From assembly GCA_963705105.1 (NCBI GenBank), contig CAVPIW010000014.1:192001-256000 (forward strand): a stretch of 64,000 bases of DNA, read 5' to 3'. Both the position numbers and the translations under genes were made by a program. Below, piece after piece: positions 1-64,000 of this stretch. Numbering within the stretch: position 1 is the first letter of the stretch; every line of letters begins with the position of its first letter. The notes below the pieces were generated by a model that was given only the letters and a program-made list of their open reading frames with translations, did no database searches and was not told the origin of the DNA. This DNA is from an uncultured Nitrospiraceae bacterium (GTDB lineage Bacteria; Nitrospirota; Thermodesulfovibrionia; Thermodesulfovibrionales; Dissulfurispiraceae).

Positions 1-887
1 TTGTCCGAAAGCTCCCTTCGGACGACAAGTTCCTCAAGAAAGGCATCCCGTGAGTCCCTGCGCACGTCGGCCTTCAGCACATCGAGGGCCACTCGCTGGC
101 ACGAGAGGTGACCGAAATGGAGGTACGGAGAGAGGTCCGATTGGCCGTCGCCTGTCGGGTCGTTCCGCAGGTCGTGGTAGCGGTCGAGGCGCTTCTGAAT
201 GAACACTTTCAGGGCCCTTCCGGCAGGATCTTCCCCGGGTTCCAGCCAGGTAACTTCGGGCACGGACCGGTCGGCCTCAGTCTTGCCGAAAACAGCGTCC
301 CAATCGTTCGCTGTTTGAGGTACGTCCGACGCATGGGGGTGTTTCCGGACACGCGGCATGTCATGAAGGAACGACGGGAGCGCCTTCCTGATCTTCGGAC
401 GGATGGTGTAAGCGGCATATTCCTGCTTTTGCGAAGCCGCTCTGCAGGGAACGATGTTGTGGGCATCGACTTCATACATAGGGATCGTGATCGTCCGGGC
501 GACGGATTCCTTCCACTGTCGTTTGACGCGGAGCGGATCGAAATCGGTGACAAGGGCGCCGGCGCCTGCCTCCGCCAGAAACGCCGGGAGCTCTTCTGCA
601 GGATCGCCCCTGAGAAGGCGGAAGGCTATGTTGAGGCTCGCCAGTCGTTCCTCAACCTGCCGCAGTCCCCTGAACATGAATGCATACTGGCGATAGGCAG
701 CGTTCAGGAAGAGGGGGACGAGGCAGAAGACGACGACGAGCGGGACTTTCAGCCCGACGGCGAGGTCCTGACCGTGGAGGAGCGCCCAATTGTCGCCCAC
801 CCTCTGGTCGCGGCTCATCCAGTAGACCACCGGTCCCCTTGCGGGAGACCCTTGTCTGAGTATGGCTGCCCTTCGTTCGTCTACCAT
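1..887 (-). CDS. phrB: Class II deoxyribodipyrimidine (CPD) photolyase, 3' end outside window
   Basis: Not in the ORF track because there is no stop in the window. Manual translation from ATG 887: MVDERRAAIL..GPVVYWMSRDQRVGDNWALL..YEVDAHNIVPC..SQKQEYAAYTIRPKI..DAFLEELVVRRELSD, which are class II photolyase motifs. Confidence 0.92.
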   Translation of the reverse strand, partial: MVDERRAAILRQGSPARGPVVYWMSRDQRVGDNWALLHGQDLAVGLKVPLVVVFCLVPLFLNAAYRQYAFMFRGLRQVEERLASLNIAFRLLRGDPAEELPAFLAEAGAGALVTDFDPLRVKRQWKESVARTITIPMYEVDAHNIVPCRAASQKQEYAAYTIRPKIRKALPSFLHDMPRVRKHPHASDVPQTANDWDAVFGKTEADRSVPEVTWLEPGEDPAGRALKVFIQKRLDRYHDLRNDPTGDGQSDLSPYLHFGHLSCQRVALDVLKADVRRDSRDAFLEELVVRRELSD

Positions 888-1002
888 GACACATTCATAA
901 TACCACGGGTATCAGGGAGGCGACAAAAAGCAGCAGGGATTGTAGCTTGCGGGAAAGAAACATTATCCGCTACAATGGCTTCATTACCCCGGGGCATGTA
1001 TT

Positions 1003-1283
1003 TACCCTATAGCTGCATTGAAAGGCGGGGCGAAGCGCTCTGAAATACAGTGTCAGTGACAGTGTGAGTGTCAGCAAAAAGTTCACCTTTTTCAGCCGTC
1101 GGCCTGAAATAGCTTCATCGATGTCGGGCCGTTCGGGGAACGGCCCCTACAGGATTCCGCTGTCTGTGTCATCGACCATTGGCATGCAGTTCATCTTTCG
1201 TTTTGATACAGGTGTCGCCGCAGCAAGGTTGTCAGCGCATACACCCCGCCTTTCCCGGGAGTGTATTGCAACGATAAGGTTTA
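1003..1283. repeat. Dispersed repeat, type A copy (AAAGGCGGGGCGAAGCGC ... GCGCATACACCCCGCCTTT ends, hexamer GTGTCA/GTGACA run, internal GTAG-type REP hairpin)
   Basis: Aligns by eye with 3353-3605, 53258-53428 (reverse), 56079-56354 and 57648-57946. Confidence 0.9.
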
Positions 1284-1299
1284 CGACAGGAGGACGATC

Positions 1300-1785
1300 G
1301 TGAAATTCACCCATTTCGACGAGGAGGGGAAGGCAAGGATGGTCGACGTCTCCGCAAAACCTGCGACGCTCCGCGATGCTGTCGCCTCCGGCAGGATCGT
1401 CATGAAGCCGGAGACGCTAAGGATGATCGGAGAGGGACAGGTCGCCAAGGGCGACGTCCTCGGCGTGGCCCGCCTTGCCGGCATCATGGCGGCGAAGCGG
1501 ACGGGAGACCTCATCCCCCTGTGCCACCCCCTGCCGGTCACCTCTATTACGATCGAGTTCGCACTCGACGAAGCCGCCAGTGCCGTCGATATCAAGTCAA
1601 CGGTGAAAACAGTGGGACAGACCGGCGTCGAGATGGAGGCACTCGTCGCTGCATCGGTCGCAGCCCTCACGATCTACGACATGTGCAAGGCCGCTGACAG
1701 GGAAATGGTCATCTCCGACATCAAGCTCCTCAGGAAAAGCGGCGGCAAGAGCGGGGTCTTTGTCCGGAGCGACACAAAGAGCTGA
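1300..1785 (+). CDS. moaC: Cyclic pyranopterin monophosphate synthase MoaC
   Basis: GTG 1300 with AGGAGG at 1288-1293; motifs [41 protein letters not shown]. Confidence 0.97.
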
Positions 1786-1804
1786 CCGGCACGGTCACCT
1801 TCCG

Positions 1805-3394
1805 ATGCCCCAGGCGTCACCCTCTGTCCTTCTCATCAATCCTCCCGTCACAAAGCCCTGTGAGCCGCCTGCGGGCATGGCGAAGCTCTCGGCTGCTCTC
1901 AGGGGATACGGTATCGCTCACCGCATCATTGATGCCAATGTCGGGGGGCTCCTCTGTTTGTTGGCGCGACCTCTGCCTTCCGGCAGGGGAGACGACGCGT
2001 GGACGAAAAGGTCTGTTCGCAACGTTGAGCACAACCTTTCGCTTCTGAGGGACTTCTCCCTGTATGGGCACAGGGACCGTTACATGAGGGCTGTGAAGGA
2101 CATCGGGAGGGTCCTTGCCCGCGCATCTCCTCCCGGCATTGGCGTGGGGATCGCGAATTACGAGCAGAATGATCTCTCGCCCCTGAGGAGCGCCGATCTC
2201 ATCGCCGCCTCGGAACGTCCGGAGAGGAATCCCTTCTATCCCTACTTCAGGTCGCAAATCGAGGAGGTCTTCCACGATTTCACACCGACGGCCGCCGGCA
2301 TTTCCCTGAACTTTCTCAGCCAGGCCATCCCTGCCTTTTCCCTGATCGGCGCCCTGCGCCGCGCCTGCCCGGGACTCACGGTGATTGTGGGCGGGGGTCT
2401 TGTCACATCATGGCTGAGCAACCCCCGGTGGACAAACCCTTTTCGGGGCCTCATCGATCACCTCGTCGCCGGTCCCGGTGAGCACCGCCTTGCGGCGCTG
2501 CTCGGGATGACTCCCCGCCCTGAGGAAAGATGGTGCCCGGATTACTCGTCACTGCATGACAACGGGTATCTCGCCCCGGGGTTTGTTGTCCCCTACAGCG
2601 CCTCGGCGGGCTGTTACTGGAGAAAGTGCCGTTTTTGTCCCGAGACATCCGAGGCAAATCCCTACGCGCCGGTCCCTGCCGGTCAGGTGATGGAGGACCT
2701 GAAGAAACTTGCGGAGAAGACTTCCCCCGTCCTCATCCATTTTCTCGACAACGCCATGAGTCCAGCGCTCCTCCGTGCCCTCGCCGCAGGGGGACCGGGT
2801 ATTCCCTGGTACGGGTTCTGCCGTATCGATTCGGGACTGGTGGATCCTGATTTGTGCATGGCCCTCAGGGAGTCCGGTTGCGTCATGCTCAAACTCGGGA
2901 TAGAGTCGGGGGATCAGGGGGTGCTTAATGCCCTGGGAAAGGGGATCACCGCGGAGACGGCATCGCGTGTATTGAAAAATCTCAAGAGGGCAGGCATTGC
3001 AACATATGTCTATCTCCTGTTCGGCACGCCGGCGGAGTCGGAGGAGGCGGCCCGGAACACTCTTGCATTCACGGTCCGCCACTGCGACAGCATCGACTTT
3101 CTCAACCTGGCCATTTTCAACATGCCTGTCTGCGGAGATGAGGCCGAGGAGATGGAGACGAGGAACTTTTATGAAGGGGACCTGTCACTCTACAGGGAAT
3201 TTACCCATCCGCTGGGATGGAACAGGAGGCGCGTCAGGGCCTTCCTCGACAGGGAATTCAGGAGACACCCGGCGATATCGCCGATCCTGATGAATGATCC
3301 CCCGTTCTTTACCTCGAACCATGCCCCCTTCTTCGTCATGCAGCGCCAGACATACCCTTGCAGTTGCATAGAGAGGCGTGGCGAAACGCTCTGA
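1805..3394 (+). CDS. B12-binding-domain radical SAM protein
   Basis: N-terminal LLINPP, GCYWRKCRFC (CxxxCxxC), LKLGIESG, YLLFGTP. ATG 1805 chosen over TTG 1760. Confidence 0.85.
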   Translation: MPQASPSVLLINPPVTKPCEPPAGMAKLSAALRGYGIAHRIIDANVGGLLCLLARPLPSGRGDDAWTKRSVRNVEHNLSLLRDFSLYGHRDRYMRAVKDIGRVLARASPPGIGVGIANYEQNDLSPLRSADLIAASERPERNPFYPYFRSQIEEVFHDFTPTAAGISLNFLSQAIPAFSLIGALRRACPGLTVIVGGGLVTSWLSNPRWTNPFRGLIDHLVAGPGEHRLAALLGMTPRPEERWCPDYSSLHDNGYLAPGFVVPYSASAGCYWRKCRFCPETSEANPYAPVPAGQVMEDLKKLAEKTSPVLIHFLDNAMSPALLRALAAGGPGIPWYGFCRIDSGLVDPDLCMALRESGCVMLKLGIESGDQGVLNALGKGITAETASRVLKNLKRAGIATYVYLLFGTPAESEEAARNTLAFTVRHCDSIDFLNLAIFNMPVCGDEAEEMETRNFYEGDLSLYREFTHPLGWNRRRVRAFLDREFRRHPAISPILMNDPPFFTSNHAPFFVMQRQTYPCSCIERRGETL

Positions 3395-3698
3395 AAACCA
3401 GTGTCAGTGACAGTGTGAGTGTCAGTACAAAGGTCACCTTTTTTGCCGTCGGCCTGAAACAGCTTCATCGATGCCGGGCCATTCGGGGAATGGCCCCTAC
3501 ACGATTTCATCCTTTGTGTGGTCGACCATTGGTTTGAAAGGTTGTCTTCTGTGAGAGTTATGGTGTCGCCGCAGCAAGGTTTTCGGCGCTTCACCCCGCC
3601 TTTCCGGAGAGCGTATTACGCGATATGCGTATCCCCGCGTGTCGGTGTTCCCGCCCGGGGTTCGTGGCGTGATGGTGATACACCCCGCCTTTCCGGAA
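3353..3698. repeat. Dispersed repeat, type A copy plus an extra right end (GATACACCCCGCCTTTCCGGA at about 3677-3697)
   Basis: Close match to 1003-1253 and 56150-56325. Confidence 0.88.
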
Positions 3699-3910
3699 AT
3701 CACATGCAGTGTATTCAGTATACTTTCTTGCACCCCTGCCTCTGCGGCTTTCGCCGTCGACTCCCGCCGCCATGAACATTACCCGTGAATTTTGCTTCAG
3801 AAACCAAACCCTATCCTCCCTTTCGAGGTCTCACTGTAAGTCGTTATTTGGACAGGGTATTGATTCATATGCCATGACGGAAGGCGGGCGAAGGGTAACT
3901 TAGTCAGATT

Positions 3911-3958
3911 AATTACTTAATGACTCAGTGACTTCATGACTTTGTGCCTTGGTGACTT
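3911..3958. repeat. Degenerate 8-bp tandem array (AATTACTT AATGACTC AGTGACTT CATGACTT TGTGCCTT GGTGACTT)
   Basis: Visible period-8 motif; the same unit AATGACTT occurs three times at 56658-56681. Confidence 0.7.
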
Positions 3959-5336
3959 ATTCCAGGCTGACTGACGCGGGGGGCTCTGACGAAATATTCA
4001 GCTCCTTGATCATCTTCCAGAGGGTCACCCTGCTGATGCCGAGGTAGTTCGCCGTAAGGGTCCTGTTCCAGTTGTGTTTTCTCAGGGCGGCGAGAAGGCA
4101 TTCGCGGCGGTCTGCATCCGCCCCGGGGATGCCCTTGCGGTTCCTGGCCTCGACGATGTAATCGGGGAGGTCCGCCAGGCCGATCACGTCTTCCCTGCAC
4201 GATATGGCGGCGAACTCCAGTGCGTTGATGAGCTGCCGGACGTTCCCCGGCCAGTGGTATGCCTCGATCGCCTCGACCGCCTCCGGCGTGACACGCTGAA
4301 TGGTCCGGCTGTTCACCAGGTTGATGCGCCGCAGGATGTGCGAAATAATGAGCGGCAGGTCCTCCTTCCGCTCCCTCAGGGCGGGAGTACGGATAGGTAT
4401 GACATTGATCCGGTAGTAGAGGTCCTCCCGGAACTGGCCCTTCTCGACCAGCTCATGGAGGTCTTTGTTCGTGGCGGTGACAAGGCGGATGTTAACATGG
4501 ATGGGCCTGTGATCGCCGACTCGCTCGATCTCCCTCTCCTGGATGACCCGTAAAAGCTTGACCTGCATGGGTTGGGACATGTCACCGATTTCATCGAGGA
4601 AGATGCTCCCGTTGTTCGCAGCTTCGAATCGCCCCTCACGGTCCTTGACGGCGCCGGTGAATGCGCCCCTGACGTGTCCGAAGAGCTCGCTCTCGAGGAG
4701 GAATTCATTGAGCGCCGCACAGTTGACCTTGATGTAGGGACCCTTGTTCCGCCGGCTCAGCTTGTGGATCGCGAGTGCCACGAGCTCCTTGCCCGTGCCG
4801 CTCTCGCCGGAGATGATCACCGGGGCTTCACTCCGCGCGGCGTTCTGGATCTGTTCATAGAGGCTCATCATGACGGGGCTCTTCCCGTCAAGCCCCATGA
4901 ATCCCTGTTCGTGCTTGAGCTCGTGCCGCAGTTCCTCGATCTCGAGATCTTTCATGTACAGAGAGGTGACATCAGTCATCGCCTCGACGGCGCCGACGAC
5001 CTCACCGGAAGGGTCTTTCAGGACAATGGCGTTTTTCAGCAGATGGACAACGCGTCCCTCTTTCGACCGGATGTGACATTTCTTTTTCGAGACCGATCCC
5101 AATTCGAAAAGCGGGCATTTCTTGTCCTTGCCCGATTCCCCGTGAAAGACGCAGGTATCGGTATCAAGAATGGTGCAGGGTTTCCCGATGACCTCATCCA
5201 CGCAGTACCCGGTAATCTCCTCGGCGGCCTTGTTGAAGAAGAGGATGGTCCCGTCCTTGTCGACGACCATGATGCCGCTGGTCATCGTCCTGAGGACGCT
5301 CATGAGAAAGCCTGGATCGGAGAAGAATTCTTGCAT
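3957..5336 (-). CDS. PAS-domain sigma-54-dependent transcriptional activator (PAS-AAA+-Fis HTH)
   Basis: GESGTGKE Walker A, ESELFGH, GAFTGA, FLDEIG, WPGNVRQL, C-terminal LGISRVTLWK HTH. Confidence 0.95.
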   Translation of the reverse strand: MQEFFSDPGFLMSVLRTMTSGIMVVDKDGTILFFNKAAEEITGYCVDEVIGKPCTILDTDTCVFHGESGKDKKCPLFELGSVSKKKCHIRSKEGRVVHLLKNAIVLKDPSGEVVGAVEAMTDVTSLYMKDLEIEELRHELKHEQGFMGLDGKSPVMMSLYEQIQNAARSEAPVIISGESGTGKELVALAIHKLSRRNKGPYIKVNCAALNEFLLESELFGHVRGAFTGAVKDREGRFEAANNGSIFLDEIGDMSQPMQVKLLRVIQEREIERVGDHRPIHVNIRLVTATNKDLHELVEKGQFREDLYYRINVIPIRTPALRERKEDLPLIISHILRRINLVNSRTIQRVTPEAVEAIEAYHWPGNVRQLINALEFAAISCREDVIGLADLPDYIVEARNRKGIPGADADRRECLLAALRKHNWNRTLTANYLGISRVTLWKMIKELNISSEPPASVSLE

Positions 5337-5534
5337 ATATTTGTGTTAAAGACGTTGTTGACTTTGAACAGTATTTAACATTATTATTAACAGATTGGTC
5401 AAGAGGGCGGTAAAATCTATTGCGTTTGAATGGTTTTATTGCTTGCATGAATCCTGCAAATGATGAGAAATCTGAATAGGGTGACCCGCCCTTGGCGGGA
5501 AAAAATATATACATCGTTCGTGCAAGGAGGCAGT

Positions 5535-6884
5535 ATGAAGGGAAAGCACAGAGGGACCTTCCTGGCACTGGCGGTGCTTGCGGCGGCCCTGCTGCTCGTC
5601 TCGACGACGGGATTGGCGCAGCAGAAGCCGAAGATCCTCAAGCCCTGCTCTCAGTGCCACAAGGCGGATGAGAAAGTCCTGCGCGGTCTGCTCGGCAACG
5701 TTTCACAGAAGGCCGAGACATTCTCGATCAACGCAGGCGGCGTCTGGAACGTCAAGTTCGATGACACCACGAAGATCGTCGGGTGGGCGGGGGAGCTCCA
5801 CAAGATCCCCAAGGAGAAGGAGATTGCCGTAACCTACGTTGAGCGTGAAGGCGCCGTTTATGCTTCAGTCGTCTCGGTGAAGCAGCCTGCCAAGATCGCG
5901 CCGGAGAAAATGCTGACCGTCGAGCAGATGGCCGATATCGTCGAGAAGGGCGACGCCGTCATCGTCGACTCGCGCCCCGCTCCCCGGTTTTACGAGGGGG
6001 CGCTCCCCGGCGCCATCAACATCTATGACGCCGAATTCGACAAGCATATCGACAAGCTGCCGCAGGACAAGAACAAGCTCATCGTTTTCTACTGCGCGGG
6101 ACCTACCTGAAGGCTGAGCCCCTCCTCTGCCAGTAAGGCGGAGAAACTCGGCTACACGAACGTCAGGATCTTCCATGACGGCATACCTGCCTGGAAGAAG
6201 TCCGGCAAGCTCACGATCGAGTGCGTCCAGTGTCTCGTCGAGCGCGTGAAGCTCGACATCCCGACGATTATTGTGGACCTGAGGTCCCCGGGCGATGCGA
6301 AGAAGGAGCATATCCCCGGCGCCGTCAGTGTCCCTATGACGGACATCAGCTCGGCCTACGAGCGTTTCCCCAAGGACAAGAGGGCGCCCATCGTCCTCTA
6401 TTCGCACGACACCAGGTCGGCCGTCCAGGCCTTCGAGGTCATCAGCATCTGGGGCGGATTCACGAACATCACCGTCCTGCAGGGCGGGTTCCCCGAGTGG
6501 AAGAAGCTGGGAGGCAAGGTCGCATCGGGAGACCTGCCGACGAAGATCGTCTATGAGCCCAAGCCGAGGCCCGGAGAGATCGGGATAGAAGAGTTCAAGA
6601 AGATCGCCGAGACGAGACCTGCGGACAAATTCATCCTCGACGTGAGAGACTCCGAGGAGGCCGAGGCGGGCATGCTCGTGGGCGCGAAGAACATCCCGAC
6701 CCAGGACATCCCGAAGAAAATAGGCGAGTTCCCCAAGGACAAGGAGATCGTCATCCATTGCACCACGGGGGTGAGGGCCGAGCTTGCCTACCACTCCCTG
6801 AAAGATGCAGGGTACAAGTCCCGGTTTCTAAACGCGATCGTCAAGATCGACCCGGCCGGCAGATACGAGATAACAAAGGAGTAA
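5535..6884 (+). CDS. Exported CxxCH-containing triple rhodanese-domain protein, putative selenoprotein (in-frame TGA 6108-6110), 449 aa
   Basis: ORFs 5460-6110 and 6246-6884 share a frame. Read-through gives FYCAGPT-U-RLSPSSASKAEKLGYTNVRIFHDGIPAW, a continuous rhodanese domain. AAGGAGG RBS before ATG 5535, signal peptide, CSQCH. Confidence 0.85.
6112..6153 (+). promoter_or_regulatory. Putative bacterial SECIS hairpin
   Basis: Lower stem GGCTGAG(6112-18)/CTCGGCT(6147-53); upper stem CTCTGCC(6125-31)/GGCGGAG(6137-43); loop AGTAA with G at position 2, 21 nt after the TGA. Confidence 0.75.
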
Positions 6885-6888
6885 GACA

Positions 6889-8244
6889 TCAGAAGGGCGA
6901 CCAGCTCGGCCTGGTCGCCCTCACATTCCTCGGCGTCACCCTCTTCTGACCCTCCCCGTTGACCACCATGACATAGATCCCCTTGGCTCCGTCCCTGTCG
7001 GACGTGAAGGCTATAAACCTGCCGTCAGGGGAGAAGGTGGGGTCCTCGTTGTTGCCCCGGTCGGTCAGGCGGGCGACACCGCTTCCGTCGGGTTTCATGA
7101 CGTAAATCTGCTTTCTCCCGCCGATGAGACTCACATAAGCGATGCGGTCGCCTTTCGGGGACCAGACGGGCGACGTGTTATTTGACCCTTCGAAGGTGAG
7201 CCGCTTGATCATCTCGCCGTTCCTGTCGGCGCTGTAAATCTGGGGGCTGCCGGAACGGTTCGAGGCGAAGAGGATCGTCCTGCCGTCGGGTGACACGGCC
7301 GGTGACACATCGATCCACGGAGATGAGATGATGTTTCTCCCCTTCATGCTCGTTGCATCGCCGATGTAGATGCCGTGCCTGCCATCCTTGGAGGATGTGA
7401 AAACGAATTCCCTGCCGTCGGGGAAAAAGTTCCCCGACATGTTCAGCCCCTGGAGAATGACGAGCTCCCGTTCTTTCAGCGTACCCAGGTCAAGCACGTA
7501 GATGTTCCAGCGCCGGTTCCGCTCCGCAGCATAGAGGAGACGCGACCCGTCGGGTGACCACCGGGGCGTCAGCATGATGCCTCCCGTCAGGCCGATGCCC
7601 TGGCTGCGGTGACCGTCCCAGTCCATGAGGGCGATCTCTTTTTTCGCTCCCCGCTCAGTCACATAGGCCATGCGGGTCCTGAAGACGCCCTGCCGTCCCG
7701 TGAGGAGTTTGTAGATATCATTCGCGACGGAGTGGCCGATGGTCCTCTGTGCCTCCGCCGACCCGGAATACTCTTTCTTCAGCACCTCCCGCTGCTCGGA
7801 CACGTCGAAGGCCGAAACGACGACGGTAAGACCCTTTCCGCGCGCCACCGTCCCCTTGACGACGAGGTCGACGCCGAGGCCGCGCCACCGGTCTGCCAGG
7901 AAAGGCTGATCGGGCCGCTCGATCTGAGCCGCGTCGTCAATACACTCGAAGAGTCCCGTCATGGTGAGGTCATCCCTGACGACTGTCGAAATCTCCCTTC
8001 CGTTCGTAAATGGCTGGATCGCAATGGGGAGTTTTCTGACACCGGGAGAGGTGATATCGAGGTAGACCTTACCTTGAGCCTCACAGGGTGGGGGCACAAG
8101 GGCCAGACTCAAAACTGCGATCAGCATGCAGACCGTAAGGATCAGGCGGAGCCGGCCCGCGTTCAGGGTAATCGTGCATGGAAGGGCGGGGCGAAGCACT
8201 CCGAAAACACTGGCCGGGTTCAGTATTCCTGACGGGGTTGTCAT
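6889..8244 (-). CDS. tolB: Tol-Pal beta-propeller protein TolB (start uncertain; a repeat end lies in the 5' region)
   Basis: KLPIAI N-domain, TRMAYV, PD40 repeats (PRWSPDG, PAVSPDG, PVWSPKG, PTFSPDG); ATGA overlap with the tolA stop. Confidence 0.93.
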   Translation of the reverse strand: MTTPSGILNPASVFGVLRPALPCTITLNAGRLRLILTVCMLIAVLSLALVPPPCEAQGKVYLDITSPGVRKLPIAIQPFTNGREISTVVRDDLTMTGLFECIDDAAQIERPDQPFLADRWRGLGVDLVVKGTVARGKGLTVVVSAFDVSEQREVLKKEYSGSAEAQRTIGHSVANDIYKLLTGRQGVFRTRMAYVTERGAKKEIALMDWDGHRSQGIGLTGGIMLTPRWSPDGSRLLYAAERNRRWNIYVLDLGTLKERELVILQGLNMSGNFFPDGREFVFTSSKDGRHGIYIGDATSMKGRNIISSPWIDVSPAVSPDGRTILFASNRSGSPQIYSADRNGEMIKRLTFEGSNNTSPVWSPKGDRIAYVSLIGGRKQIYVMKPDGSGVARLTDRGNNEDPTFSPDGRFIAFTSDRDGAKGIYVMVVNGEGQKRVTPRNVRATRPSWSPF

Positions 8245-8972
8245 GGCCTGAACCTCACGCCGATCTCCATGTCGGCAGGAGGAGGGGGCAGGGGGCTTGC
8301 CTTCTGGATGGCCCGCAGGACGGACCGGTCAAAGAGGCTGTTCCCGGAGCCTTTTTCGATCTTGTCGATCGTCACCTTTCCGTCCCGTGCGATCCGGATC
8401 GCGACTACCGCTTCGAGGTCCCTTTCGGATCCCTCCGGGAAGATCCACTGCTTTCTGATTTTCTCGACGACCATGGCGTAATAGGTCCCTCCTCCGGACT
8501 GGGCGCCCGATCCGCCGGACGTCCCTGCCCTGTCCGTCTTCGGGGCCGCGGCTGCCGTTTCCCTGCGCGCCGCCGACCCGCCCGAGGACACATCGACGGT
8601 CTTCCGCAAAGCGGCAAGTTTCTCGATTTTCTTTTTGGCCTGGAGCGCCGCGATCCTGTCGGCTACCCGGCCGTCGTCCTCTTTCTTCGTCGCTTCTTTT
8701 TTCACCGCCGGCGCCTGGGGCTGCACCGCTTTTTCACGCTCTACCGTTTTCTTCTGCTCAGGACGCTCTTCCCGCCGGGCCTGCTCCCTCACTGCGGGGC
8801 CGCCGCCGGCGGGGCGGGAGGAGACGGTCGGGCTGTCGACGAGAGAGACGATGTAGGGCATGGGAGGCGGCTTTCCCCGGGAAAGGAGCATGATCAGGAT
8901 GGCGGAGAGAAAGAGGACGGCATGGAGGGCGAGGGAGTAGGGGAGGTAATTGGAGAGGCCCCGCTTCGTCAT
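8241..8972 (-). CDS. tolA: TolA/TonB C-terminal-domain protein
   Basis: SLALHA TM helix, charged linker, SGNSLFDRSVLRAIQKASPLPPPP; position in the tolQRAB operon. Confidence 0.88.
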   Translation of the reverse strand: MTKRGLSNYLPYSLALHAVLFLSAILIMLLSRGKPPPMPYIVSLVDSPTVSSRPAGGGPAVREQARREERPEQKKTVEREKAVQPQAPAVKKEATKKEDDGRVADRIAALQAKKKIEKLAALRKTVDVSSGGSAARRETAAAAPKTDRAGTSGGSGAQSGGGTYYAMVVEKIRKQWIFPEGSERDLEAVVAIRIARDGKVTIDKIEKGSGNSLFDRSVLRAIQKASPLPPPPADMEIGVRFRP

Positions 8973-9370
8973 TGCAGGGACATCTTCGGTTCCGTGACGA
9001 GCCCCAGTTTTTCGATCCCTGCCTCCTTGATCTCTCCCATCACCTCGGCGATGAGACCGTAGGGAACATCACGATCGGCTTTGAGGAAGACGTTCGGATT
9101 CTGCTTGCTCGCCGCGGACAGCCGTTTCACCAACTGCTGCGTCGAAACGGGATTGTCGTTCAGGAAGATAGCCCCCCCTTTCCTGATCACGACGGTGATC
9201 CGTTCTTCCGTGGGCATGTCCTTGCCTTTGGCCTTCGGCAGGTTGACGTCGACGCCCTGCTGAAGGAGAGGCGCCGTGACCATGAAGATGATGAGGAGCA
9301 CGAGCATGACGTCGACGAGAGGGGTGACGTTGATCTCGGACATGGCCGTTCTCTGTCTGGCGACTTTCAT
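8969..9370 (-). CDS. tolR: TolR
   Basis: MSEINVTPLVDVMLVLLIIFMVTAP, LKADRDVPYG. Confidence 0.95.
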   Translation of the reverse strand: MKVARQRTAMSEINVTPLVDVMLVLLIIFMVTAPLLQQGVDVNLPKAKGKDMPTEERITVVIRKGGAIFLNDNPVSTQQLVKRLSAASKQNPNVFLKADRDVPYGLIAEVMGEIKEAGIEKLGLVTEPKMSLQ

Positions 9371-9503
9371 GGCGTCTCCGCAGTGTGTGTGTGAGTGTCA
9401 GTGTCAGTGAAAGGCCTGACTGTCAAACCCCGGCAAGGATTCGGCAACCGCCGCGATGCCACCTTCGCCCCGCCTTTTCGGGCGGTATCTATAACAGTCA
9501 GTG
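9371..9503. repeat. Repeat-family insertion between tolQ and tolR (GTGTCA run plus CTTCGCCCCGCCTTT end)
   Basis: Shares the terminal motif and hexamer run with the other copies. Confidence 0.8.
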
Positions 9504-10130
9504 TCATTTCTCTTTCAGGATGTAATCGACGAGCTCCTCGGAAAAGTCGTCCATATCGATGATCATCCTGTTCGCTCTGCTGAGGAAATAGTTGTAGGCG
9601 ACGACGGCCGGGATGGCAGCGGCGAGGCCGACGGCCGTCGCGATGAGGGCCTCGGCGATGCCGGGGGCGACGACGGCGAGCGATGCCGATCCGGCGCTCC
9701 CGATGCCGCGGAATGAGTTCATGATGCCCCAGACCGTCCCGAAGAGGCCGATGAAGGGCGTCGTCGATCCTGTCGTGGCGAGGAAGTTGAGGTATTTTTC
9801 GAGCTTCGCCGACTCGAGGGCCGCATACCGTCTGAGCATGCGCTTGAGCTCGTCGCGGTCGATGTAGGTCTTTTCGGCATACACGGACCGGAAGAGGTTC
9901 GACAGGGGGCTGACGGCATACTTTTTCGACGCAGAAAAGAGATCCTTCGGGTCTCTCGTCGAGTTGTAGATCCGGAGGAAATGCTCGGTCTCCTTGTCGG
10001 ATCCCTGAAAGTGGCGCCATTTCTGGAAAATGATCGCCCAGGACACGATGGAGAAGAAAAGAAGGCATATCAGGACGGCCTTGACGACGTAGCCGGCCTG
10101 CAGAATGAGTTGTAACGCCGATTGTTCCAT
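9504..10130 (-). CDS. tolQ: TolQ
   Basis: ATG 10130 with AGGAGG; FLATTGSTTPFIGLFGTVWGIMNSF, VAPGIAEALIATA. Confidence 0.96.
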   Translation of the reverse strand: MEQSALQLILQAGYVVKAVLICLLFFSIVSWAIIFQKWRHFQGSDKETEHFLRIYNSTRDPKDLFSASKKYAVSPLSNLFRSVYAEKTYIDRDELKRMLRRYAALESAKLEKYLNFLATTGSTTPFIGLFGTVWGIMNSFRGIGSAGSASLAVVAPGIAEALIATAVGLAAAIPAVVAYNYFLSRANRMIIDMDDFSEELVDYILKEK

Positions 10131-10232
10131 AGACCTCCTAAATCTTCTCACTTTATCCAATATCTTTTTAAAATGTCAAATTGTCGCATCATTTCAGTTG
10201 CTTTTTTCCCCAATGCTGCGGTAATGTGCAGT

Positions 10233-11222
10233 ATGGGTTACACGGACATCGTCCACGGTTTCAGGGGCAAGAGAATCCTGATTATAGGCGATCTCATCCT
10301 CGACCGGTACATCTACGGAAAGGTGCGCCGGATCTCTCCGGAGGCGCCCGTGCCGGTCGTCGAGGTGACGGGGGAGTCCTTTCTCCTCGGCGGCGCCGCC
10401 AATGTGGCGAACAACATCGTGGCCCTCGGCGGCAGGGTCTCTCTTGCCGGTGTCGTTGGGAGGGACACGGCCGGGACTGTCTTCCGGGAACTGCTGCAGG
10501 AAAAGGGGATCGAGGTGTCAGGCATCATAGAAGACAAGCGCCATACGACGGTCAAGACAAGGATCCTCGCCCACAACCAGCAGGTCGTCCGGTTCGACCG
10601 GGAAGACACGAAGAGGGTCGAGGGAAAGAACCTCTCCCGGCTCCTCGATTACCTCCGCGAGGCAGTTCCCGCCCACGATGCCGTGATCGTCTCGGATTAC
10701 AAGAAAGGCGTCATTTCGTCGATGCTCATCAAGTCCCTCGTCCGGTTCTCCGCCGTCAACGGGACCTTCATCGCCGTCGATCCCAAGGTGGGCCATTTCC
10801 ATTTCTACAAAAACGTCTCCCTCATCACGCCGAATACCCTCGAGGCCTCCCAGGGCGCGGGTGTCGAGATCCGCGACGAGAAGAGCCTCCTGAAGGCCGG
10901 TCGGACCCTGCTGACCCGGCTTCACTGCCGGTCCATCCTCGTCACGAGAGGCGAGGACGGTATGAGCCTCTTCACTCGCGGAGATGCCTCACGGGGAACT
11001 GAGGTCATTCACATCCCGACGGCGGCGAAAAAGGTCTTCGATGTGACCGGTGCAGGCGACACCGTCATTGCCACCTTCACCCTTGCCCATGCTGCCGGGG
11101 CCTCACTTGAAGAGGCCGCCGTCATCGCCAACCACTCAGCCGGCATCGTCGTCGGCGAGGTGGGCACCGCCGTTTCGACGCCGGGGCAACTGCTGAAATC
11201 CCTGGTCAGGGCGGGTGAATAG
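10233..11222 (+). CDS. rfaE1: D-glycero-beta-D-manno-heptose-7-phosphate kinase (RfaE domain I, PfkB family)
   Basis: IGDLILDRY..RISPEAPVPVV, LGGAANVA, SDYKKG, DVTGAGDT. Confidence 0.93.
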   Translation: MGYTDIVHGFRGKRILIIGDLILDRYIYGKVRRISPEAPVPVVEVTGESFLLGGAANVANNIVALGGRVSLAGVVGRDTAGTVFRELLQEKGIEVSGIIEDKRHTTVKTRILAHNQQVVRFDREDTKRVEGKNLSRLLDYLREAVPAHDAVIVSDYKKGVISSMLIKSLVRFSAVNGTFIAVDPKVGHFHFYKNVSLITPNTLEASQGAGVEIRDEKSLLKAGRTLLTRLHCRSILVTRGEDGMSLFTRGDASRGTEVIHIPTAAKKVFDVTGAGDTVIATFTLAHAAGASLEEAAVIANHSAGIVVGEVGTAVSTPGQLLKSLVRAGE

Positions 11223-11227
11223 GGGGC

Positions 11228-12232
11228 ATGGCGAAGGCGATCGCCCTTTACTCGGGAGGCCTCGACAGCATCCTTGCCATCCTGACCGTCCTGAAACAGG
11301 GCGTGAGCGTCTCGGCCCTGACTTTTCTGACCCGCATCGGCTGCGGCGTCTCCGCTGAAGGACCGGCCTCCCGGGGGCTCCACGAAAAGGCGAAGGATCA
11401 CGGGTTCTCCCTCCAACTCAGGGACCTCTCGGACAAATTCCTGGACATCGTGAAGCGGCCCAAACACGGCTACGGCAAGAACATGAACCCCTGCCTCGAC
11501 TGCAAGATCCTCATGCTCAGGGAGGCGAAGGAGGAAATGACGGCGCAGGGCGCCGACTTCGTCGTCACCGGCGAGGTGCTCTGGCAGAGGCCCATGAGCC
11601 AGCGCCGCGACACCTTTCCGGTCATCGACCGCGAAGCGGGCCTCGATGGACTCATCCTCCGGCCCCTGAGCGCGAAGCTCCTGAAGCCGACGATCCCGGA
11701 AGAACGGGGACTCATCGATAGGGAAAAACTGCACGGGTTCTCCGGCAGGGGAAGGAAGCCCCAGATGGCCCTTGCCGCGGATTTCGGCCTCACCGACTAC
11801 CCGCAGCCGGCAGGCGGATGCCTCCTGACGGACCCGATCTACTCTGCCCGACTGAGAGACCTCCTCGGCAGAAACCCGGCGGCGACCATGACGGACCTGG
11901 CCCTCCTCAGGACGGGCCGCCACTTCAGGGTGTCCGGTGACACAGAGATCCTGGTAGGAAGGGATGAGCGTGACAACGATGCGCTCATGGGGCTGGCCGG
12001 GGCATCGGACTACGTGCTGAGCGTCGACGGGTTCGGGAGCCCGGCAACGCTCGTCCGGGGCGCTGTCACGGACGACGTCCTCATGCTCGCCGCCTCAATC
12101 TGCGCGAGGTATTCCGACGCGAAAGGACTGCCCACCGTTGCCGTGACGGTGCAGCAGGGAGGACACACGCGCGTTGTCACTGTTGCGCCCATCAGGGACA
12201 TCGACCTCGACGCCTACCGCCCGCAGCATTGA
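11228..12232 (+). CDS. ThiI/MnmA-like tRNA thiolase-type PP-loop protein with C-terminal NFACT-R-like domain
   Basis: ALYSGGLDS PP-loop, NPCLDCK, TGEVLWQRPMSQ, PAGGCLLTD, GRHFR..VGRD. Confidence 0.85.
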   Translation: MAKAIALYSGGLDSILAILTVLKQGVSVSALTFLTRIGCGVSAEGPASRGLHEKAKDHGFSLQLRDLSDKFLDIVKRPKHGYGKNMNPCLDCKILMLREAKEEMTAQGADFVVTGEVLWQRPMSQRRDTFPVIDREAGLDGLILRPLSAKLLKPTIPEERGLIDREKLHGFSGRGRKPQMALAADFGLTDYPQPAGGCLLTDPIYSARLRDLLGRNPAATMTDLALLRTGRHFRVSGDTEILVGRDERDNDALMGLAGASDYVLSVDGFGSPATLVRGAVTDDVLMLAASICARYSDAKGLPTVAVTVQQGGHTRVVTVAPIRDIDLDAYRPQH

Positions 12233-12243
12233 ACCTGCCTGTA

Positions 12244-12636
12244 TCACAGCTTGCACGCGTACTTCCTGCACCTGAGAGGCCGTTGTTGATGAATCGAACA
12301 CATATACGTCGTCCGGTTCAGGTGGGGGCAATAGCCGTCCTCGTCGCGGGCGATATAATAGGGGCGCAGGGGATTATGCCTGACGTGGCCCCTGCGTACC
12401 TCTTCCTGCGTGAGGGCGAAGACATAGGTGCAGCAGAGGGCCCGACACCATTCGAGCTTTGACAGGCAGTCGACGTAGGCCTCCGGCTCCGTTTCGTCTT
12501 CGAGACCATAGACAATCCCGTCGATCAGCACCATCCGCTCCAGGGCGATCTCGAAAAGCCTCGCCTTCTCGGCCTCGGACAGGTCCGTCGTCGCGGCCCT
12601 GACGGGGCACTCCTCACTTTTCTTGTCTTCAGGCAT
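12244..12636 (-). CDS. YkgJ-family CxxCxxCC cysteine-cluster protein
   Basis: CLSKLEWCRALCC, DGYCPHL, CSIHQQRPLRCRKY. Confidence 0.8.
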   Translation of the reverse strand: MPEDKKSEECPVRAATTDLSEAEKARLFEIALERMVLIDGIVYGLEDETEPEAYVDCLSKLEWCRALCCTYVFALTQEEVRRGHVRHNPLRPYYIARDEDGYCPHLNRTTYMCSIHQQRPLRCRKYACKL

Positions 12637-12731
12637 ACATTGTTTTTACCATATTTTGACGGTCCTGTCGACCATTGCGGCATCGACAAGGCTGCAGCAT
12701 ATGGTTGTCCTCCGACATTCTCAGGCTGTTC

Positions 12732-12818
12732 TGTCATTCCGGCTCGTCCGGAATCGTTCTTTTATTTCAGAAGGATTTCCGACGGCTCCGCAGCAAGTGC
12801 GGGCTTGCGGGAATGACA
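12732..12818. repeat. Small palindromic element TGTCATTCC...GGAATGACA
   Basis: 9-bp terminal inverted repeat plus internal ATTCCGG..CCGGAAT hairpin. Confidence 0.65.
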
Positions 12819-12948
12819 ACCTGTGTGGTCACCCCGTGACGCCTTAACAGGGCTCCGTTCAGGTCGTCGTTTCGATGGTCGATAACAATACATCCGTCAA
12901 GAAAGAGATCGGGGGGGAATATATCGGGCCCCGGTGAGGTGAGAAGAC

Positions 12949-13356
12949 ATGAAGGACCAGAGAGCGCATACAAGAATCCGGACTCAGGGCACGGTGATGC
13001 TGAAGCCGGCGATCGATTCGCCCACGGTCACGCGAGCCGCCCTTGTTGACATGAGTTACAAGGGAATGGCCGTTTCGTGCCGGGAGATGATCGAAAAGGG
13101 ACGAATCGTTTTCATTACCCTGGCAAATGTGGCGCCTCTGAAAGGGTGGCTGTTCATCGGCACCGGTGAGGTTGTTGCAGTCAATGCCACGAAGAGAGGG
13201 GCCTCGGACGTCTACCGGATCTCCTTCAAGTTTGTGGACGTCCAGGCAGGCCTCGTCCAGCGCGTGATCCAGGGTATCCTGAGGCACAGGATTCTTCAGA
13301 CGAGGAAAAAGGCTGTAACTGCGGCGGCCGGGAAAGGTGGCAGCGTCCGCTTCTGA
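12949..13356 (+). CDS. PilZ-domain protein
   Basis: QRAHTR (RxxxR) and DMSYKG (DxSxxG); GAGGTGA RBS. Confidence 0.8.
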   Translation: MKDQRAHTRIRTQGTVMLKPAIDSPTVTRAALVDMSYKGMAVSCREMIEKGRIVFITLANVAPLKGWLFIGTGEVVAVNATKRGASDVYRISFKFVDVQAGLVQRVIQGILRHRILQTRKKAVTAAAGKGGSVRF

Positions 13357-13366
13357 GGCGGAGAGG

Positions 13367-14206
13367 CTATAGCCTCACGGGCACACTGCGGGTCTTCAGG
13401 TACTCCTTTGCTTCCCGGACGGTGTATTCCCGATAGTGGAAAATGGACGCGGCGAGAGCGGCATCGGCCTTCCCGGCGGTGAGGCCCTCGTAGAGGTGTT
13501 CGAGATTGCCGACGCCCCCTGAAGCGATGACAGGAATCGTGACCGTTTCGGCAATCGTTTTTGTTAATTCAATATCGTAGCCGTCCCTGGTGCCGTCCCG
13601 GTCCATGCTCGTCAAAAGGATCTCGCCGGCGCCGAGCTCCTCCATCCTCCGTGCCCACGCAACTGCATTTATGCGCTTCATGACGCGGCCGCCGTGCGTC
13701 GAGATCGCCCAGGTCATCCCTGAAACGGGTCCCGCCAGGCAGACATCCCTCAGTGCTTCGTCGGCATACCACGGTTCGTCCGGGCCGTATGTGAGGCCTT
13801 CAGCGATCCGTTTGGCATCGATGGCGACGACGATGCACTGGCTGCCGAATCTCTCGGCGGCGCGGCTGACGAAGAAGGGGTCTTTCACCGCCGTCGTGTT
13901 GATCGACACCTTGTCGCAGCCCGCATTGAGGAGGTCCCTGATGTCGTCGGTGCTCTTGATCCCTCCGCCGACGGTCAGGGGCATGAAAACGTCCGTGGCA
14001 GTCCTCTCGACGACGTCGAGGATGATTTTCCGCTTCTCATGGGAGGCCGTGATATCGAGGAAGACGAGCTCATCGGCGCCCTGCTCGTCGTAAAAAATCG
14101 CATTGTCGACAGGGTCTCCGGCGTCGCGCAGATTGACGAAGCTCACGCCCTTGACGACACGCCCGTCCTTCACGTCAAGACAGGGGATGATCCTCTTGGC
14201 AAGCAT
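13367..14206 (-). CDS. hisF: Imidazole glycerol phosphate synthase cyclase subunit
   Basis: [44 protein letters not shown]. Confidence 0.97.
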
Positions 14207-14935
14207 CTATCCCGTTCCTCCCGACGCCAGGCCTATCGCCTCGGCGAGGTCGATGGCGCCCGAATAGAGGGCCTTGCCGGTGATGGCGCCCCAGAGACCG
14301 TCGATCTCCGTCAACCTGCGGATGTCGTCGAGGGAGGAGACGCCTCCCGAGGCGATCACGGGGATCGAGACGGCTTTTACCATCTCCCTCGTCTGTTCAA
14401 TGTTCGGACCGGTCATCATGCCGTCTCTCGCCACGTCGGTATAGATGATGCCGGCGACACCCCCGCCCTCCATCGTCACGGCCAGTTCCGTCGCCTTCAC
14501 ACCTGTTGTTTCCACCCATCCCTTGACGGCGACGAAACCGTTCTTCGCGTCGATGCCGGCGATGATCCTGCCGGGATGGGAAGAGCAGGCCCGTTTCACG
14601 AGGTCCGGGTTTTCGACGGCGATCGTGCCGAGGATGACCCTGTCGACGCCGAGGGCGATGAGCTGATCGATCGTCTCCATGTCCCGGATGCCGCCCCCCA
14701 CCTCGATCGTCATTCTGACGGCCTGCCGTATGGATCGTATGCTGTCGAAATTTTTCTGCCTGCCCGTGAAGGCGCCGTCGAGGTCGACGATGTGGAGGAG
14801 ACCGGCGCCGGCTGACTCCCATTTTAGCGCCGTCGCGACGGGATCGTCGGAATAGACGGTGGCGTCCTCCTTCCTCCCCTGGAGGAGGCGGACACAGAGG
14901 CCGTCTTTTAAATCTATTGCAGGAATCACATACAT
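14207..14935 (-). CDS. hisA: ProFAR isomerase HisA
   Basis: [41 protein letters not shown]; true start ATG 14935. Confidence 0.96.
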
Positions 14936-14975
14936 CGCTATAATATAACAGAAAGCCGTGCCGGATTGCCGAAAC

Positions 14976-15716
14976 ATGAGAAAGCACATACCCCTTATTC
15001 TTGTCGCCTTCCTGCTTTGCCCTCTGGCCGCCTCCGCTTTTTCCATTCCGGAAAAGCTGAGCTTCGATCTCCAGTGGACGGGGATCAGCGCGGGAAAAGC
15101 GGAGCTGGAGGTGAGGGAAAACGGCAAGCAGATCCAGCTCATCTCGAAGGCCACGTCAGCGGAATGGATATCCTATCTGTACCCGGTGAACGATCTCATC
15201 GTCAGTTCCCTCAGGAAAGAGAACGCCAGGGGGAAACCAGCCAACTTCGTCGGCTCTCCGCAGAACTACAGGGCCCAGGTGCGGGAGGGGAGGCACCGCC
15301 GCGACAAGGAGTTCATCTTTGACCAGGAAGGAAAGCGGGTCACATATATTAATCATGTTGCCGGCGAGCGCAGGGACTTTCCCATCGGCGGCCTGACCTT
15401 CGATCCCCTGTCGAGTTTCTTTTACCTGAGAACCATGCCGCTGGAGACGGGCAAGTCCGTCTATATCAACCTCTTCGACAACAAGAAGGTCTATCCCCTC
15501 GAGGTCAAGGTGCTGAAGCGCGAGACGATCGAGACGAAGCTCGGCGCCTTCAGGACCATTGTCGTCAAGCCGATCCTGAAGTCAGAGGGCATCTTTTCCC
15601 GCAGGGGGGATATCCTCATCTGGCTGACGGACGACGAAAAGAGGCTCCCCGTGCAGGTCAAGACAAGAATCGCCGTCGGGTCGGTCAAGGCGACCCTCGT
15701 GGGAGGCACCTACTGA
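14976..15716 (+). CDS. DUF3108-family exported protein
   Basis: Signal peptide, [38 protein letters not shown]. Confidence 0.8.
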
Positions 15717-16474
15717 TCCCCGCTTCCGTCGTCATCGTCACGAAAAACGAGGAGAGGAACATCGGCGATGCCCTCGAGAGCGTCGGGAACTTCGCTGAGG
15801 TCGTCGTTATCGACGACTTCAGCGCCGATGGGACCGTCGAGATCGCCCGGCGGTACACCGACAAAATACACCAAGTCAGGTGGCAGGGCTACGCGAAGCA
15901 GAAACAGACAGGCATCGACATGGCGACCCTTCCCTGGGTCCTCGTCCTCGACGCCGACGAGAGGGTGACCGGTGCGCTGAAAGACGAGATCGCGGGAGCC
16001 ATCGACAGAGCGGAGTGCGCGGGATACTACATCGCGAGGAAGAATTACTTCCTCGGCACGTGGATCAGGCACGGCGGATGGTGGCCCGACTACACGCTCC
16101 GGTTCTTCAGGAAGGACGCAGGCCGCATGGAGCAGCGGGAGGTCCACGAAAAGATCGTCGTGACGGGGAAGGTGGGGCATTTCAGGAATCCCATGACTCA
16201 CATCACCTACCGGACCCTGGCGGAGTATGTGCGGAAAATGGACCGCTATGCCTCCCTCTCCGCCCGGGAACTCCGGGACAACGGAAAAAACTTTTCGCCC
16301 TCTTCGCTCATACTGAACCCCCTTGCGACCTTCTTCCGCATGTATCTCCTGCAGCAGGGGTTCCGCGACGGCTTCCCGGGCTTCGTCCTCGCCGGCCTGT
16401 ACGGTTTTTACGCCTACCTCAAATATCTCAAGCTGTGGGAAATGGAGAGGGATCAGGGATCGAAAACTGAATGA
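15713..16474 (+). CDS. Glycosyltransferase family 2 (WaaE/LgtF-like); probable CTG start
   Basis: Frame of ORF 15920-16474 extends upstream as [44 protein letters not shown] lies 6 nt before CTG 15713. Confidence 0.88.
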   Translation: MIPASVVIVTKNEERNIGDALESVGNFAEVVVIDDFSADGTVEIARRYTDKIHQVRWQGYAKQKQTGIDMATLPWVLVLDADERVTGALKDEIAGAIDRAECAGYYIARKNYFLGTWIRHGGWWPDYTLRFFRKDAGRMEQREVHEKIVVTGKVGHFRNPMTHITYRTLAEYVRKMDRYASLSARELRDNGKNFSPSSLILNPLATFFRMYLLQQGFRDGFPGFVLAGLYGFYAYLKYLKLWEMERDQGSKTE

Positions 16475-16497
16475 CCGAAGTCACATTCAGCAAGACT

Positions 16498-17679
16498 TTA
16501 AAGGCCAAGATCCATAACGGGCAAATCGATAAAATCACGGCAGATGGTAGTGGTCCCCTGATCGCTCCAGGCGGCCAAACGTCGGCCTGCCCAGTAGGGT
16601 CGTACGTCACTCTTGCCTACCCGAAATTCCAACTGATTGCCGCTGGTACACGCTGACGAGGAGCTGAAGCTTCCGTTTCCGGCGCCCGGCATGAAGTAGT
16701 TGATGTCGCTCCTTCCGTCCAGTATCCTCACCAGGATATGCATGTCGGCGCCGAACTTGTACCCGAACGTTGGGTCCAACGGTCCGTTCAAGACATAACG
16801 CACATAGACAAAACTGCTGTCCTGGGCCAGATAGACTTCCCTGATATCCCGACCGGCAACATTGCCGCAGTCAGGGCCGTCGGTGTCGAGATAGACCCTG
16901 TCCCGGTCGGTCCAGTCATTGAAATTGCAGTCGATTGAAATCGTCTTCCGCTTCACCAGAAAGATCGCGCATTCCGGAACGTTCCCCAGAAGAGAAAAGG
17001 ACGTGTCTTCATTGAAGACCATTTCCATTGTGTCCCCGTCCCGCGTACTCCACCATGCCCCCACGAAGCCTACGCCCCGGCCGCTCGTTCTGTTGAAGGT
17101 ACGCTGGTCACCATCCTCATCCACCAGGAGGGTAAATGCAGATGATGTCAATGAAACCACGGGAAGCTCGATGACGCCCAAAGGCGGACCCCCGCAATCC
17201 GCGAGGTTCGTGCTACGCGTGTCCAGTCGCAGGACCCCTGATGTCTCATTGTAGGAGTATGATCCGTTTGAGAAACGGCGCAGGTCGAATTGCTTCAGAT
17301 CAAGCAGGACCGGGCCTGACGGGACCAGCGCAAGGTCAAGCCAGTAACGGGTTCCGGTCAGGTCAAAACAGGGCAGGCGAAGGCTGTTACGAAGAAAGTC
17401 GAAGGTTGCACATTCGGAAACGTTCCCCGATGCGTTGTCGACACCGAACGCTTTGATCTCGAATGTCACCGAGTCAGACGGAACAAGTCCCAGGTCCAGC
17501 CAGTATGAGGCGTGGTCAAAGCTGAAGCACGGCACATGTATTGTGCCGGTGTTTGCATTAAAGGATGCACACTGGTCGGCTCGGGCGCCCGATGGCGTGA
17601 CCAGGAACACAAAGAGAGCAGTCATGAAGAAGAACAAAAAGCCTTTGATTATCCCTGAAAGAAAACCGGTTCTTTTCAT
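16498..17679 (-). CDS. Exported hypothetical protein with two Cys-containing N-terminal repeats
   Basis: Signal peptide ending ARA; repeats CASFNANTGTIHVPCF..YWLDL and CATFDFLRNSLRLPCF..YWLDL. Confidence 0.7.
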   Translation of the reverse strand: MKRTGFLSGIIKGFLFFFMTALFVFLVTPSGARADQCASFNANTGTIHVPCFSFDHASYWLDLGLVPSDSVTFEIKAFGVDNASGNVSECATFDFLRNSLRLPCFDLTGTRYWLDLALVPSGPVLLDLKQFDLRRFSNGSYSYNETSGVLRLDTRSTNLADCGGPPLGVIELPVVSLTSSAFTLLVDEDGDQRTFNRTSGRGVGFVGAWWSTRDGDTMEMVFNEDTSFSLLGNVPECAIFLVKRKTISIDCNFNDWTDRDRVYLDTDGPDCGNVAGRDIREVYLAQDSSFVYVRYVLNGPLDPTFGYKFGADMHILVRILDGRSDINYFMPGAGNGSFSSSSACTSGNQLEFRVGKSDVRPYWAGRRLAAWSDQGTTTICRDFIDLPVMDLGL

Positions 17680-17907
17680 ACGTCCCTCCATTTCTCTCAC
17701 TGTCACCGCAGTGCAGCGATGAATACCTGCCCGTAGTCCGGGAGCATGTTAGCATGCAAACCGGTTGAGTGTCAAAGGAAAAGGATCAGGGGATATAAAG
17801 GGATCGATCCGCAATTCAGGGAATGATAAGCAAAAGATACGAGGATTCCGAAATGTGGCTCTTGCCCGGCGGCACGTGGGACAAAAAAGACATGGCCGAA
17901 TTCAAAG

Positions 17908-18013
17908 CCGCGACGGCTTCCCTGGATTCATCCTCGCCGGCCTGTACGGTTTTTACGCCTACCTCAAATATCTCAAGCTGTGGGAAATGGAGAGGGATCA
18001 GGGGACAGACGGC
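17908..18013 (+). repeat. Second copy of the glycosyltransferase 3' end
   Basis: Near-identical to 16363-16459. Confidence 0.95.
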
Positions 18014-18072
18014 GACAGCCGGTAGCCGTCTGTCCTGGATATCCGGCTGCCGCCATCCAAATAAGATGCGCC

Positions 18073-18840
18073 TTACTTTTTCTGCCTGATGACGTCCTGC
18101 GCCTTCTGATAGCTCTCTATAAGGGCTTCGTAGTTTGGCGCCACCGTTGCATACAGCTTTGCGAGTTCAGCCGCTTCGGGCCGGTTCCAGGTCCGGTGAA
18201 TTTCACTGAGCACCGCGTTGGTGCTGGTCGGGATGACACCGGCCTGGGTGAAGCGGGCAAGGGTCGTTCTCGAAACCATCTCGCTCGGGTCGCCGGAAGC
18301 ATCGATCACGGCGTAGACCCTGAAGCCCTCCGCCTTCGCGTCCAGCGCCGGGAACATGACGCAGACGCTCGTCCAGACGCCGGACATGATCAGGGTCTTC
18401 TTGCCGGTTGCGCGGACCGCCCTGACGAAATCCTCGTTTTCCCACGCGTTCACTTCACCCTTGCGGGCCACGTAGACCGCATGCGGGGCGAACTGGTGAA
18501 TCTCGGGCATGAGAGGACCGTTCGGACCATTCGGCTCCGAGGCGGTCGTGATGACGGGAATCTTCAGCAAAGTCGCCAGCTTCGCCAGCACGATAGTGTT
18601 GGTCCGCAGTTCGGCCACGCTGATGTCCTTTACCGTCTGGAACAGACCTGATTGATGGTCGAGAAAGAGCATCACCGAATCCGCGGGGTCGAGGAGGGGC
18701 TTCACAGAGCCCTTTGCTGCCACGGGGACCGTCTGCTGAGCGGTCGCAGGACCGGCGTGGATCACAAATACTGCGACTGAGAACAAGATAAGAACAAACA
18801 ACATCATACCTGCAATTCTTGATACCCGAAGCGATTTCAT
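18073..18840 (-). CDS. Isochorismatase-like hydrolase (YcaC type) with signal peptide
   Basis: FLDHQSGL, TASEPNGPNGP, GEVNAW, GVWTSVCVMFPA. Confidence 0.88.
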   Translation of the reverse strand: MKSLRVSRIAGMMLFVLILFSVAVFVIHAGPATAQQTVPVAAKGSVKPLLDPADSVMLFLDHQSGLFQTVKDISVAELRTNTIVLAKLATLLKIPVITTASEPNGPNGPLMPEIHQFAPHAVYVARKGEVNAWENEDFVRAVRATGKKTLIMSGVWTSVCVMFPALDAKAEGFRVYAVIDASGDPSEMVSRTTLARFTQAGVIPTSTNAVLSEIHRTWNRPEAAELAKLYATVAPNYEALIESYQKAQDVIRQKK

Positions 18841-19076
18841 AACTGTCTCCTTTCTTTCTGCTGAGGTGTCTCTGAAACCCCATCCCCTAATCGAAGTATA
18901 TCAGACTTTTATGCGTTGTCAATCCGGCCGCATGGACTGACATGGCTCCACCTCACATGCACGAAAAGGCGCATACACCAGGCCTTTCATGAGTGCGCAT
19001 TGCAAAGATAAGGTCTATTGACAGGCCGGGTCATTCATGATAGGTTTAGAAAAACGGCAACGGCGGAGAGTGCACA

Positions 19077-19433
19077 ATGGCTTCATTTGCAGACGGGGTC
19101 CGTCTTTTCAACGAGAGACGATTCAGGGAGGCCCATGACGCATGGGAAGGTCTGTGGAAGCCGCTTCCGCCCTCACTGAAAAAGGACTTTCTCAAGGGCC
19201 TGATCCTCGTCGCTGTGGGTTTTCTCCATTACCAGCGGCATGAGTATCGCGGGACTCACAAGGCTCTCCCAAGGGCCATATTCCTGATGGAGCAGTCGAA
19301 AGAAGAGGCTCCCGGAATCGACGTAGATAGTCTGATTCGCCTGGTCAAGCAGTTCTATTCGGCTTTTTCGGCTGACGAGGGATCACAGTCTGACGATGAC
19401 TTCCCCTGCATCACCATGTCTCCCGGCAATTGA
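19077..19433 (+). CDS. DUF309-domain protein
   Basis: GVRLFN..FREAHDAWEGLW..FLKGLI..AVG. Confidence 0.85.
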   Translation: MASFADGVRLFNERRFREAHDAWEGLWKPLPPSLKKDFLKGLILVAVGFLHYQRHEYRGTHKALPRAIFLMEQSKEEAPGIDVDSLIRLVKQFYSAFSADEGSQSDDDFPCITMSPGN

Positions 19434-19450
19434 CTCTACCGCCCATGCCA

Positions 19451-19534
19451 CCCAACACGTTGTGCAATGCAATTTTAAAGTGACAACTTAATTTTGCATT
19501 ATGGGGGCGGGCCTGCAAGCGATGTGGAATTTCT
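19451..19534. repeat. Direct repeat copy 1 (AT-rich palindrome plus 30-bp core)
   Basis: GGGCGGGCCTGCAAGCGATGTGGAATTTCT is identical at 19505-19534 and 21020-21049. Confidence 0.9.
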
Positions 19535-20586
19535 CAGCGCGGCGGCACCGTGAACCAGCCGCCTACCTTGGGGAGCAGAAACCGCTCCCGGTCGATCCCC
19601 TTGGCCTGCAGGGCTTCCGAAAGGGCCTGGCGTGGAGCGGCATAGGCTTCGTCGGCCATGGCAAAGACTTCGTGCTGGGTCCCCATGGCGTAGCCCTCCC
19701 CAAGGTCGAGGTAGGTTTGCACCGCCTCGGCGGGGGTCATGTGGGCATACTGCATGAACCACCGCGGCTCGTAGGCCCCAACCGGCAACAGACTGAACCG
19801 AGGGGGTCCATACCTGGCCACGAACTGCTCGGACAAGGCTTTCGCATAGCCGGCATCCGCCAGGAAGTAGATGGGACCACCCGGGGCCTCGACCACAAAA
19901 GCACCCCACAGTGCTTCACGCCGGTCAAAGAGGCCGCGGGCCGACCAGTGCTGCATCGGTTCGAGCGTAAAACGCACCAGGCGGTTCAGCTCAAAGCTTT
20001 CCCCCCAATCCAGCGTCTTGACCCGCATTCCGGGGATGGCCCGGAGCATGGTGGCATCGTTGCCCAGAGGGGCCAGCACCAGAGGGTTGAAAGCCCTGAA
20101 CAGGCGCTCGAGAGTCGGCAGGTCCAGGTGATCGTAGTGGTTGTGACTCACCAGCACCACGTCGATGGGGGGAAGATCTTCGAACCGAACACCGGGGGCG
20201 GAGACCCGCTTCGGTCCGGCAAAGCTCAGCGGGCTGGCCCGCTCCGACCACATCGGGTCGGTGAGAATGTTCAAACCCTGGGTTTGCAGCAGCACGGTGG
20301 CGTGCCCAATATAGGTCACCCGGAGGGTGTCGTCGGGAACCCTCACTGGAGGTGTTGAGGTGGTAACCGGTACGGACTCGGGCCACGGGCCGCGATCGGC
20401 CGTCAGGCGCCACTTGAGGAAGTCCCCGAAGCGGTCGGCCATTGGCGCCCAATGGTTGTCGAACTTCCGGCCGTCGAAGTGGGCGGTCACCGGTCCGCGG
20501 TAATAGCTGTTGCCGCATCCGGCAAAGAGCAGGACAACCAGCAGACAGAGAAACGATTGTGCCACCTTCGGCAAGAGCCGTTGCAT
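19534..20586 (-). CDS. MBL-fold metallohydrolase (NAPE-PLD/RomA-like) lipoprotein
   Basis: LLFAGC lipobox, YIGHAT, ILTDP, SHNHYDHLD, QHWSAR, LPVGAYEPRW. Confidence 0.9.
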   Translation of the reverse strand: MQRLLPKVAQSFLCLLVVLLFAGCGNSYYRGPVTAHFDGRKFDNHWAPMADRFGDFLKWRLTADRGPWPESVPVTTSTPPVRVPDDTLRVTYIGHATVLLQTQGLNILTDPMWSERASPLSFAGPKRVSAPGVRFEDLPPIDVVLVSHNHYDHLDLPTLERLFRAFNPLVLAPLGNDATMLRAIPGMRVKTLDWGESFELNRLVRFTLEPMQHWSARGLFDRREALWGAFVVEAPGGPIYFLADAGYAKALSEQFVARYGPPRFSLLPVGAYEPRWFMQYAHMTPAEAVQTYLDLGEGYAMGTQHEVFAMADEAYAAPRQALSEALQAKGIDRERFLLPKVGGWFTVPPR

Positions 20587-20597
20587 ATTCAACCTTC

Positions 20598-20686
20598 GCT
20601 CAACGTCGCACGTCAGCCGCCGCCGAGGGCCAATTGCCCGAGGGAACCGCAAGCGACGCTTGCGGCGGGCGGCCGCAAGTGCTGGT
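20598..20686 (-). other. attC-like integron recombination site with its inverse core interrupted
   Basis: Minus-strand GTTGAGC (GTTRRRY) 11 nt before the MBL ATG; imperfect hairpin GCAC..CAGCCGCCGCCG / GCGGCGGGCGGCCG..GTGC. Confidence 0.6.
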
Positions 20687-20791
20687 GTACGCCCGGCATG
20701 GGCGTGAGCTTGTGGGGTGAAAGTCCCCTGTACGAGAACCTGAAAATGTTCATATTAATGGATGCTATCACAAGTACGAGCCGAAGGCAAG
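20687..20791 (+). mobile_element. 5' fragment of a group IIC(-attC type) intron; no RT ORF
   Basis: GTACGCCCGGCATGGGCG...GGGGTGAAAGTCCCC...AGCCGAAGGCAAG resembles class C intron 5' ends as I recall them, and directly follows the attC bottom strand. Confidence 0.65.
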
Positions 20792-20857
20792 AGCCTGCCC
20801 CGGACCTGATCCGGGGAGCAGAAAACGCATACAAGGCTCAGTCCCCGGGATAGAAGA

Positions 20858-21207
20858 GGGTAGGTCAAGTCTACACACTGTACATCTATTTACGTAAATG
20901 CCACGCCAGATAGGAATCCAACAGCCGGCGCCCTTTATCAGATGAACCCATACATGCACTACTGCCCATACCACCAGACACGTGTACAATGCAAAATTAA
21001 ACTTAAATTTGCATTGTGAGGGCGGGCCTGCAAGCGATGTGGAATTTCTTGCCGGTTTTGAACCGGACTGTCGCCTGTGGATCATTGATAAAGTGACAAA
21101 TTAAGACATACGTTCATCTGTATTCGTCTTTACGCCGTTTCAATCGTGAGGAATTTGATGACACGCTCTTTCTCATCAAGTGTGCAATGTGTAGACCTGA
21201 CCTGCAT
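20858..21207 (+). pseudogene. RAYT/Y1 transposase remnant bounded by inverted REP-like ends
   Basis: IR AGGTCAAGTCTACACACTG / CAATGTGTAGACCTGACCT; ATG 20898 reads MPRQIGIQ-(frameshift)-GALYQMN; 3' end reads SSVQCVDLT. Confidence 0.5.
20972..21049. repeat. Direct repeat copy 2 (ACAATGCAAA-N12-TTTGCATTGT palindrome plus 30-bp core)
   Basis: Matches 19451-19534. Confidence 0.9.
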
Positions 21208-21211
21208 CTTC

Positions 21212-21328
21212 CAGCAGGGGTTCCGCGACGGCTTCCCTGGATTCATCCTTGCCGGCCTTTACAGTTTTTACGCCTACCTCAAGTACCTCAAGCTGTGGGA
21301 GATGGAGCGGAGTCAGGGAACAGACGGC
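21212..21328 (+). repeat. Third copy of the glycosyltransferase 3' end
   Basis: QQGFRDGFPGFILAGLYSFYAYLKYLKLWEMER-coding DNA similar to 16352-16459. Confidence 0.95.
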
Positions 21329-21643
21329 ACTCCTGCAGTGAGTCTGTCTTCTAACGAGAACGAACCGCCTGAGCTGGTTGTCGGCAATCTTTACACTGCC
21401 CGATAGACAGCCAAGTCCGTCTCACCGCTTCGATCCGCATGGTTTGCCTCATTAGTTCTTTTCTTGTCAATAAGATGCACTGCCGGGCGAGCCTGATATT
21501 CCGCGTCCAAAGACTTCGAAATGTCACAACCTGTGTAAAGTATCCCGAAACGCGCGATTTCATCTGCCGAATGGAGGTTTTTTCTAACATCCTGAAAAGA
21601 AACAATTTTCTCATCAGAACACAAAGATTGGCAGATATCAATT

Positions 21644-21724
21644 TGTCGGTAAAATTTACATTGTGCACCCTGAGAAAATTATTTCATTATAATTAAATGA
21701 CTTACAAGTAGGCACCATTCTTGC
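21644..21724 (+). promoter_or_regulatory. TGT-N11-ACA enhancer plus sigma-54 promoter of the PEP-CTERM gene
   Basis: TGTCGGTAAAATTTACA at 21644-21660; GG-N10-GC (AGGCACCATTCTTGC) at 21711-21724. Confidence 0.7.
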
Positions 21725-21778
21725 GTTACCTAATTGTGGGTGAATTGTCACTAAAATCAAGAAAGAAGGAGGTGAATT

Positions 21779-22393
21779 ATGAAGAAGCTATTTGTCTCAG
21801 TCATATGCTTGGCGCTCGTCGGTCTTGGCATGGCTGCCACGGCCGCAGCGTTCTCGTACAACATGGGCGCCGATTCGTATGTCGACGTGACCCAAACAGG
21901 AGACCCTGGCCTCGTGATGTGGGCCGATGTAAACCCCCTTGACGATATCAGTTTTGACCTGGGTGTTAACCAATCTTTCACGTTCTACTTCGCTCAAATC
22001 GGGACGAGTGAGGGGTCGATCAATCGGGACGACACTGCCCAGAGGCCAGTTGTGGCGTATCTGGACTTTGACATTCCCAACATTATCGGAAGTGTCGGCG
22101 GGACGTCAGCGGGTTACACAATAGGTCTTGCTGGTTTCATTCAGGGCTGGAATCTGATTTGGAACGATCCCGTAACGGTGATTTTCGGAAGTACGGGGAG
22201 GTTTGCAATCGACCTTAGCGACGCCAGTTACAGTGCGGGATTTTGGCTGGGGCCGGACGGCAGCGACTGTGTCACTGCGACAATCACACATCTTGCTGAC
22301 CCTGCGGCGGTTCCTGAGCCCACCACGTTGCTCCTGCTCGGTGCCGGCCTTACAGGTCTCGCCATGACACGCAGAAGGATGAAGAGGAACTGA
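21779..22393 (+). CDS. PEP-CTERM sorting-domain protein
   Basis: Signal peptide; VPEPTTLLLLGAGLTGLAMTRRRMKRN; AAGGAGGTG RBS. Confidence 0.95.
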   Translation: MKKLFVSVICLALVGLGMAATAAAFSYNMGADSYVDVTQTGDPGLVMWADVNPLDDISFDLGVNQSFTFYFAQIGTSEGSINRDDTAQRPVVAYLDFDIPNIIGSVGGTSAGYTIGLAGFIQGWNLIWNDPVTVIFGSTGRFAIDLSDASYSAGFWLGPDGSDCVTATITHLADPAAVPEPTTLLLLGAGLTGLAMTRRRMKRN

Positions 22394-22422
22394 AGCAGAA
22401 GCTCGTCACAGGCTTTTTTCAG

Positions 22423-22455
22423 AAAGGCAGGCCTCAAGCCTGCCTTTTCTTTTTC
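22423..22455 (+). terminator. Rho-independent terminator
   Basis: AAAGGCAGGC-CTCAA-GCCTGCCTTT followed by TCTTTTT. Confidence 0.8.
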
Positions 22456-22563
22456 TATCGTGACAGCTTAGATCCAACGTGGCGGATGCTCTGGACTTCT
22501 TAACGCTGACAATATCGAATGAGGCTCACATAAGTTCTCGTCCTTAATGCTATAGAATGCTGA

Positions 22564-22660
22564 ATTCCAATTTGTAACCCCTTCTCTCTGTAATGCTTAT
22601 CCCTTTGTCGAAAAACTTTACAGGTCGAATCCCTGAAATCTCACTGCCAATCACAGAGCG
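22564..22660 (+). repeat. Duplicated PEP-CTERM upstream segment containing TGT-N11-ACA (22606-22622)
   Basis: ATTCCAATTTGTAACCCCTTCTCTCTGTAATG and CTTATCCCTTTGTCGAAAAACTTTACAGGT recur at 26299-26377. Confidence 0.85.
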
Positions 22661-22678
22661 CAGGGGGTCAGCCCTTGA

Positions 22679-24294
22679 CGGGCTGTTGCCCAAAATGAGT
22701 TTTTAGAGCATCGAGTTCAAACATAACCCGTAGACATCACTTCTTCCGTGATATTGCTCGGAGGCAGTCACGGTGTCCATAATATGCCGCAATGACGGCC
22801 ACAATCAGAGACCGGATCGCCTTCGTACGGGCAGTTTCCACTGCCAGTGCTCTTGCTGCCGCCATTCTTTTAGGTTTAGCGGCTTTGGTGATCAGTACCT
22901 GGATGTTCTGAATCGCACAGGTCAGATACTCCTGTATCCGCATTCGCCACAGTCCCCGCCACCTCGCCTGATCAAACCCGTATCGTGTCCCCCTCGCAAA
23001 AGAACGCTCCATCAAGTGCTGCCTGGTTCGTATGTCCCGTCTCGCTTTGGCAGTCCGGCTTCCTTCAAGCATTGTATCAAGATCATCCTGCCGCAGATGT
23101 CTCTTGATCGTCCGGCCAGACACGTTCTTCGTGCATCTCTCCCTCAACAAGCACGCCGCACAGACTTTCCGGGCAGCGCTATAATCCCGGCTCTGTCGAC
23201 TCACATGCAGCGATTTGGGTTTCAGGACTGCCCCGGCAGGGCACTGGTACGTATCCGGTTCAGGGTCATACCGAAAGCTCTCCTCAGAAAACTGACACTC
23301 TCTCTCGGTCCGCCTCAGCGCACTGTCCCGTAATGCAGGGATATGGGCCTGAATCCCCCGATCATGACACGCAAGAAAGTTGTCGATCGTTCCGTACTTG
23401 CTGTCCGCAACAACAGTCTGTACCTCAACGCCCGTCGTCCCCTGGTGGGCTGCCAGTAACGGAAGCATCCGATGCGCTTCATTCACATCCCCAGGGGTCG
23501 CTTCGGTCGCCGTGATGATTTCGTTCTGTCCCTCAACCACACGATGAACCTGGTAGGTCAGCTTCGCCTTGCCACGGTTGACGATCGCCGCATCAGGGTC
23601 CGTGCTGGAGATATACCGGCTGTTCTTCCTTTCGTCTGCCCCTGACCAATCCGTGCTTTGCTGACTGTCTTCAAGTCGGGCTTCCAGCTTCTTGTAATTC
23701 TCCTTCAATTGGCCCTTCAGGCTCCTGGTGTCAATGACGGCGTTGTTTGATGCATTGGCATCCACGAGGCTGGAGTCCACAAAGATCTTGCTGCCGTCCA
23801 CAAGCCCCGCCTCCACACATTGGCCGACGACTCTCTCGAAAAATCCCCTGAACACCTCAACTCCCCACCGCTTCCGGGCTTTCGACAATACGCTGTGATC
23901 AGGCACCTCCCAGTTCAGGTCATACCCTAAGAACCACAGCCAATCCAATCGTTCCGGAACCGTTTCCATCAACTCCCGCTCGGATCGTACGTTGTACAGC
24001 ACAAGCAGAAGCATCAGCTTCAGTATGACAGGGGGAGGAACAGAGACGTTCCCGTTGTTCCCGTAAAGTTTCTTGACTTCCGCGTACACAAAATTGAAGT
24101 CAATGTGCTCTGTGATCTTTCTTAACGGATGGTCTTTCCGTATTCTCTTGTCCAGGTTGATGCCGACATAAAACAGGCTTCCCTGATACTCCTGCTGCAC
24201 TCCCATCATCGCTCGTTTTCCTCCATGCTCCGGGGTATACAGCATCATACCATGGGTCCTCAGGGCCTTCAAGACTTATTTGGGCAACAGCCCG
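22679..24294 (-). mobile_element. Complete IS1182-family insertion sequence
   Basis: Perfect 16-bp TIR CGGGCTGTTGCCCAAA; TTGA target duplication at 22675-78 and 24295-98. Confidence 0.92.
22737..24209 (-). CDS. IS1182-family DDE transposase
   Basis: DHPLRKI, YNVRSEREL, PDHSVLSKAR, VDSSLVDANAS, STDPDA, ADSKYG, YQCPAG, CAACLLRERC. Confidence 0.92.
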   Translation of the reverse strand: MMGVQQEYQGSLFYVGINLDKRIRKDHPLRKITEHIDFNFVYAEVKKLYGNNGNVSVPPPVILKLMLLLVLYNVRSERELMETVPERLDWLWFLGYDLNWEVPDHSVLSKARKRWGVEVFRGFFERVVGQCVEAGLVDGSKIFVDSSLVDANASNNAVIDTRSLKGQLKENYKKLEARLEDSQQSTDWSGADERKNSRYISSTDPDAAIVNRGKAKLTYQVHRVVEGQNEIITATEATPGDVNEAHRMLPLLAAHQGTTGVEVQTVVADSKYGTIDNFLACHDRGIQAHIPALRDSALRRTERECQFSEESFRYDPEPDTYQCPAGAVLKPKSLHVSRQSRDYSAARKVCAACLLRERCTKNVSGRTIKRHLRQDDLDTMLEGSRTAKARRDIRTRQHLMERSFARGTRYGFDQARWRGLWRMRIQEYLTCAIQNIQVLITKAAKPKRMAAARALAVETARTKAIRSLIVAVIAAYYGHRDCLRAISRKK

Positions 24295-24328
24295 TTGATC
24301 CTTGACGTTAGGCCGCACCCTTGCAATC

Positions 24329-25185
24329 TGTCAATGGTCATCGAAAAGTGTACCAGTTTGGGGCCTTCCTCAGGGTTGATACTGTGAGAGGGACCTGGCC
24401 GTCGCCGGTCAAGATGGTCCTCTCAGAAGCCCCAGGATAGATGATCTCGGGGCGGTCCATACCGTGGCAGTCTGTCATGCGCCGTTGTTTCTCTCCTTGA
24501 AGTCTTTCACACGGTAGCTGTTGCCTTTGATGTTGATCACCCGACAGTGATGCAGTAGCCGGTCAAGGATCGCTGAAGCGATCACCGGGTCGCCGAAGAG
24601 TTCTTCCCACTCCGAGAAGCTCTTGTTCGAGGTGATCACGGTGCTGGCCCGCTCGTATCGGCGGCAGATGAACTGGAAAACCAGATGAGCCTCCTGCCGG
24701 GTGATCGGCATATAGCCCACCTCATCCACGACGACCAGGGCGCTTCTGTCGTATCCTCGTCCTCTCGATGCGCTCTCGGCATTCTGCTTGAGCTTGCCGA
24801 TCAGTTCGGCCATGGTGGTGAAGTAGATGCTGATGCCGGAGTAGCATGCCTTGATGGCCAAAGCGGTAGCCAGATGGGTCTTTCCCACTCCCGGAGGGCC
24901 GAGGAAGATGACGTTTTCCTTGCGGCCAACGAAGTCAAGGTCGAAGAGGTGCATGACCGATCTCTTGTCCAGGGTTTCGTGGAAGGAGAAGTCGTACTGT
25001 TCGATCGTCTTGTCGGAGGAAAGCCCGGCGATCTTCAAGGAAGTCCTGACCCGGCGCTCTTCCTTCGCCGTCACCTCTTCCTGCAAAAGCCGGTCGAGGA
25101 AGGCGAGGTATGTCTCACTGCTGTCTTGCGCCTGATCGGCCACGATCTGCAGCATGTCCTGAATACGGGTCAGTCGAAGCCGGGT
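24329..25185 (-). mobile_element. Truncated IS21-family element (one end plus istB; no istA)
   Basis: TGTCAATGGTCATCGAAAAGTGTACCA end-like sequence at 24329; istB directly inside. Confidence 0.7.
24475..25185 (-). pseudogene. istB: IS21 helper ATPase IstB, 5'-truncated
   Basis: GPPGVGKTHLA, VVDEVGY, RRYERASTVITSNKSFSEW, AILDRLLHH. Homology starts at RLRLTRI; the upstream codons are antisense to the higA-like remnant. Confidence 0.8.
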
Positions 25186-25269
25186 CTTCAGGCTGACTAT
25201 GAGCTTCGGGTCGCCCGGACTATGATCGGTCCTGAAGTCGAGAAAAGGGTCCAGCGCCACGTGGCATAG
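25186..25269 (+). pseudogene. 3' remnant of a HigA-type antitoxin
   Basis: LQADYELRVARTMIGPEVEKRVQRHVA* resembles HigA C-termini (LQxxYDL). Confidence 0.55.
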
Positions 25270-25430
25270 CACGATTATGTCATGCGGTCATGCAGGCTCA
25301 GGCAGAGAGGGAGGATAGTCAGGGTTGCCGAGAAGATAGCATTATTCTATACGACAAAGAGCGACCCTTTCTAAGACCACATTATGCTACAATGTAGTTA
25401 CAAAGATGTAAGAATGGCAGGAGGTGTTTT

Positions 25431-25706
25431 ATGGGGCAGACATCGGTCAACATTCGTGAGCTAAAAAGCCGTCTGAGCCATTATCTCAGGCTGACCAAGG
25501 CAGGGGAATCGGTCGTGATCACCGAGCGCGGCACCCCGATCGGCCGCATTGTGCCGATGGCCGCTCCGATAGAGCAACGGATAGAGGCTATGACACAGGC
25601 AGGCCTGGCGCTCTGGAACAGGAAAAAACTTAAATCTATTCCGCCCGTAGTCAAGGTGCGTGGTAAACGTACGGTGGCCTCTCTGTTGATCGAGGACCGC
25701 GAGTGA
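25431..25706 (+). CDS. Phd/YefM-family antitoxin
   Basis: VNIRELKSRLSHYL..GESVVITERGTPIGRIVP; AGGAGGT RBS. Confidence 0.92.
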   Translation: MGQTSVNIRELKSRLSHYLRLTKAGESVVITERGTPIGRIVPMAAPIEQRIEAMTQAGLALWNRKKLKSIPPVVKVRGKRTVASLLIEDRE

Positions 25707-26140
25707 TCGTCTATCTGGACGCGAGTGCCCTCGTTAAGCGGTATGTCTCCGAGGCCGGCTCCAGGGAGGTCAATGATTTAATTGCCGAGGCTCCTGTGGT
25801 TGGCACCGCTGCAATCAGTCATGCCGAGGTTTCTTCGGCCCTGGCAAAGGCTGCCAGAATGGGGCTGCTTTCACGGGAGGATGCAGCTTCCGCCCTTCAG
25901 GTTTTCAACGCGGAATGGGAAAGTCTGGTCCGGCTTCAGATGACAGAGGTCCTCATTTCCCATGCTGCAATGATGGCGTGGGAGCACGGCCTGCGGGGAT
26001 ACGACTCGGTGCATCTTGCGGCGGCGGTCTTCTGGCAGGATATGCTTGGAGAAGAGGTTTTGCTTGCCACCTATGACCGTCAACTTTGGGACACGGCAAA
26101 GACAATCGGCCTGATGGCGTGGCCCGAATCGCTTAAATGA
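25703..26140 (+). CDS. vapC: VapC-family PIN-domain toxin
   Basis: YLDASALVKRY..E..LRGYDSVHLA..TYDRQL; GTGA overlap with the antitoxin. Confidence 0.92.
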   Translation: MIVYLDASALVKRYVSEAGSREVNDLIAEAPVVGTAAISHAEVSSALAKAARMGLLSREDAASALQVFNAEWESLVRLQMTEVLISHAAMMAWEHGLRGYDSVHLAAAVFWQDMLGEEVLLATYDRQLWDTAKTIGLMAWPESLK

Positions 26141-26298
26141 GCATCAGCAGGGAGATACGGTCTGGCGCTCTTTACGTACGACGCACATTTCAGGTATGAA
26201 CGGTCTCCTGTTGCGGGAACTTCCCGTCAGTGAGCCCGTTCTCTGTGACGCTGAAGGGTTAAAAACAATAAGCAAGACCCCGAAGGAGTACCCACTGC

Positions 26299-26500
26299 AT
26301 TCCAATTTGTAACCCCTTCTCTCTGTAATGATTTAGACAAAATGATCCTTATCCCTTTGTCGAAAAACTTTACAGGTTTATTACATTTAATACCCCGCAG
26401 TCTCTGCTGCGGGAACCTTGCGTCGTCGGGGTGCAGGGCGTCGGAGCGAAGCGAGTTTAGTTTATTGAATCCCTGAAATGTCATTGTCATTCACAGCGCG
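26299..26500 (+). repeat. Second copy of the PEP-CTERM upstream segment, carrying a small palindromic insertion (TAATACCCCGCAG..CTGCGGG..TTTATT, about 26378-26466)
   Basis: Collinear with 22564-22660 apart from two indels. Confidence 0.8.
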
Positions 26501-26568
26501 TGCGCGAATCCCTCTGAAAGAGCGATCCAAAAGGTCAACTCTCTGATTAAAGGGTGGCATATCGTTTT

Positions 26569-26661
26569 TGTCGAAAAATTTTACAGAAGGGCAAAACAAA
26601 AGCATCAAACACATAATTACTATTAATTATCAACACTTTACTATGTTGGCACGAACTTTGT
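26569..26661 (+). promoter_or_regulatory. TGT-N11-ACA enhancer, IHF site and sigma-54-like promoter
   Basis: TGTCGAAAAATTTTACA 26569-85; TATCAACACTTTA (WATCAAN4TTR) 26628-40; TGGCACGAACTTTGT 26647-61 (GT instead of GC at -12). Confidence 0.68.
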
Positions 26662-26723
26662 TAAAAAACGTGGGGCCTTGTGCCCGCTTTTGCACGATAG
26701 CGTCATTTTTAAAGGGGGCTCTC

Positions 26724-27392
26724 ATGACAAAGATAGTTGCTGTGATATCGACTCTTTTTCTTATAGTTATAGTCGCAGGATTTATTCAGGTTGCCCAGGC
26801 TGAGCTGATGAATGGGGACTTCAGTATGGGATCGAATGGATTGGATGGCTGGACAACTGACGGGGATGTGAGTGTACCTGCAGGCGAAGCACGTTTGAGT
26901 GATGCTGTGGCTTCTTACAGCCTCTTATACCAAGGCGTTGCGTTAACGCCTGGCTCGTATACTTTGGAGTTTGACTTCAAGCACAATCTCTCGCCCGAAC
27001 CATATATTGAGAACGACTTTTCTTTTCTCGACACCTTCTTCGCATCAATCTATTTCATTGATATTTTGTCCAATTTTGACCTCGACACTCCGGGATACGA
27101 CGGCGCAACTGCCCTCTTTGACATGGATTCAACGGGTCCATTTAACATCAATGGATTAATCAGCACAAGCAGCAACTGGTCCCATTTTTCTCTGACTTTC
27201 CAAAATATGCATGCATACGCAATCCCGACTTTTGAATTGTTTAACCTGAACAATAATTCCAGCGATAGCACTGTTTATATCGACAACGTCACCATCACTA
27301 CGGCCGCCGTTCCTGAGCCGTCGACGCTGCTCCTTCTGGGCGGCGGACTGCTTGGACTCGTGGGAATGGGGCTGAGAAGGTTCATGCAGTAG
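26724..27392 (+). CDS. PEP-CTERM sorting-domain protein
   Basis: Signal peptide AQA-ELMNGDFS, IDNV, VPEPSTLLLLGGGLLGLVGMGLRR. Confidence 0.93.
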   Translation: MTKIVAVISTLFLIVIVAGFIQVAQAELMNGDFSMGSNGLDGWTTDGDVSVPAGEARLSDAVASYSLLYQGVALTPGSYTLEFDFKHNLSPEPYIENDFSFLDTFFASIYFIDILSNFDLDTPGYDGATALFDMDSTGPFNINGLISTSSNWSHFSLTFQNMHAYAIPTFELFNLNNNSSDSTVYIDNVTITTAAVPEPSTLLLLGGGLLGLVGMGLRRFMQ

Positions 27393-27599
27393 CGAGAACG
27401 GATCAATCTTTTTTTGAAGTTGAAGGGGAATGACGGAAATCGTATAGCATTTGCACAGATGAATACAGAAAGAAATCGAACATGAGCCGGTCAAGATGAT
27501 ATTGCCACACAGCAGTGTCATGATGGCCGGCTGTTCGTTTTCATGCCCGAGTGGGTCCCCGGTAATATCGTGTCTTTGAAATAGCAAGGAGGAATTGCC

Positions 27600-30500
27600 A
27601 TGGTGGTCATCGACGGCGTCAGGAGGGGGTTGTTATCCCTCACTCCAGTTCTGCTAATTCTGCTGAGTCTCATCATCGCCTCGCCGCCGTGTCATGGTCA
27701 GACCCTTTCGGATCTCAGCGGTTCCGTCACCGTCACGACAGCCAACGAGCGGTCTACCCTCGACAGGGTCACGCGGAAGATCACGAGCACCGCCGACGTG
27801 ACGATCAGGAACACGTCAAGCCAGGCCGTCTCCGGTCCCCTGCACGCGGTGATCACCATCAACAGCTCCCAGGCGAGCCAGGTGACCATGCCGTCTCCCG
27901 CCCTCGGGGGACACACCAGTCCGCCTTACAACAAATACTACTACGACCTCACATCGAAACTGACGAACAACATCCTGGCGCCCAACGGGGCCGTGACGTT
28001 TCAGGTCAAGTTCGTCAGGCCAAGCACGGTTACCTTTACATATACGGTAAAGGCATACGGAGTCCTGCAGGCGGCGAACGTGCCTCCCACTGCCAATGCC
28101 GGATCGAACCAGACGATTACTCTGCTGCCCGGACAACTGTCGGTAAACTTTACACTTGATGGTAGTCAGTCAAGAGACCAAGACGGAACGATTGCATCCT
28201 TCAGATGGACAGGCACTCCTGACCCGGCGGATGCGCAGATGCCGACGGTCCAGCTTTCCGCCGGGACTTACATCTTCACCCTCGTAGTGACGGACAATAA
28301 CGGGGCATCGAGCAACCCGGCAACAGTGACGATAACCGTTTTGCCACCTCCCAATCAGGCGCCCGTTGCAAATGCGGGTTCTGACCGGACGATCACCCTC
28401 CAGCCGGGACAACTGTCGGTAAACTTTACACTTGATGGTAGTCAGTCAAGAGACCAAGACGGAACGATTGCATCCTTCAGATGGACGGGCACTCCGGACC
28501 CTGCCGATGTCGCACAGCCGACAGTTGCACTGGGACAAGGTACTCATACCTTCACTCTCGTTGTGACAGACGACAAGAATGCGACGAGCCAGCCCGCCAC
28601 GGTCACAATCACCGTGCGGCCTGCCCAGCCTCCGCAGCTCTCGGTCAACCCTCTTTCGTATATTGTCAACCAGGGCCAATCCCTCACGATCAACGTCTCG
28701 GCTGTCGACCCCAACGGAGAGCTGGTCACCCTTTCCGCATTCCCGGCTTTAAAGAACGCGGCCTTTTCAGGTACCCCGGGAGTCTCGGCGAACGGCGTCT
28801 TCGCGTTTACACCGGATGCAGGCCAGTCGGGCATCCATATGGTGAGCTTCAAGGCGACGGACCCCACGGGTCTGAGCGATACGAAGACAGTTGAGATCAG
28901 CGTGAGCAAGGTGAACCATGGCCCGGTGCTGATGCTCCAGGCGAGCGCAACGGTCGACGAGGGAGCAATAATCGCTATCCCCGTGAAAGCGACCGATCCT
29001 GACGGAGACATCGTGACGCTAACGGCATCCGGCCTGCCCGCAAATGCCCTGTTCATCCCCTCAACAGGGACGATCACCTTTGCGCCCGACTATACCCAGG
29101 CCGGTACCGTCGTCATATCGGTAACGGCGAGCGACGGAGTGCTTTCCGACACCAAATCGGTGCAGGTAACGGTGAATAATGTGCCCACCGGGAGCGCCGG
29201 CCAAGGTGGGCTGGTACTCACTGTGGACCCTGTAGAAAGCCCCTCTTTCCTGACCACCCAGAGGATTACGGGAAGTGTGAATGCTCCGACCCAACCCCCG
29301 ACCCCCCGGCTCAAATCGGCCCTGATAACCTCTTTGGTTCCGGCCGTCGCAGAGCAAGGGACAACTCTGAATGTCCTTCTAACCGGGAACGCGGGAGACT
29401 ACCCAACTCATTTCACAAATGGGGTCAGCAAGGCGGATTTCGGCGCAGGCATCACGGTAACGTCTCTCAGTGTGACCGGTCCCGGTCAGGCGACCGCCGT
29501 GATATCGATTGATCCAAACGCCGCCGAAGGGCCCCGCTCGATCAGCGTCGTCACGGGAGCCGAAACGGCGGTTTCCGTTCTGGCCTTCAACGTGATGAAA
29601 GGAAAGACCAGAATGACCGGAAGGATCGTTGATGCGGAGACAGGACAGGCCATCCCGGGGGCGACGGTCACTGTCAAGGGATCGACCATAACAGCCGTAA
29701 CGGATGGAAACGGCTATTTCATCCTGGAAAATGCTCCTGCGGGTCAACAGGTGCTTTTGGTGTACGCCACGGACCACCAGCTGATCGAGATGCCTATCTC
29801 GGCCGGGACAGGGTCGGCGCAGGACCTGGGCAACATAAAGACAGAGTCCACCGTTTTCAACCCCAACGCGCCTTCTTCGGCTTCCATCGGAAGCCTCCTC
29901 CACAGAGGTATCAACAATGAAACAAGGATCAAATCCCCCGAAGAGGCCAGGCAACTGGTGAAGGACGCTGTTTTGTCGGTCGGAGGGGAGGATATCGGCT
30001 TGCTGGATGACTATGGGAATCAGGAGAACCCGAATATCCCGGGGAAGCCCTTTATGAGCCTTGGGAAAGATGCCATTGAAACGCTGGCCATGCGTACCCT
30101 GTCAGGGGAGTCAAGGAGTCTCGGAGAGTTGCTCCATTCTTTTACGGTCTTGTGGCAGTGGCAGAACGGTCCTCCGAAACTGAAGCAATGGATCCAGGGG
30201 ATTCAGAATGTCGTTAATCGAGCCTGGAACAACCCCAACGATCCCCAAAACGCCCTCTTTATCCTTCTTTTTAACCCGGGGGGGAGTCTGGCTTCGACTC
30301 CTCCGCAGATCGTTCCGGACCTCAGACTGAACGCGCTGCAGGCCCATTTGGCGGAACTGACGCTGCTTCTTTCCGCCACCAGGACAGTGGATCCCAAAGT
30401 GATTCACGACCAGGTGGTCGCGAAATATCCGGAACTGGCATGGTCCTTTGATTTAAGGAGGGCATCGGTTCCCATGTTGGCCCAGTCGGGGGGGGAACCG

Positions 30501-33491
30501 CCTTCACTGACACCCGTGGCCAGGGCGGAAAGAACCAGTTATTCCGGGCAGTCCGGCAAGAAGATTCTGCTCAGAGCCGAGGATGTGGGCTACAGTCCGG
30601 TGGGGCTGACTTACTCCTGGACCGTGCTGGAGAAGCCCGCAGGCAGCACGTCAGCGTCTCTTCTGGAAAACGATGACCAGAAGATCTGTTATTTCACCGG
30701 GGATTCACGCGGGGACTACGTCATCAGACTGGTTGTCCGGGCCGGGGATAAGGTAAGCGCCCCGTTCGATTTCAGGGTGAACGTGGACGACCCCTGCATC
30801 TGGGGTGAGGAGAGAAGCTGGAAGAACGCTGATGCCTCGTGGAATAGCGTGCTCTGCAATTTTGCCAATCAGGTTCCACTTACCTATGCCCAGCAGATCC
30901 CGGCAACCCTTTTTGCGAACTTTCTGGAAGGAACGACGCCGCTCGATACCTTCGATGCCAAACTGAAAGCAGCAGACAATCTGAAGACATTTCTTGATCT
31001 CAATGATTTCAAGGCGTCGCAATCGAAGATCACTGCGGCCAGCGTTTACAGCCAGCACTATCCGGATATTCTCAAGGAGGCAAACAGCAATACGACCAAG
31101 TTCTCCGCCTTTAAGACGTTTGCTGTGAATCAATTGGTGGAAGGCATGAGAGGCTTTGTGGAGGGTCAGATTTCCCAGGTGGCAAAAGACCTCATGTACG
31201 GCATCCTCGACAAGATGATCGACAAATACATCGACAGCCTCCGCCCGGCGTCTCCTTTCATTAGAAAGACGGAAGTCGTTGACATAGAAGGGATCAACAG
31301 GAAAGGGGTACTGGTCACTTTCGAAAGGTCCCCCGGCGACCGAGGGGAGTCTGAGGGCGGAACGTGGCATTTCTATTACATGCTCTGGAGATATTCGGCA
31401 AACGAGATGACCCGGCTGTTTATTGGAAAGGAGGGGAAATTGCCCGGTCCCCTTGCCAGTCCTGACAACAAAGACGTCCTGACGTACCTGGATCCCAGTC
31501 CTCCGGAGGGACAGTGTGCCTACTACGTTCAGGCGCGGCGAATCATGGGGGGACCGGTCATCAACGAAGAGTGGAATGAGGGCCAATTCTTCGTCGAGTT
31601 TATGCTCAACACCGTTCAGCCCCCTTACGCTAACGTATACACCCATGTGAAGACATTCTCTGACAAGGTGCTCTATTTCTACAAGGCCCTGAAGCTTCAG
31701 GACAGCGATCTGAGCGAACCCGCAAGACTCTATGTGCCAAAGGCCCTGGAAACCCCTCCGCCGCCGGTGAGCCTTGCTTCGACCAAAGAATTCGGCCCTT
31801 ACAACGGCGATGTGCTCATCAGCATGCCCATCTTTAACAGCCTCTTCAGGTTGAGGGGAACAAGGATGGAATACCTGCTTTCATGCGGATTCAAGGACCC
31901 TTACCAGGTGGGCCTGGCCACGGATTTTCACGGCAATATCTATTCCGATAATTCCGCAAGCGATGCCATGTTCGGGGGAAGGATCTTTCGGTGGAAGCCC
32001 TACAGCCTGGAGAGGGAATTGTTCGGTTCCGTGCAGTATTTCAGCCAGCTTCTCTTGTATGCCAAACCGTGCGCCGTTCAGGGGCTTACTTCCGGATGGG
32101 TTGGAAGCTCGGAGAAACTCTTTATCGCCGACCTCTATTCGAATAAGATTCTGGAGCTCGAAATTCCCGGAGCCGGCGTTCTGCCCCCCAATCCGAACCA
32201 TTATGTGAGTCAGCCCGTCCCCATGCCCGAGGGGCTGGTGCTCGGCCGAAACACCAGCATGGCGGTCAACTCCCTCAAAGGGGAACTGCTGGTGACCGCG
32301 GGCGATAACATCTTCAGGTACGATTCCGTCGCAAACAACTATCTTTTCCCGGAGACTGCAAAGCCGTTCATTCACATCGTTGGTGTCGATGCGGACCGCT
32401 TTGGCACCCTTTACATCACCGATGGGCAATCGGGAACGATTACCGCCATCCCTTCTGATAAACAGAATAGCCTCTTCTATCAGGAGTTGATCACGAACCC
32501 GGCCACTCGAAGCCTTTTTACTCTCAAGTCGAACATCAACTCACCAGGAGAGCTTCGTCTTTCAGGGGATCATCGTTCCATCGTGTGGTTTGACCACGAT
32601 GGGTACCACAACAGGGTATTCGGCATCTCGGCCCGTGTCATCGACCTGCAGGGCAACCCCCTGGCGGGCGCCAGGGTGAGCTGTTCTGACCGCGGGGAGG
32701 TGAGAAGCGCCCTCACAGACCAATACGGCGTATTCCATCTGCCGGGGTTGCTCCTGGAGGGATTTCCTCTTCAAATGGGGCTCCTGATCCGGAGCGCGGA
32801 CGGCCGGAGCGGTACTTACATTGCTAAGATGAGGGACAGGGGGGAGACATTTATTCCGGAGCTCCTCTTCGTTCCGGACACCCTCCCGAGCGGGACGGTT
32901 TCTCTGCCGACCCAGCCCTCGCCGGTCCCGCCCGTGTCGGTGTCCATTCCTCTTCCGCCTGCGTGGGATCCGGTCTTTGAGATTGACCGGCCGGAGCTCC
33001 CCCCGCCGCCGGTCCTCCCGGGAACGACGAGCCCGCGCGCGCCAAGGGTTGAAATCGTGACCCCCGTTGACGGGAAGAGGTTGAATCAGGATGAAGACCA
33101 GATTCTGGGCTATGTGGACGACCCGTCCGTTACGCAGGCCGTCCTTACAATGAACGGGATCGAAGAAACGGTTTCCGTCCAAGACCATCTTTTCAGGAAG
33201 TCCATTTCGCTTCGTCCCGGAGTGAACCATATTCAAGCAAAGGCGACGGTCTTCTCGGGCGGGGAGCCGTTGACGGGAATCTCCAAACCTGTGCTGGTTT
33301 TCAGGATCAACGAGAGTATCACGGCGGGAACCATCTCCGGCATCATCCGGGAGAGAAGCACGGGCTACCCTGTGCCGGACGCACTGATTCGCATTCAAGG
33401 AACCAATCTGGAAGCCTATGCGAATGAATTAGGGATATGGAGTATCAGAGAGGTTCCTTTGGGAACGGTTACGGTTGAAATCATTCCGTAG
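27600..33491 (+). CDS. Giant exported protein (PKD x2, cadherin/Ig-like, carboxypeptidase-regulatory-like, beta-propeller-like segments), 1963 aa
   Basis: AAGGAGG RBS, signal peptide, PxANAG..LDGSQSRDQDG..FTLVVTD repeats, ATDPDGD, GRIVDAETGQAIPGATV. Confidence 0.85.
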   Translation: MVVIDGVRRGLLSLTPVLLILLSLIIASPPCHGQTLSDLSGSVTVTTANERSTLDRVTRKITSTADVTIRNTSSQAVSGPLHAVITINSSQASQVTMPSPALGGHTSPPYNKYYYDLTSKLTNNILAPNGAVTFQVKFVRPSTVTFTYTVKAYGVLQAANVPPTANAGSNQTITLLPGQLSVNFTLDGSQSRDQDGTIASFRWTGTPDPADAQMPTVQLSAGTYIFTLVVTDNNGASSNPATVTITVLPPPNQAPVANAGSDRTITLQPGQLSVNFTLDGSQSRDQDGTIASFRWTGTPDPADVAQPTVALGQGTHTFTLVVTDDKNATSQPATVTITVRPAQPPQLSVNPLSYIVNQGQSLTINVSAVDPNGELVTLSAFPALKNAAFSGTPGVSANGVFAFTPDAGQSGIHMVSFKATDPTGLSDTKTVEISVSKVNHGPVLMLQASATVDEGAIIAIPVKATDPDGDIVTLTASGLPANALFIPSTGTITFAPDYTQAGTVVISVTASDGVLSDTKSVQVTVNNVPTGSAGQGGLVLTVDPVESPSFLTTQRITGSVNAPTQPPTPRLKSALITSLVPAVAEQGTTLNVLLTGNAGDYPTHFTNGVSKADFGAGITVTSLSVTGPGQATAVISIDPNAAEGPRSISVVTGAETAVSVLAFNVMKGKTRMTGRIVDAETGQAIPGATVTVKGSTITAVTDGNGYFILENAPAGQQVLLVYATDHQLIEMPISAGTGSAQDLGNIKTESTVFNPNAPSSASIGSLLHRGINNETRIKSPEEARQLVKDAVLSVGGEDIGLLDDYGNQENPNIPGKPFMSLGKDAIETLAMRTLSGESRSLGELLHSFTVLWQWQNGPPKLKQWIQGIQNVVNRAWNNPNDPQNALFILLFNPGGSLASTPPQIVPDLRLNALQAHLAELTLLLSATRTVDPKVIHDQVVAKYPELAWSFDLRRASVPMLAQSGGEPPSLTPVARAERTSYSGQSGKKILLRAEDVGYSPVGLTYSWTVLEKPAGSTSASLLENDDQKICYFTGDSRGDYVIRLVVRAGDKVSAPFDFRVNVDDPCIWGEERSWKNADASWNSVLCNFANQVPLTYAQQIPATLFANFLEGTTPLDTFDAKLKAADNLKTFLDLNDFKASQSKITAASVYSQHYPDILKEANSNTTKFSAFKTFAVNQLVEGMRGFVEGQISQVAKDLMYGILDKMIDKYIDSLRPASPFIRKTEVVDIEGINRKGVLVTFERSPGDRGESEGGTWHFYYMLWRYSANEMTRLFIGKEGKLPGPLASPDNKDVLTYLDPSPPEGQCAYYVQARRIMGGPVINEEWNEGQFFVEFMLNTVQPPYANVYTHVKTFSDKVLYFYKALKLQDSDLSEPARLYVPKALETPPPPVSLASTKEFGPYNGDVLISMPIFNSLFRLRGTRMEYLLSCGFKDPYQVGLATDFHGNIYSDNSASDAMFGGRIFRWKPYSLERELFGSVQYFSQLLLYAKPCAVQGLTSGWVGSSEKLFIADLYSNKILELEIPGAGVLPPNPNHYVSQPVPMPEGLVLGRNTSMAVNSLKGELLVTAGDNIFRYDSVANNYLFPETAKPFIHIVGVDADRFGTLYITDGQSGTITAIPSDKQNSLFYQELITNPATRSLFTLKSNINSPGELRLSGDHRSIVWFDHDGYHNRVFGISARVIDLQGNPLAGARVSCSDRGEVRSALTDQYGVFHLPGLLLEGFPLQMGLLIRSADGRSGTYIAKMRDRGETFIPELLFVPDTLPSGTVSLPTQPSPVPPVSVSIPLPPAWDPVFEIDRPELPPPPVLPGTTSPRAPRVEIVTPVDGKRLNQDEDQILGYVDDPSVTQAVLTMNGIEETVSVQDHLFRKSISLRPGVNHIQAKATVFSGGEPLTGISKPVLVFRINESITAGTISGIIRERSTGYPVPDALIRIQGTNLEAYANELGIWSIREVPLGTVTVEIIP
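28129..28486 (+). repeat. Intragenic duplication (about 80 bp identical, period 276 bp) encoding tandem PKD-like domains
   Basis: CCGGACAACTGTCGGTAAACTTTACACTTGATGGTAGTCAGTCAAGAGACCAAGACGG occurs twice. Confidence 0.9.
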
Positions 33492-33517
33492 GTATGACAC
33501 TCAGACTGGAGGATGAC

Positions 33518-36500
33518 ATGAGAAGGGGGATCAGGGGGAGATATTCAAAGGGAGTTCTGTGCGCCCTGTCATTTTTCCTTGCCGTATTCGTTCTTCTGGC
33601 CGGAAATCCTGCCCGAGCGGATTTCACGGTCACTGTGACCGGGCCGGGTGGGAGTGCGAGTCAGACCATATTGGGTGATGTGGGCGGTTCCTTCGACGTC
33701 AATATTCCCCTCAATAAGAACGCGGTGAATACCATAAAGGTGACTGCCACCGATGCTATCGGAAACAGTGCCTCCGAGGAGCTCAAGGTCACCCAGGTGG
33801 CGCTCGATGCCATCGTCGTTTCAAAGATCACCGCGCAAAGGCTCTCCGTCCAGGAAGTCGAACAACTGGTCAATGACGGGATAATCAATCTCGCCGATCC
33901 GGCGAATTACAACGTGTCAGCCTTCGATATCGTCCTCACGATTGCGGACCAGCCGGTCCCCGTCAGGGTGCCGGTCGCCGTTCCCAAGATCGCGGAAGAG
34001 AAGTCCGGGTGGGAGGTCTACAAGCTTCCTCCTGCCGGCGACGGCGGTGGCGGAGACAGGCCGAAACCTCCCCCTCCCGAGATCATCGTCTTCGAATCGA
34101 CGATCCCCGGTCCTCCGGGGGAGCCTCCGATTTCCATTCCCGGAGTGCTGGTCATAGAAGGCAAGATAAAGAGCCTCAAGGAGTTCTTCTCCGTCCGTCT
34201 GCTGCTGATGAACACGTCAGGGATCTTCACGCTCACCGACATAACTGCAATGATAGAATTTCCGGAGGGCGGACTTTCAACGGTGTCGCCCAAGGACGGC
34301 ATCATCTCCTTTGGAGAGATCCTTCCCGGCGAAGGCAACCAGCCCGGGCAGAAGGAAAAGGAGTGCATCATACGCGGCGACGAAATCGGCATGCGCGATG
34401 TGAAGGTGAACTTCGGCGGCTTCGTCAGGGGGCCGGGCATACCGGAAGACAAACCGATTCCCTTCAACGGCAGCGCCATGACCGAGGTCGAGGTGAAAGG
34501 GCCTCCGACCTTCAAGGTGGAGGTGACACATCCCGATTTTGTCACCCAGGGCGTGCCTTATGAGCTCAAGGTGGACATCACGAACACGGCCGACATCCCC
34601 GCCATGTATGCGAGCCTTTCTATCGCCCTTGGTGCGGACGGGGTCCTGGTGAAATGCAGCGTCGACGGGAACGGCAACCCCGTCTGCACCCAGATCCAAG
34701 GCGAAGACATAAGAAACCTCGGCCATATTCTGCCGGATCAGAAGGTTTCACAGGTCTTCACGGTGATGCCCCTGAAATCAGGGGCGATCAGCTCCTGCAT
34801 GGGCGCTTCGGACCAGAATATCAGCCTCCAGGTCTATGTGGGCAACATCGGCTGCGTGGTAGGACAGTTCCCTCCGGACAGGGTATCTCCGGACGGTTCG
34901 CCCGCAGTCAGCGTCCTTCCCACGCCGAATGCCAACGGCATCCACCCGGATTCGCCCGTGACCGCCTTCTTCAGCGAGCTGATGAACGAGGCCTCGATCA
35001 CAACCGGACCGGGCGGGACGTTCAACGTCTTTGACAGCGCCGGAAACGAGGTCTGGGGACAGTTGCGCCTTATCAGGCTCCCTGCTGACCCCACCGCCAA
35101 TCAAAAGACCGTTGCCATCTGGCAGCCGACGGGCGGCACACTTGTCGGTAACAAGAAATACACGGTCATTCTCACGACGAATATCATGGACCTCGAGGGC
35201 AAGAGACTGCCCTCCAAATGGGAGAGCACGTTCACCACGACCGGCACAGGTCTGGACGATATGGACCCGCCGACGGTCAGCCTCTCCATAGAGCCTCCGA
35301 TAAACCCCGGCTATGTCTTGCCGGGCCAGATCGTCAAAGTGGACGCCTACACCGCAGATCAGGGAAGCGGGGTCGCCCGCGTGGAGGCGAGAATAAAGGA
35401 TCTGGATGAACCGAACGCGCAGTATCAGCTCATAGACCAGAAGACGGTATTTGCAGGCGACAAGCCCCCTTTCATATTCCCGATTGATTCCGGGAAGCTG
35501 ATACTGAACCATACCTATCAGTTCAGGGCTACCGTTTATGACGGGGCGGGAAACCCCCGTGAGGCCACTATAGCGTTCAAGATTGCACCGACCGCAGCTG
35601 CACCGACTGTCACGTTGCCGGAAGATCCTGCCCAACCGGTCCTTCACGGCATCTCCGTTGATGTGACGCCCCTGAACGTTACCGGGGGCGTGAGGGAGGT
35701 GCGCTTCTATCTGGATGATGCGCCGAATCCTTTCAGGGTGGTCAGCATTGCCCCGTATCAGACGAGCCTCGGCACTCTCGGCTTGACACTCGGCACACAT
35801 ACAGTCCGCGCAGTCGCCCTTGACCCTCTGGGACAGTCTGGCGAAGACACTCTGTCTTTCACCCTCGCTGAAAACCTGAATATGCCGGTGGTCAACTTCG
35901 GCAGCGCCGTGAATGGGGCGAAGTACGCCCTGGGTGAACAGATCCTGGTGAAGCCGGTCATCAGCGATCCTGTGGGACTTGCTTCGGTCACCTATTACCT
36001 TGATGGTTTCCCCGGTAACCCTGGAGGTAACAACGGAGAGGTCCTCTATTCCGGCTTTGCACCCATTCTCTTCAGCACGACAGGGAGGAGCCTGGGGTCG
36101 CATACCATCTATGTAAAGGCGACGAACAACCTTGGCGTCTCTAATAACCTTAGCGATCCGGAATCCTCGCTGCAGTTTGTCATCACCGAGTACAAGGAAG
36201 GGCCGCCGCCCGCAGCGCCAACGGTCAACATTGTCTCATATCCCGAAAACGGCACAGTGACATTACAGGGTAACAGCGTTGCAAACGCGAGAATCAGCGT
36301 CACCAACGCGACCAAGGGACTGAGCATCAACGTGAATGCTGCGACCTCAGGGAGCTTTACCGCTCAGATCCCTGCTGATGCCGGAGATACCATCAGCCTG
36401 GTGGCCTACGATCTGACCACGTCCATCTATCCGAGCGCTGCCACGACGGTCACAGTCCAGGCCGCGCCGGTCCTGACGGGGATATCGGGCTCTCCGCAAT

Positions 36501-39500
36501 CAATGTCCTTCAATGCGCGGAATGAGTATCAGGACATCACCGTGACAGGGAATTACAACCAGGGGCCTTCGTCCAATGTGACCTCCAGAGCGACCTTCTC
36601 ATCCAGCAATCCTGCCGTTGCGTCTGTAAACTCATCGGGAAGGGTTGTGGCTCTCTCCTATGGGACAGCGACAATTACCGCAACGGTTGGAGGCTTTCAG
36701 GCGCAGGTGTCGGTCACGGTTACCATCGTTTCACTCACGAGCATCACCGTTGAGCCCTCTCCCGTCAATCTCGTCACCATCGGTCAGACACGGCAGCTCA
36801 CCGTGACGGGTCATTACAGCAACGGAACGACGCAGGTGCTGAACAGCGGGAACACATTTACAGCGGGCAACGTAGGCATCGCCACGGTCAATTCATCGGG
36901 CCTGATCAGCGCAGTCGGCAACGGGAACACACAGATTACGGTGTTCCACTCCGGTGTGGCGCCTGTCGCAGTGCCTGTTATGGTGGACATCACGCAAGAC
37001 ACGGCTCCGACCGTGCAGATTCTCAGTCCCGCCCCCGGTTCGTCCGTGGAGCGGGGACAGAACATTCAGGTCACGGTGAGGGCGCAGGACACGGTCGGAG
37101 GGGTGACAAGACTCACTCTCACCGTTACGGGAGAGACGAGCCATGCCGAGTTGAAACAGATCTCACCGGCCTCGCCTGATACGACACAGAGTTTCACCTT
37201 CGCCGTATCTTCCGCTGCCGCAATCGGAGGGAGCATCACTCTCAGTGCAACAGCCGAGGACACTGGCGGAAAGACGTCCCCGGTCTCTTCCGTTACGCTC
37301 AATGTGGTTGACCTCAACGCACCGGTCGTCAGCATCACTCTGCCTGCGAACCAGACACCATTCAACTATGGAGACACGGTTAACGTCAATATATCCGCGA
37401 CGGACGCCGTGGGAGTAACGCAGATCAGGTATGAGACGACGGGTGCACTGACCTTGTCGGGGTCGATGGCGATTACACCTGCTTCCCCATCGGCCATCGC
37501 GTCATTCAGCTTCGTCATCCCCTTCGGGGTGACAACCCCGAACGTCAGAATTCTCGCCTACGCAAGAGACGGGTACGGCAGAGAGGGAGCGGCCATTCCT
37601 GTGGATATCATTATCACCAATGCAGACATCACTCCTCCTGCAACAGTCGTCACAGCCGTTGCCGACCCCGGATTGAATGCAAGGACCACGATCACCTACC
37701 AGGTCACCTCGGGTCTCGCCGACCTCGACCATGTGGAGCTCTACTTCCGCCGGAACGGAATCGGCACATTCAACCGGTACACCGATGCAGATGGCGGAAA
37801 TCCACAGGGAACATTCTCCCCTGAGATCGGAAATGCCGGCTCGATTCTCTTCGATTCCACGAAGATGGGCGGCGACGGGACCTATGACTTTTACACTGTC
37901 GGCGTGGATAAGGCGGGAAACCGTGAACCTGCGCCTGTCAGCGCAGATCAGACAGCCGTCTTCAACGCCGGAACAGTCTGGACAACGATGAATTCACCGA
38001 CAACCATTGGCGAGGGCGATACCGCCTTTGATAATAAGAACCTGAGAATCACCGGCGCAACGGTTACTGTTAACGGACCTCACAGCTTCAAGAATGTCGA
38101 ACTGCTGAACGGCGCAGTCTTGACGCATTCCGACACAACGGCCTCGCAGGAATTCAGCCTCAACCTGTCCGCATGGACATTGTCCATCGATTCGACGAGC
38201 AGGATTGATGTGGCGGGGCGGGGCTACATAGGAGGCAATGGGGATTGGGAGAGCGGTCGAACGGTGGGCAATGTCTATGGGTCCGGCTCTGGGACCGGTG
38301 GCAGCTACGGCGGTCTGGGAGGCCGCTACAATGATGGTTCGGCCGGGCAGCCCAATTCCGTTTACGGCAGCCTTACGGACCCGGTGGACCTGGGAAGCGG
38401 TGGAGGCGCCTGGGGTGGTACGGATGGCGGGGATGGAGGCGGAAGGATTCTCATCAACGCCGTCAATGTTACAGTGGATGGCTCAATCCGCGCTAACGGC
38501 GGAGAAAGCGCGGGATCGGCTGCAGGAGACGGCAGCGGGGGGGGCATCCGTATTTCCACAAAAACCTTGTCAGGTGCCGGAAATATAACGGCAAACGGAG
38601 GAGGAAGCGGCAACGGGACCGGCGGTGGAGGCGGAAGAATCGCCATCACATTCTTTGACATGGAAACGATGAATGCAGGCGGGATCACCGCCATGGGAGG
38701 CCTCGGCCAATATGGCAGCGGCGCGAACGGTACGGTTTTCCTGAAACAGGAACAGACCGCCGGCGGCGAGCTTGTCATTACGGGGCAAGGACCTGCAACG
38801 CCGTGGACAAACCTCACCATCCCGACAGGATATACTTTTGATTCAATCACCTTACGAGACAATGCCAGGGTAATCACAAACGATCCGATCACGGTCACAG
38901 GGGCCTTATGGGTTACCGGCAATTCGATTCTCACGCACAGTGGCCCAAATGAGGCCGGATTGGTGATCAACGCCTCGGTGGTTCAAGTGGACGCAGGCAG
39001 CGCAATTGACGTGACGGGTCGCGGCTACGCGGGAGGCGCTGGGGATTGGGAAAGCGGCCGGACATTGGGTAATGCATACGGGTCCGGACCCGGAACCGGG
39101 GGCAGCTACGGCGGTCTGGGAGGCCGATACAGTGATGGATCCGCGGGACAGGCCAATCTGGTTTACGGCAACGTGAAGGACCCTGTGTTCCTGGGCAGCG
39201 GTGGAGGATCCTGGGGTGGTTACGACGGGGGCAGTGGCGGCGGACGGATCACGATCCATGCAACTGAGGAAGTGATCGTTCACGGCGCCATCCGGTCAAA
39301 CGGAGGAGAGAGCGCCGGCAGCGCAGCCGGAGACGGGTCCGGAGGATCGATCCGGATCGAAACATCCCGTCTTGCCGGGACCGGATCCATCAGCGCCAAT
39401 GGCGGCGGGTCCGGCAACGGTGTCGGCGGTGGTGGCGGACGGGTGGCCATCTATTGCGATTATGTGGATCCGACGGATGACCTCGGCGACCTTCGCGGCA

Positions 39501-42500
39501 CCACGGCCTTTGGAGGTCGCGGTAATTATGATAGCCGGAGGGCCAGCGCGGGAACGGTTTACATCAAATACAGCAACCAGCAGCAGGGGGATCTGTACAT
39601 CGATGACAATGTCGTGGATGGCAGCGGGACCCCCAACGGGACATCACCGGAGTCTACCCCGCTCACCTACATTACCTTCGGGACCACCGCCGGGGTGAAT
39701 ACCGATGCGTTTACTTTGACCACGGATGGACTGGCGTCGTTGATGCCTGGAGGTCTGGTGGGGATGAGAATCAATCCGGACATTACCCAGCAGGAGACCT
39801 TTGTCATCCAGTCCAACACGGCGAATGTGATCACGGTAATCAATCCGAACGAGCACGGGATTAACTTCTCAGCGGTGGCCGGCGCAGGGAAGACGTATGG
39901 CGGATGGTACCGGTTTGACAATGTCTTCTTCCGCCGGGGAGGCAACTTGGTGGTGGGAGACATTATCGAGGCGGGAACGATGAGGATTGAAGAATATGGG
40001 GTATTGACTCACTTCGAGACGACGCCCAGCTTCGTCTCCCAGCTTGACCTGACTGTAGGGGATCTTGTCATTGATACCACCGGCCGGATCGATGTCACGG
40101 GTCGCGGGTATATTGGTGGCAAGGGAGATTGGGAGAGAGGCCGGACAGTGGGCAATGTCTATGGGTCCGGCTCTGGGACCGGTGGCAGCTACGGCGGTCT
40201 GGGAGGCCGCTACAATGATGGTTCGGCCGGGCAGCCCAATGACCTGTATGGCAGTCTTACGGACCCTGTGGACCTGGGCAGCGGCGGCGGCGCCTGGGGT
40301 GGTACGGATGGCGGTGACGGAGGCGGCCGGATCTTCATCACGGCGACACACATCACGCTTAATGGTCGCATCATGGCCAACGGCGGGGAGAGTGAGGGAA
40401 GCGCTGCGGGAGATGGCTCCGGTGGCACGGTCAGTATCGTGACCGGCAGCCTCGCCGGAGGAGGGATCATCCAGGCCAACGGCGGTGGTAATGGCAACGG
40501 CACCGGCGGCGGCGGCGGGAGAATCGCTATCTACCATAATGGCTCCCTGACAGTGCCTGCGGCCAATATCACGGCCATCGGGGATGCGGGGCATTATGGC
40601 GTCGGAGGAAATGGAACGGTCTATTTCAGAGGACCCGGGCAGCAATATGGCGATCTCATCGTAGATGGCCTCGGTAATGCCACTCCAACGGATACGACGA
40701 CCATACCCGGAGACTATACCTTTAATGACATTGTCCTTCGAAACTCCGCAAGGGTCGTTGCGGATGACGGCATCACCGTAACGGGCAGATTGCTGATCAC
40801 CGGCAATTCGATTCTCACGCACAGTGGCCCAAATGAGACCGGATTGGTGATCAACGCCTCGGTGGTTCAAGTGGACGCAGGCAGCGCAATTGACGTGACG
40901 GGTCGCGGCTACGCGGGAGGCGCTGGGGATTGGGAAAGCGGCCGGACATTGGGTAATGCATACGGGTCCGGACCCGGAACCGGTGGCAGCTACGGCGGTC
41001 TGGGAGGCCGATACAGTGATGGATCCGCGGGGCAGGCCAATCTGGTTTACGGCAACGTGAAGGACCCTATGTTCCTGGGCAGCGGTGGAGGATCCTGGGG
41101 TGGTTACGACGGGGGCAGTGGCGGCGGACGGATCACGATCCATGCAACTGAGGAAGTGATCGTTCACGGCGCCATCCGGTCAAACGGAGGAGAGAGCGCC
41201 GGCAGCGCAGCCGGAGACGGGTCCGGAGGATCGATCCGGATCGAAACATCCCGTCTTGCCGGGACCGGATCCATCAGCGCCAATGGCGGCGGGTCCGGCA
41301 ACGGTGTCGGCGGTGGTGGCGGACGGGTGGCCATCTATTGCGATTATGTGGATCCGACGGATGACCTCGGCGACCTTCGCGGCACCACGGCCTTTGGAGG
41401 TCGCGGTAATTATGATAGCCGGAGGGCCAGCGCGGGAACGGTTTACATCAAATACAGCAACCAGCAGCAGGGGGATCTGTACATTGATGACAATGTCGTG
41501 GATGGCAGCGGGACCCCCAACGGGACATCACCGGAGTCTACCCCGCTCACCTACATTACCTTCGGGACCACCGCCGGGGTGAATACCGATGCGTTTACTT
41601 TGACCACGGATGGACTGGCGTCGTTGATGCCTGGAGGTCTGGTGGGGATGAGAATCAATCCGGACATTACCCAGCAGGAGACCTTTGTCATCCAGTCCAA
41701 CACGGCGAATGCGATCACGGTAATCAATCCGAACGAGCACGGGATTAACTTCTCAGCGGTGGCCGGCGCAGGGAAGACGTATGGCGGATGGTACCGGTTT
41801 GACAATGTCTTCTTCCGCCGGGGAGGCAACTTGGTGGTGGGAGACATTATCGAGGCGGGAACGATGAGGATTGAAGAATATGGGGTATTGACTCACTTCG
41901 AGACGACGCCCAGCTTCGTCTCCCAGCTTGACCTGACTGTAGGGGATCTTGTCATTGATACCACCGGCCGGATCGATGTCACGGGTCGCGGGTATATTGG
42001 TGGCAAGGGAGATTGGGAGAGAGGCCGGACAGTGGGCAATGTCTATGGGTCCGGCTCTGGGACCGGTGGCAGCTACGGCGGTCTGGGAGGCCGCTACAAT
42101 GATGGTTCGGCCGGGCAGCCCAATGACCTGTATGGCAGTCTTACGGACCCTGTGGACCTGGGCAGCGGCGGCGGCGCCTGGGGTGGTACGGATGGCGGTG
42201 ACGGAGGCGGCCGGATCTTCATCACGGCGACACACATCACGCTTAATGGTCGCATCATGGCCAACGGCGGGGAGAGTGAGGGAAGCGCTGCGGGAGATGG
42301 CTCCGGTGGCACGGTCAGTATCGTGACCGGCAGCCTCGCCGGAGGAGGGATCATCCAGGCCAACGGCGGTGGTAATGGCAACGGCACCGGCGGCGGAGGC
42401 GGTAGAATCGCAATCGATTACAATACTTCCAGTTTCAGCGGTGCGATTACTGCCAATGGAGGGGACGGGTCCTACGGTGATGGTGGACCCGGCACGGTCA

Positions 42501-42511
42501 ACCAGCAATAG
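33518..42511 (+). CDS. Giant exported protein (Ig-like/Big domains plus five Gly-rich GGSYGG modules), about 2997 aa
   Basis: GGAGG before ATG 33518, signal peptide ending ARA, FSSSNPAVASV Big_2 motifs, repeated IDVTGRGY..GGSYGGLGG..LGSGGG..GGGRI. Confidence 0.87.
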   Translation: MRRGIRGRYSKGVLCALSFFLAVFVLLAGNPARADFTVTVTGPGGSASQTILGDVGGSFDVNIPLNKNAVNTIKVTATDAIGNSASEELKVTQVALDAIVVSKITAQRLSVQEVEQLVNDGIINLADPANYNVSAFDIVLTIADQPVPVRVPVAVPKIAEEKSGWEVYKLPPAGDGGGGDRPKPPPPEIIVFESTIPGPPGEPPISIPGVLVIEGKIKSLKEFFSVRLLLMNTSGIFTLTDITAMIEFPEGGLSTVSPKDGIISFGEILPGEGNQPGQKEKECIIRGDEIGMRDVKVNFGGFVRGPGIPEDKPIPFNGSAMTEVEVKGPPTFKVEVTHPDFVTQGVPYELKVDITNTADIPAMYASLSIALGADGVLVKCSVDGNGNPVCTQIQGEDIRNLGHILPDQKVSQVFTVMPLKSGAISSCMGASDQNISLQVYVGNIGCVVGQFPPDRVSPDGSPAVSVLPTPNANGIHPDSPVTAFFSELMNEASITTGPGGTFNVFDSAGNEVWGQLRLIRLPADPTANQKTVAIWQPTGGTLVGNKKYTVILTTNIMDLEGKRLPSKWESTFTTTGTGLDDMDPPTVSLSIEPPINPGYVLPGQIVKVDAYTADQGSGVARVEARIKDLDEPNAQYQLIDQKTVFAGDKPPFIFPIDSGKLILNHTYQFRATVYDGAGNPREATIAFKIAPTAAAPTVTLPEDPAQPVLHGISVDVTPLNVTGGVREVRFYLDDAPNPFRVVSIAPYQTSLGTLGLTLGTHTVRAVALDPLGQSGEDTLSFTLAENLNMPVVNFGSAVNGAKYALGEQILVKPVISDPVGLASVTYYLDGFPGNPGGNNGEVLYSGFAPILFSTTGRSLGSHTIYVKATNNLGVSNNLSDPESSLQFVITEYKEGPPPAAPTVNIVSYPENGTVTLQGNSVANARISVTNATKGLSINVNAATSGSFTAQIPADAGDTISLVAYDLTTSIYPSAATTVTVQAAPVLTGISGSPQSMSFNARNEYQDITVTGNYNQGPSSNVTSRATFSSSNPAVASVNSSGRVVALSYGTATITATVGGFQAQVSVTVTIVSLTSITVEPSPVNLVTIGQTRQLTVTGHYSNGTTQVLNSGNTFTAGNVGIATVNSSGLISAVGNGNTQITVFHSGVAPVAVPVMVDITQDTAPTVQILSPAPGSSVERGQNIQVTVRAQDTVGGVTRLTLTVTGETSHAELKQISPASPDTTQSFTFAVSSAAAIGGSITLSATAEDTGGKTSPVSSVTLNVVDLNAPVVSITLPANQTPFNYGDTVNVNISATDAVGVTQIRYETTGALTLSGSMAITPASPSAIASFSFVIPFGVTTPNVRILAYARDGYGREGAAIPVDIIITNADITPPATVVTAVADPGLNARTTITYQVTSGLADLDHVELYFRRNGIGTFNRYTDADGGNPQGTFSPEIGNAGSILFDSTKMGGDGTYDFYTVGVDKAGNREPAPVSADQTAVFNAGTVWTTMNSPTTIGEGDTAFDNKNLRITGATVTVNGPHSFKNVELLNGAVLTHSDTTASQEFSLNLSAWTLSIDSTSRIDVAGRGYIGGNGDWESGRTVGNVYGSGSGTGGSYGGLGGRYNDGSAGQPNSVYGSLTDPVDLGSGGGAWGGTDGGDGGGRILINAVNVTVDGSIRANGGESAGSAAGDGSGGGIRISTKTLSGAGNITANGGGSGNGTGGGGGRIAITFFDMETMNAGGITAMGGLGQYGSGANGTVFLKQEQTAGGELVITGQGPATPWTNLTIPTGYTFDSITLRDNARVITNDPITVTGALWVTGNSILTHSGPNEAGLVINASVVQVDAGSAIDVTGRGYAGGAGDWESGRTLGNAYGSGPGTGGSYGGLGGRYSDGSAGQANLVYGNVKDPVFLGSGGGSWGGYDGGSGGGRITIHATEEVIVHGAIRSNGGESAGSAAGDGSGGSIRIETSRLAGTGSISANGGGSGNGVGGGGGRVAIYCDYVDPTDDLGDLRGTTAFGGRGNYDSRRASAGTVYIKYSNQQQGDLYIDDNVVDGSGTPNGTSPESTPLTYITFGTTAGVNTDAFTLTTDGLASLMPGGLVGMRINPDITQQETFVIQSNTANVITVINPNEHGINFSAVAGAGKTYGGWYRFDNVFFRRGGNLVVGDIIEAGTMRIEEYGVLTHFETTPSFVSQLDLTVGDLVIDTTGRIDVTGRGYIGGKGDWERGRTVGNVYGSGSGTGGSYGGLGGRYNDGSAGQPNDLYGSLTDPVDLGSGGGAWGGTDGGDGGGRIFITATHITLNGRIMANGGESEGSAAGDGSGGTVSIVTGSLAGGGIIQANGGGNGNGTGGGGGRIAIYHNGSLTVPAANITAIGDAGHYGVGGNGTVYFRGPGQQYGDLIVDGLGNATPTDTTTIPGDYTFNDIVLRNSARVVADDGITVTGRLLITGNSILTHSGPNETGLVINASVVQVDAGSAIDVTGRGYAGGAGDWESGRTLGNAYGSGPGTGGSYGGLGGRYSDGSAGQANLVYGNVKDPMFLGSGGGSWGGYDGGSGGGRITIHATEEVIVHGAIRSNGGESAGSAAGDGSGGSIRIETSRLAGTGSISANGGGSGNGVGGGGGRVAIYCDYVDPTDDLGDLRGTTAFGGRGNYDSRRASAGTVYIKYSNQQQGDLYIDDNVVDGSGTPNGTSPESTPLTYITFGTTAGVNTDAFTLTTDGLASLMPGGLVGMRINPDITQQETFVIQSNTANAITVINPNEHGINFSAVAGAGKTYGGWYRFDNVFFRRGGNLVVGDIIEAGTMRIEEYGVLTHFETTPSFVSQLDLTVGDLVIDTTGRIDVTGRGYIGGKGDWERGRTVGNVYGSGSGTGGSYGGLGGRYNDGSAGQPNDLYGSLTDPVDLGSGGGAWGGTDGGDGGGRIFITATHITLNGRIMANGGESEGSAAGDGSGGTVSIVTGSLAGGGIIQANGGGNGNGTGGGGGRIAIDYNTSSFSGAITANGGDGSYGDGGPGTVNQQ
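38915..42396 (+). repeat. Near-identical 1.6-kb intragenic duplication (38915-40512 vs 40799-42396, period 1884 bp)
   Basis: Only about six substitutions seen by eye. Confidence 0.95.
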
Positions 42512-42656
42512 AAGTGGTCGATGGACGAGCCTCCGATTCAGACAGGATGTGCAGAGCGGCTGCTCCTCGACCCGACAGAAGCATAAACGGCGATGAAGCT
42601 CAGCTCTGAATAGGTTCTGGATGAGCATGCTCAGTCCCTGAAGAATTCACAATCAT

Positions 42657-42697
42657 CATGCCGGTCCCTGCGCGAATCCCCGCCGGGGGCCGGCATG
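42657..42697. terminator. GC-rich hairpin after the giant-protein operon
   Basis: CATGCCGGTCCC...GGGGCCGGCATG; no immediate U-tract. Confidence 0.4.
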
Positions 42698-42761
42698 CTC
42701 ACACCATTTTCCCGTCATTCCTGTTTCTCTTTTCATTCCATTCATGTATAATTTCAACTGT

Positions 42762-43637
42762 ATGATCAGAAATGACCTTACATTCCTCCGTCCTCAGGTC
42801 CTCACCTTCATCAACATCTTCCTTGCCGTCATCATCGTTCTCGCTGCCCTCGTGCTCGCCCGGGACGTGCTGACCTTCGCCTCCAGAAAGCCGCTGACGC
42901 CCCTGAAGGCGGCGGGATCAGCGGACAAGGGACAAGCCGCGGACACCCTCCAGTCCTACGAGCCCATCGTCAGGAACAACTTCTTCGGCGCGCCGGGAGG
43001 CCCGCTGAAGCCCCTGACTGCTTCGAAAGACGGCGGACAGGCACAGTCCGACAAGTCCCTTGTCGGGACGGTTGCGCCGGTCCAGGGTTACAAGGGATAT
43101 GCGATTTTCATGGACAAGTCAGGGACGCAGGAAGTCATCAAGGTGGGGGACAAAGTCCCCGGTATGGGCCGCCTCGAAAAAGTGGACAGGGACAAGGCCA
43201 CTGTGCGGGGTGACGCCGGGACCGTCGTCGTCCCCCTTGTCGACATTGTGAAGATAACGGATGTGCACACGGCCCAGAGCGGAGGCGGAGCATCCGACTT
43301 TGCCAGGCCCGTGGGAACGGGCAGCTTCATCGTCGACCAGAAGAAGATCCTCCAGGCCCTCGAAAACCCTAACCAGCTCATGACGGACGCCCGGCTGACG
43401 CCGAACGTCGTCAACGACCGCCAGGAGGGCTTCATGCTCCGCGAAGTCAGGGAAGGCGGCATTTACAGGAATCTCGGGCTGCAGAACGGTGATGTTCTTT
43501 TGCGCATTAATGATTATAATATCTCGAACCCGGAAAACGCCCTGCAGGCCTTCTCGGCGCTCCGGGGCATGGACAGGGTCCAGCTGGATATCATTCGCGG
43601 CGGCAACAAGATGAACCTGAACTACCAGATTCGGTGA
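42762..43637 (+). CDS. gspC: Type II secretion protein C (TM, HR, PDZ)
   Basis: IVRNNFFG, LVGTV, YRNLGLQNGDVLLRIN PDZ; first gene of the gsp cluster. Confidence 0.88.
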   Translation: MIRNDLTFLRPQVLTFINIFLAVIIVLAALVLARDVLTFASRKPLTPLKAAGSADKGQAADTLQSYEPIVRNNFFGAPGGPLKPLTASKDGGQAQSDKSLVGTVAPVQGYKGYAIFMDKSGTQEVIKVGDKVPGMGRLEKVDRDKATVRGDAGTVVVPLVDIVKITDVHTAQSGGGASDFARPVGTGSFIVDQKKILQALENPNQLMTDARLTPNVVNDRQEGFMLREVREGGIYRNLGLQNGDVLLRINDYNISNPENALQAFSALRGMDRVQLDIIRGGNKMNLNYQIR

Positions 43638-43653
43638 CACAGAGGATGAAATC

Positions 43654-45915
43654 TTGAAAAGCGGGACTGAGATAATCATTGTCGCTGTCAGCAAGACTTT
43701 GAGACACTTTGCCCTGCCGTTGCCATGCAACCTGAATATGATGAACCATGCGATCATCTTTCTTTTCGTCATACCTCTTCTCCTTTCACTCCTGCTCACG
43801 CCGGTCCTGCCGGTTCATAACGCCTGTGCGGCTCCCCGGGAAAGTCACCCGGCCGATCAGAAGGTGACCGTCAACTTCGTCGATGTGGACCTGACGGTGG
43901 TGACGAAATTCATCAGCGAGGTGACGAAGAAGAACTTCATTTACGATGAACGCGTCAAGGGGAAGATAACGATCATCGCGCCATCGAAGCTCAGCATCGA
44001 AGACGCGTTCAGCCTCTTCACATCCGTTCTCGACCTCAAGGGGTTCACCGTCGTGCCCTCCGGCGTCAACGCCTATAAGATCATCCCCTCTTCCGAGGCG
44101 AAACAGCGCGGCGTTACGATCGTGAGCGATCGGAAACCGGTGAACGAAAGTTACATGGCCCGGCTCATTCCGCTGAAAAACGTCTCCTCCGATGACGCCC
44201 TGAAATTCATCCAGCCCATCGTGTCGAAGGACGGGTATGCATCGTCCTTCGGTCCCGGCAATTTGCTCCTCGTCATCGACTCGGGCCTGAACATGGAGAA
44301 GGTCCTCTCCATCATCGAGAGCATCGACCAGCCGTCCATGAGGGAGGGCCCGGAGATCGTGTATCTCAAACATTCCAGCGCCGATGCCGTGGCGAAGATC
44401 ATCAACGAAGGGTCCGTCCGCAGATCGCGGGCGGTTCCGCAGCCCGCTACCGGTGAGGACGCCAAGGCCGTGGCGGACCAGCGGCTGAACGCCGTCGTGA
44501 TCTTCGGGGACAAGGGCGCGAGGGAATCCATGAAATCCCTGATCGCACTGCTCGATGTTCCTTCTCCGGAAATGCAGGGGAGGATCAACGTCTACTTCCT
44601 CGAGCATGCCGACGCCTCGGAGCTCGTCAAGGTGATCGAGGGGATCATACGGGGAGGCCAGCAGCGCCAGCAGGCCGCTGCAGCGCCCGGAGGGGCGCCG
44701 GTCACGCCCTTCGAGGCGGCCGGGGGCATCACGGTGACGGCCGACAAGGCCACCAACTCCCTGGTCATCGTCGCCTCTCCCTCCGACTATCAGAACCTGC
44801 TGCAGGTGATCAGGCAGCTCGACAGGCAGCGAAGGCAGGTCTTCGTCGAGGCGATGATCGTCGAGGCGTCGATAGACAAGCTGAGAGAGCTGGGCATCAA
44901 ATGGAGGGCCACGGTCCAAAAGGACGGTGAGCCCATCGTGATCGGAGGATTCGGTACCATTGATTCGGCAGCGGTCCAGACCATCCTCACCGGCCTCCAG
45001 GGCGCCACCCTCGGGGGGCTTGGTAACTTCCTCGATGTGCCCTTCACGACGGTCCGGCCCGACGGTTCCGTCGTCAAGTCGACACTGACCATCCCGGGTT
45101 TCGCCGCTCTCTTCAACCTGAACGAGTTCAAGGACTCGATCAATGTCCTGTCGACACCGCAGATCCTCACGTCGGACAACAAGGAGGCGGAGATCGTCGT
45201 CGGTGAAAACGTGCCGTTCATCAGCAAGCGGGAGTCGGATCCGACGAGGACGGCGTCGGTCTTCAGCACGATCGAGCGGAAGGACGTGGGCATCATCCTG
45301 AAGCTCACCCCCCAGATCACCGAGGGGGACCATGTGAAACTGAACATCTATCAGGAGATCTCGGCGCTGAAAAACGAATCGGAAGTCGTCGCCATCACCG
45401 TCGGGCCGAGCATCACGAAGCGGGCGACGACGACGTCCGTCGTGGTAAAGGACCGGCAGACCGTCATCATCGGCGGCCTCATGCAGGAGCGGATCGAGGA
45501 CAACCTCACGAAGGTGCCTTTCTTCGGGGACCTCCCCCTGCTGGGATACCTCTTCCGGAGCAGGAGCACGTCGAGGGAAAAAACGAACCTCCTCGTTTTT
45601 CTCACACCCCATGTCGTGAAGCAGGCGGAGACTCTCGATGCGATAACCGAGACGAAACGGAAGGAGTTCGCCATTGCCGAAGGCAGATATACCCCGGGGG
45701 AGGTCCTCGTGAAATTCAAGGAGGGAGTCACGAGGGAGCGGGCCGTCGAAATTATCAGTGAAAGAGGCTCCGTCATCATAGGCTTCATCCAGGCTGCCGG
45801 CATTTATCACCTGAAGCTCAGGGAGAAACTGCCCGTCGAGGAAGGGGTGAAGGAATTCGGCCTCTACCCTGAAGTGAAATACGCTGAGCCGAACTACACG
45901 ATCAAGATGCAGTGA
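43654..45915 (+). CDS. gspD: Type II secretion secretin GspD with an extra C-terminal domain (alternative start ATG 43738)
   Basis: VTVNFVDVDL..KNFIYDERVKGKITII, RRQVFVEAMIVE, STPQILTSDNKEA, KVPFFGDLPLLGYLF, TNLLVFLTPHV. Confidence 0.95.
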   Translation: MKSGTEIIIVAVSKTLRHFALPLPCNLNMMNHAIIFLFVIPLLLSLLLTPVLPVHNACAAPRESHPADQKVTVNFVDVDLTVVTKFISEVTKKNFIYDERVKGKITIIAPSKLSIEDAFSLFTSVLDLKGFTVVPSGVNAYKIIPSSEAKQRGVTIVSDRKPVNESYMARLIPLKNVSSDDALKFIQPIVSKDGYASSFGPGNLLLVIDSGLNMEKVLSIIESIDQPSMREGPEIVYLKHSSADAVAKIINEGSVRRSRAVPQPATGEDAKAVADQRLNAVVIFGDKGARESMKSLIALLDVPSPEMQGRINVYFLEHADASELVKVIEGIIRGGQQRQQAAAAPGGAPVTPFEAAGGITVTADKATNSLVIVASPSDYQNLLQVIRQLDRQRRQVFVEAMIVEASIDKLRELGIKWRATVQKDGEPIVIGGFGTIDSAAVQTILTGLQGATLGGLGNFLDVPFTTVRPDGSVVKSTLTIPGFAALFNLNEFKDSINVLSTPQILTSDNKEAEIVVGENVPFISKRESDPTRTASVFSTIERKDVGIILKLTPQITEGDHVKLNIYQEISALKNESEVVAITVGPSITKRATTTSVVVKDRQTVIIGGLMQERIEDNLTKVPFFGDLPLLGYLFRSRSTSREKTNLLVFLTPHVVKQAETLDAITETKRKEFAIAEGRYTPGEVLVKFKEGVTRERAVEIISERGSVIIGFIQAAGIYHLKLREKLPVEEGVKEFGLYPEVKYAEPNYTIKMQ

Positions 45916-45944
45916 CAATGACCTGATCGTTGCACAAGCCCCCC

Positions 45945-46128
45945 GGAAAAGGCGGGGCGAAGATGCCGACAAGTCTTGCTGCTAAGACACCTTATCAATC
46001 GTCAGACCACCGTTTAAGGGGAATGTTCAACTGCGTAAAATTCAATCGATGAGAACCGGCACTGCAATGATCAATGTCGCATTCAGCAAGACGGCGCGGC
46101 GCTTTGCCCAGCCTTTCCATGCAACCAC
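45945..46128. repeat. Degenerate repeat-family copy between gspD and the CPBP gene
   Basis: GGAAAAGGCGGGGCGAAGATGCC ... GGCGCTTTGCCCAGCCTTTCC ends. Confidence 0.8.
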
Positions 46129-46149
46129 GGCAATTCTATATGTCGCCCG

Positions 46150-46733
46150 ATGAAGACGACCCTCCCGGCACAGCGCAGACACATCCCTTTCAAATGGCTT
46201 CTCCTTTCTTACTGCGGCGTCATCATCGCAGCTATCCTCGTCCATGTCGCTGAAGTCCCCTTTGCTCCCGCCCTCGTCGCCCTGAGCCTCGCCGTCCCGC
46301 CGCTCCTTCTCCAGAGGGGGATCAATCTCTTCCTGTCGCCGAAAGACATGCTGGCGGGTCTCCTCGTTTCCCTCGGCGTTCTCATTCCCTATGCAGCGTG
46401 GATGTTTGCCGCGGGACGCGGTTTCACCATGCCTTCAGCGCTGACCGTCCTTCATCAGACCGTCTTCGTCGCCTTTCCCGAAGAGACCTTCTTCCGGGGC
46501 TTTTTGCAGGAACAGTTTGGGAACACCTTTGCCGGGATCTTTATCGTGAGCGCCCTTTTCGCCCTGGCCCATCTCCCCCGGGCCGCCCTGACAGGGGATT
46601 GGTCGGCGCTGCTGACTTTCTTCCCCTCCCTTGTCATGGGAGGGCTGTACTGGAAGACGGGCAACGTCCTGCCGGGGATCGTCTTTCATGTGCTCTCCAA
46701 TATCGCCCACAACGGCTTTGCGGGGCAGCCGGG

Positions 46734-46737
<4 letters not shown>
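46150..46737 (+). CDS. CPBP-family glutamic-type intramembrane protease (myxosortase-like)
   Basis: PEETFFRG, SALFALAHL, FFPSLVMG, IVFHVLSN; coupled to gspE by ATGA. Confidence 0.85.
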
Positions 46738-48252
<1,515 letters not shown>

Positions 48253-48272
<20 letters not shown>

Positions 48273-49428
48273 GGGCTACAGGGCCGACGGGACGGAGGCT
48301 GCGGGGACGATCGAGGCGTCGGGCCAGTCCGAGGCCCTCGACCGGGTGAAGGCCGAAGGCATCTTCCCGAGCAGTGTCACCGAGCCCCGGGCCGCGACGC
48401 AGAGACGTTTCTTTCAAAGGGTCGATGAGACCTTTCTTCCCGCACTGACGCGCCAGCTCTCGATTCTCCTCTCCGCCGGCGTCCCCCTCATGGAGGCCCT
48501 CGCCTCGCTCTCCCGTGAATACGAGGGCTTCTATCAGCAGCTGCTCATCTCCGTCAAAGAGCGCGTGGCAGGGGGAGCGGGCCTTCACCGCGCCCTCGAA
48601 GACTTCGGCGATTTCTTTCCCGATTTCTATATCAGCATGATTCAGGCGGGTGAGATGAGCGGCAGCCTCGACAGGGTCCTCACGAAGCTCTCCGATTTTC
48701 TCGAACGGCAGCAGGACATACGGTCGAAGGTGCGGTCGGCCATGATCTACCCGCTCCTCATGATGGGCGTTAGCATCGTCGTGCTCTCCTTCCTCTTCAC
48801 CTTCGTCATACCGAAGATCGTCAAAATATTCAAGGACACCCAGAGTACACTGCCCCCGGTGACGCAGGTGCTTATCTTCGTCAGCAACGTGTTCACGAAC
48901 TATTGGTGGCTCCTGATCATCGTCGTCGCGCTGATCGCGGCCTTGGTGAAGAGGTTTGTCAGAACGCAGAGACCTCTCGTCGACAGGCTGCTCCTCAGCA
49001 TGCCCGGCGGCGTCATGAAAAGCCTCTGTTACGGACGCTTCGCTCGGACGATGGCCTTCCTCCTCGAAGGCGGTCTGCCCGTTCTGAAGGCCCTCAGCCT
49101 CTCCGCCAAATCGACGGGCAACACCGATATCGAGGCATCCGTCCGCCGCGCCGCAGAGAGGGTCACGGAGGGACAGCGGCTGTCGGCGGCACTCGACGGT
49201 TTTCCGCCCGTCTTCCTGCAGCTCGTCGCCACCGGGGAAAAGAGCGGCAGGCTGCCGGAGACGCTGAACAAGGCGGCGGACTCCTATGAAGATGAGTTCA
49301 GCCGCTCCATGGGCAGGGTCGTGGCGCTCTTCGAGCCCCTCATGATCCTCGTCATGGGCCTCGTCGTCGGCTTCATCGTCCTCGCCGTCCTGCTTCCCAT
49401 GTTCCAGCTCAACCAGTTGATCAAGTAG
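48253..49428 (+). CDS. gspF: Type II secretion inner-membrane protein F
   Basis: TRQLSILLSAGVPL, AGEMSGSLD, SAMIYP, GEKSGRL, FEPLMI. Confidence 0.95.
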
Positions 49429-49559
49429 GACAGGAGACATCCGCTACTCGTCAAGCCAGTCCGTTGCCGGCACTGCAAGAAAGTCGTATGGATCATTCCT
49501 TCATAGAAGGATGGATACTTAAGCATCGATGCGGGTACTGGAGAAACGATATGGCATCA

Positions 49560-49832
49560 TCTGCCGTATTGCATTGAAAGCGATCAACTGACTGTGGAGC
49601 CTGGGCATGAAGGCAGCTAATCGGGTAAGGGACGTTAGTTGACCGTCCCTCCCGGAAACACCCACCGTGCGAGATGGAGCCCAGGCCGTGTGGCGCAAAG
49701 AAACTGAAGGAAACACCGTACTACAGGATCCGCAGCGGAGATTTCAGAATTGTTTACAGCATCGATGACAAAGCAGAACTTGTCAAAATCCTCTCCATCG
49801 GTGACCGCAAAGACGTTTACAGATTGCTCTGA
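49560..49832 (+). pseudogene. Degraded RelE/ParE-family toxin
   Basis: 49674-49832 reads EPRPCGAKKLKETPYYRIRSGDFRIVYSIDDKAELVKILSIGDRKDVYRLL*; the 5' part is disrupted. Confidence 0.75.
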
Positions 49833-50117
49833 CCTTTCTCGCAAGCAAACCACAACATCCCGCCGTCGATGCATGATATCCGAAGAAGAAAATCTGTCGT
49901 CACTTCTTGCATCCGCTTTTAATTTCTATATAACAGAAAATATCTGCCTTGTCTTGACATTTTTTCTCTTTTTTTTGATCTTTCTTGCTTTTCTGTCGGT
50001 ATTTATGAGACTGGTGATGATTGTAGGCGATAGACACGCAGTCACCCCCCCACTGCCAACCTCGATTATTGTTTGCAAGGGTTTACTGTCTCCTCTTTAT
50101 TCAGGTACAATACGGAC

Positions 50118-50582
50118 ATGTCAAACCCTGTAAAAAGCCAATCACGGACAATCGGCGGCTCCCGGGGCTTCACCCTCCTGGAGATCATCGTCGTCGTCTT
50201 CATCCTCAGTCTCCTCGCGGCGATCGTCGCACCCAGAATCATCGGCAGGACCGATGACGCGCGCATCGCCGAGGCGAAGGTGCAGATGAAGAACTTCGAG
50301 ACGGCCCTCAAGCTTTTCAAGATGGACAGCGGTTTCTATCCCGACACGCAGCAGGGACTGGAAGCCCTCACGGAGAAACCGACAACGGGCCGCATTCCGC
50401 AGAGCTACCGCGAGGGAGGATACCTGGAGCAGAAAAAGATCCCTCCCGATCCCTGGAACAATCCCTATGTGTACGTCTCCCCGGGCCTGAACGGCGATTT
50501 CGACATCCTGAGCTACGGGGCCGACGGGAAGGAAGGCGGAGAGGGGATCAATGCCGACATCAAGAACTGGGAGATCCGCTGA
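50118..50582 (+). CDS. gspG: Major pseudopilin GspG
   Basis: RGFTLLEIIVV, FKMDSGFYP..QGLEAL, DPWNNPYVY, SYGADGKEGGEG..ADI. Confidence 0.96.
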   Translation: MSNPVKSQSRTIGGSRGFTLLEIIVVVFILSLLAAIVAPRIIGRTDDARIAEAKVQMKNFETALKLFKMDSGFYPDTQQGLEALTEKPTTGRIPQSYREGGYLEQKKIPPDPWNNPYVYVSPGLNGDFDILSYGADGKEGGEGINADIKNWEIR

Positions 50583-51009
50583 GGGTTTTACCCTCCTTGA
50601 GCTCATCGTCGCGGTTTCCCTCCTTTCCCTGTTTCTCGCACTTGCACTCCCCTCGCTGAGTTCCGTCGGCGAGAGGCGGCTCAACGCCGAGGCGAAAAAG
50701 GTCGCCTCCATTGTCAGGTATCTCAACGATTCCTCCCTCACGGCAAAGGAGGAACACACCCTTTCCGTGGACTTCGCGGGCAGGACGTTGGCCTACAAAG
50801 GGCCGGAAGGGGAGAAATCAGAGACCTTTGCCTATCTTGCGGGGATCGACATCCAGTCAAGGGGAATGGTCACCGATGGTCAGATCATCCTTTTCTTCAC
50901 CCCCCTCGGTTCACGTGAAGGCTTCACGGTCCTGCTCAAGGATGAGAAATCGTCCCTCTCGGTGGTATTCAATCCCCTGAGCGGACGGGTCAAGATCAAA
51001 CCCTCATGA
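50551..51009 (+). CDS. gspH: Minor pseudopilin GspH
   Basis: EGFTLLELIVAV prepilin motif; position after gspG. Confidence 0.85.
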   Translation: MPTSRTGRSAEGFTLLELIVAVSLLSLFLALALPSLSSVGERRLNAEAKKVASIVRYLNDSSLTAKEEHTLSVDFAGRTLAYKGPEGEKSETFAYLAGIDIQSRGMVTDGQIILFFTPLGSREGFTVLLKDEKSSLSVVFNPLSGRVKIKPS

Positions 51010-51056
51010 GACATCATCTGTGTTTCCGGCATAATCTGAGTGTTGCAGAGATCTTT

Positions 51057-51344
51057 GGGAAAGGCGGGGCGAAGATGCCACCAAGAACGGTCGACTGTCG
51101 GAACAAGCCTACGAACACCGGGGCGGGGAGGCTGATGTGGTGAAAAGTCTTTCCGCTAAGATACCTTGTTCGTCCCCGGACCACCCCTTGCCGTGTCTGT
51201 CGATACCCGATGCCCGTCAGGCAACAGGCGCTGAACACCTTGAGATGCCTCATCATCGCATTGGAAAGGCTTTGAACCATATCCGCCTCCCCGGCGGCAA
51301 CGTCGCAATCAACAAGGCTTTGAGGCGCTTTGCCCCGCCTTTCC
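51057..51344. repeat. Dispersed repeat, type B copy
   Basis: Matches 58137-58310 directly, and 56445-56625 and 55961-56050 in reverse; family terminal IRs present. Confidence 0.9.
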
Positions 51345-51712
51345 ACGCGCCGGATAGATCATCATCACGGCGCCGGGGCAGCGGGGGGTTCACCCTCCTG
51401 GAAGTGATGATCAGCCTCGCCATCACGGGCGGCCTGCTCGTCACCCTCATCTATACGCTCAATTATCATCTCGGCGTCGCCGAGAGACACGCCATCGTGA
51501 CGACAGCGACGAACCTCGCCAGGGAAAAACTCGTAGAGATGGAAAAGACGCCGGCAACGCAGAAAGGCGAGTTCCCCGAGCCCTACGCGTCTTTCTCCTA
51601 CGAGACCGCCGTCAAGGCTTCGTCGTTCCCGGGGATGTCGGAGATCTCCGTCACCGTGACAAGCGGCAGGGAGGAGATGACCCTGCGGGAACTCATTCGC
51701 TCGTCGCGATGA
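51140..51712 (+). CDS. gspI: Minor pseudopilin GspI with repeat-derived extended leader
   Basis: GGFTLLEVMISLAI at about 51385; the only in-frame starts upstream of it lie inside the repeat (GTG 51137/51140, ATG 51245). Confidence 0.8.
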   Translation: MKSLSAKIPCSSPDHPLPCLSIPDARQATGAEHLEMPHHRIGKALNHIRLPGGNVAINKALRRFAPPFHAPDRSSSRRRGSGGFTLLEVMISLAITGGLLVTLIYTLNYHLGVAERHAIVTTATNLAREKLVEMEKTPATQKGEFPEPYASFSYETAVKASSFPGMSEISVTVTSGREEMTLRELIRSSR

Positions 51713-52347
51713 GGAAGGAAACGGCAGTGCGAGACCGCGGGTTCACCCTCCTGGAGGTCCTTCTCTCCATCGCCCTTGTCGCCGTCGTCATCACCGTCCT
51801 GTACAGCACCTTTTTCCTCTCCCGGCGGGCTGTCGACGCCGTCGACGATTCCCTCCTAAGGCTTCAAGAGTGCCGGTCCGCCCTCGACCTGATGAGGAGG
51901 GAGATGGAATCGGCCTACCTCAGAGACGAAAAGCACACCCTCTTCAAGATCGAAGACAGGGACTTCTTCGGCAGGCAGACATCGCAGGTGACCTTCACGT
52001 CATTCACGCCGCAGGCCACGGGACTCGCAAAGATCACCTACCGGATCGACGAGGAGGAGGGGCAGTTGATGCTCACGAAGAAGATCGTCATGCCCTTTGC
52101 CCGGACCGAGGAGCCCCAGGCTGTCCCCCTGATCGAGGATGTGGAGTCCTTCACCGTAGAAGTCCGCTTCAATGACCGCTGGGTCAGGACATGGGATACG
52201 GCGGTGACAACAAAAGCTCCCGAGGAGATCAGGATATCCCTCGGCGTGCCCCTCAAACGCCGGGAGGGCCTGTCGGGTGACGCCCGTCAGGCAACGGGAT
52301 ACCGCCTGGTCGAGACGGTGCAGCCGAGACGGGGGAGGGTCCCGTGA
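51709..52347 (+). CDS. gspJ: Minor pseudopilin GspJ
   Basis: RGFTLLEVLLSI, LIEDVESF, WVRTWD..P; operon position. Confidence 0.87.
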   Translation: MRKETAVRDRGFTLLEVLLSIALVAVVITVLYSTFFLSRRAVDAVDDSLLRLQECRSALDLMRREMESAYLRDEKHTLFKIEDRDFFGRQTSQVTFTSFTPQATGLAKITYRIDEEEGQLMLTKKIVMPFARTEEPQAVPLIEDVESFTVEVRFNDRWVRTWDTAVTTKAPEEIRISLGVPLKRREGLSGDARQATGYRLVETVQPRRGRVP

Positions 52348-53219
52348 GGTCTATCGTACGCTCCGAGCAGGGCATGGCCCTCATTCTCACAATCATGATC
52401 CTTGCCGTGATCACGGCGATGGTGATCGAGTTCGCCTACGGGGTCTTCACGGCCACATCGGCTCTTTACAACTGGAGGGACGGCCAGCGGCTCTCGGCCG
52501 TTGCGCTCTCCGGGGTCCGTCTCGCGGTAAAGACGCTCAACGACATTCCCGAGAGAGAGCTCTACCGGTTTACGGGGAACCTCGAGATCCCTGTCGAAAG
52601 TGTGTTCGAGGGATTTTCGGGCACGCTCATGATGACCGTGACGGACGAGAACGGGAAGTTCAACCTCAATGCGTTGTCCCGGTCCGGCCGGGACAGGAGA
52701 CCGTACGAAGCGCTGCAGTCGCTGTTGCGGTCGATCGGTGTCGACCTCGCCGTCGCCGACAGGATCGCCGACTGGGTCGACAGCGACAGCGAACCCCGTC
52801 TCCGCGACTCCGAGGAGGGCGCGAAGAACGGGCCCCTCGACAGCCCGGACGAACTCCTGTTCATCAAAGGCATCGACCGTGAGACCTACGACCGTCTCAT
52901 GCCCCATGTAACGATTTACGGGATGGAGGGGCGGGAAGACTCGCTCAAGATCAATATCAATAGCGCTTCCATCCCTGTTATAATGTCTGTCAATACGATA
53001 GACAGGAGCGAAGCCGAGAAGGTGAGGGACCTCAGGCCCTTCAAAGATGTAAGCGCCGCCCGGGCCTCAAGCAGCGCTCTCGGGACGGACATCGCCGTTG
53101 TACCGACGAACCTGCGCATCACCGCCGTCGCCGAAGAAAACAGGATCAGGCGGATCATCGAGTGCGTCCTGAGGAGAGACGGCGCCCAGTCGACGGTCCT
53201 GTACTGGCGGGAGATGTAG
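52344..53219 (+). CDS. gspK: Minor pseudopilin GspK
   Basis: QGMALILT, DENGKFNLN, IADWVDSD, KNGPLDSPDELLFIKGI, ININSAS. Confidence 0.92.
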   Translation: MRSIVRSEQGMALILTIMILAVITAMVIEFAYGVFTATSALYNWRDGQRLSAVALSGVRLAVKTLNDIPERELYRFTGNLEIPVESVFEGFSGTLMMTVTDENGKFNLNALSRSGRDRRPYEALQSLLRSIGVDLAVADRIADWVDSDSEPRLRDSEEGAKNGPLDSPDELLFIKGIDRETYDRLMPHVTIYGMEGREDSLKININSASIPVIMSVNTIDRSEAEKVRDLRPFKDVSAARASSSALGTDIAVVPTNLRITAVAEENRIRRIIECVLRRDGAQSTVLYWREM

Positions 53220-53257
53220 GGGACTTCATGGACCTTATCGATGCATATGCCATCAGG

Positions 53258-53428
53258 GAAGGCGGGGTGTATGCGCCGAAAACCTTGATGCGGCGACACA
53301 TTAACCGTTACAGAAGACGACGTTTCAAACCAATGGTCGGCCACACAAAGAGTGGAATCCTGAAAGACGAACCTGACGAAGCGTATCATCGCCTTCAGCA
53401 AGGCTTTGAGGCGCTTCACCCCGCCTTC
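53258..53428. repeat. Dispersed repeat, type A copy (reverse orientation)
   Basis: Reverse complement aligns with 56150-56325 and 3500-3603. Confidence 0.9.
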
Positions 53429-53454
53429 ACATGCAGCTGGAAGGTTATCACACG

Positions 53455-54525
53455 GTGAAAAAATCCGTCTTCGTCGACATCCGGCAGTGGGGCGGCCCCT
53501 CTGAGTCTCTCGTGCTCTACAGCTTCTCCGGCCGGGGCCGGGCCCTTCGCCATGAGACGACAGTTCCCCTCTCCGGAGGGACGATCCCGGCGGACCTTCA
53601 AAACAGCCATTTCACGGCCGGACTTCCCCTCAGCCTCCTGAACTTCCGGGTCCTCAGCGTCCCCTTTTCGGACAGGCAGAAGCTGAGGGACATATTGCCT
53701 TTTGAGCTCGACAGCCTCCTGCTCGGCGGCAGCGACCGGATTATTTTCGACTTCAGAATCCTCAGCGAGACCCAGGGCCAGGCCGAGGTGCTCGTCACAT
53801 ACGTGGAAAGGCAACTCCTCGGGACCGTCCTGCAGAGATTAACGCAGTCCGGTATCGACCCCGCCGTCGTCACGTCCCTTGAACTCAGAAAGGTGCTCCG
53901 GGCGGACCGGGCAGGGTTGGCCGAGTCCCTCCTGAGTCCGACCTCATTGGACGAAACGGAAAGGATCGACCTGGCAGGACAGGAGCTTTCCGATCCGACT
54001 GTCAATCTCCGGACAGGCCCCTTCGACTATACGAAAGACCGGGAGAAGGTGCGAAAGAAACTCCGGGTCGCGGCGATCCTCGCCCTTGTTGCCGCCGTCC
54101 TCATCAACGGCGACCTCGTTCTCAGGACGGTGACGGCCCGGCAGGAGACGTCGGCGCTCAACAGGGAGATGCGGAGATTCTATACGGAACTATTCCCCAA
54201 GGAGAAGAAGATCACCGACGAGGTGTACCAGTTGAAATCGCACCTCAAGGAGATCGGCGAGAGGGGAGACGCCCTGGCGGGAGCCCCGGCCCTTCCCTTC
54301 CTGATGAATATCTCGAAGTACAAGTCAGAGGGCGTTTCCGTCAGCGAGATCACCTTCGACCGCGATGCCGTAACGGTCAAGGGCGAGGCGGGCTCCATGG
54401 ACAACGTGGAGACATTCAAGAAAGGCCTTTCCGAAGTGCTCCGTGACGTCTCCGCTTCAGACATCAAGAGTTCCGTCGACAAGAAGACGCTCTTCACCGT
54501 CACAGGCAAATACAGGACGCGATGA
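53455..54525 (+). CDS. gspL: Type II secretion protein L
   Basis: FRVLSVPFSDRQKLRDILPFEL, VNLRTGPF, single TM; GTG 53455 with GGAAGG. Confidence 0.85.
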   Translation: MKKSVFVDIRQWGGPSESLVLYSFSGRGRALRHETTVPLSGGTIPADLQNSHFTAGLPLSLLNFRVLSVPFSDRQKLRDILPFELDSLLLGGSDRIIFDFRILSETQGQAEVLVTYVERQLLGTVLQRLTQSGIDPAVVTSLELRKVLRADRAGLAESLLSPTSLDETERIDLAGQELSDPTVNLRTGPFDYTKDREKVRKKLRVAAILALVAAVLINGDLVLRTVTARQETSALNREMRRFYTELFPKEKKITDEVYQLKSHLKEIGERGDALAGAPALPFLMNISKYKSEGVSVSEITFDRDAVTVKGEAGSMDNVETFKKGLSEVLRDVSASDIKSSVDKKTLFTVTGKYRTR

Positions 54526-55109
54526 GCGAAGCAAAGGGACCGCACACATTGTTCCGCCTTCTTAAGTCTGCCCGCGGCGGAGTCGACCTCGCCTCTGCCG
54601 GCCCTTTGCAGGCGCTGATGAAGAACATCCGCCAGGGAGGGCTTCTCGGGGGGGCGGTGCTGCTGCTGTTCCTGCTCGTCATCCCGCTCTTTTTCCTTGC
54701 CCGGTCTTCCACGAAGGATCTCGATGCGGCGAGGTCCAGATACCGCGAGATCGTCCAGGTGGGCGGCCAGTACCTGGACCTGCGGGACCGCTTCGACGCC
54801 GTGGAGAGGAGGAAGTCGGCCAAGAAGGCGGGCAGCGTGACCGAGGCGACGGACATGGTCCTCTCCCCCCTCGGGATAAAGGGCAAGATGAAGGCCCTGA
54901 AGGTGACGGGAAAGAAGGAAATCCGTGATGGTCACGAAGAGTCCGCCGAGGTCCGCTTCGAGAAGATGACCATGAACGAAGTCGTCAATGTCCTCTATGC
55001 CATTGACCATGCCCCCGTGACGGTCTCGGTGAAGCGGGTCACCATGAAGAAATCCTTTGAGAACCCCGACCTCCTCGACGTGACGATGACGCTGTCCCTG
55101 TTCCTCTGA
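54522..55109 (+). CDS. gspM: Type II secretion protein M
   Basis: Single TM, coiled coil, EESAEVRFEKMTMNEVV..LLDVT; operon position. Confidence 0.78.
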   Translation: MSEAKGPHTLFRLLKSARGGVDLASAGPLQALMKNIRQGGLLGGAVLLLFLLVIPLFFLARSSTKDLDAARSRYREIVQVGGQYLDLRDRFDAVERRKSAKKAGSVTEATDMVLSPLGIKGKMKALKVTGKKEIRDGHEESAEVRFEKMTMNEVVNVLYAIDHAPVTVSVKRVTMKKSFENPDLLDVTMTLSLFL

Positions 55110-55123
55110 TCCGGACCGGCCCG

Positions 55124-55951
55124 ATGAAAACGCTCGGTCTCGTGCTCGCATGCCTCGTTCTTCTCGCCATCGGCATCTGGATTATCGTCATTCCGGAAAG
55201 CCTCATCGTCGATGCAATCGAAGGCGCAGTCCCCGGAGAGGCTCTTTCCGTTCGCGTCGACGGTCTCGAAAAAGGTCTCTTCTATTCGGTCAAAGCCCGG
55301 CGGGTCATCATTCATGGGGCAATGGGGACGAAGCTGCCCGGTCAAAATATGTCCCCTCCGCCGTCAGACCCTCAGCCCCTGTTGACCTTCGAAGGGGTCT
55401 CCGGGTCGCTCGATTTCCCTTCCCTTGTCACCCTGACACCCCGTATCCACATCGAGGGCTCTCTCAACGGAGGGTCCGTCAGCGGCGTCACGGCGATCAG
55501 CGAAGGCGGACGCAGCGATATCGTCTTTCGTGACGTATCCCTCCGGGGGCTCGCCGCCCTGGAACTTTTCGGCATCAAGGGAGAGGGCGTCCTTTCCGGG
55601 AATATGCGGTACGGCGCCGGCGCCGGTGAGATCCAGATCACCATCGACAAGGCGAAGCTTAAGAGCACGACGTTGGGCGGTGTCTTCATCCCCCTCGAAT
55701 TCTTCAGCAGGATGCGGGGCGCCCTGACAACACGCGGCGGGAATACGGAGGTCAAATCCTTCACGCTCGAAGGGAAGGATGTCTTTGCGAGGATCACCGG
55801 CACGGCGGAGGGAAGGGACGTGAACATGAAGATGGAGCTCATGCCCGAGCCGGCCTTCACCGCCGAACCCCTGCTGATGACCCTCCTGGCACCCTATAAG
55901 GTATCGCCGGGGTACTACGTCATTCCTGTGAAGACGAAGCTCGCATTGTAG
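55124..55951 (+). CDS. gspN: Type II secretion protein N
   Basis: N-terminal TM followed by a beta-rich AsmA-like body; last gene of the cluster. Confidence 0.75.
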   Translation: MKTLGLVLACLVLLAIGIWIIVIPESLIVDAIEGAVPGEALSVRVDGLEKGLFYSVKARRVIIHGAMGTKLPGQNMSPPPSDPQPLLTFEGVSGSLDFPSLVTLTPRIHIEGSLNGGSVSGVTAISEGGRSDIVFRDVSLRGLAALELFGIKGEGVLSGNMRYGAGAGEIQITIDKAKLKSTTLGGVFIPLEFFSRMRGALTTRGGNTEVKSFTLEGKDVFARITGTAEGRDVNMKMELMPEPAFTAEPLLMTLLAPYKVSPGYYVIPVKTKLAL

Positions 55952-55960
55952 ACCTTGCAT

Positions 55961-56710
55961 GGGAAAGGAGGGACAAAGTGCCTCGGAGCCTTGCTGATCG
56001 GGACGTTGTCGCCGGGAAGGCAGATATGGGTCAAAGCCTTTCCAATGCGATGATAAGGGCCATTTTGGCAGATGTGCCGAAAGGCGGGGCAAAGCGCCTC
56101 AAAGCCTCGCTGATAGCGAGCATGATTGTTTACCTTTCTGTTGCAGGAAAAGGCGTGGCGAAGCGCCTCAAAGCCTTGCTGAAGGCGACGATACGCCTCT
56201 TCAGGTTTGAGTTTCAGGATTCTACTCTTTGTGTGATCGACCATTGGCTTGAAAGGTTGTCTTCTGTGAGGGTTACGGTGTCGCCGCAGCAAGGTTTTCG
56301 GCGCATTCACCCAACCCCGCCTTTCTCGGGAGTGTATTGCAACGATAAGGTTTATTATTGGTTGTTAAAGATTTCATCCTTTGTATCATCAACAGTCGTG
56401 CTTACAAACTCCCCACGGACGGCAGCGGTTTCGCAGCACCGATGCTTTTCGGCGCTTTGCCCCGCCATTCGGTTGAGCGTATGATGGAATACGTTCATCT
56501 CAGAGTGTTCAGTCTCTGTTGGCTTGCGGACTTTCGGTATCCATAGATACGGTAAAATGTGGTCTGGTGATAAACAAGGTATCTTAGCGGAAAGGCTTTT
56601 CACCACATCAGCCTTCCCGTCAGGGTGTTCGCGGTCCGGGTTCCGACTGTCGACTCCAATGACTTAATGACTTAATGACTTTTACGGTGGCGCCTTCGCC
56701 CCGCCTTTCC
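55961..56710. repeat. Cluster of nested type A and type B repeat copies with (AATGACTT)3
   Basis: Multiple AAAGGCGGGGC / CCCCGCCTTT ends; segments match 51126-51344, 53258-53428 and 1257-1283. Confidence 0.88.
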
Positions 56711-56734
56711 GCACGGACGTTAGAAGGAGGTTAT

Positions 56735-57643
56735 GTGGAAGATACGTTCAGGCCGGGAACGCTCTGGCAGTCAATCGTTGTCGTGACGGAGCGGGCCCTC
56801 TCGACGGGCGCCCTCCTGTCCATTCCGACGGACTTCGATTTCATCGAAGACGGCGGCGTGCGTTTCCTCGTACGGGTGCTCTCGTCCCTGGAGAGGAAGG
56901 ACGCCGAAAGGAGAATGCAGCAGGCACAGACGGGTCCGTCGGGCAAGAAAGCGAACCCCTTCCTGCCCTATGAAAAAAATCTCTTCGTGGCCGATGTCTC
57001 CGAAACCCACGTTGCGCTGCTGAACAAGTTCAACGTTGTAGAGCACCACCTTTTGATCGTCACACGACACTTCGAGCACCAGGAGACACTCCTGACGCTG
57101 CGGGATTTCGAGGCCCTCTGGACCTGCATGGCCGAGTACCAGGCCCTCGGATTCTACAACGGCGGCGAGGCGGCAGGTGCAAGCCAGGAGCACAAGCACC
57201 TCCAGATGGTGCCGCTCCCCCTCGCTCCTGTGGGACCGGAGGTGCCGATTGACTCCCTGCTCACGGCGACAGCCTGGCGTGACGATATCGGGAGAGTCGA
57301 TGGATTCCCCTTTCTTCACGCTTTTGCACGCATCGGAAAAAGTCCGGCCACCCCTCCCGAAGACCTCGTGGCAAGGATCTTTGACCTCTATTGCCGCATG
57401 CTCGTGCGGACGGGATTGAAGGCGCCTCAGCCGGGAGTCTTGGAGCGGCAATCCGCGCCCTATTGCCTGCTCGTCACGCCTGAGTGGATGCTCCTTGTCC
57501 CTCGGTCACGGGAATTTTACGACGGCATCTCCGTCAACTCCCTCGGCTTTGCCGGCGCCCTGCTCGTCAGGAACAAAGAGCAAATGGACATGATGAGAGA
57601 GCGGGGACCGATGCATGTGTTGAAAAGCGTGGCTGTCGAATAA
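56735..57643 (+). CDS. ATP adenylyltransferase / Ap4A phosphorylase (Apa2-like HIT family)
   Basis: NPFLPYE, LLNKFNVVEHHLLIVT, FYNGGEAAGASQEHKHLQ, ISVNSLGFAGALLV. Confidence 0.9.
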   Translation: MEDTFRPGTLWQSIVVVTERALSTGALLSIPTDFDFIEDGGVRFLVRVLSSLERKDAERRMQQAQTGPSGKKANPFLPYEKNLFVADVSETHVALLNKFNVVEHHLLIVTRHFEHQETLLTLRDFEALWTCMAEYQALGFYNGGEAAGASQEHKHLQMVPLPLAPVGPEVPIDSLLTATAWRDDIGRVDGFPFLHAFARIGKSPATPPEDLVARIFDLYCRMLVRTGLKAPQPGVLERQSAPYCLLVTPEWMLLVPRSREFYDGISVNSLGFAGALLVRNKEQMDMMRERGPMHVLKSVAVE

Positions 57644-57647
57644 AGAT

Positions 57648-57946
57648 CAGTGACAGTGTGAGTGACAGGGAAAGGCGGGGCGAAGCGCCTCAAAGCCTTG
57701 CTGAAGGCGACGATTGATCACTGTAGGGTCTGCTCCCCGAGCAGACCGCGTCATTAATGTCGGGCCGTTCGGGGAACGGCCCCTACACGATTTCATCCTT
57801 TGTGTCATCGACCATTGAAGTATAGTTCGTCTTTCGTTTTGATACAGGTGTCGCCGCATCAAGGTTTTCGGCGCATAGACCCCGCCTTCTCACGGACGGA
57901 GAAAATACTAATCCTTTCACTGACACTGGCACTCACACTGACACTG
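57648..57946. repeat. Type A repeat with inverted REP doublet, flanked by inverted hexamer arrays
   Basis: CAGTGACAGTGTGAGTGAC ... CACTGACACTGGCACTCACACTGACACTG; REPs at 57722-57748 and 57761-57787. Confidence 0.88.
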
Positions 57947-58136
57947 AGGTTACGCTCCCTTGTATCCCGGGCAACCGTCGAATCCAGTGCAGCCGCCCTT
58001 CCTGAGCTTGCAGTCCCTGTTCAGGCAGGGTGTCAGCCGCCTGGCCCGTAAGCTGCCCGTCGATTTTTTCGATTTCGATTCCTTCTTCTTATTCATGAGC
58101 AGTCAAGAGTTGAAACCAGGCCACGAACGCCCAAAC

Positions 58137-58362
58137 GGGGAGGCTGATGTGGTGAAAAGCCTTTCCTCTAAGATACCTTATTCATCCCCAGACCACCCCT
58201 TGCCGTGTCTGTTGATACCGAAATCCCGCCAGGCAACAGGCGCTGAACACCTGGAGATGTCTCATCATCGCATTGGAAAGGCTTTGAACCATATCTGCCT
58301 CCCCGGAGGTGGCATAGATATGAGCAAGAAGTCGATGCGATTCCCCGTGCCTTTTCATGCGC
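58137..58362. repeat. Dispersed repeat, type B copy
   Basis: About 170 bp highly similar to 51126-51297. Confidence 0.9.
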
Positions 58363-58433
58363 TCCAAGCTTTCATTCTGTCCACCTTTGAGTTCAGCTGT
58401 GAAGATTCTATATCATACGTCTGAAGGGGCAGG

Positions 58434-58841
58434 ATGTTCAAAACCATTTTCAAAGAGTTCATCCCCATCATGATCATCAACATAATGATCATAGCGGGCA
58501 TCCTTGTTGTGAAGGGAGCACCGTCGCAGGTGCTTCCGGGTGTCGATGGCAGCGGGGGCATAGGCGCCTTTTCACCGCTACCGGAGGCCTTCTGGTTTTT
58601 CCCTGCCCTTGCCTGCGTCGTGTACATCGTTCTGACGGTCATCCAGTTTTTCCATGAGTCGCTCTTTGTACCAAAAACCGTCCTCATCGCCGTCATTGCA
58701 AACCTCCATGTGGCGATCATGCTTGTAAAGGCCGGCAGTGCGTCCTCCCATCTTGTCGCGATGCTCCCGTCGGCGGTCCTGCTTGCCGCATATGTCATAT
58801 GGCATCTTCTGCCGGTGAGACGGAAGAAGGTCTCTTCATGA
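58434..58841 (+). CDS. Hypothetical membrane protein (about 4 TM)
   Basis: Hydrophobic segments; ATGA overlap with the next gene. Confidence 0.65.
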   Translation: MFKTIFKEFIPIMIINIMIIAGILVVKGAPSQVLPGVDGSGGIGAFSPLPEAFWFFPALACVVYIVLTVIQFFHESLFVPKTVLIAVIANLHVAIMLVKAGSASSHLVAMLPSAVLLAAYVIWHLLPVRRKKVSS

Positions 58842-60322
58842 GGAATCCGGGCGGCCCCATTCCTGATGCATTACGATGGGCCTGCGTACCGCGATGGTTT
58901 ACCGAGGACATTTTCACGAGCACTCTTATACAGGACGGGGCATCCTGCCGGGGGACCGATGCTTTTCAAGATGTGACTTCATCGGACTATTGCCGTCCCT
59001 ATGACGCCGTTCATGGCGCATACGAAATCATCCCCGAGATCAGGCGTGTCGTCAACGCGCAATCGGAGGCGAACCGCCGGGAACACTGGCACCGCCTTCA
59101 CGACGCCTTGAACGATTATCACGAAGCCAGGTCCGCATCTTCCGGGCCTTCCGCCTTCCTCCATCGCGTCGAGATGGTGTATCACTCTCTCTTCGTTGAC
59201 GAGGGCACGGGGATGGACCTGCTCGACGCCCTCTTTCTGGACAATCTGGAAGTCAATGACCTCGCCCGGTGCCAGGCTTTCGTTGAAGCGGGAAGGGATT
59301 GGGCCGCGGAATGCCTCCCGCAGGAAGGCAGTGCATGGCGCCTGCGCCTGTGTGAAGCTGAGCTGCGATGGGCTCAGCACCGCTGGCAGGAGGCCTACGA
59401 TCTCGCTCTTTCACTCGCAAAGCTGGACCTCCAGTCGTCAGTGAAAATCTCGCTGAGGATCCGGAAGGTCCTTTGCGGGGCCGGTATTCGCTGCAAAGCA
59501 GAGGAGGGGATCGTCAGGATGCTGAAACAGGAATTGCGTGGCCCTCCGGCTTGTGCCCCCGGATACAGGGCTGGTCTCCTGCGCCTCATGAGTGACGCCT
59601 GCATGAGCGACCTCCAGTGGAAGGAGGCGATGGCGTGCCTGGACGATGCGGCCATGGTCCTCAGGCCTGAAATGAAAAAATATGCGCGTGATCTCTGTGA
59701 AGTCCTGATGGCCGCGGCGCGCTACGCCCTTGCCGGTGAGGACGGCACGGGCGCGTGGAACCATCTCCGTGAGGCATCGTCTGTCGCCGCACAATGGGGA
59801 TCCATACCGCTCAGGGTGGACGTTGAACTGGCTCATGCACGTTTCTTCAGGGCAAGGCATGACTGGCAGGGCGCCCTCTGGCGTTGCCGGGAAGCGCTTC
59901 GGATGGCAGAATCATCCAAAGAGGACATCCTCGCGGCAAGGGTGCTCATGGAGTGCGCCCAGATAGCGAGGGATGAAGAGACGTGGAAGACCAGGAAGGC
60001 CGGTGTCCGTTCATTGGAACAAAGCACGCCTGATAATGCTTATGCCCCAGCCATCGGCTACTGCCGTGAGGCGTTGTCGATTTGCCGGGACTTGCAGAGG
60101 ACAGATTTGGAGGGAAGGGCGAGGGCTGAACTTGCCGCTCTCCTGTGGGAGCAGGGAAAGAGGACCGAGGCCGTTCAGGAAATGGGGCGTGCGCTGGAAC
60201 AATTCAACGCATTGGGCGCTTTGGCTGAGGTCGCCGCGGCGACGGAACTGCTGAACCGGTGGCTGATTGAAACAGGAGGTGATGGCGCCCTCCGGAATAA
60301 TCCGGCAGAAGGACAGGGATGA
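58838..60322 (+). CDS. TPR-like helical repeat protein
   Basis: Repeated AxxxxxEALxI..LAxL motifs; N-terminal ACVPRWF. Confidence 0.7.
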   Translation: MRNPGGPIPDALRWACVPRWFTEDIFTSTLIQDGASCRGTDAFQDVTSSDYCRPYDAVHGAYEIIPEIRRVVNAQSEANRREHWHRLHDALNDYHEARSASSGPSAFLHRVEMVYHSLFVDEGTGMDLLDALFLDNLEVNDLARCQAFVEAGRDWAAECLPQEGSAWRLRLCEAELRWAQHRWQEAYDLALSLAKLDLQSSVKISLRIRKVLCGAGIRCKAEEGIVRMLKQELRGPPACAPGYRAGLLRLMSDACMSDLQWKEAMACLDDAAMVLRPEMKKYARDLCEVLMAAARYALAGEDGTGAWNHLREASSVAAQWGSIPLRVDVELAHARFFRARHDWQGALWRCREALRMAESSKEDILAARVLMECAQIARDEETWKTRKAGVRSLEQSTPDNAYAPAIGYCREALSICRDLQRTDLEGRARAELAALLWEQGKRTEAVQEMGRALEQFNALGALAEVAAATELLNRWLIETGGDGALRNNPAEGQG

Positions 60323-60421
60323 CTTCTTCGAGGATGAGATGATCGGGGCTGTTCGTCTCCGGCAGCGGCGAGAGTGCCGAAGGGATTGCGTTGTCAACGA
60401 AAATTATGGTATTTAGTATGT

Positions 60422-60844
60422 ATGCGCGCAAAGCACTTTCACTGGACGCTTAGACTGATCTGCCTGCTTTATGTTGTTTTCAGGGTCATTGTCCCTTACT
60501 CCCACTCTCATGCGGAAGATGCCCCGGCCGAAAAGGGCTTGATCAGGGCGGACAGCGGCACAGACCTGTTTCCCCTCTTTTCGGCAAGAGACTGCTGTGA
60601 GTTGCACGAGACGGGTCATGACGACGGCGATGACCATCACATCCATTTCTTTATAGAAGACAGGTATGCCGGCACACGATCTTTATCGGACAATACATCA
60701 TCAAAACTCAAGGCTTGCACTGCCGCTGACACCGTTCAATCGAACGGCGGCGTTCAATCGTGTTCAAATGTAGTCATTTCACCCGCCATACAACCCCGGA
60801 TGGCTTATCTGCGTGAGCACTCCGGGCTTGCCCCTCCCTGCTGA
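60422..60844 (+). CDS. His-rich hypothetical protein upstream of the metal efflux operon
   Basis: HSH, HETGHDDGDDHHIH, C-terminal SGLAPP. Confidence 0.6.
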   Translation: MRAKHFHWTLRLICLLYVVFRVIVPYSHSHAEDAPAEKGLIRADSGTDLFPLFSARDCCELHETGHDDGDDHHIHFFIEDRYAGTRSLSDNTSSKLKACTAADTVQSNGGVQSCSNVVISPAIQPRMAYLREHSGLAPPC

Positions 60845-60919
60845 ATCAAATCGTCTCCTAAGCATATCTTCTGAACGGGAACGCCCGTCTCATACGCATT
60901 CAATACGGGAGGAATAATA

Positions 60920-62146
60920 ATGCACTTCGCGACGATCGTGCTCTTTCTGCTGATGTCGGCGTCCGGGGCACTTGCCGCCGCTTCATTAAGTCTGGAAGAT
61001 GCCGAGAAACTGTTCCTGGGAAATAGTCTGGCCGTCAAAGCGAAACGGATCGAGCTGCAAAAGACCGATGCCGACATTCTTGCAGCCAAAACGCTGTCTA
61101 ACCCTTCGCTGAATTACGAGCTGTCGGCTTTAAAGAGCGGGGAAAGAGAGAATGAGGAAACGTACTCCATCAGTCAAAGCATCGATATCGCTGGCAAGAG
61201 AGGCAAAAGGATCGATGCGGCCCTGAGGAACAAGGAAGCCCGTTTACTTCTTTCCGAACAGGAGATTGCAGAGCTTCTCCTGCAGATGAAGCAATCCTAT
61301 TACAGGGTTCTGCTCCTCAGGGAGAACGGGAAAGTCCTCGGCGAAATCTCCGCGATGTTCTCCGAGGTCGTAAGAACGACGGAAGAACGGGTTAAGGCCG
61401 GGGACGCCCCGGAGGCGGACCTCATGAAGCTCTCTTCAGAAGGGAGCAAAATCATGCGCGGTCTCGAGGCACTCAGAACGGACCTGAAGGTGGAAAGAAA
61501 GAAGCTTGGGGTTCTTCTGAATGTTGAGGAGAATGAATTTGATCCTGCAGGAGAGTTGCGTTATGTGCCCGTATCACTCAATGTGAAGGATCTGACCGAT
61601 CTTGCTCTCAGGGAAAAACCGGGCATCAGGGCGCAAAGCGCGACTGTCGAAGCGGCAAAGGCGTCGCTTTCCTCCGTTGAACGCGATGCTCTGCCGTCCG
61701 TCGATTTGGAGGCAGGATACAAGAGACGAACGGGCGGCTTTACCGGCGTTGTCGTAGGCGTCTCCGTTCCAGTCCCCATTTTTGACAGGAACCAGGGCGG
61801 GATTGCCCGCACCTCGGCCGAGCTCGAGCGTGCAAAGGTAGAACTCGATGCCGTCAATAAAGTCACAAAGTACGAAGTGACTGCTCTTCTCGAACGGATT
61901 GCGTCGTTTCAGCGAAGGATAACCGATTTACTGCAGCATCTTGAGACATCAGGGATGCTGACGAAGATAGCCGCCATCGCCTATGAAGAGGGCGAGACCA
62001 GCCTGCTGAGCCTGCTCGATGCGGTGCGGTCCGAGAAAGATCTGATAATCGAATACAACGGCACTGTGTATGAGTATTGGACAACGCTCTTTGAGCTCGA
62101 GAAGACAGTGGGCGTAAAGGTGATACAAATGGGAGGCACGAAGTGA
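60920..62146 (+). CDS. czcC: TolC/CzcC-family outer membrane efflux protein
   Basis: Signal peptide, SQSIDIAGKRGKR, VPVPIFDRNQG, YEEGETSLLSLLDA. Confidence 0.88.
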   Translation: MHFATIVLFLLMSASGALAAASLSLEDAEKLFLGNSLAVKAKRIELQKTDADILAAKTLSNPSLNYELSALKSGERENEETYSISQSIDIAGKRGKRIDAALRNKEARLLLSEQEIAELLLQMKQSYYRVLLLRENGKVLGEISAMFSEVVRTTEERVKAGDAPEADLMKLSSEGSKIMRGLEALRTDLKVERKKLGVLLNVEENEFDPAGELRYVPVSLNVKDLTDLALREKPGIRAQSATVEAAKASLSSVERDALPSVDLEAGYKRRTGGFTGVVVGVSVPVPIFDRNQGGIARTSAELERAKVELDAVNKVTKYEVTALLERIASFQRRITDLLQHLETSGMLTKIAAIAYEEGETSLLSLLDAVRSEKDLIIEYNGTVYEYWTTLFELEKTVGVKVIQMGGTK

Positions 62147-63648
62147 GAAATATAGGAATAGTATTTGTAATCGTTCTGCTTTTGGGAGGGTGCGCCCCCA
62201 AACAAACGGAGCAGGCAGCGCACGAGGAAGAGTCTGTCAGGAGGACCGTGTGGACCTCAAAAACGGAGCTCTTCATGGAATACGACGAACCGGTTGCCGG
62301 GAAGAAGTCCGGCTTCCTCGTCCATTTGACCGATCTCTCTGGTTTCAAGCCCGTTACCGAAGGGCGACTGACGCTCACTTTCGTTCCCAAGTCGGGAGAG
62401 CCTCTTGCCGTAATGATTGAGAAACCGGACAGGCCGGGCATCTTCAAAACTGAGGTCGCTTTCAAGGAGCAGGGAAACTACGACATGACGGTTTCACTCC
62501 AGGGCAGGGCCCTTTCAGACGTGATTTCCGTCGGCGCCGTTGATGTGCACGGCGGAGACAAGAAGCCCGCACATCATGGAGATACAGGCGGGGGAGACAT
62601 CTCTTTTCTCAAGGAGCAGCAGTGGACAATCGATTTTATGGTCGGGCTTCCGCTGCGGCGGGATGTCTCTTCCTCCTTTGTCGCGGCGGGGGAGATCGTT
62701 CCTGCCGCAAACGCAGAAGCAACATTATCAGCGCCCCTCGCAGGGGTGGTGTCTCTTTCCCAGAGGCTCCCATACGCCGGGAAAAGGCTCAAGGCAGGGG
62801 AGGTGGTTGCCGTAATCGAGCCTCCGATCAACCAGCAGGGCGGCATCGGCCAGTTGTCGGCGTCATATGCGGAAGCAAAGAACAGGGTGACTCTTGCACA
62901 GAAGGAGTACGATAGGGCGAAACGGCTCTATGAAGCGAAGGCGGTGCCTAAAAGAAGACTCGAGGATGCCGAACTCGGCCTTGAAAGCGCAAAGGCGGCT
63001 TTTGAACCGCTGGACAGGGCGGTTCAGGAGATGAAGCCCGGCGCCTCCGGGAACAAGGTCATTATCAGGGCGCCTTTCGGCGGTACCGTCGTGGAACTGC
63101 TGACCGCAAACGGCAAGGCCGTCGATGCCGGTCAGCCGATTCTGAGGCTTATTGACACGTCGTCGGTCTGGCTCAGGGCGAACGTGCCAGCGAGCGAAAT
63201 CGGCGGCATCAAGAACCTCGAGAAAGCGACTTTCACAGTTGCCGGCAACGGAGGCACATTTAAGCCTTCGCGCCTCATTACGGTGAGCGACGTGATCGAT
63301 GCCAGAACCAGGACGGTGCCCGTCACCTTTGAGGTGAACAACAGCGGGGGCAGACTCAAGATCGGCATGTTCGCCGACGTCTCCATAGAGACCGGGCATG
63401 TCGCAAATACCCGTACACTGCCTGAAGAGGCGCTTTTTGAGGATGAAGGGAGAACTTTCGTCTTCGTTCAGAAGGAAGGAGAGTCCTTTGAGCGGCGGGA
63501 AGTGAAGACCGGTGTGCGCGGAAACGGCTTTGTGGCGATCATTTCGGGACTGCAGGAAGGAGAAAGGGTCGTGTTCAAAGGCGGTTACTACGTGAAGCTC
63601 GCGTCGCTCTCTTCAAGAACGGCTCAGGGCCACGGCCACGATCACTGA
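62143..63648 (+). CDS. czcB: Heavy-metal RND membrane fusion protein (CzcB-like lipoprotein)
   Basis: LLGGC lipobox, ELFMEY, FLKEQQW, IRAPFGG, LKIGMFADV, HGHDH tail. Confidence 0.88.
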   Translation: MRNIGIVFVIVLLLGGCAPKQTEQAAHEEESVRRTVWTSKTELFMEYDEPVAGKKSGFLVHLTDLSGFKPVTEGRLTLTFVPKSGEPLAVMIEKPDRPGIFKTEVAFKEQGNYDMTVSLQGRALSDVISVGAVDVHGGDKKPAHHGDTGGGDISFLKEQQWTIDFMVGLPLRRDVSSSFVAAGEIVPAANAEATLSAPLAGVVSLSQRLPYAGKRLKAGEVVAVIEPPINQQGGIGQLSASYAEAKNRVTLAQKEYDRAKRLYEAKAVPKRRLEDAELGLESAKAAFEPLDRAVQEMKPGASGNKVIIRAPFGGTVVELLTANGKAVDAGQPILRLIDTSSVWLRANVPASEIGGIKNLEKATFTVAGNGGTFKPSRLITVSDVIDARTRTVPVTFEVNNSGGRLKIGMFADVSIETGHVANTRTLPEEALFEDEGRTFVFVQKEGESFERREVKTGVRGNGFVAIISGLQEGERVVFKGGYYVKLASLSSRTAQGHGHDH

Positions 63649-63663
63649 GCCAAGGAGACGGTC

Positions 63664-64000
63664 ATGCTTGATAGATTGACGAAAATATGTATTGAAAACA
63701 GACTGATCATTATTGTATCTTCGCTTCTTCTGCTCATTGTGGGCGCTTATGTGACCGTCAAGATGAAGGTGGACGTGTTCCCTGATCTCACGGCGCCGAC
63801 GGTCACGATCATGACCGACGCTCACGGCATGGGACCCGAGGAAGTGGAGGCGCTCATCACCTATCCGATAGAGAGCGCCATCAACGGGGCGACGGGCGTG
63901 CGCCGTGTCAGGTCTTCTTCCGCTTTCGGCATATCCACTGTCTATGTCGAATTCGATTGGGGTACCGACATCTACCGGGCGCGCCAGGTCGTGAGCGAAA
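63664..64000 (+). CDS. czcA: CzcA/CusA-family HME-RND permease, partial
   Basis: MLDRL..ENRL..VDVFPDLTAPTVTIMT..PEEVEALITYPIESAINGA..VRRVRSSS; runs off the window. Confidence 0.92.
   Translation, partial: MLDRLTKICIENRLIIIVSSLLLLIVGAYVTVKMKVDVFPDLTAPTVTIMTDAHGMGPEEVEALITYPIESAINGATGVRRVRSSSAFGISTVYVEFDWGTDIYRARQVVSE

Follow-up and report, generated by a model that had tools for sequence, protein, structure and literature searches.

MITE inserts at operon junctions of an uncultured Nitrospiraceae bacterium and a minority of open frames that may relay translation across them

Mycobacterial interspersed repetitive units (MIRUs) are presented, in the passages of PMC12548453 and PMC3184786 that treat them, as repeats of 40-100 bp in 40-50 copies that insert at start codons, so that the coupled ORF belongs to the element itself. 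Chunjie, a MITE from Geobacter uraniireducens, has 21-bp TIRs, 9-bp duplications and an A+T-rich sequence, according to the sections on it in PMC3184786 and PMC10969869. The family found here shares several traits with Chunjie as characterized in those sections: both measure about 200 bp, have terminal inverted repeats, duplicate their target and form a stable hairpin, and both occur in many partial copies and insert within operons. However, the present family has long imperfect arms of the CCTT/AAGG type and a 4-bp duplication. Like the Rickettsia palindromic elements and the Geobacter intragenic multicopy sequences, it can be read in frame in a gene or at its 5' end (gspC-gspD, the tolB leader and four junctions elsewhere). 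In the parts of the literature on those repeats that we drew on, in-frame insertion is common, whereas here only one locus lay well inside a called gene and fusions occurred in leaders only. Short upstream ORFs and bicistronic designs, as outlined in a passage of PMC12548453, deliver ribosomes to the next gene; by analogy, a junk ORF may have the sole role of ending on the next start. Here, unlike in those designs, transposon DNA and an ancestral start left orphaned would make up the junk ORF.

Compared with the MIRUs of those passages, the present elements are larger (about 212-420 nt, with a long hairpin) and occupy about 750 loci. They insert at TNNA anywhere and not at start codons with -4 coupling. 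The duplication regenerated a start (GTGAA/ATGAA) in only 5 of 79 resolvable junctions, and a strict overlap-to-overlap path was present at 17 of 432 co-oriented repeat junctions (about 4%). The earlier note on this DNA knew of no description of relay for such repeats, but the principle is published for MIRUs in PMC12548453 and in section 9 of PMC3184786. Neither this MITE family nor relays for any MITE were found in the literature searched, the supplementary repeat lists of the Geobacter papers excepted.

Copies from the whole genome defined a MITE of ~212 nt with the ends CCTT…AAGG and a 4-bp TNNA duplication. The modal length was 212 nt and the modal insert 216 nt (212+4), equal to 72 codons. 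Terminal inverted repeats were evident in end logos, and folding gave long hairpins (z in Table 1). Among copies with exact ends, the 4-bp duplication was seen in 39/60 and its inner two bases in 47/60, the T..A frame being partly imposed by the definition of the ends. The commonest targets were TAAA/TTTA and TTAA, not TGAA. By a generous mask, 746 loci made up 4.4% of the genome, with 0.97 copies per kb of gap between co-oriented genes, 0.90 in convergent and 0.75 in divergent gaps. Orientation relative to the genes was unbiased (38 vs 32), and module orientations were balanced. MIRUs, in contrast, are oriented with their flanking genes, as Supply et al. reportedly found in 1997.

A Pfam search of the MITE-derived ORFs returned no transposase or other match. 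No transposase-bearing copy was present among the matches listed for paired ends 0.6-3.5 kb apart or for multi-copy IS ends. No PF13701 gene of an IS1380-type partner was found in the genome; PF01609 had 15 matches there, candidates for a partner. In REP/REPIN families, which are RAYT-dependent, the Y1/RAYT gene is flanked by repeats and a target duplication is not known. An origin of this kind was rejected: the four Y1 genes had their nearest repeat about 0.9-1.7 kb off or none within 2.5 kb, and a target duplication is present. The plasmid collection held no MITE match, and the exact end pattern occurred in 0/300 other genomes of the phylum. A DNA search gave weak matches only, in 2/67 genomes of the family.

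The window, i.e., the whole 64,000-nt stretch analysed, carries seven frames that had been proposed to relay translation across repeats at operon junctions (Table 1). Rfam had 0 matches in it. The names of gspC/D/H/J/K/L, tolQ/R/A/B, moaC and the CPBP protease are NCBIfam matches, several under the curated cut-off; gspI was named from a Pfam N_methyl match at residue 79 and gene order. All seven frames were recovered on recomputation, but one was not at an operon junction and another was broken. The former, before moaC, opens at GTG 1064 and runs 79 codons to the moaC GTGA. The true gene upstream is a 448-aa minus-strand ORF starting at window position 887, and the plus-strand ORF 108-1043 is its antisense shadow, with no family match. 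Because the only gene upstream is divergent, this frame has nothing to couple to, and it was rejected as a relay. The broken chain before the CPBP protease gene is cut off from gspD, since the frames that are entered from the gspD stop run only as far as TGA 45924-26, 36 nt before ATG 45963.

Table 1. Frames and MITE copies at repeat-bearing gaps of the window
Feature	Position	Strand	Details
(a) 46-codon frame across a decayed MITE (hairpin end and hexamer array)	9367..9507	-	ATG 9507 at the ATGA of the tolQ stop; stop overlaps tolR ATG 9370
(b) 45-codon frame	51006..51143	+	ATG 51006 in ATGA on the gspH stop; TGA 51141-43 over GTG 51140 of the gspI frame
Composite MITE, gspI leader	51035..51358	+	gspI frame stop-free from 51035 across the whole MITE; fold z -3.4
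(c) 76-codon frame	53228..53458	+	ATG 53228 after GGGGA, to the GTGA of gspL 53455
Full-length 212-nt MITE copy, CCTT…AAGG	53233..53444	+	Duplication now imperfect (TGGA / TTAT); long hairpin, z -2.9
(d) Right-half MITE remnant, gspC-gspD	43634..43738	+	GTG 43634, 7-codon frame to TTGA 43654, beyond it in the reading frame of the gspD signal peptide
(e) Decayed MITE, gspD-CPBP protease gene	45922..46153	+	ORFs 45963-46052 and 46049-46153 chain into ATG 46150
(f) 53-nt MITE remnant with an internal deletion, flanked by two TGAA copies	8162..8222	-	57 nt = 19 codons, in frame
(g) 275-nt MITE (1005-1279), perfect TTTA duplication	1001..1303	+	Divergent gap before moaC; ORF 1064-1303

At gspH-gspI, contigs of runs X3 and X4 skip 51018-51371 (plus one letter), so that ATG 51006 and the GFTLLE motif share one reading frame; this ATG is the ancestral gspI start, in frame in related strains that have no insert. 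At gspK-gspL, X4 record 30 has 4 letters in place of 53224-53455. ATG 53228 is the probable ancestral gspL start, gspL beginning about 7 nt after gspK in related strains without the insert. The empty site was present in 2/4 runs of related strains at gspH-gspI and in 1/4 at gspK-gspL; its breakpoints take in flanking bases, and the duplication is unreadable there. As both starts were found in insert-free relatives, the upstream overlaps were inherited and are not features of the MITE. GGAGG and GTG 51137/51140 fall within the predicted stem of the gspI-leader MITE. A promoter and terminator scan of 42500-58500 gave consensus matches at 51006-51035 and 53360-53389, which were not counted as evidence; the element may carry a promoter.

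The gspC-gspD and tolB cases are in-frame N-terminal insertions rather than relays. The former was spanned gap-free by X3 record 17 and X4 record 25 at about 92% identity, and a GAGGA of its own precedes TTG 43654 by 7 nt. In the latter, the frame from ATG 8244 runs across the remnant and on into tolB without a stop, and the remnant codons lie in the n-region of the TolB signal peptide after a native ATGA; an ATGA/GTGA (-4) start occupies this junction in 14/19 relatives. In 17/19 relatives, the distance from the tolQ stop to the tolR start is -20..+24 nt.

Genome-wide counts were made on genes called with our own hexamer caller (about 76% coding density). The junction set was reduced from 469 to 432 by dropping gene scores <15, gaps >1200 nt and masks <25 nt; MITE ends were resolvable in 79 of the 432, and 700 gene pairs had adjacent orthologues in the relative G008. 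A loose path, defined by a re-start between -8 and +10 nt and no more than one mini-ORF, was found in 38/432 junctions genome-wide vs 4/7 repeat-bearing co-oriented junctions of the window, which is thus an outlier. The earlier supposition was that a copy stays in an operon chiefly if it lets ribosomes move on. The genome does not support this, since 415 of the 432 co-oriented junctions had no strict path and only 3 of the 45 junctions tight in G008 had one. Repeats were as frequent in tight as in loose junctions by G008 orthologues (45/306 vs 59/394, p 1.0). The 42 tight junctions that bear a 100-700-nt hairpin insert and no relay, in a genome with a rho gene, indicate that insertion carries little of the supposed penalty or that new starts overcome it.

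In the 45 G008-tight junctions, 4 paths of the -8..+10 type were found vs 3.5-7 in the nulls. When insertion was simulated, the strict path was kept in 4/9 vs 1.1-1.4 expected (p 0.016-0.04; phase-matched, p 0.15), and a path within -8..+10 in 6/18 vs 3.3-4.4 expected (p 0.08-0.25). The reverse-complement null was the least favourable (12 vs 17 real; 8 vs 13 real). Poisson-binomial p-values are left out where the ATGA class was compared with the reverse-complement and phase nulls, which have 1-2 variants per junction. Inserts at 8/9 reconstructed empty sites with a strict path preserved the frame vs 33/70 at others (p 0.03). In the expanded T2SS/Tol junctions of relatives, in-frame fusions reached 14/29 vs 2.5 under phase shift; one-hop relays numbered 9 vs 8 in a null with a very wide window.

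The data support a real minority excess behind ATGA stops. A relay or fusion in the -4 frame was present in 13/56 junctions behind ATGA vs 11/295 with no start there (p 1e-5) and 4/81 behind GTGA/TTGA. For relays alone the counts were 9/56 vs 10/295 (p 9e-4; stratified permutation 0.003). With the window removed, the contrast was 11/54 vs 10/292 for relay or fusion (p 5e-5) and 7/54 vs 9/292 for relay alone (p 0.006). When the test was calibrated on the stops of paralogous copies, 10 of 37 frames behind ATG were open vs 4.6 expected (2.2-fold, p 0.0015), the sole cell of 18 with p <0.1. Relays of 81-151 codons were found, e.g., between MlaE permease and ABC ATPase genes, ABC ATPase and FtsX permease genes, and two glycosyltransferase genes. 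No path was seen at 43/56 ATGA junctions, and the excess amounts to about 8-10 junctions vs about 750 copies. The same ATGA contrast was observed in repeat-free gaps (5/32 vs 11/231), so genuine small genes or wrongly called starts may account for part of the excess.

We consider it rather probable, judging from the sequence, that a survivor filter acts where junctions are coupled, with help from a 72-codon module whose frame is partly open. The repeat, a non-autonomous transposon, inserts at TNNA, duplicates those four bases and spreads through intergenic DNA regardless of operons, most copies having no relay. Where it lands on or just behind a coupled start (ATGA overlap), the old start stays on the upstream side. 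The downstream gene could then take in the insert as an in-frame N-terminal extension, for the most part within a cleavable leader. Alternatively, it would use a new start beyond the insert, its own or one regenerated from the duplication (G+TGAA = GTG), and the orphaned ATG would open a junk frame across the hairpin. Stop-free junk frames that end on the new start would be retained above chance, probably because the hairpin is melted by terminating ribosomes, which then re-initiate. Selection, we infer, would be the cause of the ATGA excess.

It is unlikely that these paths are a pure by-product of an inherited upstream start, a partly open register, a 72-codon length obtained by chance, RTG-A starts that bring their own -1 TGA and genes that restart at their own Shine-Dalgarno. 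The moaC overlap, formed at the far end with no upstream gene, fits such an origin, as do the tight junctions that manage without a relay, the phase-matched simulation and the SD-like motif at 9/13 relayed starts. The register of the ATG in A-TGAA-CCTT was also open in 41/104 copies whatever the context, in one orientation (other registers, 14 and 21; shuffled, 7.8%), and among 70 copies the open ones were 23 sense vs 17 antisense. However, the same register was enriched only after ATG; where no ATG preceded it, 11 frames were open vs 10.2 expected. Further, frames of at least 100 codons were found in 7/46 junctions behind ATGA vs 6/250 with no start, although long composite copies were open in only 2/120 frames.

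That the element itself was built to relay, as the earlier note also suggested, drew weak support from the 216-nt mode, the open register and the GTG regenerated by the duplication; the lack of orientation bias and the rarity of regenerated starts spoke against it. Such a MIRU-like coupling cassette would target stop/start overlaps, with length, open frame and terminal G as adaptations for translational silence. This is largely refuted by the genome-wide counts, and we regard it as very improbable. Upstream stops do pile up at the element end, but targeting of stop codons was rejected as only marginal (15 stops inside the duplication, where the target spectrum predicts 11.4, p 0.046). Against the cassette also stand the target preference, the similar density in all gap types and a register closed in 7/7 a2-type copies. 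The copies share ancestry, moreover, so length and register count as one event each (luck of roughly 1/3 and 1/6-1/12). It is decidedly unlikely that the family was selected for translational silence at stop/start overlaps, whereby the duplication would rebuild the start, the 216-nt footprint would keep phase, the best-open frame would be that of the overlapped ATG, and host selection would then retain relays that span as many as about 150 codons of nothing but transposon DNA.

We give little credence to the frames being kept for another reason, either as true N-terminal extensions or small proteins or, at gspH-gspI, as a broken fusion (frameshifting or mis-assembly) with gspI made from ATG 51006. 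In-frame fusions do account for 4/13 ATGA cases, the stop-free gspI frame overlaps the ATG frame for 51035-51140, and long inserts that keep the frame are tolerated in the GspI/GspJ leaders of relatives. However, the peptides of eight relays, mostly MITE sequence, had no Pfam match (best E 0.23). The stretch 51082-51350 aligns gap-free to the MITE copy at 58094, hence no indel lies within it, and no in-frame slippery heptamer was noticed at this junction by eye.

If the minority relays of the survivor filter are real, surviving inserts would mark coupling-dependent junctions (gspH-I, gspK-L, tolQ-R, ABC ATPase-permease pairs) in an organism of an uncultured type without genetics. Were the MITE selected for silence, it would show, as a natural assay, at which operon junctions coupling is required. 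The within-genome control, i.e., the same frame with and without ATG, is cheap and reusable for any repeat family. The MITE has displaced the starts of gspI and gspL, which matters for annotation. GspJ scans of genome and metagenome contigs yielded 7 further loci.

The repeat is a MITE of about 212 nt with the ends CCTT…AAGG, and its copies are predicted to fold into long hairpins. Self-BLAST and profile searches located 746 loci in the 4.23-Mb genome, covering 4.4% of it by a generous mask. End logos stop at CCTT. A 4-bp duplication flanked 39 of the 60 copies whose ends are exact, and the inner two bases matched in 47. At the modal length of 212 nt an insertion adds 216 nt, that is, 72 codons. 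The duplicated targets, taken from 122 copies chosen for a perfect TNNA duplication with both strands pooled, were TAAA (43), TTAA (26), TGAA (20), TAGA (10), TATA (9), TCAA (9), TACA (4) and TGCA (1). The repeat had no Rfam match, no autonomous partner was seen among the listed end pairs at 0.6-3.5 kb spacing or the ends of multi-copy insertion sequences, and none of the genome's four Y1 transposase genes could be linked to it; an insertion sequence of ~1.37 kb with ~16 near-identical copies has ends unlike those of the MITE (Table). The family is nearly private: weak matches came from 2 of 67 family genomes, and one match is a 213-nt element that shares these ends and has duplicated TTAA.

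All seven relay-like frames described in the earlier note were recovered on recomputation at the positions it gave, but they are of several kinds, not one. Those at tolQ-tolR, gspH-gspI and gspK-gspL are mini-ORFs spanning from the vicinity of the upstream stop to the downstream start, whereas at gspD and tolB the insert reads in frame with the 5' end of the gene. The chain into the CPBP ATG is present but severed from gspD by TGA 45924-26. The frame before moaC was rejected as an operon relay or coupling case, as the gap is divergent and its upstream neighbour, a 448-aa ORF, runs on the minus strand; its position indicates that such an overlap can arise without coupling. The gspH-gspI junction is the best case of the proposed relay mechanism. 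There, GGAGG with GTG 51137/51140 is the nearest gspI start with a Shine-Dalgarno sequence, lies inside a predicted stem, and is exactly where the 45-codon frame ends. The insert pushed gspI out of frame with its coupled ATG; the 45-codon frame would hand over at this GTG, and the cost would be a prepilin leader now of ~78 residues (relatives' in-frame extensions reach ~50).

In relatives, the junctions concerned are short or overlapped and carry no insert. An in-frame gspI start was found at -23 to +13 nt from the gspH stop in 18/18 relatives (those of the first T2SS set carrying both genes), and the tolR, tolB and gspL starts lie near the upstream stop in most. Four public DNA runs were compared, and related-strain contigs among them gave empty sites directly. 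In two runs (X3 and X4), 51017 is joined to 51372 with one letter between, making ATG 51006 the in-frame gspI start. In X4, four letters replace 53224-53455 and the gspL start falls ~7 nt past the gspK stop, about where ATG 53228 now stands. A contig of a further run (X2) spans 53396-54405, so at least the right arm of the gspK-gspL copy is present in another strain too. The short junctions of relatives and the empty sites in X3 and X4 identify the upstream overlaps as ancestral starts, which lost their gene when a copy inserted on them or immediately behind. Insertion into A-TGAA keeps ATGA on the left; to the right, the element's last G completes a GTGA. Of 79 resolvable junctions, 5 had a start rebuilt in this manner.

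The proposal that copies persist in operons mainly when ribosomes are kept moving was refuted. Our own gene calling gave 3533 genes, and a MITE copy sits in 432 junctions between co-oriented genes. A strict path (only -4/-1 stop/start overlaps and at most one mini-ORF) was present in 17 of them, above the 7.8 obtained by shuffling and the 6.9 obtained by swapping in copies from convergent or divergent gaps (phase shifts, 4-8; reverse complement, 12), but most of the 432 had no such path. When re-starts at -8 to +10 nt were allowed, 38/432 had a path vs 15-35 in the nulls. Copy density per kb of repeat-free gap was about equal in co-oriented (0.97), convergent (0.90) and divergent (0.75) gaps. 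Among 700 gene pairs also adjacent in a relative (G008), the 306 tight there carried a MITE at the same rate as the others (45/306 vs 59/394); a strict path occurred in 3 of these 45, and 26 had no path even with the wide window and three hops. Most copies are probably tolerated since the downstream gene restarts independently. Where coupling is needed, at a few junctions, surviving copies would be read through in frame or would leave the orphaned ATG an open frame that ends on a new start.

A minority signal was found behind ATGA stops. As the cleanest control, we followed the frame entered at -4 from where the upstream stop ends, with or without an ATG there. Relay or fusion (insert in frame with the next gene) resulted in 13/56 ATGA cases, 4/81 GTGA/TTGA cases and 11/295 cases with no start (p 1e-5), and relay alone in 9/56 vs 10/295 for ATGA and no start. 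With the window left out, these were 11/54 vs 10/292 and 7/54 vs 9/292. The ATGA frame was open in 10/37 vs 4.6 expected from stops in the closest paralogous copies (p 0.0015); all other 17 cells of this test gave p > 0.1, the same frame without a start being open in 11 vs 10.2. Insertion simulation at reconstructed empty sites gave only borderline support (4/9 kept vs 1.1-2.3 expected, p 0.016-0.15; 6/18 vs 3.3-4.4; 12/24 vs 6.7-8.0, p 0.015-0.05), and repeat-free gaps show the ATGA contrast as well (5/32 vs 11/231). An SD-like motif of their own accompanied 9/13 relayed starts vs 157/415 other starts. Some relays are 81-151 codons of nearly pure MITE between obvious partner genes. Relatives' expanded T2SS/Tol junctions showed in-frame fusion in 14/29 vs 2.5 in the null, and no detectable excess of relays (9 vs 8). 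Termination-reinitiation is established biology, from which we infer that relay frames would be translated and coupled. A rho gene is present in the genome.

That the element is built to keep ribosomes moving was weakly supported. The register of the ATG in A-TGAA-CCTT is open in 41/104 short copies in one orientation (other registers, 14 and 21) and in 13/99 in the opposite one, vs 7.8% of shuffled frames. Together, this open register and the 72-codon footprint make it likelier that a path survives: with random real copies, 1.1 strict and 6.7 wide paths were kept, vs 0.4 and 3.9 with shuffled random-phase DNA. However, the register is closed in one subtype (a2), copies have no orientation bias and the preference for stop codons as targets is marginal (15 vs 11.4). 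Register and footprint are single inherited traits; we take them to be helpful by chance, or a product of weak selection at the level of the element, rather than a device.

The earlier note knew of no description of such coupling for repeats of this kind. However, mycobacterial interspersed repetitive units (MIRUs) are described as inserting at start codons with a -4 coupled ORF of their own, which probably leaves the gene unharmed (PMC12548453); their tetranucleotide repeats, and that they overlap their two neighbours, are mentioned as well (PMC3184786, section 9). At a few sites the MITE would act like a MIRU, but its size, its targeting and its orientation set it apart from that class. Repeats inserted in frame are known from Rickettsia and Geobacter, and literature searches found no account of this MITE family or of a MITE that forms relays. 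The earlier observation is thus partly confirmed and its interpretation partly supported: the repeat is a new MITE family, and a few of its junctions form a MIRU-like class that is statistically real.

No relay path was found at either junction beside the Ap4A phosphorylase-family gene. In relatives, prepilin leaders and signal peptides hold unrelated repeats (~150-nt elements and 6-7-nt tandem arrays) in frame; cleavable leaders serve family-wide as landing pads. The giant ORFs, PEP-CTERM genes and T2SS/CPBP genes of the window are possibly a sorting/secretion locus for large surface proteins.

Table. Locations of features in the window, its genome (G000) and relatives
Feature	Location	Remark
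In-frame repeats, gspI/gspJ leaders	L031, L032, L033, L034	Directly after coupled start
In-frame repeats, tolB leader	L005, L011, L017	Directly after coupled start
Clean ATGAA insertion	G000:C10:187627 (L174)	211-nt copy; 72-codon ORF ends on duplicated TGA
Clean ATGAA insertion	G000:C6:506656	Gene apparently starts at regenerated GTG; frame of the former ATG stops after 8 codons
Diverged MITE, other genus (G049)	L162:1345-1557	Lead to transposase
Insertion sequence copies (examples)	C14:65987-67374, C16:54646-59680
448-aa gene divergent from moaC	window 1-887 (-), L179:1042-2388	Putative DNA photolyase, by resemblance
PEP-CTERM genes	window 21779, 26568	Before T2SS operon
DUF772/DDE transposase gene adjoining IstB-like ATPase gene	window 22737-25272
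Two giant repetitive ORFs (1963, 3005 aa)	window 27600-42511	Before T2SS operon
CPBP-family intramembrane protease gene	window 46150-46737	Within T2SS operon
Nested/tandem MITE clusters	window 55955-56711, 57647-58360	Flank Ap4A phosphorylase-family gene
Ap4A phosphorylase-family gene	window 56675-57643
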